A stretch of 64,000 nucleotides of DNA from an uncultured Actinomycetota bacterium (GTDB taxonomy: Bacteria > Actinomycetota > Actinomycetes > Propionibacteriales > Nocardioidaceae), in NCBI GenBank assembly GCA_963728555.1, contig CAVSKP010000005.1, positions 21,413 to 85,412 of the forward strand, in the 5' to 3' direction. Below, piece after piece: positions 1 through 64,000 of the stretch. The notes beneath the pieces were generated by a model that worked only from the letters and a program-made list of their open reading frames with translations, was not told where the DNA came from and searched no databases. How positions within the stretch are numbered: position 1 is the first letter of the stretch; every line of letters begins with the position of its first letter. Made by a program: the position numbers and the translations under genes.

Positions 1-886
1 CGGCCTCGACCGGCGCGATCCCGAAGTCCTGCGGGACCAGCGCGAAGGTCCCGCGGCCGGCCATCCGAGCGACCGGGTCGACGCCGATCGCGTCGCGGGC
101 GGCCTCGGAGCCGAGGAGCACGGCCGAGGCACCGTCGTTCAGCGGCGAGGCGTTGGCGGCGGTGATCGTCCCGTCGGGACGGAATGACGGCGCGAGACCG
201 GCCAGCTTCTCCGCGGTGCTCCCCGGCCGGATCCCCTCGTCCCGAGCCAGTTCCACGCCCTCGACCGGGACCACGAGGCCGTCGTAGAAGCCCGCCTCCC
301 ACGCGTCGTGGGCCAGGTTGTGCGAGCGGGCCGCGAACTCGTCCTGCCGCTCGCGGGAGATGCCGAAGCGGTCGGCGAGGAGCTCGTTGGCCTCCCCGAG
401 TGAGACGGTCCACTCCGCAGGCATCCGCTCGTTGACCAGCCGCCAGCCCAGGGTCGTGGAGACAGCGGTGACGTTGCCCGCGGGGTACGCGCGGGACGGC
501 TTGGGCAGCACCCACGGCGCGCGCGTCATCGACTCCACGCCTCCGGTGAGCACGATGTCGGCGTCGCCGGACTCGATGGTCCGCGAGCCGGCCATCGCCG
601 CGTCGAGCGAGGAGCCGCAGAGCCGGTTGACGGTGACGGCGGGCACCGAGGGCGGCAGCCCGGCGAGCAGCACGGCCATCCGGCCGACGTTGCGGTTGTC
701 CTCGCCGGCACCGTTGGCGCAGCCCCAGACCACGTCCTCGATCCGGGCCGGGTCGAGGCCGGGTGTCGTCGCGAGCACGCCGGTGACGGCCGTCGCGGCG
801 AGGTCGTCGGGACGTACGTCGGCGAGCGCGCCACCGAACCTCCCGAACGGCGTCCGCGCGGCGGCGTACACGAATGCCGAGGTCAC
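1..886 (-). CDS. pcaF: Acetyl-CoA C-acyltransferase (thiolase), probably 3-oxoadipyl-CoA thiolase; 3' end lies outside the window
   Basis: Read by hand: GTG at 886 gives MTSAFVYAAARTPFGRFGGALADVRPDDLAA...; GTGA overlap with the pcaL stop; thiolase NRLCGSS and GGVESM motifs; pca context. Missing from the ORF track because it is truncated. Confidence 0.85.
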   Translation of the reverse strand, partial: MTSAFVYAAARTPFGRFGGALADVRPDDLAATAVTGVLATTPGLDPARIEDVVWGCANGAGEDNRNVGRMAVLLAGLPPSVPAVTVNRLCGSSLDAAMAGSRTIESGDADIVLTGGVESMTRAPWVLPKPSRAYPAGNVTAVSTTLGWRLVNERMPAEWTVSLGEANELLADRFGISRERQDEFAARSHNLAHDAWEAGFYDGLVVPVEGVELARDEGIRPGSTAEKLAGLAPSFRPDGTITAANASPLNDGASAVLLGSEAARDAIGVDPVARMAGRGTFALVPQDFGIAPVEA

Positions 887-2076
887 GACTCCTCCTCCTC
901 GTCGCGGACCTGGGCCGCTACCCGGAACGCGCTGTTCGCGGCGGGCACCCCGCAGTAGATCGCGGTCTGCAGCAGGACCTCCTTGATCTCCTCCCACGAG
1001 AGGCCGTTGCGCCGGGCGCCGCGCAGGTGCAGGGCGAGCTCCTCGTGATGACCGCCCGCGACGAGTGCGGTGACGGTGACCATCGAGCGGCTGCGTCGGT
1101 CCAGACCCGGGCGGGTCCAGATGCCACCCCAGGCGTAGGTGGTGATGAAGTCCTGGAACTCGAGGGTCAGGTCCGTGGCGTGCGACAGGGACCGGTCCAC
1201 GTGCTCGTCACCGAGAACCTCGCGCCGGACGGACAGTCCGTTGTCGTACGTCGCGGCGAGCAGCGAGCCGTCCTCCTCACCGAGGAAGTGCTCGCGGAGC
1301 AGGTCGGCCACCTCCGACGGCCGCTCGGCAGGGGCGAGGTGCGCGGTGCCTTCGAGCACGACCAGACGGCCGTGCTGCACCCCCTCGGCCAACGCCCGGA
1401 GCAAGTCGGGAGCGGTGACCTGGTCCTCCCTGCCGGCGATCGCCAGCACCGGCTTGGCGATCTCGGACAGCCGGTCGCGCACGTCGAAGTGCGCCAGGGC
1501 CTCGCAGACCTGCACGTAAGCCCGGTCGTTGGCGACGTGCAGGCTGTGGAGCAGCGCGGCACCGCGGTCGGGCTCGCGCTCGAAGAAGTCGTGTGCGAAC
1601 CATTGCTCGGCGGTCGCGCCGACGAGGACGGCCGTGCCCGACGTGGTGACCCGGCCGATCCGGTCGGCCCAGGTGCCGACGTCGCCGATCCGGGCGCCGG
1701 TGCCGATCAGCGCGGCTCCCGTCACCTGGTCGGCATGGTCGAGGAGCAACGTGAGCCCTACGGTGCCGCCGACCGAGACGCCGGCGTAGGCGAACGGCGT
1801 ACCTGCATCACCCCGCTGTTCCTGCACGTCGGCGACCATCGCGAGGACGCCGTCGGCGAGCTCGGCCATCGTGAAGCCCTCGAAGGGCACCGAGGCGTTG
1901 TGGCCGTGGCCCGGGAGGTCCCAGGCGAGCACGTCGAAGGCGTTGGAGAGGCGCTCCGCGCAGGCGGTCCAGAGCTCCGTGGCGCTCGTACCCAGCGACG
2001 GACCCAGCACGAGCAGCGGCAGCTCCGCGCGATGGGCGGCACCGCTCATCCGGACGCCGGTGACGACGGGGATCAC
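883..2076 (-). CDS. pcaL: Fused 3-oxoadipate enol-lactone hydrolase / 4-carboxymuconolactone decarboxylase (PcaD-PcaC)
   Basis: N-terminal alpha/beta hydrolase (GPSLGT, WDLPGHG, GVSVGG, AHLAPAE) plus C-terminal CMD domain (YAWGGIWTRPGLDRRSRSM, LLQTAIYCGVPAAN). Confidence 0.92.
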   Translation of the reverse strand: MIPVVTGVRMSGAAHRAELPLLVLGPSLGTSATELWTACAERLSNAFDVLAWDLPGHGHNASVPFEGFTMAELADGVLAMVADVQEQRGDAGTPFAYAGVSVGGTVGLTLLLDHADQVTGAALIGTGARIGDVGTWADRIGRVTTSGTAVLVGATAEQWFAHDFFEREPDRGAALLHSLHVANDRAYVQVCEALAHFDVRDRLSEIAKPVLAIAGREDQVTAPDLLRALAEGVQHGRLVVLEGTAHLAPAERPSEVADLLREHFLGEEDGSLLAATYDNGLSVRREVLGDEHVDRSLSHATDLTLEFQDFITTYAWGGIWTRPGLDRRSRSMVTVTALVAGGHHEELALHLRGARRNGLSWEEIKEVLLQTAIYCGVPAANSAFRVAAQVRDEEEES

Positions 2077-2215
2077 GCGAGCACCCCGGCCGCTCGCGCG
2101 AGCGGTGCCTCGAGGAGGTTGTTCACCACGTCAGTCTGGCGTGCGGGCGTAGGAGAGGAACACGTCTCCCCCAGGCCCTGCCCGTCGAGGCCGGGGCGAC
2201 CGGCCCGGCGGAGAG

Positions 2216-2896
2216 CTACGCCGGGCTGGCGATCGGGTGCTGACGCGTCACCGCGACCAGGCCCTCACGGCGGCCCACGGCGGTCGCGATCGCGATGGTC
2301 GCCGCGGCCGCACCGATGTTGATCGCCAGCACGCTGACGCTCTTGACGAGCACGAACGTCTCGGTCGACTGCGAAAGAAGCAGCCACAAGGTCAACGAGC
2401 CCTTGCCCAGGTACAGGAGTGCCCACATCGCCGTCAGCACGCGGAAGAGCCGCTGGATCCCCGGACGGTCGGCGACGTCGTCCGTCATCGGGTAGAAGTC
2501 GCCGGCCAGCCGCGCCACGATCGGCCGGGACGCCCACAGGGACGCCAGGAACGCCGATCCGATGAGGCAGTCGGTGACGACCGGCTGCAGGAAGTACAGG
2601 AACGTGCTGTCCGCCATGAAGGAGACCAGGGTGCGCCCGGTCATCACGGCCGCGGCGAAGACGAGCAGCCCCGAGGTACGCCGCCCGGTCACCGCGCGCC
2701 AGGCGAGCGCGCCGTACTGCCAGCACAAGGCCGCGCCGATGGCGACCCACACGCCCGAGAGCATCAGCACCGAGTAGAAGAGGGCTGCCGGCACGGCGCA
2801 CGCCACGGTGATGCTCACCGCGACCCGGCGGACGACGGCGCTGAGGCCGGGGGCCGGCTTGAGCGAAGGGAGCGCCGGGGCGATCGTGAGGGACAT
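2216..2896 (-). CDS. Integral membrane protein (VC0807 / septation-protein-A-like)
   Basis: About 6 hydrophobic segments; FLYFLQPV and RLAGDFYP motifs. Confidence 0.7.
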   Translation of the reverse strand: MSLTIAPALPSLKPAPGLSAVVRRVAVSITVACAVPAALFYSVLMLSGVWVAIGAALCWQYGALAWRAVTGRRTSGLLVFAAAVMTGRTLVSFMADSTFLYFLQPVVTDCLIGSAFLASLWASRPIVARLAGDFYPMTDDVADRPGIQRLFRVLTAMWALLYLGKGSLTLWLLLSQSTETFVLVKSVSVLAINIGAAAATIAIATAVGRREGLVAVTRQHPIASPA

Positions 2897-3109
2897 GCGT
2901 TGCCTGTCCTGCCGGGAGCCGGCCTGAGGTCTGACCCACCGGGGAAGGCGCCGGTCGGCGCCTTGGGGGGATTCCCTCGGTGGTAGTCACGAACCTATGA
3001 GTACCTGCCCCGAACCGCCATGGATCAGGCCGAAATAGCCCACTCGGGCTAGCGCCCTAGTCCTCTCTGGCCATGGGGACTCGACCCTCCGGCCGAGGCG
3101 CCGTCGCCT

Positions 3110-3796
3110 TCAGAGGTATCTCCACATCTGACGGAGCACGCGGGCCGCCTGGACGACCGTGACGCCGGCGCGGGTGGCGATGCCGCGCAGGATGGCCCGC
3201 GCCTCGTCCACGTCGACGGCCTGGAGAGCGGCCAGCAGGCCGACGGCGATGTCCTCCTGGAGCTGCTCGGCCAGCCGGTGTGGCGCCTGCCGGGCATGGA
3301 CGCGGGTGCTGAAGGACAGGTCCGCGTTCGTGACGATGTCGTCGACCGACCCTCCGAGGGCTGCGGCCAGCTCCCCGTGCCGACCGGCGAAGGACTCCGG
3401 CCGGGAGGCGTACAGGCTCACGCCGAGGCGCGGGCTCGCTCCGACCTCCACCGGGAGGGTCAGCGTGCTCGCCACACCCGCCGCCGCGCTGGCGCTGGCG
3501 AGCGCCCGCCAACGGCCCTCGTCGAGCACGGGCGGGTCACTCTCGACCCTCACGTCGCGGGACGGGGCGCCCAGGTCGGCGGGCACTCCCGGGTCGGATC
3601 CCGGCGGCGCCACGAGCGTGAACGTCAGGTCCTCGTCGAACACCGTCAGGCTCAGCCCGACCAGCTCCGGCACGATGCTCTGCGCGGCCGACCCGAGACG
3701 CATCAGCGACGCGCGGGCGTCGCCGTCGCCGTAGCTGATGTACTCGTCGAGCGCCGCGTCGGACTCCGGGATCGGCACCAGGCCGCGGACTTCCAT
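3110..3796 (-). CDS. GAF-like + ANTAR domain protein
   Basis: GAGGTG RBS before ATG 3796; VASTLTLPV...VSLYA GAF-like segment; C-terminal IAVGLLAALQAVDVDEARAILRGIATRAG ANTAR-like helix bundle. Confidence 0.75.
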   Translation of the reverse strand: MEVRGLVPIPESDAALDEYISYGDGDARASLMRLGSAAQSIVPELVGLSLTVFDEDLTFTLVAPPGSDPGVPADLGAPSRDVRVESDPPVLDEGRWRALASASAAAGVASTLTLPVEVGASPRLGVSLYASRPESFAGRHGELAAALGGSVDDIVTNADLSFSTRVHARQAPHRLAEQLQEDIAVGLLAALQAVDVDEARAILRGIATRAGVTVVQAARVLRQMWRYL

Positions 3797-3955
3797 GGCG
3801 GACACACCTCATCGGGTCGACGACGTCGAGGCTGCTCTCTCCTTCGCTGTACCCCCTCTCTGTACCCCGCCTCGCGCGACGTAGCCCCGCTCACGGTGGC
3901 CCGGGGGTTCGCCGTTCTCCGGACGTACCTCGCCGGTCCGTGTCAACCTCCTGAC

Positions 3956-4909
3956 ATGACCCCCCTCCGCCTGGGCCTGGTCGGTGCCGGCGCGTACGCC
4001 GCCGAGGTCACGGTCCCCACCCTGATGAGCACTCCGGGCATCGACCTGGTCGCGATCTGCTCGCACGACTCCTCGTCGCGCGCACTGGCCGACATGTGGG
4101 GCCTCGAAGGAGTCGAGGCGACGGTCGAGGAGTTCCTCAAGATCGGCGAGCTCGACGGCGCCGTCCTGGCCGCCACGCCGGAGGCGCACGAGGCCGCCAT
4201 GGCGATCGCTCCCGAGCTCGGCGTGCCGATCTTCGTCGAGAGTCCGCCCGGTTTCCGCGCCGCTCCTGTCCGCCGGTTCGCCGAGGCCAACGCGCGGCGC
4301 GACCAGCCGATCGTGTCGCTGGTCGACTTCAACCTCAGGTACGCCGCGATGACGCGGCTCGCCCTCCAGCACATCGCCGCCCACGGCCGGGTCGCGCACG
4401 TCGCCATGGAGTGCCACGCCGGCTCCCCGCGCGGTGCCCTGTGGGGGCGCGAACCGCTGGAGAGCTTCCTGCTCGCGTTCGGGATCCAGCCCCTCGCGGT
4501 GATGGCCGAGCTCCTCGGCTGGCCGGCCGTCGAGTCGCTGACGAGCGGCGAGGTGACGATGACGCGCAAGGACGACTGCTTCGTCACCGCCGTGTTCACG
4601 ACCCGGACCACCCGCGGCTCGCTCCGGATGTCCAACACCCGCAACCGGTTCGTCTTCGAGACGACGGTGACCTGCGTGGACGGCACGTCGGTCTCGTGGA
4701 CCCTCGACGAGCTCGTCGTCTACTCCCCCGGCACGACCGAGGAGACCCGGCACACGTGCAGCCCGCTCATGGTGGGCGGTGAGCGGGGCGGGTACGCCGC
4801 GGCCATGCGCGAGTTCCGCGACGCCTGCTTCGGCGGCAACGCGAGCCGGTCGAGCATCGAGCAGAGCCTCGTCGTGATGGAGTGGATCGAGCGCCTCGGC
4901 TCCTCCTAG
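3956..4909 (+). CDS. Gfo/Idh/MocA family oxidoreductase
   Basis: LRLGLVGAGAYA Rossmann motif, ATP..H, FNLRY; the EKP motif reads ESP. Confidence 0.8.
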   Translation: MTPLRLGLVGAGAYAAEVTVPTLMSTPGIDLVAICSHDSSSRALADMWGLEGVEATVEEFLKIGELDGAVLAATPEAHEAAMAIAPELGVPIFVESPPGFRAAPVRRFAEANARRDQPIVSLVDFNLRYAAMTRLALQHIAAHGRVAHVAMECHAGSPRGALWGREPLESFLLAFGIQPLAVMAELLGWPAVESLTSGEVTMTRKDDCFVTAVFTTRTTRGSLRMSNTRNRFVFETTVTCVDGTSVSWTLDELVVYSPGTTEETRHTCSPLMVGGERGGYAAAMREFRDACFGGNASRSSIEQSLVVMEWIERLGSS

Positions 4910-4926
4910 ACGGCAGACTGCGGGAC

Positions 4927-5718
4927 GTGAGCGCACCCGACCTGTCCCGCTACGACGACGTGCTGGCCTGGGTCTCCGACCGCGCGGAGCACGACCCCGA
5001 CCTGCTGTGCGGGTGGATCGGCGGGTCCGCGGCCACGGGCGGCTACGACGAGCACTCCGACCTCGACATCAACCTGCTGGCTGCGCCGGGGACGTTCGTC
5101 CGCGTGTACGACGACCTGGTCGCCTCACTCGTCAGCACCTTCGAGCCGACCAGCCTGTGGCAGCTCCCCGCCGCGACGTACGCCGACGGCCGCCAGTGCT
5201 TCGCCACCTTCGACGACGCTCCCGGCTCGTTGGCGGCGCCGACCCGGCTCGTCGACATCGTGGTGTACGAGCTCAGCGACGAGCACCGGCACGTCGACGT
5301 ACGCCGCCACGGCACGCCGCTGGTCTGCTTCGACCCGCACGACCTGCTCGTCGAACGGCACGACGACGAGGACGGGCTTCGTCGCGGACGGGACGAGACC
5401 GTCTCGCAGGTGCGGCAGCGCCGGCTGGTCGGCGAGTGGCTGGTGAACCGCGCCATCGTCCGCCGGCACCTGCCGGAGGCCGTTTCGCTGTACCTGCGCT
5501 TCGCCCTCACCCCGGTGGTGCAGCTGCTCCGGGTCCGGGACTGCCCGGAGCGCCACGACTACCTGCTCCGCTACCTGCACACCGACCTCGACGCGGCCGA
5601 CGTCGCCCGGATCGACACCCTGCTGCCCGGCGTCGAGCGGTTGCGCGAGCTGTCCGCCGAGTGCTTCGCCTGGCAGGACGAGCTGCTCGATCTCACCCCA
5701 GGCCCAGCTCCGCGCTGA
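4927..5718 (+). CDS. Nucleotidyltransferase domain protein
   Basis: GGSAATGGYDEHSDLDINL = GS-x-DxD polymerase-beta-fold motif; GTG at 4927. Confidence 0.7.
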   Translation: MSAPDLSRYDDVLAWVSDRAEHDPDLLCGWIGGSAATGGYDEHSDLDINLLAAPGTFVRVYDDLVASLVSTFEPTSLWQLPAATYADGRQCFATFDDAPGSLAAPTRLVDIVVYELSDEHRHVDVRRHGTPLVCFDPHDLLVERHDDEDGLRRGRDETVSQVRQRRLVGEWLVNRAIVRRHLPEAVSLYLRFALTPVVQLLRVRDCPERHDYLLRYLHTDLDAADVARIDTLLPGVERLRELSAECFAWQDELLDLTPGPAPR

Positions 5719-6554
5719 GCCACTCGAGCCGGGCGACCCGCGCGTCGTCGCGGAACTCGTGGTCGTTGCGCTCGAACAGCTGCACGTCGGCGTCCGGGCT
5801 CGAGGCGGCGTAGGCGTCTCGGACGTCTTGGCCGATGAAGTTGTCCTGGCCGGCCCACTGGAACAACACGTGGTTGCCCAGCCTGGCGGTGTGGTCGACG
5901 GGGTTGAGGTCGTCGAACAGCGCGAGGTAGGCGTCCCGTGCATCGCCGTGAAGGTCCAGCCAGAACTGCGCGAACCAGTTGCCCATCAGCGCGTCGGGCG
6001 CCTGCAGGACCATGGCAGAGATCCGGTCGTCGGAGTCGGCGAGGAGGGCGCCGTACATCGCCCCGTAGTCGTGCCCGACCAGCGCGATGCGGGAGTCGTC
6101 GACCGACGCGCTCGGCGTCGAGACGGTCGAGGGCGGCCCGCATGGCGGCGACCTGGTTCTCCACCAGGGTCACGTCACCGGTCGTGCCGTCGGGGTTGGG
6201 CACCCAGGGGAAGTAGCCCTGCGGCAGCACCGAGACCACGCCGCGGCCGGCCATGGTGACGGCTTCGGAGAGGTACTCGCTGCGGTCGCCGTTGATCTCG
6301 CCCAGCCAGTGCAGCCACAGCACGCCGGGCGCCGACTGCTTCTTCAGCTGGCCGCCGGGATGCACGAACCAGGCCTGGACCGGGGGCTGTCCCGGGACGG
6401 GGATGGTGATGTCCTCGACCACCACCGAGGAGCTGGCCACGCTCTTGTGCGCGGGCTTCTTCGCCGCCAGGGACCCGGCCGTCGCGGTGCCACCCGCGAC
6501 CAGCCCCGCCGCCGTCACCACTGCCACCGCAACCAACCCCACTCGTCGTCGCAT
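5693..6554 (-). CDS. Secreted alpha/beta hydrolase, split by a frameshift near 6105-6125
   Basis: Signal peptide MRRRVGLVAVAVV...; first frame runs to ...AALDRL, second frame continues VDDSRIALVGHDYGAMYG...RNDHEF; two ORF-track pieces join into one fold. Confidence 0.7.
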
Positions 6555-6570
6555 CGGGTACCTCCACACC

Positions 6571-6642
6571 GTCAGTTGTATAAGGACTCTTACAACTGAC
6601 GAACTTAGAATCGGTAGCATAAGGCGTCAAGCAACTGACGCC
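6571..6642. promoter_or_regulatory. Two inverted repeats (10-10-10 and 7-6-7), likely operator(s) of the CGNR regulator
   Basis: GTCAGTTGTA-N10-TACAACTGAC at 6571-6600; GGCGTCA-N6-TGACGCC at 6623-6642; between divergent genes. Confidence 0.6.
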
Positions 6643-6668
6643 ATATCGTGACCTGGAGGAGGCGGCTC

Positions 6669-7259
6669 GTGACCGACGAGGGCCCGGCGGGGTTCCCCGG
6701 CGACTGGCTGGCCGACCCGACCGCACCTGCCAGCGACGTCGAGCTCGCCCTGCTCCTGGTCAACAGCCACGACCTGCTCGACGACCCGCCCGACCGCCTC
6801 CGCGACCTCCGCTGGCTGACGCACGTGTTCACCCGGGCCGGGCACGGGGACCTCGCCCTCGAGCTGAGCGGCCGGGGCCTGCCCCGCTTGCGGAGGCTGC
6901 GCGACGCGCTCCGCGCGGCGTTCGAGGCACCCGACGACCTGGCTGCCGCCGCGATCCTCAACCCGCTGCTGGAGAAGGCGCGCGCGGTTCCGCTGATCGA
7001 CGTCGACCCGGCCGGCTCCACGAGCCTGCGCGTCGGCCTCGGTCTCCGCGGGGTCGCCGCCCTCGAGGCGCGCCTGCCGGCAGCCCTGGCTGCCTTCGTC
7101 GCCGAGCACGGCGTACGCCGCCTGGGTGTCTGCGACAGCGACCCCTGCCGCTGCGTGTATGTCGACCGCACTCGCGCCGGCACGCGCAAGTACTGCTGCT
7201 CGTACTGCAACGACCGCCGCGCCGCGCGGGCCTACCGTCGACGTCAACGGTCCGGTTAG
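6669..7259 (+). CDS. CGNR zinc-finger (ABATE) domain regulator
   Basis: GGAGGAGG RBS before GTG 6669; CDSDPCRCVYVDRTRAGTRKYCCSYCNDR zinc finger. Confidence 0.85.
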   Translation: MTDEGPAGFPGDWLADPTAPASDVELALLLVNSHDLLDDPPDRLRDLRWLTHVFTRAGHGDLALELSGRGLPRLRRLRDALRAAFEAPDDLAAAAILNPLLEKARAVPLIDVDPAGSTSLRVGLGLRGVAALEARLPAALAAFVAEHGVRRLGVCDSDPCRCVYVDRTRAGTRKYCCSYCNDRRAARAYRRRQRSG

Positions 7260-7268
7260 CCTTCGACG

Positions 7269-7676
7269 ATGCTCGACGACGACGATCTCCTACTGGCCCT
7301 GAAGCGGCACTGGGCCCACTCCGGCAAGGACGAGGACGTCGCCAGCGAGATCTACCACGAGGACGCGGTGCTCGAGTTTCCCCAGTCAGGGGAGCGATTC
7401 GAGGGGGTCGCCAACTTCCGCGAGTGGCGGCGCCAGTACCCCGCGGAACTGCGCTTCCACACCCGCCGGATCACCCACCGCGAGCACCTGGTCGTGGTCG
7501 AGAACCTGATCAGCTACGACGGCAGTCCCTGGATGTTCACCGTGAGCATCATGCAGTTCCGCGGCGAGCGCGTGGCGCACGAGCGTATCTACATCACCGA
7601 GGGTTGGGAGCCTGCCGAGTGGCGTGCTCCTTGGCGGGCGGAGCGCTCGGCTGACGACCCGTTCCCGGAGCTCTGA
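7269..7676 (+). CDS. NTF2/SnoaL-like protein
   Basis: IYHEDAVLEFPQSGERFEG...ERIYITEGWEP pattern; 135 aa. Confidence 0.8.
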   Translation: MLDDDDLLLALKRHWAHSGKDEDVASEIYHEDAVLEFPQSGERFEGVANFREWRRQYPAELRFHTRRITHREHLVVVENLISYDGSPWMFTVSIMQFRGERVAHERIYITEGWEPAEWRAPWRAERSADDPFPEL

Positions 7677-7683
7677 GGCCGGC

Positions 7684-8265
7684 ATGGGCTCGGGGAAGTA
7701 CGAGATCCGGCCGCTGAGCAGCGAGACCTGGCCGGCGTACGCCGCGCTGATCGAGAAGCACGGCGGCATCTTCGGCGGCTGCTGGGACACCTGGTTCCAC
7801 ACGTTGTCCAGGGACAAGGACCGCACCTACGACAGCAACCGCGCCCTCAAGTGCCGCCTGGTCGACGAGGGCAGGGCCCATGCGGCCGTGGTCTTCGAGG
7901 GCGACACCGCGGTCGGCTGGTGCCAGTTCGGGTCGCCCGAGGAGCTGCCGAACATCCACCACCGCAAGCAGTACCTCGAGGAGACCGACGTGCTGCCGGA
8001 CTACCGGCTCACCTGCATCTTCATCGACCGCGACCACCGACGGCAGGGCGTCACCGAGGTCGCCATCCGTGGCGCCCTCGACCTGATCGCCGAAGCGGGC
8101 GGCGGCGTGGTCGAGGGGTACCCCCACGAGACGCCGACCAAGAAGGTCTCGTCGTCGTTCCTCTACAACGGCACGCGTTCGCTGTACGAGCGGATGGGGT
8201 TCGAGTACGTCCGGCCGAAGGGCCTGAAGAACTGCGTCATGCGGACGACCGTGGCCCCCCGATGA
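7684..8265 (+). CDS. GNAT family N-acetyltransferase
   Basis: VGWCQFG, TCIFIDRDHRRQGV acetyl-CoA motif, VEGYP, LYERMGF. Confidence 0.85.
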   Translation: MGSGKYEIRPLSSETWPAYAALIEKHGGIFGGCWDTWFHTLSRDKDRTYDSNRALKCRLVDEGRAHAAVVFEGDTAVGWCQFGSPEELPNIHHRKQYLEETDVLPDYRLTCIFIDRDHRRQGVTEVAIRGALDLIAEAGGGVVEGYPHETPTKKVSSSFLYNGTRSLYERMGFEYVRPKGLKNCVMRTTVAPR

Positions 8266-9472
8266 AGGCCCCGATCCGGTCCGCCAGGTAGGCCGCGTCC
8301 TCGCCCACACCCAGGAACGTCCCGGACTTGAACGTGTGCATCCAGTGCAGCCCCACGAGGTACAGGCCAGGGAACGGCGTGACCCCGCGCTGCTGGACGG
8401 CCTCGCCGCGCTGGTCCACCACGGGCACGGAGATCCAGCCGAGGTCGAGCCGGTACCCGGTGCACCACACCACGCTGGCGATCCGCTCGGTCGCCAGGTC
8501 CAGCTCAGGCACGGCGGGCACGGGCGCCGCCGGCAGCTGCTCGGCGTCGTGCGAGGGCAGGGCGAGCCCCTGGGATTCGGCGTGCTCCTCGGCGGCGGCG
8601 ACGAACCCGGCGTACGCCGCGTCGGCGGCATCCAGCAAGGCGCCCGCGTCATCGGCGAACCGCGCCAACGACCCGTCCACCTGGAGCAGCCGGCCGACGA
8701 GGACTGCGCCGTCCGCCTGCAGTCGCCGGACGTCGACGTCGTGACCGCCGCCCACGCCGGTCACGACCAGGCTGGGCGGCATCCGACCCTCGGGCCAGTC
8801 GGCTCGCGTGCGGTCGAGCCACCCCATCCGCTCCAGCCACCAGAAGACGTCCCGACCGCGATAGCGGCGCGGGATGCGACGGTGCCGGCTCACCGAGAGA
8901 TGAACCCGTCGTCCTGCGGCCAGCAGCTCCTCGGCGATCTGGGCACCGGACGCGCCGGTGCCGACGACCAGGACTCCGCCAGGCGGGAGCTGGTCGGGGT
9001 TGCGGTAAGTGCTGGCGTGGACCTGCGTCGTCGTGGATGCCAGCCCGGACGCGACCGGCGGCACGACCGGCGCCTGGAACGGGCCGGTCGCGGCCACGAC
9101 GGCTCGGGCGCGGATCTCGCCATCGGAGGTGAGGACGGTCCATCCGCCGTCGACCGGCCGGACGCTCGCCACGTCCACCCGCTCGCGCACCGGGGCGTCG
9201 TACAGCTCGGCGTACCGCTGGATCAGGTCCACCACGCCCCCGTAAGGGGCGAACCCGTGGGGATCCTCGCCGTCGTAGGGCATCCCCGGGAGGCTCAGGA
9301 CCGAGCTGGGGAACTGGAACATCAGTGAGTCCCACCGCTCGGTACGCCATCGCTCCCCGACGCGTCCGCGCTCCAGGACGACGTGCTCGACGCCTCGCTC
9401 GCGCAGGTGCCAGCTCACCGCGAGACCGGCCTGACCCGCGCCCACCACGACCACGTCGTGCCGCTCGACCAT
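8237..9472 (-). CDS. Flavin-containing monooxygenase-like NAD(P)/FAD oxidoreductase
   Basis: VVVGAGQAG, WDSL, HASTYRNP, VVGTGASGAQIAEEL, WCTGY; GGAGG RBS before ATG 9472. Confidence 0.85.
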   Translation of the reverse strand: MVERHDVVVVGAGQAGLAVSWHLRERGVEHVVLERGRVGERWRTERWDSLMFQFPSSVLSLPGMPYDGEDPHGFAPYGGVVDLIQRYAELYDAPVRERVDVASVRPVDGGWTVLTSDGEIRARAVVAATGPFQAPVVPPVASGLASTTTQVHASTYRNPDQLPPGGVLVVGTGASGAQIAEELLAAGRRVHLSVSRHRRIPRRYRGRDVFWWLERMGWLDRTRADWPEGRMPPSLVVTGVGGGHDVDVRRLQADGAVLVGRLLQVDGSLARFADDAGALLDAADAAYAGFVAAAEEHAESQGLALPSHDAEQLPAAPVPAVPELDLATERIASVVWCTGYRLDLGWISVPVVDQRGEAVQQRGVTPFPGLYLVGLHWMHTFKSGTFLGVGEDAAYLADRIGAFIGGPRSSA

Positions 9473-9507
9473 GGCGCACCTCCTGGAGGACTCGGCCGGC
9501 TGAGCGG

Positions 9508-9924
9508 TCAGGCGACCGCCAGCACCACGTCCATGTTGCCGCGCGTCGCGTTCGAGTAGGGGCAGACCTGGTGAGCCGCCTGCACGACGCGCTCGGCCGT
9601 CTCGCGGTCGGCGTTCGGCAGGTTGACCTCGATGCGGGCCGTCAGGCCGAAGCCGCCTTCGGCCAGCATCCCGAGCGAGACATCGGCGACGACCTCGGAG
9701 TCGGTGGTGTCGACCTGCTGCTTGGCGGCGACCAGCTTGAGGGCCGAGTGGAAGCACGCCGCGTAGCCCGCGGCGAACAGCTGCTCGGGGTTCGTGGCAC
9801 CGCCCTCGCCACCCAGCTCCCTGGGCGTGCGGACCGCGGTGTCGAGATGACCGTCGAGCGTCTGGACGTGGCCGTTGCGGCCGTCCCCGGTCGCGACGGC
9901 TGAGGTGAGGTAGAGGGTCTTCAT
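9508..9924 (-). CDS. ohr: Organic hydroperoxide resistance protein Ohr
   Basis: ATNPEQLFAAGYAACF and AHQVCPYSNATRGN with both catalytic Cys. Confidence 0.95.
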   Translation of the reverse strand: MKTLYLTSAVATGDGRNGHVQTLDGHLDTAVRTPRELGGEGGATNPEQLFAAGYAACFHSALKLVAAKQQVDTTDSEVVADVSLGMLAEGGFGLTARIEVNLPNADRETAERVVQAAHQVCPYSNATRGNMDVVLAVA

Positions 9925-9929
9925 GCAGA

Positions 9930-9957
9930 GCAATCTATTGTGCACAATTGAATTGAG
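9930..9957. promoter_or_regulatory. OhrR operator(s)
   Basis: ACAATT-G-AATTGA at 9944-9956 resembles the known ACAATT-N-AATTGT OhrR box; a second CAAT-CT-ATTG at 9931-9940. Confidence 0.7.
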
Positions 9958-9980
9958 TCAAGTTTGATAGTGTGAGAGTC

Positions 9981-10430
9981 ATGTCACGCCGCCACGCGAC
10001 CCTGGACCTCGACATGCAGCTCTGCTTCCCGCTGTACGCCACCACGCGCGCCGTCACCCGACGGTACGCCGAGCTGCTGACCGACGTGGGCCTCACCTAC
10101 CCGCAGTACCTCGTGATGCTCGCGCTCTGGAGCAGCAGCCCGTTGACGGTCGGTGAGCTGGGCGAGAGGTTGCGCCTGGACTCGGGGACGCTGACACCGC
10201 TACTCAAGCGCTTGGAGTCGGCCGGGCACGTCGAGCGCCGCCGCGACAGCAACGACGAGCGCCGGGTGCTGGTCGAGCCCACCCCTTCCGGCGCAGCGCT
10301 CCAGGATCGCGTGGCCCACGTGCCCACCGAGCTCGCGCGGTCGCTCTCGCTGACCCAGACCGACTACGCGCAGCTGCGCCGCATCCTGGCGGACCTGCTG
10401 CGTCACCTCGACGACGCCGGCGCCGCGTAG
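9981..10430 (+). CDS. ohrR: MarR-family organic peroxide sensor OhrR
   Basis: LDMQLCFPLYA sensing Cys, LTYPQYLVM, LDSGTLTPLLKRLE; divergent from ohr. Confidence 0.93.
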   Translation: MSRRHATLDLDMQLCFPLYATTRAVTRRYAELLTDVGLTYPQYLVMLALWSSSPLTVGELGERLRLDSGTLTPLLKRLESAGHVERRRDSNDERRVLVEPTPSGAALQDRVAHVPTELARSLSLTQTDYAQLRRILADLLRHLDDAGAA

Positions 10431-11029
10431 CCGCCGGCCGCCCGCACCATCGCGACCATCAGGTCGACGGCGGCGCGATCCGACAACCCCTCGGTGACGC
10501 ACAGGGAGCGCCAGGTGGCGAACGCGGTCGCGTGCGCCACGGCCGCTCGGCACGCTGTGCGGCGAGCGCCGGGCAGTCCGCTGAGCAACGTCGTCCGCCA
10601 GACCTGCTCCCCGTGGAAGCGTGCGGCCTTCACCTGGTCCGGGACCACATCGACATCGCGGGTGATCATCGTCAGCATCTGCTCCCCCGCCCGGAAGTAG
10701 CGGTAGATGTCCTGAAGGCCGGTGCGCAACCTGTTCCAGGGGTCGTCGTCCGTCGTCCAGCGCGAAGGGTCGGGCGGCTGCTGCCGCGCGAGCCACTGGG
10801 CCGAACAGGCCATGAAGAGCGCCTCGTCGTCCGGGAAGTGACGGTAGACGGTCGCCCGGGTCACCCCTGCTCGGTCGGCGATCGCCGAGACGGTCACGCG
10901 GGCAGGGCCGATCGTCCCGTGGAGCTCCTCGGTGGCGTCGACGATGCGCGCCCGGGTGCGCTGCTCGTCGTCGGCCCGCTTGACCTTGCGGTACCCACGC
11001 AACTTCGTCGAACGCGTGTGTTCACTCAA
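10403..11029 (-). CDS. TetR/AcrR family regulator
   Basis: TVSAIADRAGVTRATVYRHFP helix-turn-helix. Confidence 0.88.
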   Translation of the reverse strand: MSEHTRSTKLRGYRKVKRADDEQRTRARIVDATEELHGTIGPARVTVSAIADRAGVTRATVYRHFPDDEALFMACSAQWLARQQPPDPSRWTTDDDPWNRLRTGLQDIYRYFRAGEQMLTMITRDVDVVPDQVKAARFHGEQVWRTTLLSGLPGARRTACRAAVAHATAFATWRSLCVTEGLSDRAAVDLMVAMVRAAGGYAAPASSR

Positions 11030-11070
11030 AGGGTTGACATCTCCTAGCCGAGGGACGAACCTTATTGGCT

Positions 11071-11084
11071 ATACAACACTGTAT
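11071..11084. promoter_or_regulatory. Small inverted repeat, possible operator
   Basis: ATACA-ACAC-TGTAT between divergent tetR and cupin genes. Confidence 0.35.
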
Positions 11085-11110
11085 TACCGAATCGCGGAGG
11101 TAGCGGACTC

Positions 11111-11629
11111 ATGAGCCGTGTCGAGGTACCCGATCTGACAGTGGTGCAGCCCGGTGAGGGCGACGAGAAGGGGCTCGGCACGATCGGGGTGGTCTTCAAG
11201 CTGTTCGGCGAGCAGACCAACGGGATGGTCTCGATCGTCGAGCACCCGTTCCCCGTCGGAGCGTGCGTCCCACCCCACCTGCACACCCGCGAGGACGAGT
11301 ACTCGATCGTCACCGAAGGGGAGATCGGCTTCCGGTCCGGTGACCGCGAGGTGGTGCTCGGCGCCGGCGGTTACATCACCAAGCCGCGCGGCGAGGCGCA
11401 CGCGATGTGGAACGCCGGCAACGTTCCGGCGCGGATGATCGAGGTCATCAGCCCGGCGGGTTTCGAGCACTTCTTCTGGGCCATGGGCGAGGCCGCGGCC
11501 GACGGCCCGCCCGACCCCGCCACCGTCCGAGCGCTGGCCGATGAGCACGGGCTGCAGTTCGCCGACGTCCCCTGGATCGACGACGTCGTGGCGAGGTACC
11601 GGCTCACCCCACCCCCAGGGCGTCGGTGA
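11111..11629 (+). CDS. Cupin domain protein
   Basis: PPHLHTREDEYSIVTEG and KPRGEAHAMWN cupin motifs. Confidence 0.88.
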   Translation: MSRVEVPDLTVVQPGEGDEKGLGTIGVVFKLFGEQTNGMVSIVEHPFPVGACVPPHLHTREDEYSIVTEGEIGFRSGDREVVLGAGGYITKPRGEAHAMWNAGNVPARMIEVISPAGFEHFFWAMGEAAADGPPDPATVRALADEHGLQFADVPWIDDVVARYRLTPPPGRR

Positions 11630-11675
11630 ACGAGTGACCCGAACTCGCCGTAGGTCGTGGCCTGCGGCGTCTACA

Positions 11676-11735
11676 CCGCCGGGCCGACGAACGTGAACGA
11701 CAACGATGCCTTCGACGTCGACGTCGGCCCGGCGG
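11676..11735. terminator. Inverted repeat between convergent genes (probable terminator)
   Basis: CCGCCGGGCCGACG (11676-11689) / CGTCGGCCCGGCGG (11722-11735). Confidence 0.45.
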
Positions 11736-11745
11736 GGTAGCGGGC

Positions 11746-12846
11746 TCAGCCGAAGAACGCGCGCAGGTCGGCCACGATGGCGTCCGGGTTCTCCAGCACG
11801 GCGAAGTGCCCACCGCGCTCGAACTCCGACCAGTGCTGGATGTTGGCGTTGTCCCGCTCGGCCAGCGACCGGATCGTCTGGAAGTCGTCCTTGAAGACGG
11901 CGACCCCGAGGCGGCCGGTGCTCACCACCGGCTCACGCTGGGCGTGCGCCTCCTCGTAGTGGTAACGGACCGAGCCGGCGGCGGTGTTCGTGAGCCAGTA
12001 CAGCGTGACCTGCTCCAGCACCTGCTCCGGCGCGACCAGCGAGGTGCCGTTGCCGAAGCTCTCGAACAGCTCGGAGTAGGCGAGCTGCCCGACCGGGCTG
12101 TCGGACAGGCCGGCGGCCACGGTCTGCGGGCGCGAGCCGTTCATCGCGTTGTACCCGCCGACGGACTGGAACCACTGCATGTGCTCCAGCGCGGCGTACT
12201 CCTTCGGGCCGAACCCCTCGAACTCCGCCGGGTCACCGGAGGGGAAGGAGAACAGCTGCAGCACGTGTGCGCCGAGGAAGCCCTCGGGGTCGAGGATCGC
12301 CAGCTCGCGGCTGACCATCGCGCCACCGTCGGAGCCGTGCACGCCGTACGACGTGTAGCCGAGCCGGCGCATCAGCTCGTCGTAGGCCCGGGCCACGCGC
12401 GCCATGGTCCAGCCGCCGTCGACGACCGGGGTGGAGAACCCGAAGCCGGGCATCGACGGGATCACGAGGTCGAAGCCGGCCTCGGTCAGCGGGCCGACGA
12501 GTGGCAGGAACTCCAGGAACGAGCCGGGGTAGGTGTGCGCCAGCAGCAGCGCCTTGGCGCCCGGCACCGTGGACTTCACGTGGACGAAGTGGATGGTCTG
12601 CCCGTCGATCTCGGTGACGAAGTTCGGGCGGGCGTTGATCCGAGCCTCGACCGCACGCCAGTCGAAGGACTTCCAGCGCTCGACCATGTCGCGGAGGTAC
12701 GACGTCGGGGTGCCGTAGTCCCACGAGTCGCCGGGCGCGGCCGGGGCGAAGCGGGTGCTCGCGAGCCGGCGCTGCAGGTCGTCGACGTCGGCTTGCGGGA
12801 TCTCGACGGTGAAGGGGCGGATGGCGGTGTCAGGTGTGGTGTTCAT
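11746..12846 (-). CDS. Epoxide hydrolase family protein
   Basis: EHN N-terminus (IRPFTVEIPQADVDDLQRRL), HTYPGSF, PSMPGFGFS, HGSDGG nucleophile Asp, GGHFAVLE. Confidence 0.9.
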   Translation of the reverse strand: MNTTPDTAIRPFTVEIPQADVDDLQRRLASTRFAPAAPGDSWDYGTPTSYLRDMVERWKSFDWRAVEARINARPNFVTEIDGQTIHFVHVKSTVPGAKALLLAHTYPGSFLEFLPLVGPLTEAGFDLVIPSMPGFGFSTPVVDGGWTMARVARAYDELMRRLGYTSYGVHGSDGGAMVSRELAILDPEGFLGAHVLQLFSFPSGDPAEFEGFGPKEYAALEHMQWFQSVGGYNAMNGSRPQTVAAGLSDSPVGQLAYSELFESFGNGTSLVAPEQVLEQVTLYWLTNTAAGSVRYHYEEAHAQREPVVSTGRLGVAVFKDDFQTIRSLAERDNANIQHWSEFERGGHFAVLENPDAIVADLRAFFG

Positions 12847-12864
12847 GACGGCAACGCTAGGAGG

Positions 12865-12892
12865 TATTCCGGAAGATATGATTCCGGAAATA
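12865..12892. promoter_or_regulatory. Operator made of two TTCCGGAA palindromes 15 bp apart
   Basis: TTCCGGAA at 12867-12874 and 12882-12889; together CCGGAA-N7-TTCCGG. Confidence 0.65.
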
Positions 12893-12913
12893 TCGAGGGA
12901 AAGAGAGGAATTC

Positions 12914-13861
12914 GTGGGCGAGACCGCGACCCGCACCCTGGCGCTCCTGGCGCTGCTGCAGACCCGCGCCGACTGGTCCGGATCCGACCTCGCGAGCCGG
13001 CTGGACGTGTCGGACCGGACCATCCGCAACGACGTCGCGCGCCTTCGGGAGCTGGGTTACCCCGTCGACTCCGTGCGAGGTCCCGGCGGTCGCTACCGCC
13101 TGGGTGTCGGCGCGAAGCTGCCGCCGCTGCTGCTCGACGACGAGGAGGCGGTGGCGGTCGCGGTGGGCCTGCGGGCCGCCACCGGCGTCGCGGGCGTGGA
13201 GGAGACGAGCGCCCGGGCGCTCGCGAAGCTCGAGCAGGTGCTGCCCGACCGCCTGCGGCGCAAGCTGAACGCACTGGTCCGGGCGACCACGGCCGGACCC
13301 GTCAACACCGACAGCAACGTCGAGGATCCCGAGGTCGACGCCGGCGTCCTGGAGACCATCTCCCTCGCGATCCGCGACTGCGACGGCCTCCGGTGCGACT
13401 ACCGCGACGAACCGCTGGAGATCGAGCCCTACCACCTGGTCGCCTGGCAACGGCGGTGGTACCTCGTCGCGCGCGACCCGCGGCAGGACACGTGGGCGCC
13501 GTACCGCGTCGACTGGCTCCGCCTCAGGACACCGGGGGGACGGCGGTTCGTCCCGTCGGAGTTCCCGGGCGACATCACCGAGTTCGTCGTCCGCGAGGTC
13601 GCCCGCACGGGCTGGGCGGTCCATGCGCGGATCCGCATCGACGCATCCGCGGACGAGGTGGTGGCCCGGATCAACCCGGCCGTCGGCACCGTCGAGGCCC
13701 ACCCCGACGGCGGCAGCGTGCTGGTCACCGGCGGTGACAGCCTCGAGGTCGTCGCCGTCTGGATCTCGATGCTCGGCATGCCCTTCCATGTCAGCGACCC
13801 GCCGGAGCTCGTCGAGCACGTCCGGGACCTGGCCCAGAGGTACGCCGCCGCCCTCCCGTGA
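12914..13861 (+). CDS. HTH + WYL domain transcriptional regulator (YafY/PafC-like)
   Basis: wHTH VSDRTIRNDVARLRELGYPV, LPPLLLDDEEAVAV, RRWYLVA; GAGGAA RBS before GTG 12914. Confidence 0.92.
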   Translation: MGETATRTLALLALLQTRADWSGSDLASRLDVSDRTIRNDVARLRELGYPVDSVRGPGGRYRLGVGAKLPPLLLDDEEAVAVAVGLRAATGVAGVEETSARALAKLEQVLPDRLRRKLNALVRATTAGPVNTDSNVEDPEVDAGVLETISLAIRDCDGLRCDYRDEPLEIEPYHLVAWQRRWYLVARDPRQDTWAPYRVDWLRLRTPGGRRFVPSEFPGDITEFVVREVARTGWAVHARIRIDASADEVVARINPAVGTVEAHPDGGSVLVTGGDSLEVVAVWISMLGMPFHVSDPPELVEHVRDLAQRYAAALP

Positions 13862-13886
13862 CCGCGCCGGCGGCGGACAGCGGGGG

Positions 13887-13914
13887 TTGACACGCACCTG
13901 CCGCGGTCTAGCGT
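13887..13914 (+). promoter_or_regulatory. Housekeeping-sigma promoter for the VOC gene
   Basis: TTGACA (13887) N16 TAGCGT (13909). Confidence 0.5.
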
Positions 13915-13964
13915 GCAAGGAGGAGCTCGCTCGGGGAACTCGCCGATCGCCAAGGGGAGCCATC

Positions 13965-14345
13965 ATGTTGAACGACAGCAAGGTCACTGCGAACATTCCG
14001 GCCGCGGATCTCGAGCGAGCGCGCGCCTTCTACGCCGACAAGCTCGGCCTCACGCCTACCGACGAGAACCCCGGTGGTCTGATCTACGCCACGGGCGGCG
14101 GGACGATGTTCTTCCTCTACGCGACCGAGTACGCCGGCCAGGCCGGTCACACGATCGCGCAGTTCCATGTCTCCGACGTCGCGACCGAGGTGAAGGACCT
14201 CCAGTCGAAGGGCGTCACGTTCGAGCACTACGACCTGCCGGACATCACCTGGGACGGCGACATCGCCAGCGCGGGCGACATGGGGCACATGGCGTGGTTC
14301 AAGGACAGCGAGGGCAACATCCTCTGCATCGACGACATGATGTGA
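13965..14345 (+). CDS. VOC / glyoxalase family protein
   Basis: IPAADLERARAFYADKLGL...AWFKDSEGNIL. Confidence 0.9.
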   Translation: MLNDSKVTANIPAADLERARAFYADKLGLTPTDENPGGLIYATGGGTMFFLYATEYAGQAGHTIAQFHVSDVATEVKDLQSKGVTFEHYDLPDITWDGDIASAGDMGHMAWFKDSEGNILCIDDMM

Positions 14346-14374
14346 CGCCCGGGTCCTCGTGACCCGGAACGCGA

Positions 14375-15268
14375 TCAGCGGACGAGGTCGGCGAGCAGCT
14401 CGGGCGCTCGCTGGGCCCAGTCGTGCGGGTACTCGTGACCGAGGCCGGGGACCTCCTGCCACGAACACGTCCCGCCCGCGGCGAGCACCGCGTCCCGGAA
14501 GACCCGCTGGTTGGCGGCGGGAAGCGGGTCTTGGCCGCCCGCGACCAGCGCGCCCGGCACCAGCCTCGCCATCGTGGCCGCGCCGGGTCGGGGCGCACCG
14601 ACGACGGCGAGCCAGCCGTCCGCACGTACCTCGCCGTTGAGCGTCGCGCTGGCCGCCAGGCCCGCGCCCTGGGAGGCGCCGGCGAGGACGAGGGGTACGT
14701 CGTCCCGCACGGTCGCCACGCCGGTGCGGACGTCGCGGAGGGCGAGGTCGCGGTCGTCCCAGCACGGGAAGCCGTCCCCGTCCACCAGGGTCGACTCCAC
14801 CGAGACGACGCGCACGCCGACGTCGACCAGCGGCGCCCACGTCTCGAGGCTCTCGGCCGCGCACACGCCGTACATGTGGAGGGCCACCACGCTGACCCAG
14901 GGCCGGTCGGGCTCCCGTACCTCGACCTGCGCGCGGCTGCGGCGAGCGGCCTCGACGGCCTCGGCCGCCCGGGCGCGCAGCGCCTCGCCGACCGCGCCGA
15001 GGACGAGCCAGTCGTCCTCGAGGGAGGAGACCTGGCGGTCGCTCCACCATCGGCCCGCCTCGAGCACGCCGGTGGCCGCGGCCAGCGCGTCGGCAGCGCG
15101 TCCCAGCTGGACCAGCACCTCCGCGCGGATCTGGGACAGCGACGCGAACCGGTCCGGGTAGCGCACGATGAGGTCGTCGGTGACGGCCAGGGCCCGTTCC
15201 TGGTCGCCGGCCTGGTAGGCCCGGGTGATCTCGGTGGTGGCCACCCACACGCTGACCGGGCGCGTCAC
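14375..15268 (-). CDS. TPR-like N-terminus plus alpha/beta hydrolase
   Basis: Helical N-terminus (AEVLVQLGRAADAL), GASQG nucleophile elbow, GGQDP, GLGHEYP; GTG overlaps the stop of the upstream gene. Confidence 0.65.
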   Translation of the reverse strand: MTRPVSVWVATTEITRAYQAGDQERALAVTDDLIVRYPDRFASLSQIRAEVLVQLGRAADALAAATGVLEAGRWWSDRQVSSLEDDWLVLGAVGEALRARAAEAVEAARRSRAQVEVREPDRPWVSVVALHMYGVCAAESLETWAPLVDVGVRVVSVESTLVDGDGFPCWDDRDLALRDVRTGVATVRDDVPLVLAGASQGAGLAASATLNGEVRADGWLAVVGAPRPGAATMARLVPGALVAGGQDPLPAANQRVFRDAVLAAGGTCSWQEVPGLGHEYPHDWAQRAPELLADLVR

Positions 15269-16140
15269 GCGGCGTCGTCCGGGGCGTCCGGTGCGCGGGT
15301 CGGGTCGACGCCGGCGACGAACGCCTCGGCCTGGCGGGCGACGTTGGGTGCGCCGGCCGCCGTCGCCCAACGGGCCACCTCGGCGGCCACGGCCTGCGCG
15401 CCCGCCTCGTCGCCCGCGTCCCGCGCGAGCACCGCGAGCAGCAGGACCTGGGCGAGCGTGCCGCCGACGTGCCCGGCGCGGGCCCCGGCTTCGGTCGACT
15501 CGCGCCAGCGCTCGAGGGCGTCCGGCAGGTTGCCGTCGTCGTGGGCGTGGTCGCCGAGGTGGCGCTGCCCCTCGAACACCAGGACGTCGTCCTTCCCCGC
15601 ACGGCCCGCCACCAGGCCGGCCTCGTAGAAGGCCGGCGCGAGGTCCCGCTCGGCCAGGACGTTGTCCGCGATCCAGCCGCGGCAGACCGAGGCCCAGCCG
15701 CGGCGTACGTCGTCCGGCGCGGTCTCGTGGACGCGGCGCGCGTGCTCGAGCAGGACGGCGACCTCGTCGGCGTCACGACCATCCGGGCCCATCCGGTAGG
15801 AGCCGTCCGGGCGCCTGATCGCCTGGGAGTACGCGCGACGCAGATGCAGCCAGTCGGCGTCCCAGCGGGTGGCCCGGAAGTCGACGGAGTCGGTGTCGTG
15901 CTCGGCGAGCAGCTTGTCGAGCGCGTCGAAACGCTCGTCCGCCGACGCCGCGCCGGCAGCCATCTCGGCACGGTCGGCGACGTCGGCGGCGGTGAGGGCG
16001 AGCCGGACCCGGCCGGGGCCGTCGTCCGCACCGGGCGTCGTACCGTCGAGCAGGCGCAGGGCGGCGTCGAAGTGCAAGCCCAGTGCCAGCGTGATCGCTG
16101 CTCCACAGATGGCGGGCAGGTCGGTGTGCGTGGTCGTCAT
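15265..16140 (-). CDS. Uncharacterised TPR-like helical protein
   Basis: Ala-rich helical repeats, RHLGDHAHDDG...ALERWREST; start adjacent to the MarR operator. Confidence 0.65.
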   Translation of the reverse strand: MTTTHTDLPAICGAAITLALGLHFDAALRLLDGTTPGADDGPGRVRLALTAADVADRAEMAAGAASADERFDALDKLLAEHDTDSVDFRATRWDADWLHLRRAYSQAIRRPDGSYRMGPDGRDADEVAVLLEHARRVHETAPDDVRRGWASVCRGWIADNVLAERDLAPAFYEAGLVAGRAGKDDVLVFEGQRHLGDHAHDDGNLPDALERWRESTEAGARAGHVGGTLAQVLLLAVLARDAGDEAGAQAVAAEVARWATAAGAPNVARQAEAFVAGVDPTRAPDAPDDAA

Positions 16141-16150
16141 GAGCCGGTAG

Positions 16151-16187
16151 AATAGTTTTGGACAAAACTTTTCTCCAGAAAACTATT
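16151..16187. promoter_or_regulatory. MarR operator region (nested/tandem inverted repeats)
   Basis: AATAGTTTT-N19-AAAACTATT containing AGTTTT-GGAC-AAAACT and TTTTCT-CC-AGAAAA; AT-rich island in GC-rich DNA. Confidence 0.65.
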
Positions 16188-16200
16188 TCGGAGGACACCA

Positions 16201-16714
16201 ATGCCCACCGCACCCGGCCCCGACTCCGTCGACTTCCACGTCGCCCGCTGGGCCGAGGAGCTGCCGTGGATGAACCCCGTCCACGAGCAGATCGTCGCCC
16301 GCCTGATGACGGTCACCAAGCACCTCGCGCGGGCTCGCGAGGAGGCGTTCGCCGACGACGAGCTCGGCCGTGCGGCGTTCAAGGTGCTGCTGGCCCTGCG
16401 CCGGCTTGGGTCCGCCGTACGAAGCCCAGCCCTCCCGGCTGGCCGACGAGCTGGGGCTCAGTCGCGGCGCTCTGTCCGCCCGGCTCTCCCCGCTGGAGGA
16501 CACCGGCCTGATCACCCGGAGCGTCGACCCGCACGACCGGCGCAAGGTGCACGTGCGCCTGACAGCGAAGGGCAAGCGGGCGTTCGACCGCCACGGCCAG
16601 CACGAGGGCCGCGACGAGGCGTGGCTGCTCGACCACCTGACCCGCGCCGGCCAGCAGCGGCTGGCGGACCTCCTGCGCACCCTGGTGCTGGCGATCGAGG
16701 AGCCGCGGGTTTGA
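16201..16714 (+). CDS. MarR family regulator with a +1 frameshift at about 16408-16410
   Basis: Frame 1 ...FKVLLALRRLG joins frame 2 PPYEAQPSRLADELGLSRGALSARLSPLEDTGLITRSVDPHDRR; removing one G from GGG restores the protein. Confidence 0.8.
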
Positions 16715-16721
16715 TGGGCTC

Positions 16722-17937
16722 GTGAGCTACAGCGCACTGGACCACCTGGAGTGCCCGCGCTGCGCGGCGACGTACGACGCCACCGTGCTGCAGGGACTGT
16801 GCCCGGTGGACGGCTCACCGCTGCTGGCGAGGTACGACCTCGCCCGCGTCACCACGGACCCCGCGGCGATCGCCGGCCGGGCGCCCGACCTGTGGCGCTA
16901 CCACGAGCTCCTGCCGGTCTCCGGCGCCGAGCACGTCGTCACCCTCGGCGAGGGGATGACCCCGCTGCTGCCGGCACCTCGGCTCGGCGCCGAGCTGGGT
17001 CTCCCGCGGCTGACGATCAAGGACGACGGGCTGCTGCCGACCGGGTCGTTCAAGGCTCGCGGCGCGGCCGTGGGCGTCTCCCGCGCGAAGGAGCTCGGCG
17101 CGCATCGACTCGCGATGCCGACGAACGGGAACGCGGGCGCCGCCTGGTCGACGTACGCCGCCCGGGCCGGCCTGCGTGCCACCATCGCCATGCCCGTGGA
17201 CGCGCCGCGGATCACCCGGGCCGAGACCGTCGTCACCGGCGGAGACCTGCGGCTGGTGGACGGCCTGATCTCGGACGCGGGCCGGCTGGTCGGCGCGGCG
17301 GTGGCGGCCAGCGACGAGGAGTGGTTCGAGGTCGCGACCCTCAAGGAGCCCTACCGGATCGAGGGCAAGAAGACGATGGGCCTCGAGATCGCCGAGCAGC
17401 TCGGCTGGCGGATGCCCGACGTGATCCTCTACCCGACCGGCGGCGGCGTCGGGCTGATCGGGATCCACAAGGCGTTGACGGAGGCACGCGACCTCGGCTG
17501 GGTCACTGGCGACCTGCCCCGGCTGGTGTCGGTGCAGTCGACCGGGTGCGCGCCGATCGTGACGGCGTTCGAGGCCGGCGCCGAGGAGTCGGTGAAGGTG
17601 GAGGACTCCGCCACGGTGGCGTTCGGCATCAACGTGCCGAAGGCGCTGGGCGACTTCCTGATCCTCCAGGCCGTCCGCGACACGAAAGGCACGGCCGTCG
17701 CGGTCGACGACGCCGACCTGCTCGCCGACCTCGTCCTCACTGCGCGGCTGGAGGGGCTGTTCCTGTGCCCCGAGGGCGCGGCCACCGTCACCGCCGCCCG
17801 TCACCTGGCGGGTACGGGCTGGCTCTCGCGCCGACGACGAGGTGGTGCTGCTCAACACCGGCGCCGGCGTCATCTACCCCGACACCGTCACCGTCGACGC
17901 GCCGACCATCGCCAAGGACGGCGTCCTGGTCCTGTAG
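16722..17937 (+). CDS. thrC: Threonine synthase, frameshift near 17825-17832
   Basis: N-terminal Zn ribbon, PTGSFKARG PLP Lys, YRIEGKKTMG, YPTGGGVG; true C-terminus DDEVVLLNTGAGVIYPD...VL* ends at TAG 17937 in another frame. Confidence 0.85.
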
Positions 17938-17999
17938 GGCGTGGGGATCGTTGCGCGATCGTGCTGGTCGCCCCCGGCGGCCACCCCTACGGTCACCGC

Positions 18000-19415
18000 A
18001 TGGGCCGGACCGCACGGGTCGTCGTCGCCGTGACGACGGCTGCCGGTCTGCTGACCGCGTGCACCGCCGACCCACCTCCCGAACGGAACGCCGCTCCGAC
18101 CCTGACGTCGTTCGGTGACGGGTACTATCCGCTCGACGGCAACACCGGCATCGACGTCGACCGCTACCGCATCCAGGTCGCGTACGCGTTCGACACCGGC
18201 CGGCTCACCGGCACGACCACGCTCACCATCAGGGCGACCAAGCGGCTGGCGTCGTTCTCCCTCGACTTCCTGCTGCCCGTCTCGGACGTCACCCTGAGCA
18301 CCGGCGCGGCGGCGTACTCGCAGGAGAGCGAGCACGAGCTGCTCATCACGCCCGGGAGCCCGATCGCGGCGGGCACGCGGTTCCGGGCGACGGTGACGTA
18401 CGCCGGGGTGCCGGCCGAGGCGACGTACCTCGGCACGAGCAACTGGCACGCCGACAAGTACGAGGTGGTCACCATCGACGAGCCGCACATGGCGCCGTGG
18501 TGGTTCCCGGCCAACGACCATCCATCCGACAAGGCGCGGATGGACGTCAGCGTCACGGTGCCGACCGGCAACACGGTGATCGGCAACGGTGCGCTCGTCT
18601 CCCGGCAGACGTCGCAGGACGGCACCACCTTCCGCTGGCGCGCGGCCGAGCCGATGGCGACGTACCTCGCCTTCTTCGCAGCGGGTCGCTTCACGGTGAC
18701 CCGCGGCGTCACCGCCGACGGCATCCCGTGGGTCGACGCCGTGTCGCAGCGCGGGACCGACCGGGAGCAGGCGCAGTCGGCGCGGCTGCTCGCTCACACG
18801 CCGAAGTACCTGTCGTGGCTGGTTTCGCGGCTGGGCGACTACCCCTTCGGCCAGACGGGCGGGGTGGTCAGCTCCTTGGGCGTGGGCTTCTCGCTCGAGA
18901 CGCAGACCCGGCCGGTGTACGGCGACCACATCCCGCGCGGGTACCACCAGCTGCTCGTGCACGAGCTCGCCCACCAGTGGTTCGGCGACTCGGTGTCCCT
19001 CACCCGGTGGCAGGACGTCTGGCTGAACGAGGGCTTCGCGACGTTCGTGGCCTGGGTGTACGACGAGGAGCACGGCGGCCGGTCCGCCCAGGACCTGCTG
19101 GTCGGCCTCTACGGAGGGGCCGGGCACATCGACTGGGCCCTGCCGATCGGTACGCCCGACCCCGACGACCTCTTCAACGAGGCGGTCTACGCCCGGGGAG
19201 GAATGACCCTGCAGGCGCTGCGCAACCGGATCGGCGACAAGGCGCTGTGGACCGTGCTGCGGACCTGGCTCCGCGAGCACCGCTACGCCAACGCCACCGC
19301 CGACGAGTTCATCGCCCTGGCCGAGCGCATCAGCGGCGAGGACCTGGACGGGTTCTTCGAGGCGTGGCTCGACACCCCCGAGCGGCCGGAACGTACGGCC
19401 GACAACGGCCTCTGA
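18000..19415 (+). CDS. M1 family metalloaminopeptidase lipoprotein
   Basis: LLTAC lipobox, WFPANDHPSDKA, VHELAHQWFGD...WLNEGFA, YARGGMTL; TACGGT -10 six nt before ATG (leaderless). Confidence 0.92.
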   Translation: MGRTARVVVAVTTAAGLLTACTADPPPERNAAPTLTSFGDGYYPLDGNTGIDVDRYRIQVAYAFDTGRLTGTTTLTIRATKRLASFSLDFLLPVSDVTLSTGAAAYSQESEHELLITPGSPIAAGTRFRATVTYAGVPAEATYLGTSNWHADKYEVVTIDEPHMAPWWFPANDHPSDKARMDVSVTVPTGNTVIGNGALVSRQTSQDGTTFRWRAAEPMATYLAFFAAGRFTVTRGVTADGIPWVDAVSQRGTDREQAQSARLLAHTPKYLSWLVSRLGDYPFGQTGGVVSSLGVGFSLETQTRPVYGDHIPRGYHQLLVHELAHQWFGDSVSLTRWQDVWLNEGFATFVAWVYDEEHGGRSAQDLLVGLYGGAGHIDWALPIGTPDPDDLFNEAVYARGGMTLQALRNRIGDKALWTVLRTWLREHRYANATADEFIALAERISGEDLDGFFEAWLDTPERPERTADNGL

Positions 19416-19417
19416 CC

Positions 19418-19620
19418 CGCCGAGTCGGCGCGTCTGCCGCCCGACCACCCGCCGAGTCGGCGTATCTGCCGCCCGACCACCCGCCGAGTCGGCGCAATTG
19501 CTCAAGAGGTACGCCGGTCGCCGTTACTTGCGGGCGGCGGACGCGCCGACTCGACTCCAACTTGAGCTGCAGACGCGCCGACTCGACCCGAATTTCAGCA
19601 GCAGACACGCCGACTCGGCG
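19418..19620. repeat. REP/BIME-like mosaic: 3 direct + 3 inverted copies of CGCCGAGTCGGCG
   Basis: Copies at 19418, 19450, 19482 (32-bp period), then three reverse-complement GAC(G/A)CGCCGACTCG copies ending at 19620. Confidence 0.8.
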
Positions 19621-19626
19621 GAGGAG

Positions 19627-20625
19627 TCAGCCCAGTGTCGACGTCCGGGCGACAAGCTCCGGCAGCAGGACCACCTGCTGGTGCACGTGGTCGGCGTTGT
19701 CAGCCTCGTCGAGGACGAGCTCGGCGGCCCGGCGGCCGAGCTCGTGGCGGGGCTGGCGGACCGAGGTGAGGGGGACGGCGGCTGCGCCGGCGAAGTAGAT
19801 GTCGTCGTACCCGACGATGGCCAGGTCGTCGGGGACGCGCAGCCCGGACGCCACCACCTGCTGCAGAAGTCCGAGCGCCAGGAGGTCGTTGGCACAGAAG
19901 GCCGCGGTGGGACGTCTGCTGCCCGACAGGCCGAGCAACCGCTCACCGGCCAGCCGGCCCTCGCGGACCGTGGTGGCCGACGTCCCGATCACCGTGACAT
20001 CGGGCGCGCCGGCGGCGGCAAGGCCACGGCTCGCGCCCTCGAGGCGGTCGCGGACCTGGCCGATCGACTCGGGGCCACCGACGAACGCGATCCGTGAGTG
20101 GCCGCGGTCCAGCAGGTGCTCGACGGCGAGCGTCCCACCGAGGACGTCGTCGACGGCGACGGAGCAGAGCGAGTCGTCGCGGGTGGTGCGGTCGACGATG
20201 ACGACGGGAGTGCCACGGCGCGCGACCGACGCGAGGTGCTCGGCCTCCGGGTCGATCGGAGTGACCAGGATGCCCTGCACGCGCTGCTCGACGAGATGGG
20301 AGAGGTACGCGGCCTCGCGGTCGACGCGGTTGCCGCTGTTGCACATGTACAGCGAGAAGTGGCCTCCCTCGGCCGTCTCCTCGATCCCGGCGGCCACGTC
20401 GGTGAAGAACGGGTTGGCCGCGTCGAGCATCACGTACGCCAGGGTGCGGCTGCGGCCGGACCTGAGGTGCCGGGCAGCCTCGTTCCGGACGAAGCCGAGG
20501 TCGGCCATCGCCTGCTCGACCTTGTGTCGCGTCACCGGGCTGACGCGGTCGGGGCGGTTGAGCACGTTCGACACCGTGCCCAGCGACACGCCCGCAAGTG
20601 CCGCGACGTCCTTGACGCCGGCCAT
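19627..20625 (-). CDS. rhaR: LacI family regulator of the rhamnose operon
   Basis: VKDVAALAGVSLGTVSNVLN HTH, VGYDDI, LTSVRQP; divergent from the rha operon. Confidence 0.9.
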   Translation of the reverse strand: MAGVKDVAALAGVSLGTVSNVLNRPDRVSPVTRHKVEQAMADLGFVRNEAARHLRSGRSRTLAYVMLDAANPFFTDVAAGIEETAEGGHFSLYMCNSGNRVDREAAYLSHLVEQRVQGILVTPIDPEAEHLASVARRGTPVVIVDRTTRDDSLCSVAVDDVLGGTLAVEHLLDRGHSRIAFVGGPESIGQVRDRLEGASRGLAAAGAPDVTVIGTSATTVREGRLAGERLLGLSGSRRPTAAFCANDLLALGLLQQVVASGLRVPDDLAIVGYDDIYFAGAAAVPLTSVRQPRHELGRRAAELVLDEADNADHVHQQVVLLPELVARTSTLG

Positions 20626-20650
20626 CCAGCTCCCCGTTCCGGACCGACGT

Positions 20651-20754
20651 TGCAACGCTTCAGCAGTCCTTGTCGCGGTCAATCTAGTGCAAACCCTTGA
20701 CGAATGTGAACGCCGTCACCTACCGTCCTCACATTGCAATTGAAACCTTTCAAT
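20651..20754 (+). promoter_or_regulatory. rha operon promoter with LacI-type operators
   Basis: TTGACG (20697) N18 TACCGT (20721); ATTGAAACCTTTCAAT (20739-20754) and TGCAACGCTTCA (20651-20662) resemble TGAAACGTTTCA. Confidence 0.7.
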
Positions 20755-20790
20755 CCGAATCCCGCAAGAGCCGACCCGGATCGAGGACCG

Positions 20791-22308
20791 ATGAGCGCAG
20801 CCGACACCACTCCGGTGCTGGAGCTGCGCGACGTCTCCAAGTCCTTCGGCCCGGTCGTCGCGCTGCGCTCCGGCAGCCTCGCGGTCGACGCCGGCAGCAT
20901 CCACGCGCTCGTCGGCGAGAACGGCGCCGGCAAGTCCACGCTGGTCAAGGTGGTCGCCGGCGTCTACCGCCGCGACGGTGGCGACTTCCTCCTCGGCGGC
21001 GAGCCCGTCGACTTCGGGTCGACCGCGGAGTCCAAGAACGCCGGCATCGCCGTCATCTACCAGGAACCGACACTCTTCCCCGATCTGTCCGTCACCGAGA
21101 ACATCTTCATGGGTCGGATGCCGCTCGGCGCCAACAGGCGGATCGACCGGTCCGGCATGCACCGCGAGGCCAATGCCCTCTTCAAGCGGCTGGGCGTCCA
21201 CATCGACCCGCGCCGCCCGGCGCTCGGCCTCTCGATCGCCGACCAGCAGATCATCGAGATCGCCAAGGCCATCTCCCTCGACGCGCGGCTGCTCATCATG
21301 GACGAGCCCACCGCGGCCCTCAGCGGCAACGAGGTCGCGCGGCTGTTCGCCGTGGCCCGCAGCCTGCGTGACGAAGGTCGCGCCCTGGTGTTCATCTCCC
21401 ACCGCTTCGACGAGGTCTTCGCCCTCTGCGACACCGTCACGGTGATGCGGGACGGCTCCTACATCTCCACCGACCCGGTCGCAGAGACGACCGAGTCGCA
21501 GATCGTCGCCAAGATGGTCGGCCGCGAGGTGGGCGAGCTGTTCCCCAAGACCCCGGCCGAGATCGGCGAGGTCGTCCTCGACGTCCAGGGGCTGGAGACC
21601 GCCGGCGAGTTCCATGGCGTCTCCTTCCAGGTCCGGGCGGGCGAGATCGTGGGGCTCGCCGGCCTCGTCGGCGCCGGTCGCAGCGAGATCGCCCGCGCGG
21701 TCTTCGGTGTCGACCGGTACGACGCCGGCTCGGTCACCCTGCTCGGAACGCCTGTCCCCGCGCACGACCCGCGTGCGGCGATCCGGGCCGGCATCGCGTT
21801 CGTCCCCGAGGACCGCCGCCAGCAGGGACTGGTCGTCCACGGCTCGATCGGCAAGAACATCGCCTCGGTCATCCGTGGCGGCCTCGACAAGGCGGGTTTC
21901 CTGACAGCCGGCGCGGAGTACAAGGCCGCACGGCCGTGGGCCGCCCGCCTCGAGGTCAAGACCAACGCGCTCGACATGACGGCCGCCACCATGAGCGGTG
22001 GCAACCAGCAGAAGGTCGTCATCGCCAAGTGGCTGGCCACCAACCCCCGACTGCTGATCATCGACGAGCCGACCCGCGGCATCGACGTCGGCACCAAGGC
22101 GGAGGTGCACCGCCTGCTGTCGGAGCTCGCCGGTCAGGGCCTCGCGATCCTGATGATCTCCAGCGAGCTGCCGGAGGTGCTCGGCATGGCCGACCGCGTG
22201 CTCGTCGTCTGCGAGGGCCGGATCACCGCCGACATCCCCCGCGACGAGGCCACACCGGAGAACGTCATGTCCGCAGCCACTCGTTCGTCTGAGGGAGCAT
22301 CCCGATGA
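20791..22308 (+). CDS. rhaT: Sugar (L-rhamnose) ABC transporter ATP-binding protein
   Basis: GENGAGKST, DEPTA, MSGGNQQKV, DEPTRGIDVG; CUT2 double NBD. Confidence 0.92.
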   Translation: MSAADTTPVLELRDVSKSFGPVVALRSGSLAVDAGSIHALVGENGAGKSTLVKVVAGVYRRDGGDFLLGGEPVDFGSTAESKNAGIAVIYQEPTLFPDLSVTENIFMGRMPLGANRRIDRSGMHREANALFKRLGVHIDPRRPALGLSIADQQIIEIAKAISLDARLLIMDEPTAALSGNEVARLFAVARSLRDEGRALVFISHRFDEVFALCDTVTVMRDGSYISTDPVAETTESQIVAKMVGREVGELFPKTPAEIGEVVLDVQGLETAGEFHGVSFQVRAGEIVGLAGLVGAGRSEIARAVFGVDRYDAGSVTLLGTPVPAHDPRAAIRAGIAFVPEDRRQQGLVVHGSIGKNIASVIRGGLDKAGFLTAGAEYKAARPWAARLEVKTNALDMTAATMSGGNQQKVVIAKWLATNPRLLIIDEPTRGIDVGTKAEVHRLLSELAGQGLAILMISSELPEVLGMADRVLVVCEGRITADIPRDEATPENVMSAATRSSEGASR

Positions 22309-23336
22309 GCACCCTTCTGGTCGAGCCCAGCCAGCAGTCGCGCGGCCAGCGGGTGCTGACCACCCTGCTGCGCTCACGCGAGCTGTCGATCGCTGTCGTG
22401 CTTGTCCTCATCCTGCTGGCCGCCACCGCCAAGCGCTCGACGTTCATCTTCAGCCACGACGGCTGGCGCGACACCCTGCTGGCGCCCTCGATCCTGCTGC
22501 TGCTCGCGATCGGCCAGATGGTCGTGATCGTCACCCGCAACGTGGACCTCTCCGTCGGCTCCACGCTCGGGGTGACGGCCTACGTCACGGGCAAGATCTT
22601 CATCAGCAACCCCGACACCCCCGTCGTGCTCGTCTTCCTCGCGGGCCTGCTCGTCGGGGCCGCCCTGGGTGCCATCAACGGGCTCCTCGTCGCCTTCTTC
22701 CGCGTTCCCGCCCTGGTCGTGACCCTCGGCACGATGTACATCTTCCGCGGCGTCCTGACCAACAAGATCGGCAACGGCCGCATCGTCGCCGGCGACATCC
22801 CGGCCAACTTCGAGAAGCTCGGCACCCAGCAGTTCCTGACGATCCCGCTGCTCACCATCATCGGCCTGGTCGTGCTGGCGGTCGTGGGCTACTACCTGCA
22901 GACCGCACGCGGGGGCCGGGAGCTGTACGCCATCGGCTCAGACCCCGACGCTGCCCAGCTCTACGGCCTCAACGTCGGCAGGCGGGTCTTCGGCGCCTTC
23001 GTCCTCTGCGGTGCCCTGGCGGGACTCGCCGGCGTCTTCTCGGTCGCCCGCTACGCCACCGCCTTCGCGGGCACGGGAAGGGACCTCGAGCTCCAGGCCG
23101 TGGCCGCCGTGGTGATCGGCGGCGTCGCGATCTTCGGCGGCAGCGGCACGGTGTGGGGTGCGGCCATCGGCGCCTTCCTGCTCGTCACCATCAACCGCGC
23201 GCTCCCGATCCTCGGCATCAGTGACTTCTGGCAGGGCGCCGTGGTCGGTGGGCTGATCATCGGCTCGATCGTCCTGGACCGCGTGCTGACCCTGCGCCGC
23301 ACCCATCAGCTCATCGAAGCGAGGGACGAACAATGA
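22305..23336 (+). CDS. rhaP: Rhamnose ABC transporter permease
   Basis: BPD_transp_2 motifs DLSVGS, YAIGSDP, ELQAVAAVVIGG. Confidence 0.9.
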   Translation: MSTLLVEPSQQSRGQRVLTTLLRSRELSIAVVLVLILLAATAKRSTFIFSHDGWRDTLLAPSILLLLAIGQMVVIVTRNVDLSVGSTLGVTAYVTGKIFISNPDTPVVLVFLAGLLVGAALGAINGLLVAFFRVPALVVTLGTMYIFRGVLTNKIGNGRIVAGDIPANFEKLGTQQFLTIPLLTIIGLVVLAVVGYYLQTARGGRELYAIGSDPDAAQLYGLNVGRRVFGAFVLCGALAGLAGVFSVARYATAFAGTGRDLELQAVAAVVIGGVAIFGGSGTVWGAAIGAFLLVTINRALPILGISDFWQGAVVGGLIIGSIVLDRVLTLRRTHQLIEARDEQ

Positions 23337-24412
23337 GCACCCTGACCGCCACGCCGGCGCGCACGTACCCGGCGTACTCCCGCAACATCGTCCAGCGCCT
23401 CCTGGTCAACCGAGAGTCCGCGGTCATCGCGCTCCTGGTGATCGTCTACGTCTACTCGCTGGTCAACGTGCAGTTCTTCGACGGGCCGCTGACGACCTAC
23501 AACCTGTTCAAGGAGTACGCGCCGATCCTGCTGATGGCCCTGCCCATGACGCTCATCATCATCACCGGCGAGATCGACCTGTCGGTGTCGAGCACCTTGG
23601 GTGTCTGCGCGGCCGCCTGCGGCGTGATGGTCAAGGAACACGGCCTGTCGATGCCGACCGCCATCATCGTGACCCTCCTCCTCGGGCTGGCGCTCGGCGC
23701 GGTCAACGGCTTCCTCGTGGCGTACGTCGGGCTGCCCTCGCTAGCCGTCACCATCGGCACGCTCGCCCTCTACCGCGGACTCGCGGAGGGGCTGATCCAG
23801 ACCGACCGGATCGCGGAGTTCCCGGCCTCGTGGCAGGACTGGCCGACCGAGCGGATCGGCGGCACGAACTTCCCGAACATCATGATCCTGGTGGTCGTCC
23901 TGGCCCTGGTGTTCGGGCTGCTCCTGCACTTCACGTCCTTCGGCCGGGGCATCTTCGAGATCGGCCTCAGCTCCGAGACCGCCCACTTCTCGGGCGTGCA
24001 CGTGGCCCGCACCAAGTTCCTCCTGTTCGTGATGAGCGGCTTCGTGGCAGCGCTGGCCGGCATCTATGTGCTGCTGCGATCCGACTCGGTCGCCACCGAC
24101 ACCGGCGTGGGCTTCGAGCTCAAGGTGATCGCCTCGGTGCTCCTCGGCGGCGTCTCGATCTTCGGCGGCCGAGGTGCGCTGCACGGCGTCATCGCCGGCG
24201 TACTGCTCATCGCCGTCCTCAACTCCGCCCTCCAGCTCAGCAACAAGGGCTCGGAGATCATCCAGATCATCATCGGCCTGCTCCTGGTCGTCTCGGTGAT
24301 CGCCTCCAGCTTCCTGCCGCGGATCCGGGAGCTCCTCCCGCGCAGGGCCATGGCCCCAGGGCCACCCAAGGCGCCGAAATCCGGCGACGAATCACGAAAG
24401 GCAAGGCAATGA
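23333..24412 (+). CDS. rhaQ: Rhamnose ABC transporter permease
   Basis: GEIDLSV, FGRGIFEIG, ELKVIASVLLGG. Confidence 0.9.
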   Translation: MSTLTATPARTYPAYSRNIVQRLLVNRESAVIALLVIVYVYSLVNVQFFDGPLTTYNLFKEYAPILLMALPMTLIIITGEIDLSVSSTLGVCAAACGVMVKEHGLSMPTAIIVTLLLGLALGAVNGFLVAYVGLPSLAVTIGTLALYRGLAEGLIQTDRIAEFPASWQDWPTERIGGTNFPNIMILVVVLALVFGLLLHFTSFGRGIFEIGLSSETAHFSGVHVARTKFLLFVMSGFVAALAGIYVLLRSDSVATDTGVGFELKVIASVLLGGVSIFGGRGALHGVIAGVLLIAVLNSALQLSNKGSEIIQIIIGLLLVVSVIASSFLPRIRELLPRRAMAPGPPKAPKSGDESRKARQ

Positions 24413-25458
24413 TCATCAAGACGAAACGATTCGCCGCCGTGGCAGTCATGGCGCTGGTCGCCGGGCTCAGTCTCACGGCGTGTGGGTCCGACGACTCCTC
24501 CGCGGCCGGGGACGGGGGCGACGGAGGCAGCGGGGGTGGCGGCGACGCCACGACCGTGACGTTCCTCCCCAAGAACCTCGGCAACCCGTACTTCGACACC
24601 AGCGACGCCGGCGGCAAGAAGGCCGTCGAGGAGTTCGGCGGCACCTACGCCGAGGTCGGCCCCGACACGGCCGGGCCCGACGCCCAGGTCTCCTTCATCG
24701 ACACCGCGGCCCAGCAGGGCATCAACGCCCTGGTGATCTCGGCCAACGACCCCAAGGCGCTGTGCGACTCCATCGGCGCCGCCCGCGACGCCGGCACCAA
24801 GATCGTGACCTTCGACTCCGACACCGACCCGTCGTGCCGCGACCTGTTCATCAACCAGGCCACCGCCGACGGCATCGCCCAGGTCGAGGTCGACATGATC
24901 GCCGAGCAGATCGGGGACTCCGGTGAGATCGCGATCCTCTCGGCCGCTGCCAATGCGACCAACCAGAACGCGTGGATCGAGACCATGAAGGCGTCCCTGG
25001 AGGCCGACCACCCCGACATCAAGCTGGTCGACGTCGTGTACGGCGACGACGACGACCAGAAGTCGTTCGACCAGACCGCGGCCCTGCTCTCGGACCACCC
25101 GGACCTCAAGGGCATCATCTCGCCGACCACCGTCGGCATTGCCGCGGCCGCGCGTTACCTGTCCACCTCCGACGCCAAGGGCAAGGTCGCGCTGACCGGT
25201 CTGGGCACCCCCAACCAGATGCGTGACTACGTCGAGGACGGCACCGTCACCGAGTTCGCCTTGTGGAACCCGGGCGACCTGGGCTACCTCGCGGCGTACG
25301 CCGCCAAGGCCCTGGTCGACGGCGACATCACCGGCGCGGAGGGCGACACCTTCACCGCCGGCGACCTGGGTGACTTCGAGGTCGGTCCGGACGCCACCGT
25401 GCTGCTCGGCGAGCCGTACCGCTTCAACAAGGACAACATCGGGGACTTCGACTTCTGA
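24409..25458 (+). CDS. rhaS: Rhamnose ABC substrate-binding lipoprotein
   Basis: LTAC lipobox, PKNLGNPYF, TFDSD, GLGTPNQM, LWNPGDLGY. Confidence 0.92.
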   Translation: MIIKTKRFAAVAVMALVAGLSLTACGSDDSSAAGDGGDGGSGGGGDATTVTFLPKNLGNPYFDTSDAGGKKAVEEFGGTYAEVGPDTAGPDAQVSFIDTAAQQGINALVISANDPKALCDSIGAARDAGTKIVTFDSDTDPSCRDLFINQATADGIAQVEVDMIAEQIGDSGEIAILSAAANATNQNAWIETMKASLEADHPDIKLVDVVYGDDDDQKSFDQTAALLSDHPDLKGIISPTTVGIAAAARYLSTSDAKGKVALTGLGTPNQMRDYVEDGTVTEFALWNPGDLGYLAAYAAKALVDGDITGAEGDTFTAGDLGDFEVGPDATVLLGEPYRFNKDNIGDFDF

Positions 25459-25636
25459 TCGCCCAGGCCCGAGCTTGCGAGGGCCTGAGAAGGCGATCAG
25501 GTCGAGGAGGGTTGCGCAGACCCGAGCCTGTGAGGGGCTGCGCAACCCGTCTCGAGACCTCGGTGAGGTGACCGCCAACGGCAACTCACCGGGTCTCGAG
25601 GCTCGGCCGCGGACGGCCTCGCACCTCGACCACCGA
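25459..25636. repeat. Hairpin plus inverted REP doublet (GGTCTCGA...CTCGACC family)
   Basis: CAGGCCC-GAGCTTGCGA-GGGCCTG hairpin; reverse REP copy 25500-25559 with an internal GGGTTGCGCAG/CTGCGCAACCC stem; forward copy 25592-25636. Confidence 0.7.
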
Positions 25637-25655
25637 ACATGAAGGGAGGTCAGCC

Positions 25656-26030
25656 ATGCCCCGCTACTGCTTCCAGCTCCACGTGAAGCCCGACCGGATC
25701 GAGGAGTACCGCGAACGGCACGCGGCGGTGTGGCCCGACATGCTCCAGGCCCTGGCCGACACCGGCTGGCGCAACTACTCGCTCTTCCTGCGACCCGACG
25801 GGCTGCTCATCGGCTACGTCGAGTCCGACGACCTCGCGGCCGCCCAGGCGGCGATGGACACCACCGACGTGAACGCCCGCTGGCAGGCGGAGATGGCCCC
25901 GTACTTCGAGGCCCTCGACGTACCACCCGACCAGGGGTTCCTCCTTCTCGAGGAGGTCTTCCACCTCGAGGACCAGCTCGCCGCTCTCGCGCCACCCGAC
26001 ACCCAGACCGCCAACGACAGCAGGGACTGA
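25656..26030 (+). CDS. rhaM: L-rhamnose mutarotase
   Basis: EEYRERHAAVWPDM, NYSLF, RWQAEM. Confidence 0.93.
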   Translation: MPRYCFQLHVKPDRIEEYRERHAAVWPDMLQALADTGWRNYSLFLRPDGLLIGYVESDDLAAAQAAMDTTDVNARWQAEMAPYFEALDVPPDQGFLLLEEVFHLEDQLAALAPPDTQTANDSRD

Positions 26031-26034
26031 CCAG

Positions 26035-27198
26035 ATGACCACCTTCGCCGACATCGCCGGCCGGCTCGAGAAGCTGGCCATCGAGGTCCCCTCCTGGGCC
26101 TACGGCAACTCCGGCACCCGGTTCAAGGTGTTCGGCTCCCCCGGCACCCCTCGCACCGTCGAGGAGAAGATCGCCGACGCCGCCACGGTGCACCGGTTCA
26201 CCGGCCTGGCCCCCACCGTCGCGCTGCACATCCCCTGGGACCTGGTCGACGACTTCGGCAAGCTCCGGGCCTACGCCGAGGACCTGGGCGTCGGCCTGGG
26301 CACCATCAACTCCAACACCTTCCAGGACGACGACTTCAAGCTCGGCAGCCTGACCCACGCCGACCCGGCCGTCCGTCGCAAGGCCGTCCAGCACAACCTC
26401 GACTGCATCGAGGTCATGAACGCCACCGGCTCGCGCGACCTGAAGATCTGGCTCGCCGACGGCACCAACTACCCGGGCCAGGCCGACATCCGGACCCGCC
26501 AGGACTGGCTGGCCGAGGGCCTCGCCCAGATCTACGCCCAGATCGGCGAGGACCAGCGGCTGGTGCTCGAGTACAAGTTCTTCGAGCCGGCGTTCTACCA
26601 CACCGACGTCCCTGACTGGGGTACGTCGTTCGTGCACTGCCTCGCGCTCGGCGAGCGGGCCGTTGTCTGCCTGGACACCGGCCACCACGCCCCCGGCACC
26701 AACATCGAGTTCATCGTCGCCCAGCTCGCGCGGCTCGGAAAGCTCGGCTCGTTCGACTTCAACAGCCGCTTCTACGCCGACGACGACCTGATCGTCGGGG
26801 CGGCCGACCCGTTCCAGCTGTTCCGGATCATGGTCGAGGTGATCCGCGGGGGCGCGTACGACGGGCAGACGCCCGCCGCACTGATGCTCGACCAGTGCCA
26901 CAACATCGAGAACAAGATCCCCGGCCAGATCCGCTCGGTGCTGAACGTGCAGGAGATGGTGGCCCGCGCCCTGCTGCTCGACCACGACTCGCTCGCCGCC
27001 GCCCAACAAGCCGGCGACGTGCTGGCCGCCAACCAGATCTACATGGACGCGTTCTACACCGACGTACGACGCGACCTCGCCGGCTTCCGCGAGGAGCGCG
27101 GGCTGCCGGCCGACCCGATGGCGGCCTACCTCGCCAGCGGGTACCAGGAGACGATCGAGTCCGACCGCATCGGCGGCTCGCAAGCAGGATGGAACTGA
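26035..27198 (+). CDS. rhaI: L-rhamnose isomerase (RhaI type)
   Basis: PSWAYGNSGTRFKVF, LHIPWD, EYKFFEP, DTGHH, FYADDD. Confidence 0.95.
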   Translation: MTTFADIAGRLEKLAIEVPSWAYGNSGTRFKVFGSPGTPRTVEEKIADAATVHRFTGLAPTVALHIPWDLVDDFGKLRAYAEDLGVGLGTINSNTFQDDDFKLGSLTHADPAVRRKAVQHNLDCIEVMNATGSRDLKIWLADGTNYPGQADIRTRQDWLAEGLAQIYAQIGEDQRLVLEYKFFEPAFYHTDVPDWGTSFVHCLALGERAVVCLDTGHHAPGTNIEFIVAQLARLGKLGSFDFNSRFYADDDLIVGAADPFQLFRIMVEVIRGGAYDGQTPAALMLDQCHNIENKIPGQIRSVLNVQEMVARALLLDHDSLAAAQQAGDVLAANQIYMDAFYTDVRRDLAGFREERGLPADPMAAYLASGYQETIESDRIGGSQAGWN

Positions 27199-27202
27199 CC
27201 TC

Positions 27203-29239
27203 ATGACGAACCCGACCGTGGCCGCTCTCGTCGAGCGGTCCAACAGGCTGGGCGGAGATCCCAAGAACACCAACTACGCCGGCGGCAACACCTCCGCCAA
27301 GGGCACCGAGACCGACCCGGTGACCGGCGAGGACGTCGAGCTGGTCTGGGTGAAGGGCTCCGGCGGTGACCTCGGCACGCTGACCGAGTCCGGCCTGGCG
27401 GTGCTGCGGCTGGACCGGATGCGCGCGCTCACGAACGTCTACCCCGGCGTCGAGCGCGAGGACGAGATGGTCGCGGCGTTCGACTACTGCCTGCACGGCA
27501 AGGGCGGCGCCGCGCCGTCGATCGACACGGCCATGCACGGCCTGGTCGACGCGGCCCACGTCGACCACCTGCACCCCGACTCCGGCATCGCCATCGCGAC
27601 CGCCGCCGACGGCGAGGCACTGACGAAGGAGATCTTCGGCGACCAGGTCGTCTGGGTGCCCTGGCGACGGCCCGGCTTCCAGCTCGGCCTCGACATCGCC
27701 GCGATCAAGGCGGCCAACCCGCAAGCCGTCGGCTGCATCCTCGGTGGCCACGGCATCACCGCCTGGGGCGAGACATCGGAGGAGTCCGAGAAGAACTCGC
27801 TCTGGATCATCGACACGGCCGCGGCGTACATCGCCGAGCACGCCAAGCCCGAGCCCTTCGGGCCGGCACTGGACGGGTACGGCGCCCTGCCGGACGCCGA
27901 GCGCCGCGCCAAGGCCGCGGCCATCGCTCCGACCATCCGCGGGCTCGCCTCCACCGACAAGCCGATGGTCGGCCACTTCACCGACAGCCCCGAGGTCCTG
28001 CACTTCCTCGCCTCCACCGAGCACCCGCGGCTCGCGGCGCTGGGCACGTCCTGCCCGGACCACTTCCTGCGCACCAAGGTCAAGCCGATGCTGCTCGACC
28101 TCCCCGCGACCGCGTCGGTCGAGGACACGATCGCGCGGCTCAAGGAGCTGCACGGGCCTTACCGCGAGGACTACCAGGGCTACTACGACCGCAACAAGGC
28201 CGAGGACTCGCCGGCCATCCGCGGCGCCGACCCGCTCATCGTGCTCGTCCCCGGCGTCGGGATGTTCTCCTTCGGCAAGGATAAGCAGACCGCGCGGGTC
28301 GCCGGCGAGTTCTACGTCAACGCCGTCAACGTGATGCGCGGCGCCGAGGGGCTCTCGACCTACGCCCCGATCGACGAGGCGGAGAAGTTCCGCATCGAGT
28401 ACTGGGCCCTCGAGGAGGCCAAGCTCCAGCGGATGCCGAAGCCCAAGCCGCTCGCCACCCGCATCGCCCTGGTGACGGGTGCCGCATCGGGCATCGGCAA
28501 GGCGATCGCGCAGAAGCTGGCAGCGGAGGGCGCCTGCGTGGTCATCGCCGACCTGTCCCTGGAGAAGGCCCAGGCCGCCGCGGCCGAGATCGGCGGGCCG
28601 GACGTCGCGGTCGGCGTCCAGGTCGACGTCTCCGACGAGGCGGCCGTACAGGCGATGGTCGATGCCACGGTGCTCGCCTTCGGTGGCGTGGACCTGGTCG
28701 TCAACAACGCGGGGCTCTCGCTGTCCAAGACCCTCCTCGAGACCACCGTCGCCGACTGGGACCTCCAGCACGACGTGATGGCCAAGGGCTCGTTCCTGGT
28801 CTCGCGGACCGCTGCCAAGGTGCTCATCGAGCAGGAGCTCGGCGGCGACATCGTCTACATCTCCTCGAAGAACTCCGTCTTCGCCGGCCCCAACAACATC
28901 GCGTACTCCGCGGTGAAGGCCGACCAGGCCCACCAGGTCCGCTTGCTGGCCGCCGAGCTCGGCGAGCACGGCATCAAGGTCAACGGCGTCAACCCCGACG
29001 GCGTGGTCGCCGGCTCCGGCATCTTCGCCGGCGGCTGGGGCGCGCAGCGGGCCGCGGTCTACGGCGTGGAGGAGAAGGACCTCGGCAAGTACTACGCCCA
29101 GCGCACCCTGCTCAAGCGGGAGGTGCTCCCCGAGCACTGTGCACAGGCCGTCTTCGTGCTCTGCTCCCCCGAGCTGACCCGCACCACCGGCCTGCACGTG
29201 CCCGTCGACTCCGGTGTGGCGGCGGCCTTCCTCAGATGA
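27203..29239 (+). CDS. rhaD: Bifunctional rhamnulose-1-phosphate aldolase / short-chain dehydrogenase (RhaEW)
   Basis: GGGNTSAK-type aldolase domain, HLHPD, CPDHFLRTK; SDR domain TGAASGIG, NNAG, YSAVK. Confidence 0.95.
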   Translation: MTNPTVAALVERSNRLGGDPKNTNYAGGNTSAKGTETDPVTGEDVELVWVKGSGGDLGTLTESGLAVLRLDRMRALTNVYPGVEREDEMVAAFDYCLHGKGGAAPSIDTAMHGLVDAAHVDHLHPDSGIAIATAADGEALTKEIFGDQVVWVPWRRPGFQLGLDIAAIKAANPQAVGCILGGHGITAWGETSEESEKNSLWIIDTAAAYIAEHAKPEPFGPALDGYGALPDAERRAKAAAIAPTIRGLASTDKPMVGHFTDSPEVLHFLASTEHPRLAALGTSCPDHFLRTKVKPMLLDLPATASVEDTIARLKELHGPYREDYQGYYDRNKAEDSPAIRGADPLIVLVPGVGMFSFGKDKQTARVAGEFYVNAVNVMRGAEGLSTYAPIDEAEKFRIEYWALEEAKLQRMPKPKPLATRIALVTGAASGIGKAIAQKLAAEGACVVIADLSLEKAQAAAAEIGGPDVAVGVQVDVSDEAAVQAMVDATVLAFGGVDLVVNNAGLSLSKTLLETTVADWDLQHDVMAKGSFLVSRTAAKVLIEQELGGDIVYISSKNSVFAGPNNIAYSAVKADQAHQVRLLAAELGEHGIKVNGVNPDGVVAGSGIFAGGWGAQRAAVYGVEEKDLGKYYAQRTLLKREVLPEHCAQAVFVLCSPELTRTTGLHVPVDSGVAAAFLR

Positions 29240-30639
29240 CTGGTCACAGGTCAGGGCGCTTCGCGGCCGTCGACCTCGGCGCCTCCAGCGGCCGGGTGAT
29301 GGTCGGCGAGGTCGGGCCGGACACCCTGCGCCTGGAGGCCGCGGCCCGCTTCCCGAACGGCCCGGTGCCGGCCGAGGACGGCCTGCACTGGGACGTCGAG
29401 GGACTCATCGAGCACGCCGTCGCCGGGCTCGCCACGGCGTACGCCGGCGGCCCGCTCACCTCGGTCGGCGTGGACAGCTGGGCGGTGGACTACGGTCGCT
29501 TTCGCGACGGCAGGCTGGTCGCTCCGCCGTTCTGCTACCGCGACGAGCGCCGCAACCAGGTCGGTCCCGCGCGGGTGGCCGAGCTGATCGGGACCGAGGA
29601 GCTGTACCGCCACAACGGCCTGCAGCACCTCTCGTTCAACACGCTCTACCAGCTGGCCGCGGACGACGGCCTCGACGCAGCCGACCAGGTCCTGCTGGTC
29701 CCCGACCTGGTGGCGGCAGCGCTGTGCGGCAACCACGTCGCCGAGCGCACCAACGCCTCCACCACCGGCCTGCTCGACGTGACCACCCGCGAGTGGGACA
29801 CCGAGCTGATGGTCCGCCTCGGCCTGGACGTCGGGTTGTTCCCCGGCCTGGTCGACCCCGGCCACGAGATCGGCCACCTCCTCACCCCCATCTCCGACCG
29901 CGTCGGCGGACGCATCCCCGTCGTCGCGGTCGGTTCCCACGACACCGCGTCCGCGATCCTCGGCACTCCCCTGCAGGCCGACGACGCGGCGTACGTCTCC
30001 CTCGGCACCTGGGCCCTCGCCGGCCTCGAGCTCGACGAGCCGGTCCTCACCGAGGACGCGCGCGTCGCCAACTTCACCAACGAGGGCGGCGTGGACGGCA
30101 CGGTCCGGTTCCTCAGGAACGTGATGGGCACCTGGCTGCTCAGCGAGACGCTGCGGGCCTGGGGCGAGACCGACCTGGCCGGGATGCTGCACGCCGCTGA
30201 GGCGTACGACGGGCAGGTGCCGATCGTCGACGTGCAGGACGGGCGGTTCCTGCCACCCGGCGACATGGCCTCTCGCATCGAGGCGTGGTGTGGCGAGCAC
30301 GAGCTGGCTCCCCCGCGGGGCCGGGTGGCCGTCGTGCGCTGCATCGTCCTGAGCATCGCCGCCGCCGTCGCGGCGTCCCTGGAGTGCGCCGCGTCGCTCG
30401 CGGACCGCACCATCGGCGTCGTACACGTCGTGGGCGGCGGCGCCCAGAACTCCTTCCTCTGCCAGGCGATCGCCGACCGGTCGGGCCTCCCGGTGCTGGC
30501 CGGACCGGTCGAGGCCACCGCCATCGGGAACGTGCTCGTGCAGGCGCGAGCCGCCGGCGTGGTCGGCCCGTCCCTGGCCGACCTGCGGGGGCTGGTCGCG
30601 CGCACCCACGACCTGGTGCGGTTCGCGCCCCGTGGTTGA
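29236..30639 (+). CDS. rhaB: Rhamnulokinase
   Basis: AVDLGASSGR, DSWAVDYG, GSHDTASA, NFTNEGG, GPVEATAIGN. Confidence 0.93.
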   Translation: MTGHRSGRFAAVDLGASSGRVMVGEVGPDTLRLEAAARFPNGPVPAEDGLHWDVEGLIEHAVAGLATAYAGGPLTSVGVDSWAVDYGRFRDGRLVAPPFCYRDERRNQVGPARVAELIGTEELYRHNGLQHLSFNTLYQLAADDGLDAADQVLLVPDLVAAALCGNHVAERTNASTTGLLDVTTREWDTELMVRLGLDVGLFPGLVDPGHEIGHLLTPISDRVGGRIPVVAVGSHDTASAILGTPLQADDAAYVSLGTWALAGLELDEPVLTEDARVANFTNEGGVDGTVRFLRNVMGTWLLSETLRAWGETDLAGMLHAAEAYDGQVPIVDVQDGRFLPPGDMASRIEAWCGEHELAPPRGRVAVVRCIVLSIAAAVAASLECAASLADRTIGVVHVVGGGAQNSFLCQAIADRSGLPVLAGPVEATAIGNVLVQARAAGVVGPSLADLRGLVARTHDLVRFAPRG

Positions 30640-30651
30640 GAGGATCGCGGC

Positions 30652-31398
30652 GTGAGGGTCGCCCTGATGGTGACGTGCATCAACGACGCGCTGTTCCCCG
30701 ACGTGGGGAAGGCGGTCGTCACCCTGCTGCGCCGCCTCGGCGTCGAGGTCGACTTCCCGGAGGCGCAGACGTGCTGCGGGCAGCCGATGATCAACACCGG
30801 CTACCTCGACGAGGCCGTCCCACCGCTCCGGTCGTTCGTGAAGGCGTTCGACGGGTACGACGCCGTGGTCACGCCGTCCGGGTCGTGCGCCGGGTCCGCG
30901 CGGCACCAGCACCCGATCGTGGCCCAGAGACACGCAGAGCGGTCGGGTGACACCGGGCTCGTGGCGGCCGTCGAGCGCACCGCGCCGCGGACGTACGAGC
31001 TCTCGGAGTTCCTGGTCGACGTGCTCGGGGTGACCGACGTCGGCGCGTACTTCCCGCACCGCGTCACCTACCACCCGACCTGCCACTCGCTGCGGATGCT
31101 CGGCGTCGGCGACAGGCCCACGCAGCTGCTGCAAGCCGTGCGCGGTCTCGAGCTCGTCGACCTGCCGCGCGCCGAGGAGTGCTGCGGGTTCGGCGGCACC
31201 TTCGCCGTGAAGAACGCCGACACCTCGGTGGCGATGGTCTCCGACAAGGCGCGGCACGTCCGCGAGACCGGCGCCGAGGTGCTCGTCGCCGGTGACAGCT
31301 CCTGCCTCATGAACATCGGCGGGGCACTGACCCGCCAGCGCGCCGGCGTACGGGTGATGCACCTGGCCGAGGTGCTGGCCGCGACGGAGGGCCCATGA
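30652..31398 (+). CDS. lutA: L-lactate dehydrogenase complex subunit (Fe-S, CCG domains)
   Basis: QTCCGQP, PSGSCAG, YHPTCHSLR, ECCGFGG, DSSCLMNI. Confidence 0.93.
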   Translation: MRVALMVTCINDALFPDVGKAVVTLLRRLGVEVDFPEAQTCCGQPMINTGYLDEAVPPLRSFVKAFDGYDAVVTPSGSCAGSARHQHPIVAQRHAERSGDTGLVAAVERTAPRTYELSEFLVDVLGVTDVGAYFPHRVTYHPTCHSLRMLGVGDRPTQLLQAVRGLELVDLPRAEECCGFGGTFAVKNADTSVAMVSDKARHVRETGAEVLVAGDSSCLMNIGGALTRQRAGVRVMHLAEVLAATEGP

Positions 31399-32819
31399 CG
31401 TCCACCTTCGTCGGCATGCCGAAGTTCCCCGTGGCCGCCCGCGCGGCGCTCGAGGACACCCAGCTGCGGCGCAACCTCGCGCACGCGACCGGCACCATCC
31501 GCGACAAGCGGGCCCGCGTGGTCGCCGAGGTCGACAACTGGGAGGAGCTCCGCGTCGCCGGGGCGGCGATCAAGGACGCCGCGCTGTTCTCCCTGGACGA
31601 GCAGCTCGTCCTGCTCGAGGAACGGCTGACGGCCGCCGGGGCGACGGTGCAATGGGCCCGCGACGCGGACGAGGCATGCGCGATCGTCGCCGAGGTGGCG
31701 AAGGCCCACGACATCGACGAGGTCGTGAAGGTCAAGTCGATGGTCACCCAGGAGATCGGCCTCAACGAGGCTCTGGAGGCGGAAGGCATCGCGGCCTGGG
31801 AGACGGACCTGGCCGAGCTCATCGTGCAGCTCGGCGACGACCTGCCCAGCCACATCCTGGTGCCGGCGATCCACCGCAACCGGGCCGAGATCCGCGAGAT
31901 CTTCCGCCGCCGGATGCCCGGTGCCCAGGACCTGACCGACGAGCCGGCCGCGCTGGCGGGTGCCGCTCGTGAGCACCTGCGGGCCAAGTTCCTCTCGGCC
32001 CGGATGGCAGTGTCGGGCGCGAACTTCGCGATCGCCGAGACGGGCACGCTCGTCGTCGTCGAGTCCGAGGGCAACGGCCGGATGTGCCTGACCCTGCCCG
32101 AGGTGCTGGTCTCGGTCGTCGGCATCGAGAAGGTGATCCCTACCTGGTCCGATCTCGACGTGATGCTGCGGCTGCTGCCGCGGTCCTCGACCGGCGAGCG
32201 GATGAACCCGTACACCTCGACCTGGACCGGCGTCACTCCAGGCGACGGCCCGCAGGAGGTGGTCGTCGTCCTGCTCGACAACGGCCGCACGCGGGCGCTG
32301 GCCGATCAGGTAGGGCGCCAGGCGCTCCGCTGCATCCGGTGCTCGGCCTGCCTGAACTCCTGTCCGGTGTACGAGCGGGTCGGCGGCCATGCGTACGGCT
32401 CGGTGTATCCCGGCCCGATCGGCGCGATCCTCAACCCGCTGCTCCGAGGAGTCGGGGTTGACGATCAGATCGACTCGCTGCCGTACGCCTCCTCGCTCTG
32501 CGGCGCCTGCTTCGAGGTCTGCCCGGTCCGCATCGACATCCCGTCGGTCCTCGTCGACCTGCGCGCGCAGGTGGTCGACGCGCACCGGGCCAGACGTTGG
32601 GGCGGCGTCCCGTCGGTACAGACCGTCGCGATGAAGGGCGCCGCCACCACCTTCGCCTCGGGGAAGCGCCTCGGGCTGGCCGAGCGCTTCGCCCGGCTCG
32701 GCACCGGCGTCGCCGCCAGGTTCGGCGCCTCCGCGTGGACCGACGCACGCGACCTGCCGCGGGCGCCGCGCGAGTCCTTCCGCGCCTGGTGGCGACGTAC
32801 GGACGGGGGCCGGTCGTGA
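31395..32819 (+). CDS. lutB: L-lactate dehydrogenase complex subunit (ferredoxin-type)
   Basis: VKVKSM, ETDLAE, ESEGNGR, CIRCSACLNSCPVY, SLCGACFEVCPV. Confidence 0.95.
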   Translation: MTSTFVGMPKFPVAARAALEDTQLRRNLAHATGTIRDKRARVVAEVDNWEELRVAGAAIKDAALFSLDEQLVLLEERLTAAGATVQWARDADEACAIVAEVAKAHDIDEVVKVKSMVTQEIGLNEALEAEGIAAWETDLAELIVQLGDDLPSHILVPAIHRNRAEIREIFRRRMPGAQDLTDEPAALAGAAREHLRAKFLSARMAVSGANFAIAETGTLVVVESEGNGRMCLTLPEVLVSVVGIEKVIPTWSDLDVMLRLLPRSSTGERMNPYTSTWTGVTPGDGPQEVVVVLLDNGRTRALADQVGRQALRCIRCSACLNSCPVYERVGGHAYGSVYPGPIGAILNPLLRGVGVDDQIDSLPYASSLCGACFEVCPVRIDIPSVLVDLRAQVVDAHRARRWGGVPSVQTVAMKGAATTFASGKRLGLAERFARLGTGVAARFGASAWTDARDLPRAPRESFRAWWRRTDGGRS

Positions 32820-33412
32820 CGTCGGCGCGCGAGGAGATCCTGGCCCGGGTGCGGGCGGCGCTCGACGGGACGACTCCCGTCGACGGGCCGCTTGTCCCTG
32901 CGGGCTCCGCTGCCGACGACGTCGTCTCGCTGTTCGCCGAGCGCGTCGCGGACTATCGGGCCACCGTCGTTCGCTGCACTCCGCGCACTCTCCGCGCGAG
33001 GCTCAAGGCCGCGCTTCCCGAGGGACGCATCGTCGTACCTCCCGGCCTGTCGGTGGCCATCCCCGACGCCGTGGTGGACAACGGGTTGTCGCCCGCCGAG
33101 CTCGATGCCTGCGCCGCCGTCGTCACCGACGCGACCGTCGGCATCGCCGAGACCGGCACGATCGTCCTCGACCACGGCCCCGGCCAGGGCCGACGCGCGA
33201 TCACGCTCGTCCCCGACGTCCACGTCTGCATCGTGCGCGCCGGCCAGGTGGTCGCCGACGTGCCCGACGCGATGCCCCGCCTCGACCTGGTTGTCCGGCA
33301 GGGCCGACCGCTGACCTGGATCAGCGGCCCCAGCGCCACCAGCGACATCGAGCTCGACCGGGTCGAGGGCGTCCACGGCCCGCGCACCCTGCACGTGCTC
33401 CTCGTGGGCTGA
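32816..33412 (+). CDS. lutC: LUD domain lactate utilisation protein
   Basis: GTGA overlap with lutB; IAETGT, ISGPSATSDIE, GVHGPR. Confidence 0.92.
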   Translation: MTSAREEILARVRAALDGTTPVDGPLVPAGSAADDVVSLFAERVADYRATVVRCTPRTLRARLKAALPEGRIVVPPGLSVAIPDAVVDNGLSPAELDACAAVVTDATVGIAETGTIVLDHGPGQGRRAITLVPDVHVCIVRAGQVVADVPDAMPRLDLVVRQGRPLTWISGPSATSDIELDRVEGVHGPRTLHVLLVG

Positions 33413-33458
33413 CGGGAGCACCGCGCAGGCGTACCGTCGTCGGTAGGGGTGATCCGCG

Positions 33459-33638
33459 ATGGACTTCTGGCTGTTGGTGGTCGTGGTTCTCGGGGCCGCG
33501 GTGGTGTTCCTCTCCTGGAGGCGTGCCCGTCGGCGAGACGCCGACCGTGTGTCGGGCGCTGAGTGGGGTGACGGCTCGCACCACGTCGGTGAGCGCTGGC
33601 GGACGGGCGGTTACGGCGAAAGCGGTGGGGGCGGGTAG
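33459..33638 (+). CDS. Small single-pass membrane protein (59 aa)
   Basis: Read by hand: MDFWLLVVVVLGAAVVFLSWRRARRRDADR...GYGESGGGG*; TM helix followed by a basic cluster. Confidence 0.55.
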   Translation: MDFWLLVVVVLGAAVVFLSWRRARRRDADRVSGAEWGDGSHHVGERWRTGGYGESGGGG

Positions 33639-33645
33639 TGACGCG

Positions 33646-33933
33646 ATGCGCGACGTGATCGCCGTCGCCTCGACGTCGTTCGTCTTCGTCGGGACAGTTC
33701 TGCGGATGTGGGACTCGATCGCCGACGCCGACGCCGTGGGCGAGTTCGCCCCGCGCAACTCCAACGACGAGCTCAGAAGGCTGGTCCTCTTCTTCACCAT
33801 GCTCGGTCGGAGCGAGGCGGCGGCGACCTCCGATCGTCAGCTGCACTACCTCAGGACGGCGCAGGGCTGGTTCTTCCTGGCGATCGGAGCGTTCGGAGGA
33901 CTGCTCCTCGCCGTGGGCGCCGCCCTCAGCTGA
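33646..33933 (+). CDS. Small membrane protein (95 aa)
   Basis: ATG 33646; hydrophobic N- and C-terminal segments (GWFFLAIGAFGGLLLAVGAALS). Confidence 0.5.
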   Translation: MRDVIAVASTSFVFVGTVLRMWDSIADADAVGEFAPRNSNDELRRLVLFFTMLGRSEAAATSDRQLHYLRTAQGWFFLAIGAFGGLLLAVGAALS

Positions 33934-34063
33934 GCTGTGATCCAGCCCGCAGCTCGGGCCTGCAGCACGGCCACGTACCTCCTGCCGTCGGCCCCGACGA
34001 ACGCCAGCTCGCTGCCGGCCCAGCACGCCCGGAGGTCTGAACTTCCACCGGACGTCATACGTT

Positions 34064-35188
34064 GTGGTCGTCATGGCGACCGTTTCGTACGACGTCCGCA
34101 GGTCGCGCTGGTCGTCGCGGCCGACCTTGCTGGTGTCGGCGTGCTCGTCGAGCGCGGACGAGGACCCGCCGACCGCCGCTGGGTCGAGCGCGTCCGCCCC
34201 GTCCGCCACCGACTCCGCGACCGAGGCCGTGACCGAGTCCCAGTCCCCGTCCCCGTCGACGGGCACGCCGTCGCAGGAGTCGAAGCCCCAGCCGGCGCCG
34301 TACCCCGTCTCCCTCCCGGCGTACTTCGAGCGCCGGCCGGACGGCGGCGACCTCCGCCTCGGCACCGTGCGCGAGCGGACACCGGCCTACACGTCGTACG
34401 ACGCGTCGTACCGCAGCGGGCACCTGCGGGTGACCGGGGTGCTCAACGTGCCGACGGGCCGCGGCCCCTTCCCCACCGTCGTGCTCGCCCACGGCTACAT
34501 CGACCCGGCGATCTACGTGTCCGGACAGGGGATGACGCGCGAGCGCGGGTACCTGTCGAGCAACGGGTTCGTCGCCTTCCACGTCGACTACCGCAACCAC
34601 GCCGGCTCCGATGTCGACCCGCTCGCCGACCGACGGCTGCGCCTGGGCTATGCCCTGGACGTCATCAACGCGGTGCAGGCGCTTCGGCGTACGCCGAGGG
34701 TGCCGGTCGACGACGACCGGATCGCGCTCTTCGGCCGGTCGATGGGCGGCGGCGTGGTCTACAAGGCGCTGGAGATCGCGCCCGGACTCGTCGACGCCGC
34801 CTCCGTGTGGGCCGCCGTGAGCTCGCGCGAGGACGAGAACTTCGACCACTTCATCCGGGACGACCCGGGCGACCGGGCGGACCTGGTGAGGTACGTCGAG
34901 CAGGAGTACGGCCTGCCCGGCCAGCGCGGCTCGGCGAAGTTCTGGCGGCAGATCAGCGCCCGGACGTACTTCGACCGGATCACCGAGCCCGTCCAGGTCG
35001 TGCACGGCACCAGCGACTCCACCTGCCCGCCGCCGTGGGCCCGGGCGTCGTACCGCGCCCTGACGGACGCCGGCGTGGACGCGCGGCTGGTGTGGTTCCA
35101 GGGCGAGGAGCACGCCTTCGGCCCACAGTTCTTCGCCGCCATGGCCCGGACGACGCGCTACTTCCACACCGCGCCGCGCCGGCTGTAA
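34064..35188 (+). CDS. Secreted/lipoprotein alpha/beta hydrolase (S9 peptidase-like); signal peptide possibly frameshifted near 34122
   Basis: VSAC lipobox, Ser/Thr linker, HGYIDP, VDYRNH, GRSMGGG, HGTSD, EEHAF. Confidence 0.85.
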   Translation: MVVMATVSYDVRRSRWSSRPTLLVSACSSSADEDPPTAAGSSASAPSATDSATEAVTESQSPSPSTGTPSQESKPQPAPYPVSLPAYFERRPDGGDLRLGTVRERTPAYTSYDASYRSGHLRVTGVLNVPTGRGPFPTVVLAHGYIDPAIYVSGQGMTRERGYLSSNGFVAFHVDYRNHAGSDVDPLADRRLRLGYALDVINAVQALRRTPRVPVDDDRIALFGRSMGGGVVYKALEIAPGLVDAASVWAAVSSREDENFDHFIRDDPGDRADLVRYVEQEYGLPGQRGSAKFWRQISARTYFDRITEPVQVVHGTSDSTCPPPWARASYRALTDAGVDARLVWFQGEEHAFGPQFFAAMARTTRYFHTAPRRL

Positions 35189-35281
35189 CAGCACGTTCGG
35201 TGCACCCCCCGCGCGTTTGAACGTGCTCCAAGACGCATGAACGTGCTGTTACAAGTCAGGCCGCGCGCAGGAAGTGCTCCA
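35184..35281. mobile_element. Miniature inverted-repeat element remnant
   Basis: Perfect 15-bp IR TGTAACAGCACGTTC (35184-35198) / GAACGTGCTGTTACA (35239-35253) with partial copies at 35218 and 35271; lies between two copies of a gene 3' end. Confidence 0.45.
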
Positions 35282-35286
35282 GGTGA

Positions 35287-35349
35287 GGCCCACAGTTCTT
35301 CGCCGCCATGACCCGCACGACGTGCTACTTCCGCGCCGGGCTCGCCTGA
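35287..35349 (+). repeat. Diverged duplicate of the hydrolase 3' end
   Basis: 35287-35338 matches 35120-35171 at 47/52 nt and still reads GPQFFAAMTRTTCYFRAGLA*. Confidence 0.8.
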
Positions 35350-35822
35350 CTGGCCGTGGGCGACGGCGTCGTCGTGGCCACGGTGCCGGGCGCCGGCACG
35401 ACCCCGCTGATCGTGGTGCCCGGACAGGCGGCCATCGTGGTCGGTGCAGAGTGGCTGACCACCCAGTAGTCGCCCGGCTCCAGGTCGAGAGTTCCCGGGT
35501 GCTCCGGGTCGACGCGCACCGAGTCGACGGCGTTGACGATCCGGCCGCTCTCGGCCGACTCGTACTCGGGCGCCGTGCCCGCGTCGCCGACATAGATGGT
35601 CCGGTCGTCGGGAGGAGCGAGGACCGAACCCTCGTACGGGTTCGTCACCGAGAACCGCACCCGGCCACCCGAGGTGGTGAAGAAGGCGAACCGGTTGTCG
35701 TCGGTGAGGTAGCCCAGGTCGGTCAGGAGCGGCGCATCGCACCCCAGGGCGGGTGTCTCCGGCGGCGGGCTGCACGCGGCGAACGCCGGCGCCACGAGCA
35801 GCAGGGCCAGGGCACGCTTCAT
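35325..35822 (-). CDS. Hypothetical lipoprotein
   Basis: MKRALALLLVAPAFAAC lipobox; beta-rich body. Confidence 0.7.
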   Translation of the reverse strand: MKRALALLLVAPAFAACSPPPETPALGCDAPLLTDLGYLTDDNRFAFFTTSGGRVRFSVTNPYEGSVLAPPDDRTIYVGDAGTAPEYESAESGRIVNAVDSVRVDPEHPGTLDLEPGDYWVVSHSAPTTMAACPGTTISGVVPAPGTVATTTPSPTASQASPARK

Positions 35823-35879
35823 GGAGCGAGCGTGACACCGCCGTCGCGGACGCGTCCTGAGTACGCAGGATCAGTCACC

Positions 35880-35926
35880 GGTCTCGACACGCTCGGCCGT
35901 GGCCGGCCTCGCGGCTCGACCAGCGA
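35880..35926 (+). repeat. REP-like element of the same family as 25592-25636
   Basis: GGTCTCGAcacGCTCGGCCGtGGcCGGCCTCGCggCTCGACCAgCGA aligns with the 25592 copy. Confidence 0.7.
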
Positions 35927-35952
35927 TCAGTCGTCTCGCTGGCCGACATCCA

Positions 35953-36678
35953 TCAGCAGTCGTGCCCACCCCGCCAGTCGGGCAGCGGTTGCCGGCCGAC
36001 GGCGGTGTCGACGGCGGCCTGGGCCAGGAGGCGGGTGGAGTTGAGCAACGGGACCCGCGAGACGGCGGCGGGGACCAGCAGGGAGAGCTCGGTGCACGCG
36101 AGGGCCACCGCGGAGCAGCCCTTGTCGGCCAGCCGGCCGATGATCGCCAGCACCTCGTCGCGCGCCTCGGCGGAGAAGCTCCCCACGACCAGCTCGTCGA
36201 GGATGATCCCGTGCAGGGTGGTCGAGTCACCGGGCTCGGGCACCAGGGTCGAGATCCCGCGCTGCGCGAAGCGCCGCTGGTACATGTCGGAGTCCATCAC
36301 CCACGACGTGCCGAGCAGGCCGATGGTGTCGTGACCCAGCCGGTGGGCCTCGGCGACCACGACGTCGGCGATGTGGAGACCGGGGAGCGCGAGGTCGGGC
36401 CCGCAGGCCTCGAGCGCGAGATGGGCCGTGTTGTCGGGACAGGCGAAGAAGTCGGCGCCACCGGCCCGCAGCCGCCGGGTGCAGAGTGAGAGGACGGAGC
36501 GGAACTCCTCCAGGTCGCCGCGTCGCATCGCCTCGAGGCTCTCGCCCATGGCCACGCAGTTGAGCGAGAACTCCGGATGCTGATAGTCCGTCATGGCGCG
36601 CTGGCCGTACGTCGCGATGCCGCGCACGAAGTCTGCCGCGCCTTCGATCGTGTGTCCGACCACACCGATGTGGAACAC
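35953..36678 (-). CDS. Aspartate/glutamate racemase family protein
   Basis: ACPDNTAH, LLGTSWVM, LACTELSLL, NSTRLLA; two catalytic Cys. Confidence 0.88.
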   Translation of the reverse strand: MFHIGVVGHTIEGAADFVRGIATYGQRAMTDYQHPEFSLNCVAMGESLEAMRRGDLEEFRSVLSLCTRRLRAGGADFFACPDNTAHLALEACGPDLALPGLHIADVVVAEAHRLGHDTIGLLGTSWVMDSDMYQRRFAQRGISTLVPEPGDSTTLHGIILDELVVGSFSAEARDEVLAIIGRLADKGCSAVALACTELSLLVPAAVSRVPLLNSTRLLAQAAVDTAVGRQPLPDWRGGHDC

Positions 36679-36796
36679 CTGCCTCGCCTTCCTCCCATCG
36701 ACCAGCGGGGTCGACAAGGAGGAGGGCGAACGGCGCTCGTCCGCCCTGCGTTCGTTCGACACCCACGAGAAGTCTGTCCCTCACCCGCCGGCCACA

Positions 36797-36856
36797 GGTC
36801 ACGAAGAGATTGCGATTGGGGCTCGAAAGTTGCGGTTCTGCACAGGGCATTGGCCT
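36797..36856 (+). promoter_or_regulatory. Motifs shared by both oppA promoters
   Basis: AGGTCACGAA-N7-CGATTGGGG ... GGGCATTGGCCT, also present at 38871-38933. Confidence 0.55.
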
Positions 36857-36915
36857 GGGTCGCGAGGCATCAGATCCTGCCGAGGTCACGACACCGAGGC
36901 ACGAAAGGAACTGAC

Positions 36916-38664
36916 GTGCGACTGAAGAGAGCAGCAGTGGTAGTAGCTACTGCCTCACTCCTCGCGCTCGCCGCCTGTGGCGGCAGTGGAGGGAGCGACG
37001 CCGATACGCCGACACCCACGCTCGGTGAAGGCGGGAACGCGGGTGCCGGCAAGGACCCCGACGCCCAGGGTCCCCTCACCGTGCCCGACGACGCCGCACA
37101 GGGCGGCACGGTCACCGTGCTCACTCTCCAGGTGCCGGCGACCCTCGACCCGACGCGGGCCTACTTCACCGACTCCACCGAGATCATGAACCTGGTGACG
37201 CGGGCGCTGACCCAGTACGCCTACGACCCGGAGTCCGGCGAGATGATCCTCATCCCGGACATGGCCACCGATCTCGGTCGTCCCAACGACGACAACACCG
37301 AGTGGACCTTCACGCTGAAGGACGGCCTCAAGTACGAGGACGGTACGGACGTGACAGCCGAGGACGTCGCCTACGCGATCTCGCGCTCGTTCGCGATCGA
37401 GGAGCTGCCCGACGGCCCGACGTACCAGCTGCAGTTCTTCAAGGACGGCGACAAGTACAAGGGCCCGTACAAGGACAAGAGCCCCTACAAGGGCGTCACC
37501 GTCGACGGCAAGGACATCACGATCCACATGTCCCGCCCGTTCCCGGAGATGGACTACTACGCCTCGTTCCCCGTGTTCACCGGTATCCCGAAGGACAAGG
37601 ACACCGCCGAGGAGTACGGCAACCACCCGCTGGCCACCGGTCCCTACATGTTCAAGGACTACAAGCCGGGCACCTCGCTCACGCTGGTCAAGAACCCCAA
37701 CTGGGACCCCGCCACCGACCCGGGCCGCATCCAGGCCGTCGACGAGTGGGACTTCAGGTTCGGTGAGGACACCGCCAAGCTGGAGAACACCATCCTCAGC
37801 GACAACGGCGAGGGCCAGACCACGGTCACCTACGACAACGTGACACCGCCGACGTACAAGCGCATCACGCAGGAGTCGCCGGACCGGCTGGTCACGGGAA
37901 CGTCGCCGTGCACGTACATGTGGTACCTGGACATGACCAAGATCACCGACATCAACGTGCGCAAGGCGATCGGCTACGCCTACCCGTACATCGACGCCTG
38001 GAAGGCCGCCGGCGAGGTCGTGGGCCTGACCCGCGTGCCTGGCACCAACATCCTGCCGCCCGGCACCGCCGGCCGCACGGAGTACGACGTGCTCGGCATC
38101 AAGGGCGAGAACACCGATCCGCAGAAGGCGCATGAGCTGCTGGAGCAGGCCAACGCGGTGGGTTACGAGATCAAGTTCTTCTACCAGACCGACGACCCGC
38201 TGTCGGTGGCCGGCAAGGACCAGGTCGTCAAGGCCCTCGAGGAGGCCGGCTTCACCGCCACGCCGATCGCGACCACGACGGAGAAGGTGCGCGAGGCGCG
38301 GACCGACCCCAACGCGCCGGTCAACGTGCGCTCCAGCGGTTGGTGCTCCGACTGGCCGACCGGTGGCTCGTGGTTCCCGGCCCAGTGGGACGGCGCGCTC
38401 GTCGGGCTCGCCGGCATGCCGAACCTGGCCAACTTCGACGAGCAGGAGGCCGACGACATGCAGGCGTCGATCCTCGACGGCTCGGCGGACAAGGCCGCGG
38501 CGGGCTGGAACGACCTCGACAAGCTGATCGAGGAGAAGTACTACCCGGCCGTCAACCTCGGCTACGCCGGCACCGCGATCATCCGGGGATCCAAGGTCGG
38601 CGGCATGTTCAACGACAACGTGCGTGGCATGCCGACCTTCCAGCTGATGTACCTCACCCAGTGA
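36916..38664 (+). CDS. Family 5 (OppA/DppA-like) substrate-binding lipoprotein, copy 1
   Basis: GAAAGG RBS, LAAC lipobox, PDMATDLG, WTFTLKDGLKYEDG, ATGPYM, LVKNPNWD. Confidence 0.92.
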   Translation: MRLKRAAVVVATASLLALAACGGSGGSDADTPTPTLGEGGNAGAGKDPDAQGPLTVPDDAAQGGTVTVLTLQVPATLDPTRAYFTDSTEIMNLVTRALTQYAYDPESGEMILIPDMATDLGRPNDDNTEWTFTLKDGLKYEDGTDVTAEDVAYAISRSFAIEELPDGPTYQLQFFKDGDKYKGPYKDKSPYKGVTVDGKDITIHMSRPFPEMDYYASFPVFTGIPKDKDTAEEYGNHPLATGPYMFKDYKPGTSLTLVKNPNWDPATDPGRIQAVDEWDFRFGEDTAKLENTILSDNGEGQTTVTYDNVTPPTYKRITQESPDRLVTGTSPCTYMWYLDMTKITDINVRKAIGYAYPYIDAWKAAGEVVGLTRVPGTNILPPGTAGRTEYDVLGIKGENTDPQKAHELLEQANAVGYEIKFFYQTDDPLSVAGKDQVVKALEEAGFTATPIATTTEKVREARTDPNAPVNVRSSGWCSDWPTGGSWFPAQWDGALVGLAGMPNLANFDEQEADDMQASILDGSADKAAAGWNDLDKLIEEKYYPAVNLGYAGTAIIRGSKVGGMFNDNVRGMPTFQLMYLTQ

Positions 38665-38714
38665 TGCACCCGGAGACGGTACGGGACCTCCGTCTCCTCA
38701 GGGTGAAGTAGTCA

Positions 38715-38815
38715 GACCCCTCCCGGGTGCCTTTCCACCCGGGAGGGGCGGGGGAGACGGAAACCCCCACCCAGGCCGCCCGAGTCGTTCAGTCCGACTC
38801 GGGCGGCCGATCATT
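38715..38815 (+). ncRNA. Candidate structured RNA / 3'UTR element, copy 1
   Basis: 13-bp stem with CCTTTC loop (38717-38748), short 5-bp stem, 14-bp stem with TTCAGTC loop (38774-38808); covaries with copy 2. Confidence 0.5.
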
Positions 38816-38992
38816 TCTGTTCAGGCCCTTCTCAGACGCCTCTCATCGGCTTCTCAGCAATCCGACGATAAGGTCACGAACGGGTCTCGATTGGGGAAAG
38901 CGAGTGTCTCGATTCGCCTGTGGGCATTGGCCTTCGAGGCCGTCGGGCGAATCCTTCCGGGCGACCCACACGTCGCAACGGAAGGAAGACAC

Positions 38993-40768
38993 GTGCATGT
39001 GAAGCGGCCATGGAGGCGTCCAGTACGCCAGTCGGCGATAGCGATCGTCGCTGTCGCCTCCCTCTTCGGGCTTGCCGCCTGTGGGGGGAGCGGAAGCGAC
39101 AACCCCTCAGAGCCCAGCCAGTCACTCGGCGCGGGAGGCGGCGCCGGCGCCGGCAAGAACCCCGACGCCCAGGGCCCGCTCGAGGTGCCCAGCGATGCCG
39201 CCTCGGGTGGCACCGTCACGGTGGACACCCAGCAGGTGCCGGCGACGTTCGACCCGACCCGGGCGTACTTCACCGACTCCACCGCGATCCTCAACCTGGT
39301 CACCCGGGCGCTGACGCAGTACGCGTACAACCCGGACACCAAGGACATGGAGCTCGTCCCGGACATGGCGACCGACCTCGGTCAGCACAACAAGGACATG
39401 ACCGAGTGGACCTTCACGCTGCGTGACGGCCTCAAGTACGAGGACGGCAGCCCGGTCAAGGCCGAGGACATCGCGTACGCCATCTCCCGGTCGTTCGCGA
39501 TCGAGGAGCTGCCCGACGGCCCGACGTACCAGCTGCAGTTCTTCAAGGACGGCGACACCTACAAGGGCCCGTTCAAGGACAAGAGCCCCTACAAGGGCGT
39601 CACCGTCGACGGCAACGCGATCACGATCCACATGTCCCGGCCGTTCCCGGACATGGACTACTACGCCTCGTTCCCGGTCTTCACCGGCATCCCGAAGGCG
39701 AAGGACACCAAGGAGGAGTACGGCAACCACCCGCTCGCCACGGGTCCCTACATGTTCAAGGACTACAAGCCGGGCACCTCGCTCACGCTGGTCAAGAACC
39801 CCAACTGGGACCCCGCCACCGACCCCGGACGCATCCAGTCGGTCGACGAGTGGGACTTCAACTTCGGTGAGGACACCGCGAAGACCGAGAACACGATCCT
39901 CAGCGACACCGGTGACGGTCAGACGACGCTTTCCTACGACAACATCACGCCGCCGACGTACAAGAAGATCGAGGCCGACTCTCCGGACCGGCTGGTCACG
40001 GGAACGTCGCCGTGTACCTACATGTGGTACCTCGACATGACCAAGATCACCGACATCAACGTGCGCAAGGCGATCGGCTACGCCTACCCGTACGTCGACG
40101 CCTGGAAGGCCGCCGGGGAGATCGTCGGGCTGACCCGCGTGCCCGGCACCGCCATCCTGCCGCCCGGCACCGCCGGACGCGTGGACTACGACGTCCTGGG
40201 CATCGGTGGCCAGAACACCGACCCGGCGAAGTCGAAGGAGCTGCTCCAGCAGGCCAATGCCATGGGGTATGAGATCAAGTTCCTGTACGCGACCGACGAC
40301 CCGCTGTCGGTGGCCGGCAAGGACCAGATCGTCAAGGGCCTCGAGGCGGGTGGCTTCAAGGCCACGCCGATCGCCTCCACGACGGACAAGATCCGAGAGG
40401 CGCGGACCGACCCGAACAGCCCGATCAACGTCCGCTCCAGCGGATGGTGCTCGGACTGGCCGTCCGGTGGCTCGTGGTTCCCGGCCCAGTGGGACGGCTC
40501 GCTCGTCGGCCTGTCCGGCATGCCCAACCTGGCCAACTTCAAGGAAGCCGACGCCGACCAGATGCAGAAGGACATCCTGGACGGCAAGAAGGGCGACCCC
40601 ACGAAGGCCTGGGGCGACTTCGACAAGTTCATGGAGGAGACCTACTACCCCGCCGTGAACACCGGCTACGCCGGTACCGCCATCATCCGCGGTTCGAAGA
40701 TCGGTGGCATGTTCAACGACAACGTCCGCGGCATGCCCACGTTCGAGACGATGTACGTGACCCAGTAG
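38993..40768 (+). CDS. Family 5 (OppA/DppA-like) substrate-binding lipoprotein, copy 2
   Basis: Close paralog of 36916-38664 with long identical peptide blocks; LAAC lipobox. Confidence 0.92.
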   Translation: MHVKRPWRRPVRQSAIAIVAVASLFGLAACGGSGSDNPSEPSQSLGAGGGAGAGKNPDAQGPLEVPSDAASGGTVTVDTQQVPATFDPTRAYFTDSTAILNLVTRALTQYAYNPDTKDMELVPDMATDLGQHNKDMTEWTFTLRDGLKYEDGSPVKAEDIAYAISRSFAIEELPDGPTYQLQFFKDGDTYKGPFKDKSPYKGVTVDGNAITIHMSRPFPDMDYYASFPVFTGIPKAKDTKEEYGNHPLATGPYMFKDYKPGTSLTLVKNPNWDPATDPGRIQSVDEWDFNFGEDTAKTENTILSDTGDGQTTLSYDNITPPTYKKIEADSPDRLVTGTSPCTYMWYLDMTKITDINVRKAIGYAYPYVDAWKAAGEIVGLTRVPGTAILPPGTAGRVDYDVLGIGGQNTDPAKSKELLQQANAMGYEIKFLYATDDPLSVAGKDQIVKGLEAGGFKATPIASTTDKIREARTDPNSPINVRSSGWCSDWPSGGSWFPAQWDGSLVGLSGMPNLANFKEADADQMQKDILDGKKGDPTKAWGDFDKFMEETYYPAVNTGYAGTAIIRGSKIGGMFNDNVRGMPTFETMYVTQ

Positions 40769-40809
40769 TCACTCGGCAAACCGAGGGGCACACAGAGAAC
40801 ACAGAAGGA

Positions 40810-40920
40810 CGACCCTTCCCGGCGCCTTTCCGCCGGGGAGGGTGGGTCTGGCGCCAGCCAACGTCCCGACCCAACAGGACCGCCCGAGCCGTTCAGTCCG
40901 GCTCGGGCGGTCGCGTCATT
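40810..40920 (+). ncRNA. Candidate structured RNA / 3'UTR element, copy 2
   Basis: Stem 40812-40843 with CCTTTC loop, GGGTC/GACCC stem, stem 40878-40912 with TTCAGTC loop. Confidence 0.5.
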
Positions 40921-41004
40921 GTGCAGGAAGGTAGCCTCCGGCGGCGCCGGGCGCGAACCGATCGACGCGCGGTCGTGACCTTTCTGTGTCCGTAGGGTGA
41001 CCCT

Positions 41005-42192
41005 GTGTTCGAGCCTCACGTCGACCTGGTCGTGGCGGGTGGGCACTCCTTCGAGGCTCCGGAGCCGGTCGACGTGGTCATCGAGGCCGGGGTCGTCTCG
41101 GCCGTCGTGCCCGCCGGTACGGCGCCCGCGGCGGACGCGACGGTGGCTGCGGCAGGGTCGCTCGTGCTGCCCGCTTTCACCGAGGCGCACTGCCATCTCG
41201 ACAAGACCCTGTTCGGGCGGCCCTGGGTCTCGCACCTGGCCGGCGACGACCTGGCGTCCCGGATCGCCCACGACCGGGACCGCCGTACGGCGCTCGGGAT
41301 CCCGGATCCTGTGGCGATGCGAGCGCTGGTCGACGCGATGGTGTCCTTCGGGACGACGACGATCCGGACCCACACCGACGTCGACCCGGACGTCGGGCTG
41401 CGCGGGGTCGAGACGGTGCGCGACCTGGCGATCGCCGTCGCCGACCGGGTCGACGTGCAGCAGGTGGCGTTCCCCCAGCACGGGCTGATGTCCCTGCCCG
41501 GCACCGCCGCGCTGCTCGACGAGGCGATGACCTCCGGGGCGTCCGCGGTCGGCGGCCTGGACCCGGGCGCAGAGGGTGACGCAGCGTCGTACCTCGACGT
41601 GCTGTTCGGCATCGCCGAGAAGCACGGCGCCGGCGTCGACCTGCACCTGCACACCCACGCACCGGCCGGCCTCGACGAGCTGTTCCTGCTCGCCGACCGG
41701 ACCGTCTCGCTCGGGATGCAAGGGCTCGTGGTGGCCAGTCACTGCTATGCGTTCGGCGACCTGACCGACGACGAGTCGAGGCGGCTCGCCGACCGGCTGG
41801 CCGAGGCCGGTGTCGGCGTGGTGACCGCGGCGCCGTACAGCTTCCCGGTGCCACCGCTGCGGGTGCTCTCCGAGGCCGGCGTGGTCACCGGCATCGGCCA
41901 CGACGGCATCCGGGACCTCTGGGGCCCGTACGGCACCGGCGACCTCCTCGAGCGCGCCCGCCACGTGGCGTACCGCAGCGGCTTCCGTCGCGACGAGGAC
42001 ATCGCCCTGGTGCTCGCCGCCGCGACCGTCGGCGGCCGGTCCCTGCTCGGCCGCGTCCCCCACGGGCCCACCGTCGGCGCCGCCGCCGACCTGGTGGTCC
42101 TGCCCGCCTCGAACGCCGCCGAAGCCGTGGTCCTGGTACCGCCCCGAACCGCCGTGGTGCGTGCCGGCCGGGTGTCCGGCGCGAGCTCCTAG
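41005..42192 (+). CDS. Metal-dependent amidohydrolase (cytosine/creatinine deaminase-like)
   Basis: EAHCHLDK, GTTTIRTH, DLHLH, SHCYA, GHDGIRDLWGPYG. Confidence 0.88.
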   Translation: MFEPHVDLVVAGGHSFEAPEPVDVVIEAGVVSAVVPAGTAPAADATVAAAGSLVLPAFTEAHCHLDKTLFGRPWVSHLAGDDLASRIAHDRDRRTALGIPDPVAMRALVDAMVSFGTTTIRTHTDVDPDVGLRGVETVRDLAIAVADRVDVQQVAFPQHGLMSLPGTAALLDEAMTSGASAVGGLDPGAEGDAASYLDVLFGIAEKHGAGVDLHLHTHAPAGLDELFLLADRTVSLGMQGLVVASHCYAFGDLTDDESRRLADRLAEAGVGVVTAAPYSFPVPPLRVLSEAGVVTGIGHDGIRDLWGPYGTGDLLERARHVAYRSGFRRDEDIALVLAAATVGGRSLLGRVPHGPTVGAAADLVVLPASNAAEAVVLVPPRTAVVRAGRVSGASS

Positions 42193-42641
42193 GCCGGGTC
42201 GGTCCGGAGCCGGCGCATGCGCTGGCGGCGCAACGTGGCGGGCAGCGTCAACACGACCCCGACCGCGATGCCGATCAGCGCGCCCACGGTGTTGGCGGCG
42301 ATGTCGCGCTCGTCGGGCACCCGGCCGGGGATCGACCGCTGGACCGTCTCGATCGCCGAGGTCATCGCGAATGCCGCGGCCGCCGCGACCCACCAGAAGC
42401 GGGTACTGACCAGCAACAGCAGGAACAGCCCGACGGGCACGAAGAGGGCGACGTTCGCCAGCTGCTCGGCGCGGTCGTCGGTGAGCCACGAGAGCTCGTC
42501 GTACCCCTGCAACCTCGCCAGCACGCGCCGCACCAGCTCGCTCGACGTGGGCGCCGCGGAGCCGGGCGTCAGCGTCACCCAGGCGACGAAGCCCAGGTAG
42601 GCGAGCGTCACGAGGCTCAGGAGCGGGTGGCGGTGCAGCAT
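42189..42641 (-). CDS. VanZ family membrane protein
   Basis: EQLANVALFVPVG, IETVQRSIPGR, DIAANTVG; own ATG at 42641. Confidence 0.88.
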   Translation of the reverse strand: MLHRHPLLSLVTLAYLGFVAWVTLTPGSAAPTSSELVRRVLARLQGYDELSWLTDDRAEQLANVALFVPVGLFLLLLVSTRFWWVAAAAAFAMTSAIETVQRSIPGRVPDERDIAANTVGALIGIAVGVVLTLPATLRRQRMRRLRTDPA

Positions 42642-42687
42642 CCGACCAGTGTGGCCAGGCGACCCAAGCCGGCGGCCGATGAGTCGG

Positions 42688-43937
42688 TCAGACGGTGGCC
42701 TCGTGCCGGGCTCGGCCGCGGCCGGCTCGGCCGCGACGACGTCCTCGGACTTCATCGACGGGCGGGCGTCGTCGGCGCGACCGAGGCCGGCGTACGCGCG
42801 CCCCATCCGGCTGACGAACTGGTACACGCCGTCCTCCTCGGGGGCCAGCGGTCCCGGGATCGCGTGCGGGCTGGTGAGCCCTCGCTGGACCGACTCGCAG
42901 GCGGCCCAGTCCTGGCGGTTGGTGAGGTCCCAGAAGTCCACGGCGTAGGACGGGTCGAAGCCTTCGCGCTCCGCCACATGGCGCGGGAAGGCCCACGAGC
43001 ACTCGACGAACGTGCGGTCGGCGGCGATCGGCCGCATCGTGTGGGTCATCACGTAGTCGGGGTGCAGGCTGATGAGCAGGTTGGGGAACGCGATGAGGTA
43101 CATCACCGTGCGCATCTCGACCTCGTTGAGACCCTCGATCGCGACACCGCCGCTGCGTCCGTCGAGCGACATGGTGTCGGCGTCCGGGACGAGATCCATC
43201 CAGCCGCCCATCCACTCGCCGACCGGCTCGAGGTTCTCCCCGCTCTGCGGCGGACTGACCCGGCACAGCTCGGGGTGGATGGAGGAGCAGTGGTAACACT
43301 CCTGGTAGTTCTCGGCGATGATCTTCCAGTTCGTCGCGAGCTCGTAGGAGTGAGACGCGACGGTGACCAGGTCCTCGGGCCGGTAGTTGGCGACGATCGC
43401 GTCGAGGTCGCCGGCGTGCTCATCGAACGACCCGGCCTCGTTGCTGGGGTCGACGAAGACCCAGCCGTGCCACTCCACGACGTTGAGCTCGGCCAGCCCG
43501 AACTGCGACTTGTCGAAGTCCTCCAGGTCGCGGAAGCCGCCGGGGGCGTTGCGGAGCGAGCCATCGAGCTTGTAGTTCCAGGCGTGGTACGGGCAGACGA
43601 TCGAGCGCTTCTGGACCGTCACGCCGCAGGGCACGAGCTCATGGCCACGGTGCCGGCAGACGTTCGCGAACGCCCGCAGCACGCCGTCCTCGCCGCGCAC
43701 CAGCAGCACGCCGCCGGCCCCGGTCTCGACGGAGGTCTGGGCACCCAGCTCGGCGAACTTCTCGCCGCGGCCCAGGCACATCCAGCCGGAGAAGATGTTG
43801 GCCTGCTCCCAGTCGTAGACCGCGGGATCGACGTACGCCCGCCGCGGCAGCATCCGCGAGGAGCCGAACGGCGCGTACGCCGCCGCCACGTCGCCCGCCG
43901 GGAGGGGAGCCGTCATGCCACGCAGTTGATTGAACAT
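42688..43937 (-). CDS. Rieske non-heme iron oxygenase, alpha subunit (GbcA/choline monooxygenase/stachydrine demethylase-like); 3' end uncertain
   Basis: NVCRHRG...CPYHAW Rieske motif; NWKIIAENYQECYHCSSIHP iron site; QDWAACE; runs in-frame into vanZ, probable true stop TGA 42688 via a 1-nt slip near 42705. Confidence 0.88.
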
Positions 43938-43947
43938 ACAGTCAATC
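43928..43947. promoter_or_regulatory. TetR (BetI-like) operator 1
   Basis: GATTGAACATACAGTCAATC. Confidence 0.75.
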
Positions 43948-44116
43948 CTAGGTCTCGCGGGTGAGTGTCGTCCAGCGTCCATCATTCCCGATGCACGGTA
44001 CTGACTCCAGAGTCAGTCTCGATCCTCGGCGGGTCTTCGACCGGTCAACGTCGGGCCACCACCAGTATCCTCGGGTCGCCCTGCTTTGAGCGCCTGATCC
44101 GATGACAGGAGCCACC

Positions 44117-45271
44117 GTGGAATTCGCCTTGACCGACGAGCAGCGCAGCATCGTCGAGGTGACCCGCACCTTCGTCGAGCGGGAGCTCTTCCCGCACGAG
44201 GAGGAGGTCGAGCGAACCGGGAAGGCACGCCCCGAGCTGATCGCCCGGATCCGCGCCAAGGCGATCGAAGCCGGGCTGTATGCCGCCAACATGCCCGAGG
44301 AGGTCGGCGGGGCGGGGCTGGACGCGGTGACGCTGGTGCTCTTCGAGAAGGAGCTGGGCAAGGCGAGCTACGCGCTGCACTACACCGGCGTCGCACGCCC
44401 CTCGAACATCCTGATGGCCGGTACGCCGGCGCAGCGCGAGCGGTACCTGCTGCCGTGCGTGCGAGGTGAGCGCACCGACTGCCTCGCCATGACCGAGCCG
44501 GGAGCCGGCTCGGACATGCGGGCCATCCGCACCCGCGCCGTACGAGACGGCGACGGGTGGACCATCCGCGGTACCAAGCACTTCATCAGCCACGCCGACG
44601 AGGCGGACTTCGTGATCCTGCTCGCCCGGACGGGGGCCGACGACGCAGGTCGGCCCGCGATGTCGACGTTCCTCGTCGACCTGGACACCCCGGGGCTGCA
44701 CGTGCACGACGGGTACCGCAACGTGTCACACCGCGGGTACACCAACTCGATCCTGGACTTCGACGACGTCCGCCTGCCCGGCGACGCCCTGCTGGGAGAG
44801 GAGGACAAAGGGCTGGAGCTGGCGGGCGAGTGGCTCGGGTCGACCCGGCTGTCGGTCGCCGCGACCTGCCTCGGGCGCGCGGAGCGAGCCCTCGGCCTGT
44901 CGACGGAGCACGCGGCGCACCGGGAGCAGTTCGGTCAGCCCATCGGCAAGTTCCAGGGGGTCGGCTTCAAGCTCGCCGACATGGCCACCGAGCTGCGGGC
45001 CGCCGAGCTGACGACGCTGTACGCCGCGTGGAAGCGGGACCAGGGCACGGCCGCCGACGCGGACATCGCGATGGCCAAGCTGAAGGCCACCGAGATGCTC
45101 GCCATGGTCGCCGACGAGGCCATCCAGATCCACGGGGGCATGGGCCTGATGGACGAGCTCCCGCTCGAGCGGATCTGGAGGGACGCGCGGATAGAGCGGA
45201 TCTGGGACGGCACGTCGGAGATCCAGAGGCACATCATCTCCCGGTCGCTGCTGCGGCCGCTGGGGGGTTGA
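44117..45271 (+). CDS. Acyl-CoA dehydrogenase (gamma-butyrobetainyl-CoA dehydrogenase-like)
   Basis: AMTEPGAGSD, GTKHFIS, REQFGQPIGKFQG, RIWDGTSEIQRHII; adjacent to caiD; AGGAG RBS before GTG 44117. Confidence 0.88.
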   Translation: MEFALTDEQRSIVEVTRTFVERELFPHEEEVERTGKARPELIARIRAKAIEAGLYAANMPEEVGGAGLDAVTLVLFEKELGKASYALHYTGVARPSNILMAGTPAQRERYLLPCVRGERTDCLAMTEPGAGSDMRAIRTRAVRDGDGWTIRGTKHFISHADEADFVILLARTGADDAGRPAMSTFLVDLDTPGLHVHDGYRNVSHRGYTNSILDFDDVRLPGDALLGEEDKGLELAGEWLGSTRLSVAATCLGRAERALGLSTEHAAHREQFGQPIGKFQGVGFKLADMATELRAAELTTLYAAWKRDQGTAADADIAMAKLKATEMLAMVADEAIQIHGGMGLMDELPLERIWRDARIERIWDGTSEIQRHIISRSLLRPLGG

Positions 45272-45274
45272 ACC

Positions 45275-46066
45275 ATGGAGAACGCCGAGGTGCTCCACCT
45301 CCGCCGCGAGGACGGCGTACTCGAGGTCACCCTCGACCGACCCAAGGCCAACGCCATCGACCTGGCCACCAGCCGTGCGATGGGCCAGGTGTTCGCGGAC
45401 TTCCGTGACGACCCCGAGCTACGGGTCGCCATCGTGCGGACCGCCGGCGACAAGTTCTTCTGCGCCGGCTGGGACCTCAAGGCCGCGGCCGCGGGCGACG
45501 CCGTCGACGGCGACTACGGCGTCGGCGGCTTCGGCGGCCTCCAGGAGCTCCCGGAGCTCAACAAGCCCGTCATCGCGGCCGTCCACGGCCTGGCGATGGG
45601 CGGCGGCTTCGAGCTGGCGCTCTCCTGCGACCTGATCTACGCCTCGGAGAGCACGCAGTTCGGGCTGCCCGAGATCAACGCGGGGACCCTCGCCGACGCC
45701 GCGTCGGTGAAGCTGCCGAAGCGGATGCCCTTCCACGTCGCCATGGACCTCCTCCTCACCGGACGCTGGATGAGCGCCACCGAAGCCGCGCGCTGGGGCC
45801 TGGTCAACGAGGTCCTCCCGAACGACGACGCCGTGCGCGCCCGCGCCTGGGAGACCGCCCGCCTGCTCGCCGCCGGCCCTCCGCTCGTCTTCGCCGCCAT
45901 CAAGGAGGTGACCCGGGTCGCCGCGTCGCTGACGTTCCAGGAGGCCATGGACCTGATCACGAGCAGCCGGCTCCGGACCGTCGCCACCCTGTACACCTCG
46001 GAGGACGAGAAGGAGGGGGCCAGGGCCTTCGCCGAGAAGCGCCCGCCCGTCTGGAAGGGCCGCTGA
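45275..46066 (+). CDS. caiD: Carnitinyl-CoA dehydratase-like crotonase
   Basis: LEVTLDRPKANAID, FRDDPELRVAI, KFFCAGWDLKAAA, FAEKRPPVWKGR closely follow the CaiD sequence as I recall it. Confidence 0.8.
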   Translation: MENAEVLHLRREDGVLEVTLDRPKANAIDLATSRAMGQVFADFRDDPELRVAIVRTAGDKFFCAGWDLKAAAAGDAVDGDYGVGGFGGLQELPELNKPVIAAVHGLAMGGGFELALSCDLIYASESTQFGLPEINAGTLADAASVKLPKRMPFHVAMDLLLTGRWMSATEAARWGLVNEVLPNDDAVRARAWETARLLAAGPPLVFAAIKEVTRVAASLTFQEAMDLITSSRLRTVATLYTSEDEKEGARAFAEKRPPVWKGR

Positions 46067-46132
46067 CGATGGACGGTCGACGTGGAGACGCGTCCTGGAG
46101 CAGCAAGCACAGGCGGAGGCGGCCCGAGCCGC

Positions 46133-47082
46133 CTAGGTGACCTCGTTCGGAGGGTTGGTTCGGGGAGCGCTGGTTGATCCGCCGCGGTCATCGGTCGGTG
46201 CGAAGGCCAGCAGGTCCGAGGTGGGCGGCACCCAGTAGTAGCTGCCGGTGAGCGGAGCGGTGAAGCGGGTGAGTGCGTCCCGCGGCCCGTCCACACCGGC
46301 CATGCTCTCCAACATCGTGTGGAGTGGCTTCTTGCTGCTGGCGAAGCCGACGAACATGGTCCCGTGGTCGCTGACCGTGCCGAAGGCCGTGTTCCGTCGC
46401 AGCACATGGCCGAAGTCGTCCTGGTCGGTCCGGGCCGCGTGGGAGGTATCAGGCTTCGGGGCGAGTTCGATGCTGTCGGTCTTGGTCCGGCCGATCACCT
46501 CCCCCTGGACGTCGTCGTCGAGGGCCCACCACGCCGCCGCATCATGGGCCCACTGCTGCAGGAGCAGCACCGAACCGCCGGCGCCGGGTGACCCCTCGGG
46601 CACCAGGGCGTAGGCGGGAGCGCTGGCGAGCGTCGGGTTCTCGGTGCCATCCTCGAAGCCGGTGAGGTCGCGGTCTCGGTGGTAGGTCGAGCCCCGCACC
46701 TCGCTGACCAAAGCAGCGAACGGCGCCAGCTTGCGTACCGCGTCGAGTGTCGCGTCGAAGACGACGTCGTACGAGGCCGCCGCGAACCAGAGCGCGAGGT
46801 CATGCTGGGTCGCGGGCATGGCGAAGCCGTCCGAACCGACCACGGCAGCGTCGAAGCCGGTCAGCCCGGTAGGCAGCGTCCCGGGCGACACGCGCGCCCA
46901 GAGCTCGGGGCGGACGCCCGCGACGAGGTTGGTGGCGCCCATGGTGGTCTCGCGCTCGGCCAGGTCGGCGAGCACTCTGACGGCGGCGACCGGATCGGCG
47001 TCGATGAGCAGATCCAGTTCGATGTACGCGTGCGAGGAGGTTCCAACAGCGAAGATGCCAGCCTGGGGGAGGACCTCGACAC
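46133..47082 (-). CDS. Dyp-type peroxidase, frameshifted in a homopolymer at 47065-47069
   Basis: RDLTGFEDGTENP, IGRTK, SHAART, LRRN; adding one C to the C5 run joins GTG 47082 (MSRSSP) to QAGIFAVGTSSHAYIELDL. Confidence 0.88.
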
Positions 47083-47154
47083 GTTCCTACCCGATCAGGC
47101 AGCCGCCTGTCCGGTCGAGAAGACCGGGGGTCTCAGATGTGGGAACCCGGGCGG

Positions 47155-47625
47155 TCAGTCGAAACACTCAGGATTGCTGACGGGGTCCGGGTTGACGGTG
47201 TTGCACACCGATTCGACTCGGCTGTCCAGTGAACTGCCGACAGCGAAGACGACGACCACCAAGGCAACGACGAGACCCGACCAGATCGTCCCGATCAGTC
47301 CAGTGACGAATCCTGCGGTTGCCATGCCGCGACCACCGAGTCGCCCGTGCGATTGGTCGATCTCGCGGGTGGCCCTTCGAGCCGTGATCATGGCGGGAAT
47401 ACCGGTGAACAGGCCGAAGAACAACAGAGAAAGGATGCCAAGCACCAGCGCGGTTGTTGCCCCGCCCGAGTTCGGCGGGATGGGGGTGACTCCGCTGGGG
47501 TATATGGCGGGCGGGTAGGCGGCTGGCGCCCTGTGCTCGGTCCATTCGGAGCCGTTCCAGTAGCGCTGCTGCGACGGGTCCTGCGGATCCGGGAACCAAC
47601 CCGCGCTCGGAGTGCTGGCGCTCAT
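47155..47625 (-). CDS. DUF2510 + DUF4190 membrane protein
   Basis: AGWFPDPQDPSQQRYWNGSEWT; ALVLGILSLL...GRGMATAGFVTG. Confidence 0.85.
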   Translation of the reverse strand: MSASTPSAGWFPDPQDPSQQRYWNGSEWTEHRAPAAYPPAIYPSGVTPIPPNSGGATTALVLGILSLLFFGLFTGIPAMITARRATREIDQSHGRLGGRGMATAGFVTGLIGTIWSGLVVALVVVVFAVGSSLDSRVESVCNTVNPDPVSNPECFD

Positions 47626-47844
47626 GCGTTGCCCTTCACTGCTGACTCCCCATGGGTGTGCTGGTCCGACATGCGATCACGTCCCTGCTCGAGTGCGCCG
47701 GTCATGGTGCGGGCGCCTGCGGCATTAGACCTCGACCGCCTCGGCGCTGTTCGAGGAACGGCAGAAAACCGGCCGAACGGTGATCGACACCGTTGCGTAG
47801 TACCTGGCTACCGATTCAGGTGAGGCCACAGCCCGGGTGAGCGT

Positions 47845-49068
47845 TCATCGGCGATGAGTGCGCGGATCCGGGTCAGCGCCCAGCGAGCGCATGGCTCGCT
47901 GTCCCATGTGGAGCAGGAAGTGGAGGCTAGCCGCCCAGTTGTCCATGGTGGTATCGATGTCGCAGCCGGCCGCCTCGGCACGCTCAGCCGGCCAGTCCTC
48001 AGAGACGGGGAAGTCGGGGCAGAGCAGGGCGACGTCGTCCACGACGAAGCACAGCATTTGGAGCGAGCCCGAAGCAGCGGCAGCGAAGCGCACGTCCGCC
48101 TCGTCCCCTCGCCATCCGAAGTCACGCAGCCCCGCCAGGTACGCGTCCGTCGCCGAGCGCTCGTGCTCGACTCCGTCGGCCGGGTCCACCGAGTCGACGC
48201 ACACGTCAAGTGCGACGTGGTGGCCGAGGTCGGCGCCGATCGGCGCCGTGCCGAAGAAGCCCCAGTCGATGACGACGGTGCGCTCACCTTTCGCAGTGCG
48301 CTCACGGAACAGGTTGCTCGCCTTGGCGTCGTGGTGTGCGACCGTGGCCGGCAGTGTGGCGAGGCGCACGCACATCTGCTCGCAAGAACTGACCACGTCG
48401 ACGAGGGCTTGGCGGCTCGACACCGGCACCCGGTCTCGGAGGAGCGGGTGGGCCCAGCAGTCGGCGTGTGCCAGGGCGTGGCCGCCGCTGAGTCCGAGGA
48501 AGGTCGAGGCCCAGCCGCTCAACCAGTCCCGAGCGGTCCACGAGAGCGCCAGGACTTCGTCCACCATCGAGGTCCCCTGGGCGGCGAAGCCGCCGAGGTC
48601 GTAGGCCATCTCGGCGAGCTCGCCGACGGACCTCGCCGGACGGTCGGTGCCCTCGTCGAGCTCCTCCAGCCACAGCCAGGCGGTCGTGTCGTCCACCTCC
48701 TCGGTGGCCCAACAGCCGACAGGACGCATGGGGTGCTCGAACCTGTCGAGCAGGCCGCAGCGACGTGCCAACACCTCGCGCTTCCAGTAGTTCCAGTCGG
48801 ACGGCTCGCGGATGTAGCCGTCGATGTCGAGCGGAGTCCCACTCAGGTCGGGCAGCATGACGACCTTGAGGATGGTGCTCCACTGCTTCTCGCGAGCTCC
48901 GCCGACGGTGGCCGTGCCCGCGACGCGATGGATGCCGGCAGTGCCCGGGTTGTACGCCGGGACGTCGAGCCATTCGCTGGTCCATGTCGTGGGCTGCGCG
49001 GCGGGATCCCCGAGGATCCGCCGGACGACCGGTGCTAGCCCCTCGGCCGTCAACAACGGAGGCTCCAT
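47845..49068 (-). CDS. Aminoglycoside-phosphotransferase / choline-kinase-fold protein
   Basis: TILKV, WKREV, HHDAKASNLF catalytic loop, IDWG. Confidence 0.75.
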   Translation of the reverse strand: MEPPLLTAEGLAPVVRRILGDPAAQPTTWTSEWLDVPAYNPGTAGIHRVAGTATVGGAREKQWSTILKVVMLPDLSGTPLDIDGYIREPSDWNYWKREVLARRCGLLDRFEHPMRPVGCWATEEVDDTTAWLWLEELDEGTDRPARSVGELAEMAYDLGGFAAQGTSMVDEVLALSWTARDWLSGWASTFLGLSGGHALAHADCWAHPLLRDRVPVSSRQALVDVVSSCEQMCVRLATLPATVAHHDAKASNLFRERTAKGERTVVIDWGFFGTAPIGADLGHHVALDVCVDSVDPADGVEHERSATDAYLAGLRDFGWRGDEADVRFAAAASGSLQMLCFVVDDVALLCPDFPVSEDWPAERAEAAGCDIDTTMDNWAASLHFLLHMGQRAMRSLGADPDPRTHRR

Positions 49069-49154
49069 GTGTCCCCCTCCATACGCGGACCGGGCCCGTT
49101 CCGGACTTTATCCGCAGGTCTGGATCCGTTGATGGGCCCCTGGCTACCGGGGAG

Positions 49155-49814
49155 TCACCCCGCCAGTAAGGCGTGCTCGGCGGGGGACAGGAACCCTCGG
49201 GCGACCGCGGCGGCTTGGAGGTGGGCGGCGCGGCGTCCCGGCTCGGGGTCGGCAGTGGCCAGGTTGGGACGGAACGCGATGCTGCGGATGTCGTCGACGC
49301 CGGCCCAGTGCAACCAGTCCTCGAAGTACGGCTGCTGGAAGTCGTTGCCGAATCCCGGGCCACGGTCGGGGCCGTAGACCGCGCCGGTGTAGATGACGGC
49401 GACCCGCTTGTTCTCCAGCAGGCCCGTGTAGCCCGCTGCGGGGTCGAAGCTGAAGATCATGCCGGGCTGGCTGATGACGTCGATGAGCTGCTTGAGGATG
49501 TAGGGCACCGACGCGTTCCACATCGGCACCGTGAAGAGGTAGTAGTCGGCGGAGTCGAACCGCTTGAAGGTCTCGTACGCGCGGCGCCATGCGGCGGCCT
49601 CGTCGCCCTCGGGGTCGGCGCCGGCGAAGACCGCCATCTTGGCGGCCGCCGCGGGCGGGCCGAACTCGGGCAACGTGCCGTCCCAGAGGTCCCAGTGCTC
49701 GACCGTGACCTCGGGGTGGATCGCGCGTAGTTCATCGAGGAACGTGGCCGCGATGGCGAGGGTCTCGGAACGTTCGCCGCGGGGCGAGGCGGAGATGTGC
49801 AACAGGGTGGTCAT
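49155..49814 (-). CDS. azoR: FMN-dependent NADH-azoreductase
   Basis: LHISASPRGERSET, TVPMWNASVPYILKQLID, FSFDPAAGYTGL. Confidence 0.9.
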   Translation of the reverse strand: MTTLLHISASPRGERSETLAIAATFLDELRAIHPEVTVEHWDLWDGTLPEFGPPAAAAKMAVFAGADPEGDEAAAWRRAYETFKRFDSADYYLFTVPMWNASVPYILKQLIDVISQPGMIFSFDPAAGYTGLLENKRVAVIYTGAVYGPDRGPGFGNDFQQPYFEDWLHWAGVDDIRSIAFRPNLATADPEPGRRAAHLQAAAVARGFLSPAEHALLAG

Positions 49815-49836
49815 CGTAGTTCCTTCTCGAGCGAGT

Positions 49837-49882
49837 TATGTGCTTACGCACATAGTTATAGCAAAGTGTGTGCGCACGCACA
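49837..49882. promoter_or_regulatory. Tandem MarR operators
   Basis: TATGTGC-TTAC-GCACATA (49837-49854) and TGTGC-GCAC-GCACA (49869-49882), centres 30 bp apart. Confidence 0.7.
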
Positions 49883-49902
49883 AGATCTGGTAGGCTTCGA
49901 GG

Positions 49903-50346
49903 GTGGCAACAGAGCTCACCGAGACGTGGGGCGCGCTGCTGAAGGTGCACGCCGCGCTGGTCCCGCGCCTGGACCGCGAGCTCCAGGACGCCCACGGTCT
50001 GCCCTTGACGTGGTACGACGTGCTGCTCGAGCTCGACGGGGCCCCCCATCGGCGGCTCACCATGGGACAGCTCGGCTCCGTCGCCTCGGTGAGCCGCACC
50101 CGCGTCAGCCGGGTCGTTGACGACCTGGTCCGGGCGGGCCTGGTGACTCGAGAGCCGAACCCGCACGACGGTCGATCGGCTTTCGCAGCACTGACCCCGG
50201 CAGGTCGGACGGCATTGCGCAAGTCGGCGCCGACCTACCTCGCCGCCGTCCACCGTGAGTTCGCCGACCACCTGACACCGCACGAGAGCGAGGTCCTGGC
50301 GGGAGCTCTTCGCAAGGTGCTGGCCGCGAGCGAGCCCAGGTCGTGA
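49903..50346 (+). CDS. MarR family regulator
   Basis: LTWYDVLLEL, LTMGQL, SRTRVSRVVDDL, DGRSAFAALT. Confidence 0.9.
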   Translation: MATELTETWGALLKVHAALVPRLDRELQDAHGLPLTWYDVLLELDGAPHRRLTMGQLGSVASVSRTRVSRVVDDLVRAGLVTREPNPHDGRSAFAALTPAGRTALRKSAPTYLAAVHREFADHLTPHESEVLAGALRKVLAASEPRS

Positions 50347-50357
50347 CCCGCGCCCCG

Positions 50358-50457
50358 GGCCGGCCTACGTCTCGCCGGCGAACGAGCCGATCGACTCGTG
50401 CTGACCCGATCGCTTGCCGAGCCAGCGGTACAGCAGGAAGCCCAGCGCGACGGCGAG
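50358..50457. repeat. Direct repeat, left copy (duplicate of the permease 3' end)
   Basis: 50365-50457 is identical to 51752-51844 over 93 bp; extends to 100 bp with one mismatch. Confidence 0.95.
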
Positions 50458-50505
50458 ATGCCGGCGAATGCGGGTGCACCTACTTCCGCAGAACTGGCAA
50501 TGCGG

Positions 50506-51210
50506 CTAGGCGCTCACCCTGGGCCGGCTGGCGGGGTGAGCCACGTCGGCGAACAGCGGGTGCAGCCCGAACCAGTCGGCGAAGGAGCGGGTGAGCGCCC
50601 GCTGACCCTCCAGCTGGACCGCGTGGCTCTTCACGGCCGACGCGAGCGGGACGTCCCCCATCCACACCGCAGTGAGCGTCTTCGCGTCGCTGGTGACCGT
50701 CACGTCGACTCCGAACCCGGGATCGGTCAGGCACAGGTCCTTCTCGGGAAGCACCAACCAGAAGTAGCGCAGCTTTTCGGGAGCTCCCGCGAAGCGGAAG
50801 TGGATGACAGTGCGACCCGGCGGCAAGGCGTCCGTCTTGACGGTCGTGCGAACCCACCACATGAGCAGGCCGGTGTCTGGTGACTCCTCGAAGATGGGGC
50901 GGCGCAGCCAGCGCTCGCTCCAGATGCCGATCTGGGCGAGGACCGGCCCGAGTTCTTGTCCCGCGGAAGTCAGGTGGTACTCGCTCCCTCGTGCGTACGT
51001 CAGCGCTCGCCGCTCGATGATTCCCGCACGTTCGAGCTCGCGGAGGCGTTTGCTCAACAGCGAAGAGGACATCAGCGGTACACCGCGCTGGATGTCGTTG
51101 AAACGACGGCTCCCGGTTAGCGCCAGTTCACGAAGGACCAGTGGGGTCCAGCGCTCGGTGATCACTTCGGAGGCTTGGGCGATGGGACAAAACTGGCCAT
51201 AACCGGGCAT
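50506..51210 (-). CDS. HxlR-family winged-helix regulator with C-terminal SCP2-like domain
   Basis: YGQFCPIAQASEVITERWTPLVLREL, RRFNDIQRGVPLMSSSLLSKRLRELE, DLCLTDPG. Confidence 0.88.
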   Translation of the reverse strand: MPGYGQFCPIAQASEVITERWTPLVLRELALTGSRRFNDIQRGVPLMSSSLLSKRLRELERAGIIERRALTYARGSEYHLTSAGQELGPVLAQIGIWSERWLRRPIFEESPDTGLLMWWVRTTVKTDALPPGRTVIHFRFAGAPEKLRYFWLVLPEKDLCLTDPGFGVDVTVTSDAKTLTAVWMGDVPLASAVKSHAVQLEGQRALTRSFADWFGLHPLFADVAHPASRPRVSA

Positions 51211-51242
51211 GTGCCCAATCTCCTCGTGCCGTTCACCACCGG

Positions 51243-51263
51243 CAACTGCAGATTCTGCAGTTG
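51243..51263. promoter_or_regulatory. HxlR-type operator
   Basis: Perfect CAACTGCAG-ATT-CTGCAGTTG inverted repeat between divergent genes. Confidence 0.7.
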
Positions 51264-51336
51264 ATCCGGGACGCGGTCAGCGGTGCCATCGAAACAGGCA
51301 ACGGCACCCGGTCGGGCCAGACGAAAGGAAGAGCTC

Positions 51337-51582
51337 ATGTACATCCTCACGATCCACACAATCTCGGACCCGCAAGCATTCTGGAGCGGACAGCTCAACC
51401 TGCCGAAGGGCACCGAGCTGCCCATCGTGGTTCCCAGCGAGGACGGCAAGCGCGGCGTCTGCCTCTTCAAGTCCGGCTCGGTCGAGACGGTGCGAAGTGT
51501 CGTCGACGGCGCGACCAAAGCAGTCAGCCGCAACGAGTTCTACGCAATCAACGAAAGCGGCGCGCTCGGGCTGCCTGCCTAG
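51337..51582 (+). CDS. Small hypothetical protein (81 aa, possibly ferredoxin-like alpha/beta)
   Basis: GAAAGGA RBS; MYILTIHTISDPQAFW...GVCLFKSGSVETVRSVVD. Confidence 0.7.
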   Translation: MYILTIHTISDPQAFWSGQLNLPKGTELPIVVPSEDGKRGVCLFKSGSVETVRSVVDGATKAVSRNEFYAINESGALGLPA

Positions 51583-51744
51583 GGAGTCGGCCACAGCTCG
51601 TTGGATTTCCGCCGACCTCACCGCGCGCACGCCACCGCTTCAGACCGCGTGCACGCCGACGATCACGAGCCTGGGGCCGGGCGTCACCTTCCTCCGCCCG
51701 GTCTCGGCTTCTACCACCTGACCAGCAGACCGACACCGCTTCCT

Positions 51745-51844
51745 GGCCGGGCTACGTCTCGCCGGCGAACGAGCCGATCGACTCGTGCTGACCCGATCGC
51801 TTGCCGAGCCAGCGGTACAGCAGGAAGCCCAGCGCGACGGCGAG
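51745..51844. repeat. Direct repeat, right copy (functional 3' end of the permease gene)
   Basis: Matches 50358-50457. Confidence 0.95.
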
Positions 51845-52627
51845 CATGGCGGCCACCAGCATCAGCGTGGCGAGCGCGTTGAGTGCCGGGGTGGGTGCCG
51901 CGCGGGCGGTGTTGTAGATCTTCACCGAGGTCGGCTCGGTGGACGCGTCGCCGGAGAGGTAGCGGACGATGACGAAGTCGTCGATGACGTCGGCGAACAC
52001 GAGTACGGCGCTCGCGACGATGGCGGGCACCAGCATCGGCAGGATCACGCGGCGTTGGGCCGCGAGCGGTGAGGCGCCGAGGTCCATCGCTGCCTCCTCG
52101 AGCTGCGACCCGATCGTGGCGAGCCGGGCTCGGACGAGGATCGCGGGATAGGACAGCTGGAAGGTGACCAGGCCGACCACCTGCGACGTCGTGCCGAGCG
52201 TGAACGGCAGGGCCAGGTTGGTGACCACGAGGAGCAACGCCACCGCGAGCAGCGTCTCGGGCAGCACGAACGAGAGCAGCAGCATCGAGTTGGCGGTGTT
52301 GGAGAGCTTGCCGCGCCAGCGGTGCAGACCGATCGCGAGCGCGACGCCGAGAGGGACGCAGACCAGGGTGGTGAGCACCCCGAGTCGAAGGGTCTGGATC
52401 AGGGCCGTCTGCAGCGTGTCGTCGTGCCAGACCGAGCGTTCCGGGTCGCCGTAGTACCACCGCAGCGAGAAGCCTTGCCAGCTGGTCCGCGACCGACCGT
52501 CGTTGAAGGAGAACGCGGCGGCGATCAGGACTGGGAGGAGCGACCAGAGCAGGTAGCCGATGGTGACGGCGGCGAGCAGGCGCGGCTTGCGCCACGGGTC
52601 ACGCCACCACGCGGTGATCGAGCTCAT
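51752..52627 (-). CDS. potC: Polyamine-type ABC permease (PotC-like)
   Basis: FSFND, FSLRWY, LEEAAMDLGASP EAA loop, SVKIY. Confidence 0.85.
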   Translation of the reverse strand: MSSITAWWRDPWRKPRLLAAVTIGYLLWSLLPVLIAAAFSFNDGRSRTSWQGFSLRWYYGDPERSVWHDDTLQTALIQTLRLGVLTTLVCVPLGVALAIGLHRWRGKLSNTANSMLLLSFVLPETLLAVALLLVVTNLALPFTLGTTSQVVGLVTFQLSYPAILVRARLATIGSQLEEAAMDLGASPLAAQRRVILPMLVPAIVASAVLVFADVIDDFVIVRYLSGDASTEPTSVKIYNTARAAPTPALNALATLMLVAAMLAVALGFLLYRWLGKRSGQHESIGSFAGET

Positions 52628-53577
52628 GTGACGGCTCCATCCGAGCGGGACACGGTGCGGACGTAGTAGAGCATCGGCAGCAGCGAGACGATGAGCACCA
52701 GCAGCACGAACGCTCCGGCCTGGCCGGTCTGCCCGGGGGTGAGCACGGTGTTGTTGATGAGGTTGCCGACCATCGAGGTGCTCGGAGAACCCGACAACAG
52801 GTCGCTGGTGAAGTAGTCACCCAGCATCGGGAGGCAGGTGAGCAGCACGCTGGCGACCACGACCGGGCGCGACATCGGCCAGGTCACCCGACGGAACGCC
52901 GAGAACCGGTTGGCGCCGAGGTCACGCGCGCCCTCGATGAGGTCGGAGGGCAGCCGGTCGAGGCCGGCGTACAAGGGGATGATCATGTACGGCACGTACC
53001 CGTAGACCAGCCCGAGGATCACCACCACCGACTTGCCCGACAGCCACTCGGTGTCGCCGGGGAAGACCCCACCGAGCGAGATGACCCTGTTGACGATGCC
53101 GTCGTTGGCCAGCAGGTTCACCCACGCCAGCATGCGCATCATGTAGCTGATCCAGAACGGCGCGATCAGCAGCGTGAGCAGCAGGCCCTTCCAGCGGCCC
53201 GAGAGCCGCGCGACGTAGTAGGCGATCGGGAACGCGATCAGCAGGCACAGCACGCTGGCGGTGAACACGTAGACCGCCGTCCGCACGAGGGCCGGGCCGA
53301 AGATGCCGTCGGCACCGACGATGTGGGTGAGCACGTAGATCGGCTGGTCCGACGACCACAGGACCGGGTTCCAGACAGGGATGACCGTGCGGAAGACCGG
53401 GTCGACGCCGCCGAAGACGACCGCCAGTACGACGTACAGCGGCGCGATGAAGAACAGCAGCAGCCAGGCTATGCCCGGCATCGCGAGCAGCGGCCCGAGC
53501 AGCCTGCCTCGCGGACGTGCGCGCGAGGCGGGTGGTGGCGGTCGCTCCTCGACGTCCGGGAGCGGTGCAGCCGTCAC
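52624..53577 (-). CDS. potB: Polyamine-type ABC permease (PotB-like)
   Basis: APFWISYMMRMLAW, YGYVPYMIIPLY, LIEGARDLGA. Confidence 0.85.
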   Translation of the reverse strand: MTAAPLPDVEERPPPPASRARPRGRLLGPLLAMPGIAWLLLFFIAPLYVVLAVVFGGVDPVFRTVIPVWNPVLWSSDQPIYVLTHIVGADGIFGPALVRTAVYVFTASVLCLLIAFPIAYYVARLSGRWKGLLLTLLIAPFWISYMMRMLAWVNLLANDGIVNRVISLGGVFPGDTEWLSGKSVVVILGLVYGYVPYMIIPLYAGLDRLPSDLIEGARDLGANRFSAFRRVTWPMSRPVVVASVLLTCLPMLGDYFTSDLLSGSPSTSMVGNLINNTVLTPGQTGQAGAFVLLVLIVSLLPMLYYVRTVSRSDGAVT

Positions 53578-54851
53578 GCGCCCGCCTTGAACTGCTGCCA
53601 GACCTGGTGCCACGCGGCGTCGTTCTCGACAGTCAGCTCGAGCAGGCGGTAGGCGACGTCGAACCATTCCTCGCGCACGGCGGCGGTGGCGAGGTTCTCG
53701 GGAAGGTACCCGTCGGCGACCAGCTTCTCGGTGTCGAGCACGTTCTGCGGGGGCTGGTAACCGATGTAGCCGAAGTTCTTCAGCGAGTTCTTCTCGTCGA
53801 GCATGTGGTCGAGGAACAGGTGCGCGAGCACCGGGCTGTTGCCACCGCTGAGCACCATCATCAGGTCGTTGTCGACCAGGCCCTTGCCGTCCTCCGGGAA
53901 CCAGTAGCCCAGGACGTCGACCGACGTGCCCTTCGGCAGGTAGTACTGGGCGTTCACGATGTCGCCGGACCACATCTGGCTGACACCGAGCTGGCCGGCC
54001 GGGATGTCGTTGTACATCGACACGGTCACCTTCGGCTTGACGGCCTGGCTCAGCTCGGTCAGCGCCTGCTGGATCGTGTCGAGGTCCGCGGGCTTGTCGC
54101 TGTTCACGTCGCTGATGCCGGCGCGCAGGCCGACCATGGCCATGGCGGTGTGCCAGTCGTCGATGATGCCGACCATGCCCCGGTAGTCGGGGTTCCAGAG
54201 GGCGTCGTACGGGTTGGGCATCCCGGCGATGTCCTCGGTCACCTTGTCGGTGCGCCAGCCGACCCCGGTCGTGTACACGCTGTAGGGCACCGAGTAGTGC
54301 GCCTCACCGTCGTACCAGGGGCTCTGGAACGTCGACCACACGTTGCCCAGGTTGCCGATGTAGGAGTGGTTCAGCGGACGCACGAGCTTCGCCGTCACCA
54401 GGCGGCCGATCTGGTCGTAGCTCGGGAAGTAGATGTCGTAGGGCACGGCGCCGGTGCGGATCTTGGTGATCGCCTCGTCGGTGTCGTTGAAGGTGGACAC
54501 CTTCACGTCGACGCCGTACTTCGCCTCGAACGACTTCACCACGGCCGGCCCGATGTAGTCGGCGTAGTTGTAGAGCAGCAGGGGGCCCTTCTCGGGCGGC
54601 ATCCCGTCCGCGATCGGCTGGTTGTCGTCGGAGATCGGCCAGGTCACGGGGTTGTCCGGCGAGGCGATCTGCAACGGCTTGCCGTCACCGGTGCCGCCGC
54701 CGGAGCCGGTGGGCGAGTCGGCGCAGGCCTGGAGAAGGGCACTCAGGGCGGGGACCGAGATGCCCAGCAGGGCGGCGTTGCGCAGCAGCGCACGCCTGTC
54801 GAACCGCACCCCCTCCGACATCCTCTCCGGGGGCCCGCCGGGTCTCTCCAT
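53574..54851 (-). CDS. potD: Polyamine-type substrate-binding protein (PotD/PotF-like), Tat lipoprotein
   Basis: FDRRALLR twin-Arg plus LLQAC; YNYADYI, YSVPY, WSGD, FPEDG..VDND. Confidence 0.85.
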   Translation of the reverse strand: MERPGGPPERMSEGVRFDRRALLRNAALLGISVPALSALLQACADSPTGSGGGTGDGKPLQIASPDNPVTWPISDDNQPIADGMPPEKGPLLLYNYADYIGPAVVKSFEAKYGVDVKVSTFNDTDEAITKIRTGAVPYDIYFPSYDQIGRLVTAKLVRPLNHSYIGNLGNVWSTFQSPWYDGEAHYSVPYSVYTTGVGWRTDKVTEDIAGMPNPYDALWNPDYRGMVGIIDDWHTAMAMVGLRAGISDVNSDKPADLDTIQQALTELSQAVKPKVTVSMYNDIPAGQLGVSQMWSGDIVNAQYYLPKGTSVDVLGYWFPEDGKGLVDNDLMMVLSGGNSPVLAHLFLDHMLDEKNSLKNFGYIGYQPPQNVLDTEKLVADGYLPENLATAAVREEWFDVAYRLLELTVENDAAWHQVWQQFKAGA

Positions 54852-54893
54852 GCCACCTCCGCAGCTCCATCCGAATTCTGACACGCTCACACA

Positions 54894-54913
54894 GACTGAA
54901 CATTCAGTCAATC
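54894..54913. promoter_or_regulatory. TetR operator 2
   Basis: GACTGAACATTCAGTCAATC. Confidence 0.75.
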
Positions 54914-54981
54914 GCGGTGAGATCCTGGACCTCGGCCGGAGATCCGGCCGGCACCCTTGTGGCCCTCCCCGAGCGTCCCTA

Positions 54982-55001
54982 AACTGAACGCTCAGTCAAA
55001 C
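54982..55001. promoter_or_regulatory. TetR operator 3
   Basis: AACTGAACGCTCAGTCAAAC, just upstream of the GAGGAG RBS of the aminotransferase. Confidence 0.72.
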
Positions 55002-55013
55002 GAGGAGAGCCCC

Positions 55014-56409
55014 GTGACCACCTCCGTCACCACTGACGAACCCATTGGCGAAACCATCGACACCCTGCTCGAGTCCGAGTCCGAGGCGTTCGTGCGGCGC
55101 CAGCCACGCAGCACCGCCATGATCGCCGAGGCCGGCGCCGTTCTCGCCGGCGGCGCTACTTCCAACTGGCAGATCGCCCAGCCGCAGGCCGTGTGGATGA
55201 GCCACGGCCAGGGGCCCCACGTCTGGGACGTGGACGGCAACGAGTACGTCGACATGCACGGCGGGTACGGCGCCGCCATCGCCGGCCACGCCCACCCCGC
55301 CATCGTGGAGGCCGTGACCCGTCAGGTCTCACGCGGTACGCACTTCGCCCAGCCCACCGAGGACGCCATCTGGGTGGCGACCGAGCTCGCCCGCCGCTTC
55401 GGCCTGCCCCAGTGGCGGTTCGCCAACTCGGGCACCGAGGCCACCATGGACGCGATCCACCTGATGCGGGCGCTGAAGGGCCGCGACCTCATCATCAAGG
55501 TGGAGGGTTGCTACCACGGCCACCACGACTCGGTGCAGGTCTCGGTGCTGCCCGAGCCCGAGGAGGTCGGCCCGGCCGACGCGCCGTACCGCGTCCCCGG
55601 CAACACCGGCATCCCGCAGGCGATCATGGACCTGATCGTCGTGGTGCCCTTCAACGACCTGGGCGCCGTCGAGCGCGCCCTGGCCGAGCACCGCGGACAG
55701 ATCGCGGGGATGATCCTCGAGCCGATCATGATGAACGCCGGCATCATCCCGCCGGACGACGGCTACCTCGCCGGTCTCAAGGAGCTCCTCCACGCCGAGG
55801 ACTGCTTCCTCACCTTCGACGAGGTCAAGACCGGCTTCACGACCGGACCCGCGGGGGCTACCGGGAGGTACGGCGTCACGCCGGACATCGTCTGCCTCGC
55901 CAAGGCCCTCGGTGGCGGAATCTCCGTCGCCGCGCTGGGTGGTACCGACGAAGTCATGTCCGCCATCGCCGACGGGAGGTACGAGCAGGTCGGCACGTTC
56001 AACGGCAACCCGCTGGCGATGGCCGCCGCACGCGCGAACCTCAGCCAGGTCCTCAACGAGGAGGGGTACGCCCGCCTCGATGCCCTGGCCGCGCGTGCCA
56101 GGGAGGGCTTCGAGCGGCACATCGCCGACAACGGGCTCGCCGTGGCACGTGGTCAGCGTCGGCGCCAAGGGATGCGTGGCGTTCACGGGCGAGCCCGTCC
56201 GCAACTACCGCGACTTCCTCGAGGTCGACGACCGCTGGGGTCACCTGCATTGGCTGATGCAGCACAATGGCGGGGTGTTCCTGCCGCCGTGGGGCAAGGT
56301 CGAGCAGTGGCTGCTGTCCGTGCAGCACACCGAGGACGACGTCGACCTTCTCGTCTCCAACTTCGGTCGGCTGGCCGAGGTGGCCGGTCAGACCTCTGGC
56401 GCCGCCTGA
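55014..56409 (+). CDS. Class III PLP aminotransferase (HemL/GSA-AM-like paralog), frameshift near 56136-56141
   Basis: WDVDGNEYVD, SGTEATM, GCYHGH, ILEP, FDEVKTGF, LAKALGGG, GTFNGNP; C-terminus continues in the 55912-56409 frame. Confidence 0.88.
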
Positions 56410-57539
56410 TGGCGGGCGGCGCCCTGCGCCTCACCTCGCTGACGAAGTCGTTCGGCGACGTCGTCGCCGTCGACGGCATCGACCTCGACCTGCCGGCCGG
56501 CGAGTTCTGCTCGCTGCTCGGTGCGTCGGGGTGCGGCAAGACCACGACCCTGCGGATGATCGCGGGATTCGAGAGGCCGGACTCCGGCCAGATCCTGCTC
56601 GACGGCAAGGACATGGCGCAGGAGCCGCCGCACCGGCGCCCGGTCAACACCGTGTTCCAGAGCTACGCCCTGTTCCCGCTGATGACGGTCCGGGAGAACG
56701 TCGCCTTCGGGCTGCGCTACCAGAACGTCGACAAGGCCACCATCGACCGCCGGGTCTCGGAGGCCCTGGACGTCGCCCGCATCGGCGAGCTCGCCAAGCG
56801 CCGCCCCGCCCAGCTGTCCGGTGGTCAGCAGCAGCGCGTCGCCCTGGCCCGTGCCCTGGTGCTCAACCCGAAGGTGCTGTTGCTCGACGAGCCGCTCGGG
56901 GCCCTGGACGCCCAGCTCCGCAAGTACCTCCAGCTCCAGCTGCGCCAGCTCCAGCGCGACCTCGGCATCACCTTCGTCTACGTCACCCACGACCAGGAGG
57001 AGGCCCTGACGATGAGTGACCGCATCGCGGTCATCGCCGAGGGCAAGGTCGAGCAGGTCGGCGCACCGGAGGAGATCTACTCACGTCCCGCGACGGCGTA
57101 CGTCGCCGGGTTCCTCGGGTCCGCCAACATCTTCGACGCCGACGTCACCGACGTCTCGTCGAGCACCGCCACCTGCACGTCCTTGGGCCGCACCATCGCC
57201 GCCGAGGTCACCGGCGACTGCCCGCGCGGCGAGGCCGCGATCGTGGTCCGCCCCGAGAGGATCGCCGTCGACGCCGAGTCCGCGCCCGGCCCGACCGGCC
57301 ACAACCGCCTGACCGGAACGGTCCTCGACGTCGTGTACCTCGGCGCCTCGACCCAGGTGCGCGTGGACGTCGGGGACGACCACGTCTTGCTCGTGCAGGT
57401 CGCCAACCAGGCCGGCCCCCGCTCTTTCACGGCCACCCCCGGCGAGCGCGTCGCCTGCTGGTTCTCTCCCACTGCCGTCCAGGTACTGCGCCGGAGCGAG
57501 GCGAAGCTGCCGGACCCGGTCGAGGTCGAGATCGGGTAG
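56409..57539 (+). CDS. potA: Polyamine-type ABC ATPase (PotA-like)
   Basis: GASGCGKTT, VFQSYALFP, LSGGQQQR, LLDEP, YVTHDQEEA, TOBE C-terminus. Confidence 0.9.
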   Translation: MAGGALRLTSLTKSFGDVVAVDGIDLDLPAGEFCSLLGASGCGKTTTLRMIAGFERPDSGQILLDGKDMAQEPPHRRPVNTVFQSYALFPLMTVRENVAFGLRYQNVDKATIDRRVSEALDVARIGELAKRRPAQLSGGQQQRVALARALVLNPKVLLLDEPLGALDAQLRKYLQLQLRQLQRDLGITFVYVTHDQEEALTMSDRIAVIAEGKVEQVGAPEEIYSRPATAYVAGFLGSANIFDADVTDVSSSTATCTSLGRTIAAEVTGDCPRGEAAIVVRPERIAVDAESAPGPTGHNRLTGTVLDVVYLGASTQVRVDVGDDHVLLVQVANQAGPRSFTATPGERVACWFSPTAVQVLRRSEAKLPDPVEVEIG

Positions 57540-57549
57540 CGGCCGGGGG

Positions 57550-57633
57550 TCACCGCCTAGGCGGTGAGTGAGTGTTGGTTCCGAACGGTCGAACCAACAC
57601 TCAGCCACCGCGGCCCCGCCGAAACCAACACTG
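57550..57633. terminator. Palindrome/hairpin cluster between convergent genes
   Basis: TCACCGCCTAGGCGGTGA perfect palindrome; TGAGTGTTGGTTC/GAACCAACACTCA stem; third AACCAACACT copy. Confidence 0.55.
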
Positions 57634-57656
57634 ACGCACCGCTGCCCGGCGTTACG

Positions 57657-58316
57657 TCAGGCCTTGGACTTCTTGCGGTTCTTGACGCGGCGCGGGCCGG
57701 GCGAGAGGCCGAGGCGCTGCTCGGCGTACTCCATCGCGATGTCGTGGGCGACGTCGGAGGTGAGCTCGGGGTCGTCGAGGGCGACCTGGGTGGAAAGGCC
57801 GTCGAGGACGACGGTGAACATCAAGGCGAAGCGACGCAGGTCGATGCCGGCGTCGACGTCGCCGGCCTCCTGGCCCTCGCGCACGATCCGCTCGACGAGG
57901 TCGCGCCAGCGGCTGTCGAGCTCGACGCGGGCCTCGCGTACCTCGGGGTGTCGCAGCGCCGTCGACCACAGGTCCAGCCACAGACCCCACGAGCCGGTCA
58001 CCTCTCCGGGGAGCTGCGGCACGCAGGACCACTCCACCAGCATCGAGAGCCGGCGGCGGAAGTCCTTCTCGTCGTCGAGCAGCTTGGCGGCGGCGTCGTA
58101 GTAGGTCTCCTCGGAGAACCGGAGCGCGTCGACGAGCAGCCGGTCGCGGGTGCCGAAGTAGTAGATGACCAGGCCGGAGCTGGTGCCGGCGCGCTTGGCG
58201 ACATCGGCGATCCGGGTGTCGCCGTACCCGCGCTCGCTGATCAGCTCCGCAGCCGCCTGGAGCATTGCCCGGCGGCGCGCCTCGTTGCCCTCGGTCTGCG
58301 GCGCTGCTTCGGCCAT
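57657..58316 (-). CDS. TetR regulator, BetI-like
   Basis: TRIADVAKRAGTSSGLVIYYFGTRD HTH; WLDLW C-terminal domain; divergent from the oxidoreductase operon. Confidence 0.9.
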   Translation of the reverse strand: MAEAAPQTEGNEARRRAMLQAAAELISERGYGDTRIADVAKRAGTSSGLVIYYFGTRDRLLVDALRFSEETYYDAAAKLLDDEKDFRRRLSMLVEWSCVPQLPGEVTGSWGLWLDLWSTALRHPEVREARVELDSRWRDLVERIVREGQEAGDVDAGIDLRRFALMFTVVLDGLSTQVALDDPELTSDVAHDIAMEYAEQRLGLSPGPRRVKNRKKSKA

Positions 58317-58384
58317 GACGGTCGCGTCTCCTCCTCGCCCGGTGACCGGTGCGGCCCCTTGCCACGGACGCTATCACCTCGTTA

Positions 58385-58404
58385 GATTGAACAGTCAGTC
58401 AAAC
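58385..58404. promoter_or_regulatory. TetR operator 4
   Basis: GATTGAACAGTCAGTCAAAC. Confidence 0.75.
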
Positions 58405-58454
58405 ACACCACGGGGCTTCGTCTCCCTTGGACCCCCGACCCTGGAGGACGCAGG

Positions 58455-60119
58455 ATGGCAGGCTCCTACGACGCGATCGTGGTCGGCGGCGGGCACAACG
58501 GCCTGGTGGCCGCGGCGTACCTCGCCCGCTCCGGCGCCCGCACGGTCGTGCTCGAGGGCCGCAGCAAGGTCGGCGGCGCGGCCACGACCGAGCAGCCGTG
58601 GCCCGACGCACCTCACCTCTCGGTCACCCGCCTGTCGTACGTCATGAGCCTGATGCCGGCGACCATCGTCAACGAGCTGAAGCTCGCGCAGTACGGCTAC
58701 AAGGTCCACCCGATGGGCCCGTACTTCCAGGCGTTCCCCGAGGGCGGCTCGCTGACGATCTACGAGGACGACGAGGCGCGGACGTACGACGAGATCGCGC
58801 GGTGGTCGAAGAAGGACGCCGAGGCCTGGCCGAAGTGGAACGACTGGCTCAAGGGCATCGCCGACGTGATGGGCCCGCTGCTGACCCGCGTGCCGCCGAC
58901 GATCGGGTCCCACTCGCCCTCCGACCTCGCGGACCTCGGCAGGCTGGTCTGGAAGAACCGTGGCGTCGACACCCGCATGGTCGCCGACATCACCCGGCTG
59001 ATGAGCATGAGCATCGCGGACCTGCTCGACGACTGGTTCGAGTCCTCCCAGGTCAAGGGCGCGCTCGCGGTCAACGGCGTGATCGGTACGTGGGCCGGTC
59101 CGTTCGCGCCGGGGACGGCGTACGTGATGGCCCACCACTCCATCGGTGACGTCGGCGACGCCGGCGGGCACAGCCAGCAGCTCGGCAGCTGGGGCTACCC
59201 CGAGGGCGGCATGGGCGCGGTGTCCGCGGCGATCGCCAGGTCGGCCGGCGAGCTGGGCGTCGAGATCCGCACCAGCTCGCGCGTCGAGTCGGTGAGCTCC
59301 AGCAACGGCCGCGCGACCGGCGTGGTGCTGGAGAACGGCGACCAGCTGAGCGCCCCGATCGTGGTCACCAGCCTGCACCCCAAGACCGCGTTCCTCGACC
59401 ACCTGCCGCGCACCGAGCTGCCCGAGGACTTCGTCGCCGACATCGAGCGCTGGAACACCCGCTCCGGAGTGGTGAAGGTCAACCTGGCCCTGGCGGAGCT
59501 GCCGCGGTTCACGTCGGTCCCGGACACCGACCGCGACGTCGATGGCGTCCCCGAGCACCTCACCGGCTCGGTCGAGATGTCGCCGTCGATGGAGTTCATC
59601 GAGCGGGCGTTCCAAGATGCGCGCGAGGGCCGCGCCGCGCTGCGGCCGTTCAGTGACGGCGTCATCCCGACGAGCCTCGACAAGACGATGAACCCCGACG
59701 GCACGCACATCCTGAGCCTGTTCACGCAGTACGTCCCGCACGAGTGGAGCGAAGCGCCGCACACCGAGGAGCTCGAGGCCTACACGGACCGGCTGATCGA
59801 TCTCTACGACCAGGTCGCGCCCGGCTTCGCCGCATCGGTGACGCATCGTGACATCGTGGGACCGCACGAGATGCAGGAGGAGTACGGACTCATCGGCGGC
59901 AACATCTTCCACGGCGAGCTCACGCCCGAGCAGCTGTTCCACATGCGTCCGGCACCGGGGTACGCCGACTACCGCACGCCGATCGCCGGCCTCTACAACG
60001 CCAGCTCCGCCACGCACGGTGGCGGCGGCGTCTGCGGCATCCCCGGCTGGCAGGCCGCCAGGGCGGCCATCCACGACCGCTCGTCGCGGTGGCAGCGGCT
60101 GCGCGGCAGGCTCGCTTGA
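58455..60119 (+). CDS. Phytoene-desaturase-superfamily FAD oxidoreductase (PYROXD2-like)
   Basis: IVVGGGHNGLVAAAYL, LSYVMSLM, GTAYVMAHH, GGMGAVS, GGNIFHG, HGGGGVCGIPG. Confidence 0.85.
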   Translation: MAGSYDAIVVGGGHNGLVAAAYLARSGARTVVLEGRSKVGGAATTEQPWPDAPHLSVTRLSYVMSLMPATIVNELKLAQYGYKVHPMGPYFQAFPEGGSLTIYEDDEARTYDEIARWSKKDAEAWPKWNDWLKGIADVMGPLLTRVPPTIGSHSPSDLADLGRLVWKNRGVDTRMVADITRLMSMSIADLLDDWFESSQVKGALAVNGVIGTWAGPFAPGTAYVMAHHSIGDVGDAGGHSQQLGSWGYPEGGMGAVSAAIARSAGELGVEIRTSSRVESVSSSNGRATGVVLENGDQLSAPIVVTSLHPKTAFLDHLPRTELPEDFVADIERWNTRSGVVKVNLALAELPRFTSVPDTDRDVDGVPEHLTGSVEMSPSMEFIERAFQDAREGRAALRPFSDGVIPTSLDKTMNPDGTHILSLFTQYVPHEWSEAPHTEELEAYTDRLIDLYDQVAPGFAASVTHRDIVGPHEMQEEYGLIGGNIFHGELTPEQLFHMRPAPGYADYRTPIAGLYNASSATHGGGGVCGIPGWQAARAAIHDRSSRWQRLRGRLA

Positions 60120-62170
60120 ACGAGGCCCTCGCGGCCGCGCTCGAAGCCCGGTCCGTCGCACTGGTGGGGGCGAGCCCGCGGCCGGGCAGCCTGGGCCGGC
60201 GGATGGTCGGCGAGGTGCTGCGGTCGCCGGGTTTCGAGCGGGTCTGGCTCGTCAACCCGTCGTACGACGAGGTGGCCGGCCTGCCCTGTCTCCCCGACCT
60301 GCACGCCCTGGGCGAGGCACCCGACCTGGTGCTGATGGGCGTCGGCGACGGGCGCCTCGTCGAGCAGCTGACCGCGGCGGCGAAGGTCGGCGCGCGTGGC
60401 GCCGTGGTGTTCGGCAGCGCGCACGCGGACGGCGTACGCGACGACCTGCGGCGCATCGCCACGGACGCCGGCATGGCCCTGGTCGGCGCCGGGTGCATGG
60501 GGTTCTGGAACGTACGTCGCGGCGTGCGGGCCATGGGCTACACCGAGCGCGAGGACCTGCCTGTGGGCCCGGTCTCGCTGGTCACCCACTCGGGGTCGGT
60601 GTTCTCGACGATGCTGCGCACGCGGCTGCGGCTCGGCTTCGACCTGGTGGTGTCGTCGGGGCAGGAGCTCGTCACGACCACCGCCGACTACGTCGACCAC
60701 GTCGTGGCGCACACCGAGACCAAGGTGCTCGCCCTCGTGCTCGAGACGATCCGGGGCGGCGACCGGCTGCGCTGGTCGCTGCGGCGTGCCCGTGAGGCGG
60801 GCATCGAGGTCGTGCTGCTCCCGGTCGGCCACACCCCCCTCGGCTCGGCCATGGTGGCCGCACATTCCGGCGCGGTGGCCGGCGGGTCGGCGGCGTGGGA
60901 GGCGCTGGCCGACGACATCGCCGGCCACCTCGTCGCCGACCTCGCCGAGCTCGGCGACACGCTCGCGCTCCTCTCCTCGACCCGCCGCCCCCGGCCGGGC
61001 ACGGGCATCGCGACCGTGCACGACTCGGGCGCCGAGCGCAGCCTGGTCGCGGACCTCGCGCACGGCTTGGACGTACCCTTCGCCGACCTGTCCCCGGCCA
61101 CACTCGCCGCGCTGGGGGACCGCCTCGAGCCCGGCCTCGAGCCCGGCAACCCGCTGGACGTCTGGAACAGCGGCGCGGACACGCACCGGGTCTTCGCCGA
61201 CTGCCTGAGGATGATCGCTGCCGATCCCGCGGTCGGGGTGACCGGGCTGGCGGTCGACCTGGTGCCCGAGTACGACGGCGACACGTCCTACCCCGACGCG
61301 ATGCTGGAGGTCGCGGCCGCCACCAGCGAGCCGGTGGTCGTGCTGGCGGGCCTGCCCGGGGCGATCGACGAGGACGCGGCCGGCCGGCTGCGCGACGCGG
61401 GCATCCCGGTGCTGGAGGGCTTCCGCAGCGGGTTGCTCGCGCTGCGCCATCTGCTGGACGCCGTCGACCGGCCGGGTCCTGACCAACTGCTGGTCGAGGA
61501 AGGCGCGCTGGCGCCTGTCGCGAGACCCCGTGAGTGGCAAGACCTCCCCGCCGCCTACGGCATCCCGACCCCGGCGGAACGCGGGGCCGCGACGGCGGAT
61601 GAAGCAGCCCTGGCGGCCCGCGACCTCGGCTTCCCCGTCGTCCTGAAGACCTCGGCGCCCGGCATCACCCACCGCTCCGACGTGGCCGGCGTGGTCACCG
61701 GCCTGCACGACGCCGCGGCCGTCGAGGCGGCGTACGCCGACCTGGCTGCCCGCCTCGGACCCGACGTCACGGTTCACGAGCAGGTTCCGGCGGGCGTCGA
61801 GGTGTCGGTCGGCCTCGTGCACGACCACGCACTCGGCCCGATGGTGGTGGTGGCCGCCGGCGGCGTGCTGGTCGAGCTGCTGGCCGATCGGGCCGTCGCC
61901 CTTCCCCCGCTGACCCGCGAGGGCGCGCACCGGATGCTGGACCGCCTGCGGCTGCGGCCGATGCTCGACGGGTTCCGTGGCGCACCTCCGGTCGACATCG
62001 ACGCACTGGTCGACGTCGTCGTCGCGGTGTCACTGCTCGCGCGCGACCACGGCGACGAGCTCGCCGCCCTCGACCTGAACCCCGTCGTCGTCACGCCGCA
62101 CGGCGCGGTCGCGGTCGACGTGCTGATCGTTCCCCGAAGAGATGACCAGCCCGAGGAGACCCCGACATGA
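60116..62170 (+). CDS. ADP-forming acyl-CoA synthetase (acetate-CoA ligase family, CoA-binding + ATP-grasp)
   Basis: VALVGAS, VNP, HSGSV, AHSGAVAG phospho-His, GNPLDVW, FPVVLK..HRSDVAGV, LDLNPV; TTG overlaps the upstream TGA. Confidence 0.88.
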   Translation: MNEALAAALEARSVALVGASPRPGSLGRRMVGEVLRSPGFERVWLVNPSYDEVAGLPCLPDLHALGEAPDLVLMGVGDGRLVEQLTAAAKVGARGAVVFGSAHADGVRDDLRRIATDAGMALVGAGCMGFWNVRRGVRAMGYTEREDLPVGPVSLVTHSGSVFSTMLRTRLRLGFDLVVSSGQELVTTTADYVDHVVAHTETKVLALVLETIRGGDRLRWSLRRAREAGIEVVLLPVGHTPLGSAMVAAHSGAVAGGSAAWEALADDIAGHLVADLAELGDTLALLSSTRRPRPGTGIATVHDSGAERSLVADLAHGLDVPFADLSPATLAALGDRLEPGLEPGNPLDVWNSGADTHRVFADCLRMIAADPAVGVTGLAVDLVPEYDGDTSYPDAMLEVAAATSEPVVVLAGLPGAIDEDAAGRLRDAGIPVLEGFRSGLLALRHLLDAVDRPGPDQLLVEEGALAPVARPREWQDLPAAYGIPTPAERGAATADEAALAARDLGFPVVLKTSAPGITHRSDVAGVVTGLHDAAAVEAAYADLAARLGPDVTVHEQVPAGVEVSVGLVHDHALGPMVVVAAGGVLVELLADRAVALPPLTREGAHRMLDRLRLRPMLDGFRGAPPVDIDALVDVVVAVSLLARDHGDELAALDLNPVVVTPHGAVAVDVLIVPRRDDQPEETPT

Positions 62171-63342
62171 GCACCCTCAGCGAGCAGGACCTGGAGATCC
62201 GGCGCCGGGCGCGGGAGTTCGTGGACGACCTGGTGCAGTACGAGGTGGAGACCGAGCTCGCCGGCGGCGTACAGCCGGCGGGGCTGACCGAGAAGCTCCA
62301 CCACGCGGCCCTGGAGAGCGGGCTGTACGCCACGAACATGCCCGACTCCGTGGGCGGCCCGGGCTTCACCGCCCTCCAGCAGGTACTCGTCCAGGAGCAG
62401 GTCGGGCGTATCACCAACGGCCTCGCCTGGTGTCTGCACACCCCGCCGCAGTGGTGGGTCGAGGTGGCGACGCGGGAGCAGCTCGACCGGTGGCTGCTGC
62501 CGGCCGTGCGCGGCGAGCGGCACGAGTGCTACGCCATCACCGAGGAGCACGCCGGGTCCGACGTGAGCGACCTTGCCACGACCGCACGCCGGGAGGGCGA
62601 CGAGTACGTCGTGAACGGCGTCAAGTGGCACGTGACGTCGTACAACGTGGCCGACTACTGCTTCGTGCAGGCGGTGATCACCGACGGTCCGAACGCCGGC
62701 GAGCACGTGTTGCTGGTCGTGGACCTGCCGACGCCCGGCATCGAGGTGGTCCGCACGCCGGAGTACTCGCACCACATCGCCGACCACCACCCGATCGTGT
62801 CGTTCACCGACGTCCGCATCCCGGCCGCGCAGCTGATCGGCGTCGAGGGACAGGGCATGACCTTCACCCAGGACTGGTTCCGCTTCGAGCGCGTCATGGT
62901 CGCGGCGCGGTGCGTCGGCGCGTCCGCGCGGCTGGTGGACGAGATGACGGAGTTCGCGGGGTCTCGGATGGTCGGGGGGCAGCGGCTGGGTGACTACCAG
63001 CTGGTCACCGGCATGCTCGCCGACTCGGCGACCGAGCTCTTCGCCGCGCGCGCCGCGTTGTACGACGTGGCGCGCGCGATCGACGCCGGCGAGGACCGCA
63101 AGGTGCTCCACGCCCGCGCCTCGATGGTGAAGCTGCTCTGCTCCGAGACCGCCGGACGCGTCGCCGACCGCGCGGTGCAGGTGTTCGGCGGGCGCGGCTA
63201 CATGCGCGAGAACGTCGCCGAGCGGATGTTCCGTGAGCTCCGCGTCGAGCGCATCTGGGAGGGCGCCTCGGAGATCCAGCGCGTCATCGTCGGCCAGCAG
63301 CTCCTCAAGCGAGGCCCCGCCGCGGTGCTCGGCGACGGCTGA
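62167..63342 (+). CDS. Acyl-CoA dehydrogenase
   Basis: YAITEEHAGSD, NGVKWHVT, FGGRGYM, RIWEGASEIQR. Confidence 0.9.
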   Translation: MSTLSEQDLEIRRRAREFVDDLVQYEVETELAGGVQPAGLTEKLHHAALESGLYATNMPDSVGGPGFTALQQVLVQEQVGRITNGLAWCLHTPPQWWVEVATREQLDRWLLPAVRGERHECYAITEEHAGSDVSDLATTARREGDEYVVNGVKWHVTSYNVADYCFVQAVITDGPNAGEHVLLVVDLPTPGIEVVRTPEYSHHIADHHPIVSFTDVRIPAAQLIGVEGQGMTFTQDWFRFERVMVAARCVGASARLVDEMTEFAGSRMVGGQRLGDYQLVTGMLADSATELFAARAALYDVARAIDAGEDRKVLHARASMVKLLCSETAGRVADRAVQVFGGRGYMRENVAERMFRELRVERIWEGASEIQRVIVGQQLLKRGPAAVLGDG

Positions 63343-63499
63343 GCACCTGGCGTTGACGTCACTCGGCTCCGGGGGAGCGCAGGGGCAGGCCCGGGGTCGG
63401 ACCAGGGCTGTTCCCCGATGAGTTGTGTCGGTGGTCGCGGTCAATATGGGTATCACCAGCCGATCGGAACCCCGACCGCCCGCAGAGGAAGGCACGACC

Positions 63500-63682
63500 A
63501 TGTGGGACACCACCCAGACCACCTCGACCCACTTGTCGCACGACCTTCCGTGCCTGCGCTGCGGTCACGCCGCGCACACGTTCCTCGCCTGCAGCGACAC
63601 CTGCGACTGCGCGCCGCCCGTCATGCCCGGCACGGTCTACGCGCCGACCGTCACGCCGGGCACGGTCGCCCTCGCCGCCTGA
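63500..63682 (+). CDS. Small Cys/His-rich protein (60 aa)
   Basis: GAGGAAGG RBS; CLRCGHAAHTFLACSDTCDC. Confidence 0.65.
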   Translation: MWDTTQTTSTHLSHDLPCLRCGHAAHTFLACSDTCDCAPPVMPGTVYAPTVTPGTVALAA

Positions 63683-64000
63683 TCAGGAGCTCGCGACCGG
63701 CTTCAGGCTGGTGGTCGACCAACGGCCGAACCGGGCGGGGTAGGTGCGCATCACGGTGAGCACGCGGTAGTCGCCGTAGAACACGTCGAGCAGGCAGCCG
63801 CGGGGCGCCTTCCCGAGCACGGCGCCGTACTCCGCGTCGTCCGGACCGAAGCAACGCGTGACCCGGAAGGTCCTCGCGCCGTCGTCCTTCATCGCGTACA
63901 GCTTGTCCACGACGGATGACGCGGCCCAGTCCTCGGCCACGACGGAGCCGGTCTCGATGCCACGAGCCAGCACCTTCGCCGCGTGGTCCCCCGTGGAGTA
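63683..64000 (-). CDS. Hypothetical protein, 3' part (start outside the window)
   Basis: Open frame from the window edge to the stop at 63683 with GC-biased third positions. Confidence 0.55.
   Translation of the reverse strand, partial: YSTGDHAAKVLARGIETGSVVAEDWAASSVVDKLYAMKDDGARTFRVTRCFGPDDAEYGAVLGKAPRGCLLDVFYGDYRVLTVMRTYPARFGRWSTTSLKPVASS

Follow-up and report, generated by a model that had tools for sequence, protein, structure and literature searches.

Among described systems close to the one considered here is BetI, the choline-responsive repressor of the bet genes, whose operator, the betI box, was experimentally footprinted as ATTGACG*CGTCAAT, with 5-bp arms and a 4-bp spacer (PMC12442346). 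The closest solved relative of the regulator discussed below is a TetR protein of Saccharomonospora viridis (PDB 4ich, 4kwa, 4nel, 4jnn; 30% identity, TM 0.83, E ~1e-23), which is of structural-genomics origin and for which no published operator or regulon was found in the literature. With only 30% identity it is not an orthologue. Its crystals contain choline and a second ligand, 'N,N-dimethylmet...', which is probably a methylamine; these ligands may be crystallisation additives. For the enzymes, CxH...CxxH ligands of the Rieske cluster, a bridging Glu and a Cys-x-x-Cys adjacent to the mononuclear-iron histidines characterise the Group V (quaternary-ammonium) Rieske oxygenases (PMC10952381).

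The locus analysed here lies in a window of 64,000 nucleotides (by this we mean the whole stretch studied) from an uncultured bacterium of the Nocardioidaceae. It carries four short sites which, judging from sequence comparison, are highly likely to be operators of a local BetI-like TetR repressor encoded at 57657-58316.

Sequence of the sites and their conserved core

The pattern RAYTGAACNNNCAGTCAAWC has exactly four matches in the window (43928, 54894, 54982 and 58385, all on the plus strand) and none in 100 dinucleotide-preserving shuffles of it. If up to three mismatches are tolerated the window still yields the same four sites and no fifth, against a shuffle mean of 0.18, while a PWM scan of the window gave other candidates with at most about half the score of the true sites. 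The initial annotation had thus located its four 20-mers correctly, with none expected by chance, and was also right in placing them at divergent promoters: none of them falls within a gene, and each is flanked by genes transcribed divergently.

Its reading of the symmetry had to be changed. For comparison, 80 loci were picked by TetR homology alone (58-92% identity) from Nocardioides, Mycobacterium/Mycolicibacterium and Jatrophihabitans, 1.57 Mb altogether, and they point to a 16-bp imperfect palindrome GAYTGA-N4-TCAGTC, rather than the 20-mer, as the conserved core. Positions 11-15, TCAGT, form the conserved right arm, and not TCAAT at positions 15-19 as previously proposed. Conservation across genera is limited to the first 16-17 nt, GAYTGAAYNNNCAGTCA, and the AAWC at the 3' end is kept in Nocardioides alone; information content is high over the palindrome and nearly zero just outside it, the remaining intergenic sequence having diverged. 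In the corrected register sites 1 and 4 have ATTGA as their left arm, and the right arm is always (T/A)CAGT and never TCAAT. The supposed likeness to the BetI box, which is one of arm length and spacing, holds in this register, as A(T/C)TGA-N4-TCAGT against ATTGA-N4-TCAAT, but not in the one for which it had been claimed.

Promoter geometry and the predicted mode of action

Site 4 (58385..58404; core GATTGAACAGTCAGTC), the predicted operator of the divergent tetR/oxidoreductase promoter region, is situated 68 bp from the tetR ATG (58316, minus strand) and 50 bp from that of the oxidoreductase gene (58455), upstream of both. It overlaps the -10 hexamer TAGATT (58383-58388) of TTGCCA-18-TAGATT, the one match of a strict sigma-70 scan, which found no promoter in the other two regions scanned, and it covers the -35 region of a putative tetR promoter with the extended -10 element TGATAGCGT (58376->58368, minus strand). 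Site 3 (54982..55001; core AACTGAACGCTCAGTC), a predicted operator 12 bp upstream of the aminotransferase GTG (55014), overlaps the putative -10 TAAACT (54980-54985) of the aminotransferase-PotA unit, whose layout of -35 TTGTGG (54957-54962), 17-nt spacer and -10 is conserved across loci. The predicted operator with perfect 6-bp arms is site 2 (54894..54913; core GACTGAACATTCAGTC), 42 bp upstream of the ATG of the substrate-binding-protein (SBP) gene (54851, minus strand). Site 1 (43928..43947; core 43928-43943, GATTGAACATACAGTC), again a predicted operator, lies 11 bp upstream of the Rieske ATG (43916, minus strand) and about 170 bp from the start of an acyl-CoA dehydrogenase (ACAD) gene, and overlaps the putative -10 TAGGAT (43950->43945, minus strand) and the expected transcription start of the Rieske gene. 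The -35 and -10 hexamers, which are consensus matches only, keep a fixed spacing across loci, and at its outer edge the site overlaps the -10.

Based on this arrangement one can assume that a TetR dimer would bind each 16-bp imperfect palindrome. Its site would overlap the -10 and the transcription start at the oxidoreductase-CoA ligase-ACAD, aminotransferase-PotA and Rieske promoters, and the -35 region at tetR itself and probably also at the SBP-permease operon, so that the bound repressor would block RNA polymerase at five transcription units, its own gene included. The comparison establishes the sites, their statistical significance, their conservation at fixed positions across genera, their linkage to the TetR gene and the promoter-like hexamers; that this protein binds them, that it represses and does not activate, and which effector class and substrate are involved is what we infer. 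It is improbable that the protein occupies these sites as an activator or dual regulator, as LuxR/HapR-type proteins do, or that its effector strengthens binding. Some TetR proteins do activate transcription, BetI2 of Ruegeria pomeroyi has effector-tuned affinities, and choline reportedly stimulates complex formation, if one follows the title of a paper on E. coli BetI; the position over the -10 and putative transcription start at three promoters is, however, the classical one of a repressor, and catabolic TetR regulators are overwhelmingly repressors.

The regulator and its association with the motif

The proposed repressor is a protein of 219 aa (57657..58316, minus strand) combining a TetR-type HTH domain, TetR_N (PF00440, 48.2 bits against a cut-off of 24), with the BetI-type C-terminal ligand domain TetR_C_6 (PF13977, 74.9 bits against 27). 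Its AF2 model is all-helical, with nine helices and a mean pLDDT of 84, and the top Foldseek matches of the model are all TetR proteins. The name 'BetI-like' given to it initially is appropriate as far as the C-terminal domain is concerned. The best NCBIfam match is indeed BetI, yet the equivalog cut-offs are missed (TIGR03384 / NF001978; 79.3 against 201.3 bits and 71.5 against 118 bits), betA, betB and betT, which lead from choline to glycine betaine, are absent from the vicinity of tetR, and the window and the examined loci yielded neither a choline dehydrogenase nor a betaine-aldehyde dehydrogenase. By its sequence the regulator should be regarded as BetI-like and not as a BetI orthologue.

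A site precedes tetR by about 45-100 bp in 73 of the 80 loci and is present in the aminotransferase/SBP region of 70; 60 loci have it at the equivalent position upstream of the Rieske orthologue, and 28 in the DAO/ACAD2 region. Strong sites outside these promoter regions are essentially lacking throughout the 80 loci, the same three or four regions being occupied everywhere. Most loci have a single aminotransferase/SBP site serving both directions, and a second one, as in the window, is seen also in L005 and L006. Since some 70 further actinobacterial genomes show this arrangement of sites and genes, a genuine repressor/operator switch is very probable, controlling what is predicted to be an uncharacterised pathway of quaternary-ammonium breakdown. 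In a motif-first scan of metagenomes the cluster genes adjoined the site in 48 of 120 matches; the contigs concerned all have a GC of 0.65 or more, and among them are lineages whose TetR is only 35-55% identical. The other matches fell on contigs with no relation to these, most of them low or medium in GC, as chance would produce in so large a collection. Wherever the motif is retained the recognition-helix region of TetR, TRIADVAKRAG.SS.LVIYYFGTRDRLL, is nearly invariant. Covariation of TetR residues with operator bases gave no informative signal because both are nearly invariant. At the level of sequence the motif is a cis-element of deep conservation that goes with the neighbouring TetR gene, and the pairing suggested initially is borne out as a specific and almost universal link with orthologues of this tetR.

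These observations make it quite improbable that the motif, while truly regulatory, is bound by another transcription factor encoded elsewhere and that the adjacent TetR recognises something else. Other candidates do exist, namely an HxlR regulator in the window (50506-51210) and a second TetR near the cluster in L003, but the present TetR is the only one syntenic with the motif across all lineages, the motif is found in its own upstream region at the frequency given above, the HxlR gene belongs to a window-specific insertion absent from the other loci, and the geometry of the palindrome is that of BetI-type TetR operators. Least probable, indeed very improbable, is that the conserved sequence is itself a promoter or 5'-UTR element (an alternative sigma factor site or an mRNA hairpin): although -10-like hexamers (TAGAYT/TAAACT) occur in the left flank and transcripts could begin with a short hairpin formed by the palindrome, conservation reaches at least 12 nt past the -10 with dyad symmetry, the element is also found on the -35 side of the tetR promoter, the arms differ in a non-compensatory way (in the Rieske site A at position 11 stands opposite A at position 6), and the orientation of the Rieske site relative to the transcribed gene is opposite to that at the other operons, which fits a dyad operator and not a directional promoter element.

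The predicted regulon, its possible pathway and related systems

Operon 1, on the plus strand, begins with a gene for a FAD-dependent oxidoreductase of the CrtI/CrtO-like family (554 aa, 58455..60119), syntenic in nearly all loci, continues with an ADP-forming acyl-CoA synthetase (60089..62170; CoA_binding_2, Succ_CoA_lig and ATP-grasp_5 domains) and ends with the acyl-CoA dehydrogenase ACAD2 (62167..63342); in mycobacteria the ACAD2 gene forms a divergon with DAO oxidase and cupin genes and is provided with a separate site there. On the same strand are a class-III aminotransferase of the glutamate-1-semialdehyde (GSA) aminomutase/beta-transaminase clade (55014..56409) and a PotA-type ABC ATPase (56409..57539; TIGR01187 potA subfamily, 387 bits against a cut-off of 355.6). 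They had been read as one unit behind a site-marked promoter; the promoter stands, and the apparent single open reading frame results from a 1-nt insertion in this assembly near 56138, the PotA ATG overlapping the corrected aminotransferase stop codon (TGATG).

The opposite strand (51752..54851) encodes the PotD/F-like SBP (53574-54851), whose nearest structures are PotD/PotF and SpuD/E-type proteins, and two PotB/C-like permeases (open reading frame 52624-53973, with a later true start, and 51752-52627). The PotB-, PotC- and PotD/F-like matches score under the equivalog cut-offs; by these sequence assignments the potA-subfamily ATPase, two permeases and SBP would make up a PotABCD-type transporter. 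In 60 other loci the Rieske gene with its site follows directly after the second permease, and in the window the two are separated by unrelated genes over about 8 kb. By this comparison ACAD-caiD (44117-46066) and the adjoining ~8 kb are a window-specific insertion outside the conserved regulon, and site 1 belongs to the Rieske gene; of the divergent pair proposed initially only the Rieske side is retained.

The Rieske gene (42189..43916, minus strand) encodes a Group V oxygenase alpha subunit about 400 aa long (42717-43916), which continues in the same frame into a VanZ-like ORF. Cluster ligands C87-R-H...C108-P-Y-H are followed by E206-C207-Y-H209-C210-S-S-I-H214, which is the Group V signature E-C-x-H-C-x3-H adjoining the iron ligands. 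Its nearest solved or curated relatives are the CntA carnitine monooxygenase, the Stc2 stachydrine demethylase and GbcA, with Stc2 and CntA as the nearest structures; with 180 bits against the GbcA model (cut-off 670) it is an orthologue of no characterised member. Within the conserved cluster no gene for a partner reductase could be recognised. Current annotations of the cluster genes are generic: 'aromatic ring-hydroxylating dioxygenase', 'phytoene desaturase family', 'acetate-CoA ligase', 'aspartate aminotransferase family' and 'spermidine/putrescine transporter'.

Since the same promoters (Rieske, SBP-permeases, aminotransferase-PotA and oxidoreductase-CoA ligase-ACAD) are marked in about 70 genomes, these genes form one predicted regulon, as the initial annotation had it. 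A small cationic effector, for which the substrate of the pathway or a quaternary or tertiary amine related to it is the likeliest candidate, would enter an aromatic pocket in the C-terminal domain and detach the repressor; Trp110, Trp113 and Trp117 (W-x2-W-x3-W) are conserved between this TetR and that of S. viridis. Release would turn on uptake through the Pot-type ABC transporter and catabolism by the Rieske oxygenase, aminotransferase, FAD oxidoreductase, CoA ligase and acyl-CoA dehydrogenase. For the effector class we draw on the structure with 30% identity and on the enzyme content; the quaternary or N-methyl amines suggested before seem reasonable in view of the choline-bound S. viridis protein and the Group V motif.

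Rather tentatively, the operator may mark a route, so far undescribed, for the breakdown of a quaternary-ammonium amine that is widespread and conserved among soil Actinobacteria, many environmental mycobacteria among them. Its substrate might be a trimethylated diamine, for instance, or a compound of gamma-butyrobetaine type, and the pathway would join uptake by the Pot-type transporter with transamination, activation to the CoA ester, dehydrogenation of the acyl-CoA and a Rieske step of the Group V kind cleaving a C-N bond or removing a methyl group. If this is true, an unrecognised route to trimethylamine or methylamines in soil is possible and the TetR would be a ready-made sensor for the amine in question. 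Through the motif, genes with generic annotations become a single testable regulon that is conserved in lineages from Nocardioides to Mycobacterium. For this regulon there are a precise predicted operator, a repressor candidate, type strains that can be cultured and carry an orthologue, such as Nocardioides islandensis KCTC 19275 and Mycolicibacterium chlorophenolicum DSM 43826, and a defined class of effectors. Finding the substrate would add a quaternary-amine pathway to actinobacterial metabolism, possibly a new soil source of methylamines, and a new ligand-responsive TetR/operator pair.

Mechanistically this is an ordinary TetR switch. Among the recovered loci there is no M. tuberculosis orthologue of the regulator, and it is absent from the 2015 survey of mycobacterial TetR motifs. 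KstR, KstR2 and BkaR likewise combine one TetR repressor with a palindromic operator of ~14-16 bp repeated at the promoters of a catabolic cluster, conserved across mycobacteria and first predicted by comparative genomics, but they differ in motif, ligand class and pathway. With BetI and its box the system shares 5-bp inverted arms at 4-bp spacing and a divergent, autoregulated layout with the operator over promoter hexamers, and a cationic amine effector is plausible here also, given the S. viridis structures. It differs from BetI in the right arm, (T/A)CAGT instead of TCAAT, and in a regulon of four or five promoters with unrelated enzymes in an actinobacterial host.

Probable operator copies and their conserved core

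The four copies of a 20-bp operator reported in the initial annotation are indeed present in the 64-kb window: the degenerate 20-mer RAYTGAACNNNCAGTCAAWC has exactly four matches there (43928, 54894, 54982 and 58385, sites 1–4), all on the + strand and all intergenic, and none was registered in 100 dinucleotide-preserving shuffles of the window. Tolerance of up to three mismatches returned the same four matches only (shuffle mean 0.18), and a position weight matrix (PWM) built from the four sites scored the rest of the window at about half their level or less, off-register echoes of the sites excepted. Site 1 is located 11 bp from the start of a Rieske gene and about 170 bp from the start of an acyl-CoA dehydrogenase gene (ACAD1, 44117), the gene of a substrate-binding protein (SBP) starts 42 bp from site 2, and an aminotransferase gene 12 bp from site 3; on the two sides of site 4 start tetR, the gene of the proposed repressor (68 bp away), and an oxidoreductase gene (50 bp away). 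Their origin from a repeat or a mobile element was ruled out, as they occupy orthologous promoter positions only and have no flanking repeat structure.

Homologues of TetR are abundant, the closest named ones belonging to Nocardioides MAGs, and a soil Nocardioides is the probable source of the window. Using an alignment of 18 homologues we gathered 80 genomic loci with 10-kb flanks from Nocardioides species (66–92% TetR identity), many Mycobacterium/Mycolicibacterium species and MAGs (58–62%) and one Jatrophihabitans MAG, and compared them by PWM scan and tblastn gene map. The layout they share begins with the second acyl-CoA dehydrogenase (ACAD2), CoA ligase and FAD oxidoreductase genes, separated by a site from divergent tetR; then PotA and aminotransferase genes are separated by a site from divergent SBP and two permease genes, after which come one more site and the Rieske gene. 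Mycobacteria have an extra divergon, where operator CATAGACTGAACGCTCAGTCAAG lies between ACAD2 and the divergent genes of a SoxB/ThiO-like DAO-family oxidase and a Cupin_3 protein (4695–6289 in locus L045, and about 28 others), a pair that neither the window nor the Nocardioides loci contain. Sites were found upstream of tetR in 73 of the 80 loci, in the aminotransferase/SBP region in 70, upstream of the Rieske gene in 60 and between DAO and ACAD2 in 28, with essentially no strong sites outside these four classes in 1.57 Mb. The 203 unique instances give the consensus taGatTGAAca.tCAGTCA, with information content near maximal over TGAA....CAGTCA and about zero a few bases rightward. Judged by this profile, the conserved element is a 16-bp imperfect palindrome GAYTGA-N4-TCAGTC, exemplified by GACTGAACGCTCAGTC. 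The core of the annotated 20-mer is conserved across loci, but its 3′ AAWC is kept within Nocardioides only, and at the Rieske site this tail contributes to a −10-like TAGGAT of the opposite strand.

The core is asymmetric (AAC follows the left arm), and in the window, as for nearly all sites of the 80 loci, it keeps one strand orientation across the promoters of each locus, even though the genes point both ways. Probably this uniformity is inherited synteny, and it may also reflect asymmetric binding. Several other elements were registered nearby. A perfect 18-bp palindrome ACTGACTCCAGAGTCAGT at 44000–44017, having the ACTGA/TCAGT 5-bp arms of the operator with spacing 8 instead of 4, is situated 72 nt away from the Rieske site, in the window as well as in four further Nocardioides loci (L003, which is N. 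islandensis, at 17089–17106, and L005, L006, L010); it could serve as an additional operator or be bound by some other factor. A different palindrome, GATTGAACAACCGTTCAACC in L009 (about 1470 in window orientation) and GATTGAACAGTTATTCAATC in L016 (about 924), precedes a gene starting MSLDF... and might serve a related BetI-like regulator as its operator. In L011, a single MAG, the region upstream of the Rieske site (about 3790–3940 in window orientation) is filled by tandem copies of a unit of about 37 nt (…gtcgacgaagcgccgcctcgcgctcc…).

A motif-first scan of metagenome contigs for exact GAYTGAACNNNCAGTCAA gave at least 120 matches. Among the 120 listed, 48 lie no more than 1.5 kb from an orthologue of TetR, oxidoreductase, aminotransferase, ACAD2, DAO or SBP, and every one of the 48 is on a contig of GC 0.65 or higher; the contigs of the other listed matches are for the most part unrelated and low or medium in GC, as chance would give with 15 bases specified and so large a collection. 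Among the 48 are lineages with TetR only 35–55% identical to that of the window, which keep GACTGAAC(A/G)TTCAGTC between tetR and the oxidoreductase gene, and the recognition-helix region of these proteins is closely similar (TRIADVAERAGTSPALVIYYFKTKDQLL versus TRIADVAKRAGTSSGLVIYYFGTRDRLL). Covariation of HTH residues with operator bases was uninformative, both being nearly invariant, apart from a weak association of SS(G/A)L/SPAL with GATTGA/GACTGA at the tetR site. It is highly probable that the sites are operators of the TetR encoded at 57657–58316; that some different factor binds these dyads is unlikely. Sequencing runs containing the window sequence are soil metagenome DNA only, none of them being RNA-seq.

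Gene content of the window

Genes were assigned by Pfam and NCBIfam. The Rieske gene (Rieske and Ring_hydroxyl_A domains, 42189–43916, −) is followed, in order of coordinates, by the genes of an ACAD (ACAD1, 44117–45271, +), an enoyl-CoA hydratase (45275–46066, +), a DyP peroxidase (46133–46975, −), an APH-like kinase (47845–49068, −), a flavodoxin-like protein (49155–49814, −) and HxlR (50506–51210, −). Two ABC permeases (51752–52627 and 52624–53973, −) and the PotD/F-like SBP (53574–54851, −) face a class-III aminotransferase and PotA, read as a single ORF (55014–57539, +); tetR (57657–58316, −) faces a CrtI/CrtO-like FAD oxidoreductase (58455–60119, +), an ADP-forming acyl-CoA synthetase (60089–62170, +) and ACAD2 (62167–63342, +). 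In 60 other loci the second permease gene is followed directly by the site and the Rieske gene, with gaps of 60–800 bp, whereas in the window about 8 kb (about 44100–51700) separate it from the Rieske promoter. This inserted block comprises the genes from ACAD1 to HxlR, including the hydratase, which among NCBIfam models matches crotonobetainyl-CoA hydratase best (302 bits, cut-off 500). Since the block is specific to the window, the ACAD-caiD pair, initially counted in the regulon, is not a conserved member of it, and its control by site 1, about 170 bp away, is possible but unsupported.

The aminotransferase and PotA of the single ORF are two genes, and an 841-aa fusion protein was rejected as an artefact of a 1-nt insertion near 56138. 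After about residue 373 the ORF turns to Arg-rich nonsense, the conserved aminotransferase C-terminus lies in the +1 frame, the N. islandensis gene is intact, and contigs of two independent soil runs, one of them 99% identical, have one base fewer at 56138. The stop codon of the corrected aminotransferase gene (55014–56409), at 56407–56409, overlaps the PotA ATG at 56409 as TGATG. The Rieske ORF also reads in frame into a VanZ-like protein with its own Met (MLHRHPLL..., junction near 42700, − strand); N. islandensis has a stop codon at this junction, and the read-through in the window is either a stop-codon loss or an assembly error. Elsewhere, an 897-aa single ORF at 16722–19415 combines a PLP-dependent PALP domain with Peptidase_M1 domains and could be another frameshift-made fusion in the assembly. 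An unrelated sugar-catabolic cluster at 26035–32819 (RhaA-like isomerase, class II aldolase-SDR fusion, FGGY kinase and LutABC-like proteins) is devoid of operator sites.

Promoter architecture and the proposed repression

A strict sigma-70 scan detected TTGCCA-18-TAGATT at 58359–58388 in the tetR/oxidoreductase region, with its −10 overlapping the first bases of site 4, and no promoter in the other regions scanned. Those were read from the site-anchored cross-genome alignment, by consensus matches and conservation. A cTTGyc −35 and a TAGAYT/TAAACT −10 with fixed spacing precede the oxidoreductase, aminotransferase and ACAD2 genes, and the operator begins inside the −10. On the opposite strand, the Rieske gene has TGGACG-18-TAGGAT (43974→43945), so that the operator would cover the point where transcription is expected to start, and tetR has a conserved extended −10 TGATAGCGT (58376→58368), with the operator over a putative −35 region.

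According to the mechanism proposed, a TetR dimer would bind every 16-bp dyad, occluding the −10 and the transcription start of the oxidoreductase operon, aminotransferase-PotA and the Rieske gene, and the −35 region of tetR and probably of SBP; TetR would be autoregulated, and a cationic amine effector would release it. If the sites are operators of TetR, repression with ligand release has good odds, and for a quaternary or tertiary amine as the effector the chances are about even. With operators placed over the −10 and the expected transcription start at three promoters, TetR acting as an activator or binding in a ligand-enhanced mode is unlikely. It is likewise unlikely that the sites are themselves promoter or RNA elements, because the asymmetric core is reversed relative to the transcribed gene at Rieske, which favours a dyad protein-binding site over a directional element.

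The proposed regulator, its putative pathway and known systems

TetR passes the Pfam models TetR_N and TetR_C_6, the latter being the BetI-type C-terminal domain, but it is below both BetI equivalog models (79 versus 201 and 71.5 versus 118 bits) and no bet genes were found at the locus; it is to be classified as BetI-like, not BetI. Its AlphaFold2 model (pLDDT 84) is closest to a Saccharomonospora viridis TetR (30% identity, TM 0.83), whose crystal structures include choline, benzamidine and one more ligand, listed under the truncated name ‘N,N-dimethylmet...’ and probably a methylamine. The segment SWGLWLDLW (W110, W113, W117; nearly invariant among 18 homologues) aligns with EWSVWLQVW of that protein, as might be expected if aromatic residues formed a pocket that accepts a cationic amine.

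The aminotransferase belongs to the glutamate-1-semialdehyde (GSA) aminomutase/beta-transaminase clade, and none of the enzymes in the cluster could be assigned by NCBIfam at equivalog level. The Rieske protein has Stc2 and CntA as nearest structures, GbcA as the best NCBIfam match, and E206-C207-x-H209-C210-x3-H214; it thus shares the bridging Glu and Cys-x-x-Cys of Group V oxygenases, which act on quaternary ammonium compounds (PMC10952381). Read most simply, the genes would make up an uncharacterised pathway that acts on some quaternary or N-methylated amine. Speculatively, this might be a route of the gamma-butyrobetaine/carnitine type, with which the CoA ligase, ACAD, CntA-like Group V Rieske protein and the caiD-like hydratase of the window would agree. 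We found no description of this regulator, motif or pathway, or of a characterised orthologue, in the literature; the 2015 survey of mycobacterial TetR motifs, confined to M. tuberculosis-conserved regulators, does not include it. The operator would define a widely conserved actinobacterial pathway of uncharacterised kind, and the repressor/operator/effector hypothesis is immediately testable in culturable type strains.

The footprinted betI box ATTGACG*CGTCAAT has 5-bp arms and a 4-bp spacer (PMC12442346). The resemblance to it claimed initially paired ATTGA...TCAAT out of register, using the non-conserved tail; in the corrected register the core A(T/C)TGA-N4-(T/A)CAGT has the same geometry, and its right arm differs by one base. 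In having several operators for catabolic genes, the proposed regulon follows a logic comparable to that of the TetR-family regulons of KstR and BkaR.

Follow-up and report, generated by a model that had tools for sequence, protein, structure and literature searches.

Gene content and conservation of the locus

The segment 42688–63342 of the window, i.e., of the whole stretch of 64,000 nucleotides analysed, is not one cluster, although every gene type named by an earlier sequence-only reading is present, as found by gene calling based on the GC content of the third codon position (GC3) and by Pfam/NCBIfam searches. The regulon comprises ten genes, encoding a Rieske oxygenase, PotC, PotB, PotD, a class-III aminotransferase, PotA, a TetR repressor, a PYROXD2-like flavoprotein, an ADP-forming CoA ligase and the acyl-CoA dehydrogenase ACAD2. 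None of the encoded enzymes reaches an NCBIfam equivalog cutoff and, therefore, all activities are assigned by family resemblance.

The Rieske non-haem-iron oxygenase alpha subunit of the GbcA/Stc2/CntA type (42688..43916, minus strand; Pfam Rieske and Ring_hydroxyl_A) has its likely start codon at 43916 (MTAPLP). As sequenced, its open reading frame (42189–43985) runs in frame through a VanZ gene to 42189; the stop is lost relative to N. islandensis, the TGA at 42688–42690 lies out of frame, and position 42688, with which the sequence-only reading began, is the expected Rieske stop. The Rieske-VanZ fusion is probably an assembly indel. The genes of the PotC-like (51752..52627) and PotB-like (52624..53577) ABC permeases, both Pfam BPD_transp_1, overlap by 4 nt in a conserved order, the potB start being set by GC3 and orthologue length, and are encoded on the minus strand together with the substrate-binding lipoprotein of the PotD/PotF family (53574..54821; Pfam SBP_bac_8). 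Divergently, on the plus strand, lie the GSAM-like class-III aminotransferase (55017..56409; Pfam Aminotran_3) and the PotA-like ABC ATPase with its TOBE domain (56409..57539; Pfam ABC_tran and TOBE_2), whose start overlaps the aminotransferase stop. Near 56133–56138 the aminotransferase carries a 1-bp insertion that is absent from a 98%-identical soil contig and from the seven Nocardioides-type homologues aligned across this position, and thus reads as an 860-aa aminotransferase-PotA fusion; this frameshift is probably an assembly indel as well. The TetR-family repressor, whose C-terminal domain is of the BetI type, follows on the minus strand (57657..58316; Pfam TetR_N and TetR_C_6), and the plus strand then encodes the PYROXD2-family (CrtI-superfamily) FAD oxidoreductase, assigned by homology to PYROXD2 (58455..60119), the single-chain DddX-like ADP-forming acyl-CoA ligase (60089..62170; Pfam CoA_binding_2, Succ_CoA_lig and ATP-grasp_5) and ACAD2 (62167..63342; Pfam ACAD N, M and C domains), whose first 4 nt are shared with the end of the ligase gene.

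Relatives are encoded in 278 stretches of the GTDB species genomes, and in the best 80 of these the order Rieske / potCBD / aminotransferase-potA / tetR / FAD-ligase-ACAD2 is retained across Nocardioides, Mycobacterium and Jatrophihabitans. In these 80 loci, tetR is always divergent from the FAD gene, and Rieske orthologues of 62–84% identity adjoin potC in 53. A minimal module, tetR-FAD-ligase-ACAD2, occurs without transporter, transaminase and Rieske genes in two loci (L007 and L008), so the FAD enzyme may act on an acid or acyl-CoA and not on an amine. In mycobacteria, a sarcosine-oxidase-like DAO with ThiO and SoxB as best matches and a small cupin join the regulon. This pair is missing within 10 kb of the Nocardioides loci and, therefore, a three-step demethylation is not locally encoded there. 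Genes for a reductase or ferredoxin to serve the Rieske enzyme, for an aldehyde dehydrogenase and for folate or formaldehyde handling are all missing from the conserved set.

A strain-specific insertion within the segment

Between the Rieske gene and potC lie two plus-strand genes encoding the acyl-CoA dehydrogenase ACAD1 (44102–45271; Pfam/NCBIfam and GC3) and a CaiD-like enoyl-CoA hydratase (45275–46066), followed by six unrelated genes (46133–51210) for a DyP peroxidase, a DUF2510/DUF4190 protein, an APH-like kinase, a flavodoxin-like reductase, a MarR and an HxlR protein. ACAD1 and the hydratase are missing within ±10 kb in all 80 related loci, and the six genes, too, are missing from these loci. 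The pair sits in another context in N. islandensis and in a metagenome-assembled genome, where no operator of the kind described below precedes it, and its native upstream region is lost exactly at the start codon in the strain studied here. On this comparison, the ACAD1/CaiD-like pair (44102–46066) and the six genes behind it are a strain-specific insertion outside the system, the pair itself being by the same evidence an unrelated two-gene unit that a rearrangement specific to this strain has placed beside the Rieske gene.

A shared putative operator of the regulon

A 20-bp palindromic operator with the core TGAACNNNCAGTCAA (consensus TAGAyTGA-ACrs-TCAGTCAA) is common to all transcription units of the regulon. 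Four exact copies occur in the window, compared to 0.00 expected, all of them ahead of regulon units, and even with 2 mismatches allowed no further copy was found in the window. Copy R (TTGATTGAACATACAGTCAA; 43926..43945) matches the core exactly and precedes the likely start codon of the Rieske gene by ~10 nt. Copies P1 (54892..54911) and P2 (54980..54999), likewise exact, share the divergent potD/aminotransferase intergenic region, the left half of P2 (TAAACT) being -10-like and located ~30 nt before the aminotransferase start. Between 43.8 and 63.5 kb a single sigma-70-like promoter is predicted, and its -10 box is overlapped by copy F (TAGATTGAACAGTCAGTCAA; 58383..58402), upstream of the FAD gene. 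TetR, which scores 79 bits against the NCBIfam BetI model (cutoff 201), presumably is the protein that binds these sites.

In the related loci, the operator is found upstream of the FAD gene in 78 of 79 cases, within the potD/aminotransferase intergenic region in all 68, upstream of the Rieske gene in 46 of 53 and, where ACAD2 lies more than 1 kb away from the ligase, ahead of ACAD2 in 48 of 49, even at a displacement of 7 kb. These four places account for ~94% of the 259 operator hits in 1.56 Mb of related loci. Moreover, most high-GC contigs carrying the operator in a metagenome scan have cluster genes adjoining, and in two contigs the operator directly precedes DAO or DAO-cupin. The shared putative operator and the synteny across genera support that the ten core genes are a genuine co-regulated and conserved unit. 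The co-regulation assumed by the sequence-only reading is thus supported for these ten genes and not for the remaining genes of the segment: the Pot-type transporter, the transaminase, the PYROXD2-like flavoenzyme, the ADP-forming ligase, one acyl-CoA dehydrogenase and the Rieske enzyme belong together as it proposed, while the regulon has neither its second dehydrogenase, ACAD1, nor its CaiD-type hydratase or any other hydratase.

Relationship of the proteins to characterised families

The best NCBIfam match of the Rieske enzyme is GbcA (179 bits, cutoff 670) and among solved structures it comes closest to Stc2 (3vca, 151 bits) and CntA (6y8j, 129 bits), which agrees with its earlier placement in the N-demethylating/C-N-cleaving class. 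Its motif ENYQECYH....H contains the iron-ligand histidines, and the glutamate therein presumably, reading by CntA, occupies the place of the bridging aspartate of most ring-hydroxylating oxygenases. The substrates of Stc2, CntA and GbcA are quaternary ammonium compounds. The FAD oxidoreductase, 72–90% identical across genera, aligns over its full length with oyster PYROXD2 (39% identity, E 2e-119), bearing out the PYROXD2 assignment of the sequence-only reading, and animal PYROXD2 clusters rank about 26th–32nd among its 16,426 matches. In distant lineages, one PYROXD2-like gene (43% identity) shows translational coupling to a Rieske gene that is 45% identical to that of the window, and another (49% identity) is accompanied by a homologous binding protein, an acyl-CoA dehydrogenase and a DAO; both neighbourhoods may serve as independent links for an amine-breakdown reading. 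The aminotransferase best matches the NCBIfam GSAM subfamily model (309 bits, cutoff 398), and GSAM enzymes are also the solved structures closest to it.

For the ligase, the best solved structure is DddX (7cm9, 238 bits, 28% identity over 693 aa), which is the only PDB match for its mid-domain, and the enzyme is closer to this lyase-type ligase than to any other solved structure. DddX, the ATP-dependent DMSP lyase of Psychrobacter, likewise is a single-chain ACD-superfamily ligase of ~700 aa (PDB 7cm9; PMC8163506). In a multiple alignment, the equivalents of its phospho-histidine His292, cation-pi Trp391 and glutamate base Glu432 are conserved in 71 sequences, whereas Gly or Asp stands in place of Phe435, Ala in place of Tyr181 and Ser in place of Asp208. 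The contexts differ too: DddX is found with BCCT and acrylate genes, the regulon's ligase in an amine-related context with an acyl-CoA dehydrogenase directly downstream. This dehydrogenase, ACAD2, has the acryloyl-CoA reductase AcrC as top NCBIfam match (181 bits, cutoff 640), and the Glu in its conserved C-terminal motif WEGASEIQ occupies what we take to be the catalytic-base position.

The transporter resembles the PotABCD/PotFGHI importers in its four-component architecture and the fold family of its binding protein, for which PotD/PotF proteins are the closest solved structures. Acidic and aromatic residues at PotD ligand positions are invariant in 68 orthologues, and the ligand-contact equivalents of E36, D168, W229 and D257 are kept. 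However, W34 is replaced by Tyr, E171 by Thr and W255 by Asp or Val, extra invariant acidic residues are present, and the protein scores only 65 bits against the respective models (cutoffs 582–636). Furthermore, potA is transcribed with the transaminase gene, divergently from potDBC, unlike in those systems.

Proposed pathway and alternatives

Taken together, we favour, with moderate confidence, a TetR-repressed regulon for the uptake and oxidative breakdown of a cationic, probably N-methylated amine; a substrate with one methylated and one free amino group is a reasonable guess. The PotABCD-type importer would take up the positively charged amine via the invariant acidic/aromatic pocket of its binding protein. 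The Rieske oxygenase and the PYROXD2-family flavoprotein would then perform successive oxidative N-dealkylations from quaternary to tertiary to secondary amine, with a further step by the DAO and the cupin in mycobacteria. The transaminase would remove a primary amino group, either resulting or pre-existing, and the ligase would convert the amino- or onium-carboxylic acid to its CoA thioester and may itself form an enoyl-CoA by eliminating the beta-positioned amine, before ACAD2 would process the acyl-CoA. The substrate or an intermediate would act as inducer freeing TetR from the operator.

Stepwise N-demethylation of betaines is carried out by GbcAB and then flavoprotein demethylases on glycine betaine, by Stc2 on stachydrine, and by the Rieske enzyme HpbB1C1 with the FAD enzyme HpbA on hydroxyproline betaine. 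The Rieske oxygenase of the regulon falls in the Stc2/CntA/GbcA group and, as in these systems, is combined with FAD-dependent amine oxidoreductases and a TetR regulator of the BetI type. Unlike them, the regulon has a flavoprotein of the PYROXD2/CrtI family in place of a DgcA/SoxB/HpbA-like one and a Pot-type instead of a ProX/BCCT transporter, includes a CoA ligase and an acyl-CoA dehydrogenase as integral parts, lacks a gene for a reductase partner and scores below the equivalog thresholds.

Unmethylated polyamines are the best-known ligands of PotD-type binding proteins, which counts against an N-methylated substrate. Alternatively, the substrate might be such a polyamine, i.e., spermidine, norspermidine, 1,3-diaminopropane or a carboxyethyl/aminopropyl derivative, which we consider rather unlikely. 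The transaminase and flavoenzyme would convert an aminopropyl end to an N-substituted beta-alanine, the ligase would form the CoA ester with elimination of the diamine to acryloyl-CoA, ACAD2 would interconvert acryloyl-CoA and propionyl-CoA, and the Rieske enzyme would cleave a secondary C-N bond. This agrees with the PotABCD-like importer and the PotD-type contacts of its binding protein, the divergon shared by transaminase and transporter, the DddX-type His, Trp and Glu of the ligase and the AcrC match of ACAD2. However, that match is far below cutoff and generic for short-chain acyl-CoA dehydrogenases, the nearest Rieske relatives act on quaternary compounds, and the BetI-type TetR, the sarcosine-oxidase-like DAO and the methylamine genetics of PYROXD2 indicate N-methyl groups.

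The sequence-only reading had instead equated ligase, dehydrogenase and CaiD with the rhizobial route from gamma-butyrobetaine to carnitine. On this model, the ligase would activate a gamma-butyrobetaine-like omega-(methyl)amino acid, an acyl-CoA dehydrogenase would desaturate it, the CaiD-type hydratase would hydrate it as in the Bco route, and the Rieske enzyme would demethylate it. S. meliloti BcoAB indeed is a gamma-butyrobetaine:CoA ligase (PMC8364193), CaiD is the best NCBIfam match of the hydratase, and the hydratase operon lies ~170 bp from the Rieske operator in this strain. The regulon has in common with the route of BcoAB, BcoC (dehydrogenase) and BcoD (hydratase) and with E. coli Cai a CoA ligase and an acyl-CoA dehydrogenase, presumably acting on an onium- or amino-acyl chain. 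However, ACAD1 and the hydratase lie outside the regulon, and since the pair is missing in the 80 loci and lacks an operator in relatives, the analogy loses its hydratase. Moreover, the hydratase reaches 302 bits of the CaiD cutoff of 500, CaiA is the best match of neither dehydrogenase and neither reaches its cutoff, and the transaminase would be left without a role, making this route improbable.

Very unlikely is a sulfonium substrate, either DMSP or S-methylmethionine after transamination and decarboxylation, from which the ligase as a true DddX-type lyase would release dimethyl sulfide and acryloyl-CoA. DddX being the closest full-length structure would fit, as would the conserved catalytic residues, the activity of a DddX-like enzyme with just 23% identity to DddX (PMC13543886) and Actinobacteria that form DMS from DMSP without known lyases (PMC8163506). 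Against it stand the low identity and the three replaced residues of the ligase, the hosts being soil and rhizosphere bacteria, and the Rieske N-demethylase-type enzyme, DAO and polyamine-type binding protein, which would have no role in DMSP cleavage. A mere neighbourhood of genes that share no pathway, or an action on aromatics, fatty acids or other non-amine substrates, would suit the broad families and the scores below the equivalog cutoffs but is already contradicted by the common operator, together with the synteny across genera and the displaced ACAD2 keeping its operator, and we give it hardly any weight.

The literature searched contained no account of this pathway, in line with its earlier designation as undescribed. 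Human PYROXD2 was linked genetically to trimethylamine and dimethylamine (PMC3169529) and to N2-acetyl,N6,N6-dimethyllysine (PMC13352909). Animal PYROXD2 is an orphan mitochondrial flavoprotein, whereas the bacterial protein has no N-terminal presequence. The regulon, which is widespread in soil Actinomycetota, encodes what, judged by its full-length homology, is a true PYROXD2 homologue, i.e., a bacterial relative of this uncharacterised human enzyme.

Gene Organization of the Interval

The G+C content of the window is about 70%, therefore genes were called by third-position GC and subsequently named with Pfam and NCBIfam models. By these calls all gene types listed in the sequence-only reading are real, and no protein of the interval reaches an NCBIfam equivalog cutoff. 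An ORF on the minus strand (42189–43985) encodes the alpha subunit of a Rieske oxygenase (Pfam Rieske and Ring_hydroxyl_A) and is followed by genes for an acyl-CoA dehydrogenase (ACAD1, 44102–45271) and an enoyl-CoA hydratase (45275–46066, top model CaiD with 302 bits vs. a cutoff of 500), and by six unrelated genes (46133–51210) encoding a DyP peroxidase, a DUF2510/DUF4190 protein, an APH-like kinase, a flavodoxin-like reductase, a MarR and an HxlR protein. The genes potC, potB and potD (51752–54821, minus strand), a class III aminotransferase gene (AT) with potA (55017–57539, plus strand) and a tetR gene whose product has a BetI-type C-terminal domain (57657–58316, minus strand) precede an operon on the plus strand (58455–63342), encoding an FAD oxidoreductase, a single-chain ADP-forming acyl-CoA ligase and a second acyl-CoA dehydrogenase, ACAD2. 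The codon-position signal is weak at 47000–47800, where the sole ORF is that of the DUF2510/DUF4190 membrane protein (47155–47625).

Upstream of the interval the window contains an L-rhamnose utilization cluster which looks complete and is unrelated to the regulon (19627–33412; LacI regulator, sugar ABC transporter, RhaM mutarotase, RhaA-like isomerase, fused aldolase/short-chain dehydrogenase, FGGY kinase and LutABC-like lactate-utilization genes). Two tandem genes for family-5 (peptide/nickel-type) solute-binding proteins (36577–40768) are followed by a cytosine-deaminase-like amidohydrolase gene (41005–42192), which is not kept beside the regulon in relatives. An Rfam scan of the whole window returned no riboswitch or other RNA family able to name a ligand.

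Three genes carry indel-type defects. As sequenced, AT and potA form a single ORF of 860 aa because of one extra base near 56133, which is absent from the seven Nocardioides-type homologous loci with an alignment across the site and also from a contig of 573 nt from a soil metagenome, which shares about 98% identity with the window. The Rieske ORF continues in frame into the gene of a VanZ-family membrane protein (42189–42641), because the Rieske TGA at 42688–42690 lies one base off the reading frame; in Nocardioides islandensis a VanZ gene likewise follows the Rieske gene, whose product ends with “...ATV*” at a TGA. The coordinate 42688, at which the sequence-only reading let the interval start, is the position of this out-of-frame stop codon. 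Finally, a conserved PALP (threonine-synthase-like) gene (16722–19415) is frameshifted near 17825; its natural C-terminus “...ADDEVVLLNTGAGVIYPDTVTVD...*” is found in the +1 frame and the long ORF extends into the next gene, encoding an M1 peptidase lipoprotein. A true AT pseudogene is not favored, as PALP is frameshifted as well and the Rieske stop codon is off by one base. Three such defects within 64 kb suggest indel errors in the assembly rather than pseudogenes.

Conservation and Co-Regulation of Ten Core Genes

A search with the FAD protein against one genome per GTDB species identified 278 stretches encoding relatives, the best 80 of which (Nocardioides, Mycobacterium/Mycolicibacterium and Jatrophihabitans; 72–90% identity) were fetched and analyzed within ±10 kb. 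Tblastn with all window proteins revealed that the order Rieske(−) potC(−) potB(−) potD(−)/AT(+) potA(+)/tetR(−)/FAD(+) ligase(+) ACAD2(+) is kept. Gene calls on two loci confirmed this order and showed no conserved neighbors beyond the Rieske gene and beyond ACAD2. The Rieske gene is present in 53 of the best 80 loci, in most of them at a distance of at most about 150 bp from potC. In public sequencing runs, partial matches were found only in soil and root metagenomes.

Reading the three divergent intergenic regions uncovered a repeated site, presumably the operator of the TetR protein. The window contains four copies of its core TGAACNNNCAGTCAA (0.00 expected), and no further copy was found there even at two mismatches. 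One copy, at 43931, lies about 10 nt upstream of the probable start codon of the Rieske gene, two are in the potD/AT intergenic region (54897 and 54985) and one is between tetR and the FAD gene (58388). The consensus from 133 sites in all loci is a 20-bp near-palindrome, TAGAyTGA-ACrs-TCAGTCAA. The sole sigma-70-like promoter predicted in 43.8–63.5 kb has its −10 box (TAGATT, 58383–58388) inside the FAD-upstream operator. Allowing one mismatch, 78 of 79 loci have the operator before the FAD gene, 68 of 68 have it in the potD/AT region and 46 of 53 before the Rieske gene. It also precedes ACAD2 in 48 of the 49 loci in which this gene lies 1.3–7.5 kb from the ligase gene, vs. 1 of 15 where ACAD2 directly follows the ligase gene. 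About 94% of the 259 operator matches in 1.56 Mb fall at these places, and most of the remaining ones are also Rieske-upstream sites. Co-regulation of all genes, on which the sequence-only reading depended, is therefore supported for the ten core genes with their common operator and not for ACAD1 and the hydratase, which have no operator in loci where the pair is in its native context.

Two further sites were considered. A perfect palindrome, CTGACTCCAGAGTCAG (CTGACTC-CA-GAGTCAG, 44001–44016), about 55 bp past the Rieske operator, was rejected as ACAD1 operator because it also occurs in the Rieske upstream region of N. islandensis (locus L003, 2800–2815); it may be a second regulatory site. 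A site similar to the operator, GTTGACTGAccGTTCAATC, directly precedes ORFs of about 200 aa in the metagenome contigs L098, L106, L119, L125, L131, L138 and L160. The one ORF tested is another tetR gene. This site was set aside as part of a paralogous system, in which a related family of repressors appears to use an operator resembling the present one.

In mycobacteria, the regulon includes two more genes, located between the ligase gene and ACAD2 and divergent from the latter: a Cupin_3 gene (49 of the best 80 loci) and a gene for a DAO-family FAD oxidoreductase (54 of 80), which is best matched by the models for glycine oxidase ThiO and sarcosine oxidase beta. When metagenomes were scanned with the operator, 80 loci were obtained, and in the majority of those with high GC the site has more divergent cluster genes as immediate neighbors. 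The operator lies directly before DAO-cupin in one metagenome locus and before DAO alone in another, therefore both genes belong to the regulon where they are present.

Other variations were seen in some loci. In mycobacterial loci L012, L019, L072 and L081 (at about 13.4–14.9 kb in each), an extra, longer acyl-CoA dehydrogenase of about 427–512 aa, which shares about 30% identity with ACAD1, is encoded immediately after the ligase, with DAO, cupin and ACAD2 also there. A gene similar to 2,4-diaminopentanoate dehydrogenase, of the native amine dehydrogenase family, is found near ACAD2 in a mycobacterial locus (L023, 16966–19308, joined by a lipid-transfer/thiolase-like gene) and in a Nocardioides locus (L008, 16650–17810); no operator was seen before these genes.

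The Hydratase Pair and the Carnitine Analogy

ACAD1, the hydratase gene and the six genes following them are absent from all of the best 80 loci. Elsewhere in Nocardioides, ACAD1 and the hydratase gene form a separate two-gene unit neighbored by MDMPI_N and two-component genes, and in N. islandensis the pair lies about 11 kb past ACAD2, behind cell-wall genes. The homology of the window to these native loci starts exactly at a GTG start codon (44117). In the closest relative (L004), a Ppx/GppA phosphatase and a SulP/STAS permease gene (134–3497) separate the Rieske operator from potC, and the window carries a different insertion of 7.7 kb at the same junction. This junction is thus an insertion hot spot, and the presence of a CaiD-like hydratase gene beside the Rieske gene is peculiar to the window strain.

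The sequence-only reading had compared the CoA ligase, acyl-CoA dehydrogenase and CaiD-type hydratase with the conversion of γ-butyrobetaine to carnitine (Bco/Cai). As the hydratase is not a member of the regulon, this analogy fails, and its score below the CaiD cutoff is in line with that. A CaiA/BcoC-like dehydrogenase is not favored by the scores either, the CaiA model being the top match of neither ACAD2 (145 bits) nor ACAD1 (180 bits; cutoff 540). ACAD2 is an ordinary short/medium-chain-type acyl-CoA dehydrogenase with a Glu at the position which we take to be that of the catalytic base; the scores do not favor a glutaryl-CoA dehydrogenase. An exact look-up of the ACAD2 sequence from the window returned no record.

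Rieske Enzyme and PYROXD2-Family Flavoprotein

The assignment of the Rieske enzyme to the N-demethylating and C–N-cleaving group is borne out. Its translation contains the Rieske [2Fe-2S] motif “CRHRGH...CPYHAW” (CxH...CxxH) and the iron motif of the catalytic domain “NWKIIAENYQECYHCSSIHPE” ((E/D)xxHxxxxH), with a Glu at what is presumably the bridging position. The nearest structures are those of Stc2, a stachydrine demethylase (151 bits), and of CntA, a carnitine monooxygenase (129 bits), compared to at most 79 bits for aromatic ring-hydroxylating oxygenases, and GbcA is the top NCBIfam match (179 bits, below the equivalog cutoff of 670). No reductase partner was found in the cluster of the window nor in the loci L081 and L083; the reductase present in L083 belongs to paa genes.

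The FAD protein is a genuine member of the PYROXD2 family, as the sequence-only reading had proposed. It has an N-terminal dinucleotide-binding motif (“VVGGGHNGL”) and is 39% identical to oyster PYROXD2 over its full length (BLASTP, E 2e-119, residues 2–541 against 40–580). An orthologue of 84% identity is named PYROXD2 in UniProt, and in a search of 1.84 billion representatives, clusters with PYROXD2 from animals (oyster, mayfly and flatworm) and a choanoflagellate homologue rank about 26th–53rd of 16,426 matches. The carotenoid-type models CrtO (238 bits vs. 1000) and CrtI family (78 vs. 238 bits) stay below their equivalog cutoffs. In a distant lineage, a PYROXD2-like gene (43% identity) overlaps by 4 nt the stop codon of a Rieske gene, the product of which is 45% identical to the Rieske enzyme of the window (E 3e-102); the pairing is thus older than this cluster. 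Another PYROXD2-like gene (49% identity) occurs together with genes for a homologous binding protein (35% identity, E 3e-84), an acyl-CoA dehydrogenase, a DAO, an amidohydrolase and an amidase, and two other distant contexts were uninformative. Human PYROXD2 was genetically linked to trimethylamine and dimethylamine levels (PMC3169529) and to N2-acetyl,N6,N6-dimethyllysine (PMC13352909), and the PYROXD2 papers found in the literature search give no enzymatic function.

Transporter, Transaminase, Regulator and Ligase

The regulon encodes all components of a PotABCD-like importer, i.e., a binding protein, two permeases and an ATPase with a TOBE domain. The binding protein is PotD/PotF-like, below the equivalog cutoffs (64–66 bits vs. 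582–636). The equivalents of E36, D168, W229 and D257 of E. coli PotD are kept, whereas W34Y, E171T and W255D/V are changed. Y79, D81, Y82, D214, D215, W277, D280, D310 and D312 are invariant in 68 orthologues and form a predicted pocket for a cation. The transaminase is closest to glutamate-1-semialdehyde aminomutases, below their cutoffs (HemL model TIGR00713: 300 bits on the N-terminal 381 aa, cutoff 527), and differs from HemL in its catabolic context. The TetR protein shares with the choline-responsive repressor BetI solely the TetR_C_6 domain type (79 bits, equivalog cutoff 201).

The best solved relative of the ligase is DddX (238 bits, 28% identity over 693 residues), which is also the only PDB match of its mid-domain. 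DddX is an ATP-dependent DMSP lyase catalyzing CoA ligation and subsequently the elimination of dimethyl sulfide (PMC8163506), and a DddX-like enzyme only 23% identical to it was shown to be active (PMC13543886). The ligase has the single-chain architecture of the ACD superfamily, “AAHSGA” aligning to “ANAHSGA” with the phospho-histidine His292. This histidine and the equivalent of Trp391 within NPLD(V/L)W are invariant in an alignment of 71 sequences, while the column of Phe435 is Gly or Asp and Tyr181 and Asp208 of DddX are not kept. In DddX, Trp391 is a cation–π residue and Phe435 a second one, and Glu432 is the catalytic base. At the column of Glu432 the multiple alignment has a Glu that never varies (E-[YFH]-D-[GD]-D), and when aligned pairwise by HMMER, Glu432 falls within an insertion.

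Proposed Pathway and Significance

As a summary, gene order and operator placement indicate that the regulon is a real, conserved and co-regulated system with a predicted catabolic role. The sequence-only reading is thereby partly confirmed in its observations and partly supported in its interpretation, for the ten core genes and not for the hydratase pair. Its suggestion of an undescribed pathway stands: the enzyme families are known, and neither their combination nor a paper on this gene set was found in a combined keyword literature search.

In the proposed pathway, a cationic amine would be imported, and its N-alkyl groups would be removed by oxidation through the Rieske enzyme and the PYROXD2-like flavoprotein, with DAO as a further enzyme in mycobacteria. 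A primary amino group would be transaminated, and the carbon chain might be processed as CoA ester by the DddX-like ligase, which possibly eliminates an amine, and then by ACAD2. Several features point to N-methyl groups in the substrate: the substrates of the Rieske clade (to our knowledge, the same class in every characterized relative), a regulator with a BetI-type domain, a DAO resembling sarcosine oxidase and the human genetics of PYROXD2. The transporter and the transaminase argue for a polyamine-like skeleton. A substrate in which one amino group is methylated and another is free, as suggested earlier, fits both lines of evidence, and the γ-butyrobetaine/carnitine version falls. Weak points of the pathway reading are that a Rieske reductase, an aldehyde dehydrogenase and one-carbon enzymes are all missing from the conserved gene set and that the loci L007 and L008 contain a minimal tetR–FAD–ligase–ACAD2 module without the other cluster genes. 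None of the alternative transporters beside such modules (L007, L008 and L072) is informative on the substrate.

A more far-reaching proposal, which we put forward tentatively and consider rather unlikely, is that PYROXD2-family proteins are amine N-dealkylases, e.g., tertiary-amine demethylases, acting directly after Stc2/CntA-type Rieske enzymes. The regulon would then encode a complete undescribed route from a quaternary or tertiary methylated amine via a primary amine to an oxo-acid or acyl-CoA, with an amine-eliminating DddX-like ligase as the CoA-dependent step. If this were true, human PYROXD2 would gain its first biochemical context from the bacterial operon; this orphan enzyme is also tied to N6,N6-dimethyllysine levels and to an infantile mitochondrial disease.

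The ligase appears to extend the DddX-type family of ligases that may also be lyases into Actinomycetota, and might release volatile amines or dimethyl sulfide. The operator signature defines a regulon widespread in soil actinobacteria, i.e., in fast-growing mycobacteria, Nocardioides and Jatrophihabitans, and the substrate can be screened for directly with the repressor and its operator, with the binding protein and in public strains that carry the cluster (N. islandensis KCTC 19275, Mycolicibacterium psychrotolerans P7, M. chubuense DSM 44219 and M. rhodesiae DSM 44223). Moreover, a close bacterial homologue of PYROXD2 is placed in a probable amine-catabolic context beside a Rieske demethylase-type enzyme, making the question of PYROXD2 function tractable in bacteria.

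Follow-up and report, generated by a model that had tools for sequence, protein, structure and literature searches.

A small regulator cassette bracketed by a duplicated potC gene end looks like a recombination scar at a variable actinobacterial locus

We analyzed a stretch of 64,000 nucleotides of actinobacterial DNA (hereafter the window, meaning the whole stretch at its full length), in which a cassette of two divergent genes, encoding an HxlR-family regulator and a protein of 81 aa, is bracketed by two identical 93-bp copies of the 3' end of the permease gene potC. Both junctions of the cassette, as well as an allele from which it is missing, are present in sequence records from soil metagenomes. 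The cassette lacks the mobility features that we searched for, and it sits at the potC edge of an interval whose gene content differs from relative to relative. On balance, we lean toward the view that it is a one-off insertion that took place without a recombinase, through an illegitimate join combined with homologous exchange in potC. The empty allele is new with respect to an earlier reading of the locus made from the sequence only, and it extends an observation that we could otherwise confirm.

Results

A Perfect Repeat of the potC End Brackets the Cassette

The potC gene (51752-52627, minus strand) is the last gene of a potD-potB-potC operon and encodes an intact PotC-type ABC permease of 291 aa (Pfam BPD_transp_1). 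The protein aligned end to end with 15 homologs at 79-93% identity, and its C-terminal ending is common to all but one of them; identity to full-length homologs with this ending is 85-92%. Direct comparison of 50365-50457 with 51752-51844 (both minus strand) gave 93 identical nucleotides out of 93, with no mismatch. The right copy is the functional 3' end of potC and comprises 30 codons and the stop codon; the left copy is an orphan duplicate of the same last 30 codons and stop, without an upstream gene body. This 93-nt sequence occurs only twice in the 64-kb window, and none of 100 shuffled windows gave any such repeat. The sequence-only reading had described an identical duplication of the potC end around the cassette, in an attL/attR-like geometry that restores the gene end, and both statements are confirmed, with the right copy completing an intact potC. 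The insertion as a whole amounts to 1,387 bp, made up of a 1,294-bp cassette and one extra 93-bp copy of the potC end.

Imperfect similarity continues past both edges of the repeat in gapped alignments. Outward, it extends over 10 bp, with 8 of 10 positions identical between 50355-50364 at the left copy (CCGGGCCGGC) and 51742-51751 at the right copy (CCTGGCCGGG). Inward, it extends over 8 bp, with 7/8 identities and a 1-nt gap, between ATGCCGGC, which begins the left spacer, and cATGGCGGC, which lies in potC just past the right copy. The left spacer (48 bp, 50458-50505) is locus-specific and showed no homology to any cassette relative. The right spacer (159 bp, 51583-51741) has a host-like GC content, 70.4% over 51583-51751. 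No copy of either spacer was found elsewhere in the window or in the fetched loci. On the outer side of the left copy, 18 bp away, is the stop codon of a gene for a MarR-family regulator (49903-50346, plus strand; Pfam MarR_2, 67 bits).

Elsewhere in the window, at 35.1-35.3 kb, there is a second and older duplication of a gene 3' end (approximately 56 bp), situated around a small insert.

The Cassette Is Located at the Edge of a Variable Interval

We compared the window with six relatives (L081-L086), in which the potC protein is 88-92% identical to that of the window and nucleotide identity across the shared regions is 83-87%. Window and relatives have the aminotransferase-potA, potD-potB-potC and Rieske oxygenase genes in common, and homology is restricted to approximately 42700-44020 and to 51752 onward. 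The 7.7 kb from the Rieske oxygenase gene to potC (44020-51751) are specific to this genome with respect to these relatives; they contain genes for an ACAD, a CaiD-like protein, a DyP peroxidase, a membrane protein, an APH-type kinase, an FMN reductase and the MarR regulator, followed by the cassette. In the relatives, the Rieske-potC interval holds nothing at all (L085), a hemerythrin gene (L083), DUF6529 plus another gene (L081 and L082), SulP and Ppx (L086) or a short ORF (L084), i.e., five distinct arrangements among six genomes, and MarR and the cassette were found there in none of the six. A second copy of the potC end was likewise absent from the flanks fetched from the six relatives (8 kb), by a test that was positive in the window. 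By this comparison, the interval between the Rieske gene and potC is a chromosomal hot spot of variable content, with the cassette at its potC edge. The aminotransferase gene nearby contains a frameshift, which hints at some sequence errors.

Occupied and Empty Alleles in Soil Metagenomes

The reads that we used were Logan unitigs from soil metagenomes at 2-6x depth, and some of these samples might be the source of the assembly. A unitig of 181 nt (X13) covers 50362-50542 with 0 mismatches and includes the diagnostic base of the left copy, C50364, the complete repeat and 85 nt of the cassette. Unitigs X14 and X15 also cross the left inner junction, 50457|50458, whereas the entry from MarR into the repeat is contained in X1 and X5. 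On the other side, record X6 links 44 nt of the right spacer, by way of the repeat, to the adjoining bases of the potC body. Since unitigs span each copy of the repeat together with its own flanks, an assembly artefact, against which the sequence-only reading had warned, is unlikely. Such an artefact would be a mis-join of reads from two strains, and we give it hardly any credence: the aminotransferase frameshift hints at errors in the nearby sequence, but the junction 50457|50458 recurs in raw-read-derived unitigs from several soil samples, X13 passes without mismatch from base 50364 through the left copy into the cassette, and X6 ties the spacer to the repeat and the potC body. We also considered the topology of the X1 unitig, with two entries into the repeat and one exit, as evidence for a mixed population, and rejected it because coverage is too patchy.

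A single record of 151 nt (X7) represents the empty site. Its first 112 nt match 50346-50457 and then continue with CATGGCGGCCACCAGC..., which equals the window from 51845 onward. The MarR stop, the 18 bp, the repeat and the potC body are thus joined without the cassette, and in this allele MarR converges directly on potC. In X7 the MarR flank runs straight into an intact potC, which makes the cassette an insertion/deletion polymorphism among near-identical strains; the proposal that the event was recent holds in the sense that it is recent or still segregating. The 10 bp that follow the potC stop in the empty allele, CCTGGCCGGC, are identical at 9 of 10 positions to the cassette-side end of the right spacer (51742-51751). 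X7 has T at the equivalent of 51744, as next to the right copy, and C at the equivalent of 51751, as next to the left copy. The MarR flank together with this T and this C cannot result from one crossover between the window's two copies, so that the empty allele segregates separately. It may be ancestral or may be derived from an occupied allele that carried T at 50357.

These data bear on an origin within the chromosome, which we judge very improbable. According to this scheme, an ancestral cassette would have stood behind potC, the cassette and the potC end would have been duplicated in tandem, most of the first copy would have been deleted and the empty allele would have arisen later when the repeats recombined. 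Tandem duplications and deletions at microhomologies are common, and a similarity patch is indeed present at the inner junction. The scheme, however, needs two illegitimate events and a third step for the empty allele, and the 9/10 match at the deletion junction would have to be accidental. In addition, the empty allele of X7 is not a single-crossover product of the allele in the window, and the cassette is present at the Rieske-potC locus in 0 of 6 relatives.

The Cargo Pairs an HxlR-Family Regulator with a Conserved 81-aa Protein

The regulator gene (50506-51210, minus strand) encodes a winged-helix protein of 234 aa. Residues 16-103 match the Pfam family HxlR (PF01638) with 75.7 bits, well above the cutoff of 20.8, and sequence relatives in the PDB include YybR, YodB, HxlR and QsrR. 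An extra domain of approximately 130 aa makes up the C terminus. In the C-terminal half only sub-threshold matches were obtained, to Alkyl_sulf_C (18.9 bits, cutoff 27; E=0.0019) and to SCP2 (12.7 bits, cutoff 21.3; E=0.16). The protein had been called an HxlR-SCP2 regulator; the first half of this name stands, and the second half, SCP2, is tentative. An exact-protein look-up returned no protein identical to the regulator or to the potC product. The regulator gene has the lowest GC3 of 48 called genes, and the GC content of the cassette is 65.7%, versus 70.4% for the window, which places it at about the 3rd percentile of windows of the same size.

The palindrome that the sequence-only reading had pointed out between the two genes can be read directly in the divergent promoter region at 51243-51263; it is a perfect 9-3-9 arrangement, CAACTGCAG-ATT-CTGCAGTTG. 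The motif TCAACTGCA(G/A)AATCTGCAGTTG, or a close variant of it, is seen in most of 28 homologous intergenic regions, and the palindrome is likely to be the operator of the HxlR regulator. With an N-terminal domain above the HxlR threshold, a divergent gene and a palindromic operator, the system resembles regulators of the HxlR/YodB/QsrR type (DUF24). It differs from them in the additional C-terminal domain with its weak SCP2-type similarity, and in a partner that is no known detoxification enzyme but an uncharacterised protein of 81 aa.

The partner gene (51337-51582, plus strand) starts at 51337 and is divergent from the regulator gene, in agreement with the earlier description. Its product belongs to an unnamed family and has no match in Pfam; among 285 homolog clusters, the only name given, where there was any, is "hypothetical." In an alignment of 27 sequences, the protein has 81 residues in every case, with a mean column identity of 82%, and the invariant residues include His7, Trp16 and Cys42. 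An AlphaFold2 model built from the alignment (pLDDT 89.9) shows a beta-alpha-beta-beta-alpha-beta order and predicts a ferredoxin-like alpha+beta fold. A fold search of the model against the PDB gave no significant match. Among the PDB matches listed, the best TM-score (0.61) was that of SCO4226 from Streptomyces coelicolor (PDB 4oi6), an 81-residue nickel-binding ferredoxin-like protein, which is equal in size and similar in its overall alpha+beta fold, although the match falls short of significance (E=0.05, 14% identity). From the HxlR-family membership of the regulator, one may reasonably guess that the 81-aa protein helps to sense or buffer an electrophile, a redox signal or a metal.

The pair formed by the regulator and the 81-aa gene recurs in at least 30 actinobacterial loci, from Kribbella (87-91% nucleotide identity) to metagenome-assembled Thermoleophilia and Acidimicrobiia (73-78%). 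The closest relatives are metagenomic copies that are 91-93% identical at the nucleotide level and lie in other contexts. In every comparison, homology is confined to the segment between the two stop codons (50505-51583 in the window), such that the cargo is a stop-to-stop unit of 1,078 bp consisting of the regulator, the conserved operator and the 81-aa gene. A search for the cassette at other loci had been put forward as a check on the sequence-only reading, and it shows a cargo whose adjoining genes differ in nearly all loci and which is flanked by direct repeats of at least 21 bp in 0 of 49 homologous loci. No boundary motif is common to the cargo loci (approximately 26 per side), where only a lineage-specific terminator hairpin was seen. 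Compared across these genomes, the cargo is a self-contained unit of many Actinomycetota, and it has the appearance of a roaming unit rather than of a mobile element.

Searches for Mobility Features

The cassette contains two genes only, neither of them a recombinase, and a Pfam scan of approximately 36 window genes did not reveal an integrase, a transposase or any other recombinase, in agreement with the earlier claim that the locus has no recombinase. Of the other called genes, the larger ones are syntenic metabolic genes and four are small ORFs. Terminal inverted repeats are absent from the cassette ends, where the score equals the shuffle mean. No attC-like motif was detected at these ends, no end motif is common to the approximately 26 homologous loci per side, and the cassette had no match in plasmid and phage collections. 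The locus thus departs from DDE transposons, IS elements and MITEs, as there are no terminal inverted repeats, the duplication measures 93-103 bp and there is no transposase; it also departs from integron gene cassettes, as there is no attC at the cassette end. A circle or tandem junction (51844 to 50458) was not seen in the unitigs of 12 metagenome runs, which have a depth of only 2-6x.

Integrative elements such as e14 and phage 21 in the E. coli icd gene replace the 3' end of the gene that they enter. A comparable event at this locus would involve a decayed or non-autonomous site-specific element that targeted the potC 3' end, carried a replacement gene end and has since lost its integrase; the repeats would then be attL and attR, as in CIMEs, which are decayed elements that retain both attL and attR (PMC5704250), and the integrase of a related element could still excise the cassette in trans. 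The resemblance to e14, phage 21 and CIMEs consists in a duplicated target 3' end that flanks the insert, here as a perfect 93-bp repeat whose right copy completes potC, in a gene that stays intact and in the possibility, in principle, of precise loss. An attL/attR-like geometry restoring the gene end is as described for 3'-end elements and CIMEs (PMC5704250), and a polymorphism of occupied and empty sites exists. We nevertheless consider this origin improbable. Neither the cassette nor the approximately 36 window genes scanned include an integrase, and nothing resembling decayed element genes was seen. The target is not reused in relatives, since the six carry other cargo or none at the locus and have no second potC end within 8 kb. 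The homologs of the cassette at 49 loci are never flanked by repeats, the cargo consists of a chromosomal-type regulator unit only, and the unitigs, at their 2-6x depth, contain no circle junction.

The sequence-only reading had also raised the possibility of a satellite mobilised in trans or of an excisable unit, and the same body of results lends no support to a dedicated mobile element or satellite: terminal inverted repeats are lacking, the homologs have neither flanking repeats nor a boundary motif, homology stops exactly at the two stop codons, and the other cargo of the relatives comes without a second potC end.

Discussion

The account toward which we lean, somewhat more than not, is that the cassette was inserted once, without a recombinase, at a variable hot spot, by an illegitimate join together with homologous exchange in potC. 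We infer the donor arrangement and the order of events as follows. Two conspecific arrangements would have existed at the hot spot, namely MarR-potC, as in X7, and cassette-spacer-potC. A cell with one arrangement would have taken up DNA with the other, most likely from a conspecific donor in which the cassette and the 159-bp spacer were already behind potC. One end of the incoming DNA would have been anchored by homologous recombination in potC, and the other end would have been joined illegitimately at the short similarity patch, 93 bp inside the recipient potC (50457|50458). The old gene end of the recipient would have been left as an orphan copy beside MarR, with the incoming copy keeping the permease intact, which explains why the insertion survived. 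An equivalent route would be for the fragment to be circularized by end-joining and then integrated through one RecA crossover. Integration of a circle by homologous recombination, one of the options offered by the sequence-only reading, is therefore possible as one route within the recombinase-free explanation. One illegitimate join at 50457|50458 is required in all scenarios.

This recombination account explains the similarity patch at the inner edge, the absence of a recombinase and the intact permease. The 9/10 match of the empty allele fits two alternative arrangements that share potC and approximately 10 bp beyond it, and both arrangements would have these 10 bp behind the potC stop owing to shared ancestry up to the boundary of the hot spot. 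The proposed process amounts to homology-facilitated illegitimate recombination, which has reportedly been observed in Acinetobacter, Pseudomonas stutzeri and Streptococcus pneumoniae during natural transformation. The likeness lies in one end that is anchored by homology and another that is joined at a short GC-rich similarity patch, in the lack of a dedicated recombinase and in the one-off nature of each event. In contrast to those experimental observations, the present case is read from a polymorphism that occurs naturally in a soil actinobacterium, and the join lies inside the anchoring gene itself, where it leaves a 93-bp orphan gene end. The potC anchor and the similarity patch at the join are both present; a strain with the donor arrangement, i.e., the cassette behind potC without the left copy, was not found, the closest relatives (91-93% nucleotide identity) being in other contexts.

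Two observations weigh against the account that we prefer. For the two copies to be perfectly identical, either the donor must have been nearly identical or the crossover must have fallen right at the edge of the repeat, and the similarity at both edges of the repeat could be what is left of 103-112 bp that were duplicated de novo, with errors close to the junctions. De novo duplication is the main rival. The cassette would have come from another locus or genome, and a target of approximately 103 bp would have been copied twice in a single capture event, either by template switching (MMBIR-like) or by fill-in of a staggered break and end-joining by the actinobacterial Ku/LigD; both repeats would then be derived from the recipient. 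The perfect identity of the copies would be explained without a near-identical donor. The imperfect similarity at both edges, the outer 10 bp that are 9/10 identical to the empty allele and the second, older gene-end duplication in the same window all agree with such an event. It would need, however, approximately three changes clustered at the edges of the repeat and none in the 93-bp core, and a source copy in which the cassette has these spacers is not known. We know of no description of target duplications of approximately 103 bp as an outcome in bacteria, which also counts against it. We therefore regard de novo duplication as unlikely, and as less parsimonious than an illegitimate join anchored by homology.

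Direct repeats permit the deletion of the DNA between them by RecA. As the two 93-bp direct repeats are 1.3 kb apart and constitute a substrate for RecA-mediated deletion, a precise loss of the cassette is possible, which would restore the MarR-potC arrangement. A bolder idea, to which we would give little weight, is that the cassette cycles actively without a recombinase of its own, as a 1,387-bp circle in which the one 93-bp copy serves as an "address tag" for re-entry at any matching potC end, through RecA or through a trans-acting enzyme that makes target duplications of 50-100 bp. If this were true, the trans-acting enzyme would also have produced the duplication at 35.1-35.3 kb, and the polymorphism of occupied and empty sites would reflect ongoing switching, not a single historical event.

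Under the one-off insertion that we favor, the locus looks like a recombination scar of a known kind rather than a new kind of mobile element, and current understanding is not overturned. It provides a natural example of how a small unit of a regulator and its target can be gained without a mobility gene and without damage to the gene in which it lands, with occupied and empty alleles both persisting in soil populations. The cargo is itself an uncharacterised and widely exchanged trio, in which a regulator of the HxlR family with an additional domain is combined with a conserved operator and with an 81-aa protein whose invariant residues include His and Cys. The case illustrates the gain of cargo by hot spots between conserved genes, a process that is testable in high-GC actinobacteria.

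Results and Discussion

Beside the potC case, in which identical 93-bp copies of the potC 3' end (50365-50457 and 51752-51844) bracket the regulator cassette, we observed a second duplicated gene 3' end in the window, at 35120-35346. The gene concerned (34064-35188) encodes an S9-type hydrolase, and approximately 56 bp of its end occur twice, with the two copies, identical at ~49 of 56 positions, lying one on each side of a ~110-bp insert within which the present end of the gene falls. Within this insert lies a perfect 14-bp inverted repeat (GTAACAGCACGTTC ... GAACGTGCTGTTAC) that has no other copies in the window. This duplication is diverged and predates the potC case.

The interval from potC to the Rieske oxygenase gene (44020-51751) is a hot spot of gene content, with five different arrangements among six relatives that share the potC, aminotransferase-potA and Rieske oxygenase genes with the window (L081-L086); the flanks fetched for these relatives show no mobility genes. 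The MarR gene (49903-50346) and the FMN-reductase gene on the minus strand (49155-49814) are divergent, and a palindrome between them, ATGTGC-TTAC-GCACAT (49840-49856), is likely to be the MarR operator.

When the aminotransferase of one relative (L085) was aligned with the window, it followed frame 3 to 56138 and then frame 1 over 56134-56406, while the ABC ATPase part is in frame 3 from 56409 on. Judged by these reading frames, the 860-aa 'aminotransferase-potA' ORF (54957-57539) is a frameshift fusion, the frame change at 56134-56138 being either a sequencing indel or the mark of a true aminotransferase pseudogene.

The HxlR regulator, its operator and the 81-aa gene form one 1,078-bp unit (50506-51582), with homologs in the fetched loci L001-L039 and L087-L089. 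One group of these (L003, L004, L006, L013, L016, L030, L034, L036 and L039) has a conserved GC-rich hairpin, e.g., CGAAGGCCCTCC...GAGGGCCTTCG, ~30-70 nt past the stop of the 81-aa gene. This hairpin is absent from the window and is probably an intrinsic terminator carried along with the unit in that lineage.

Across Actinomycetes, Thermoleophilia and Acidimicrobiia, the unit retains 73-93% DNA identity, and its neighbours differ from locus to locus almost without exception. Taken together, this identity across classes and the differing neighbours suggest that the regulator-target pair is frequently exchanged horizontally.
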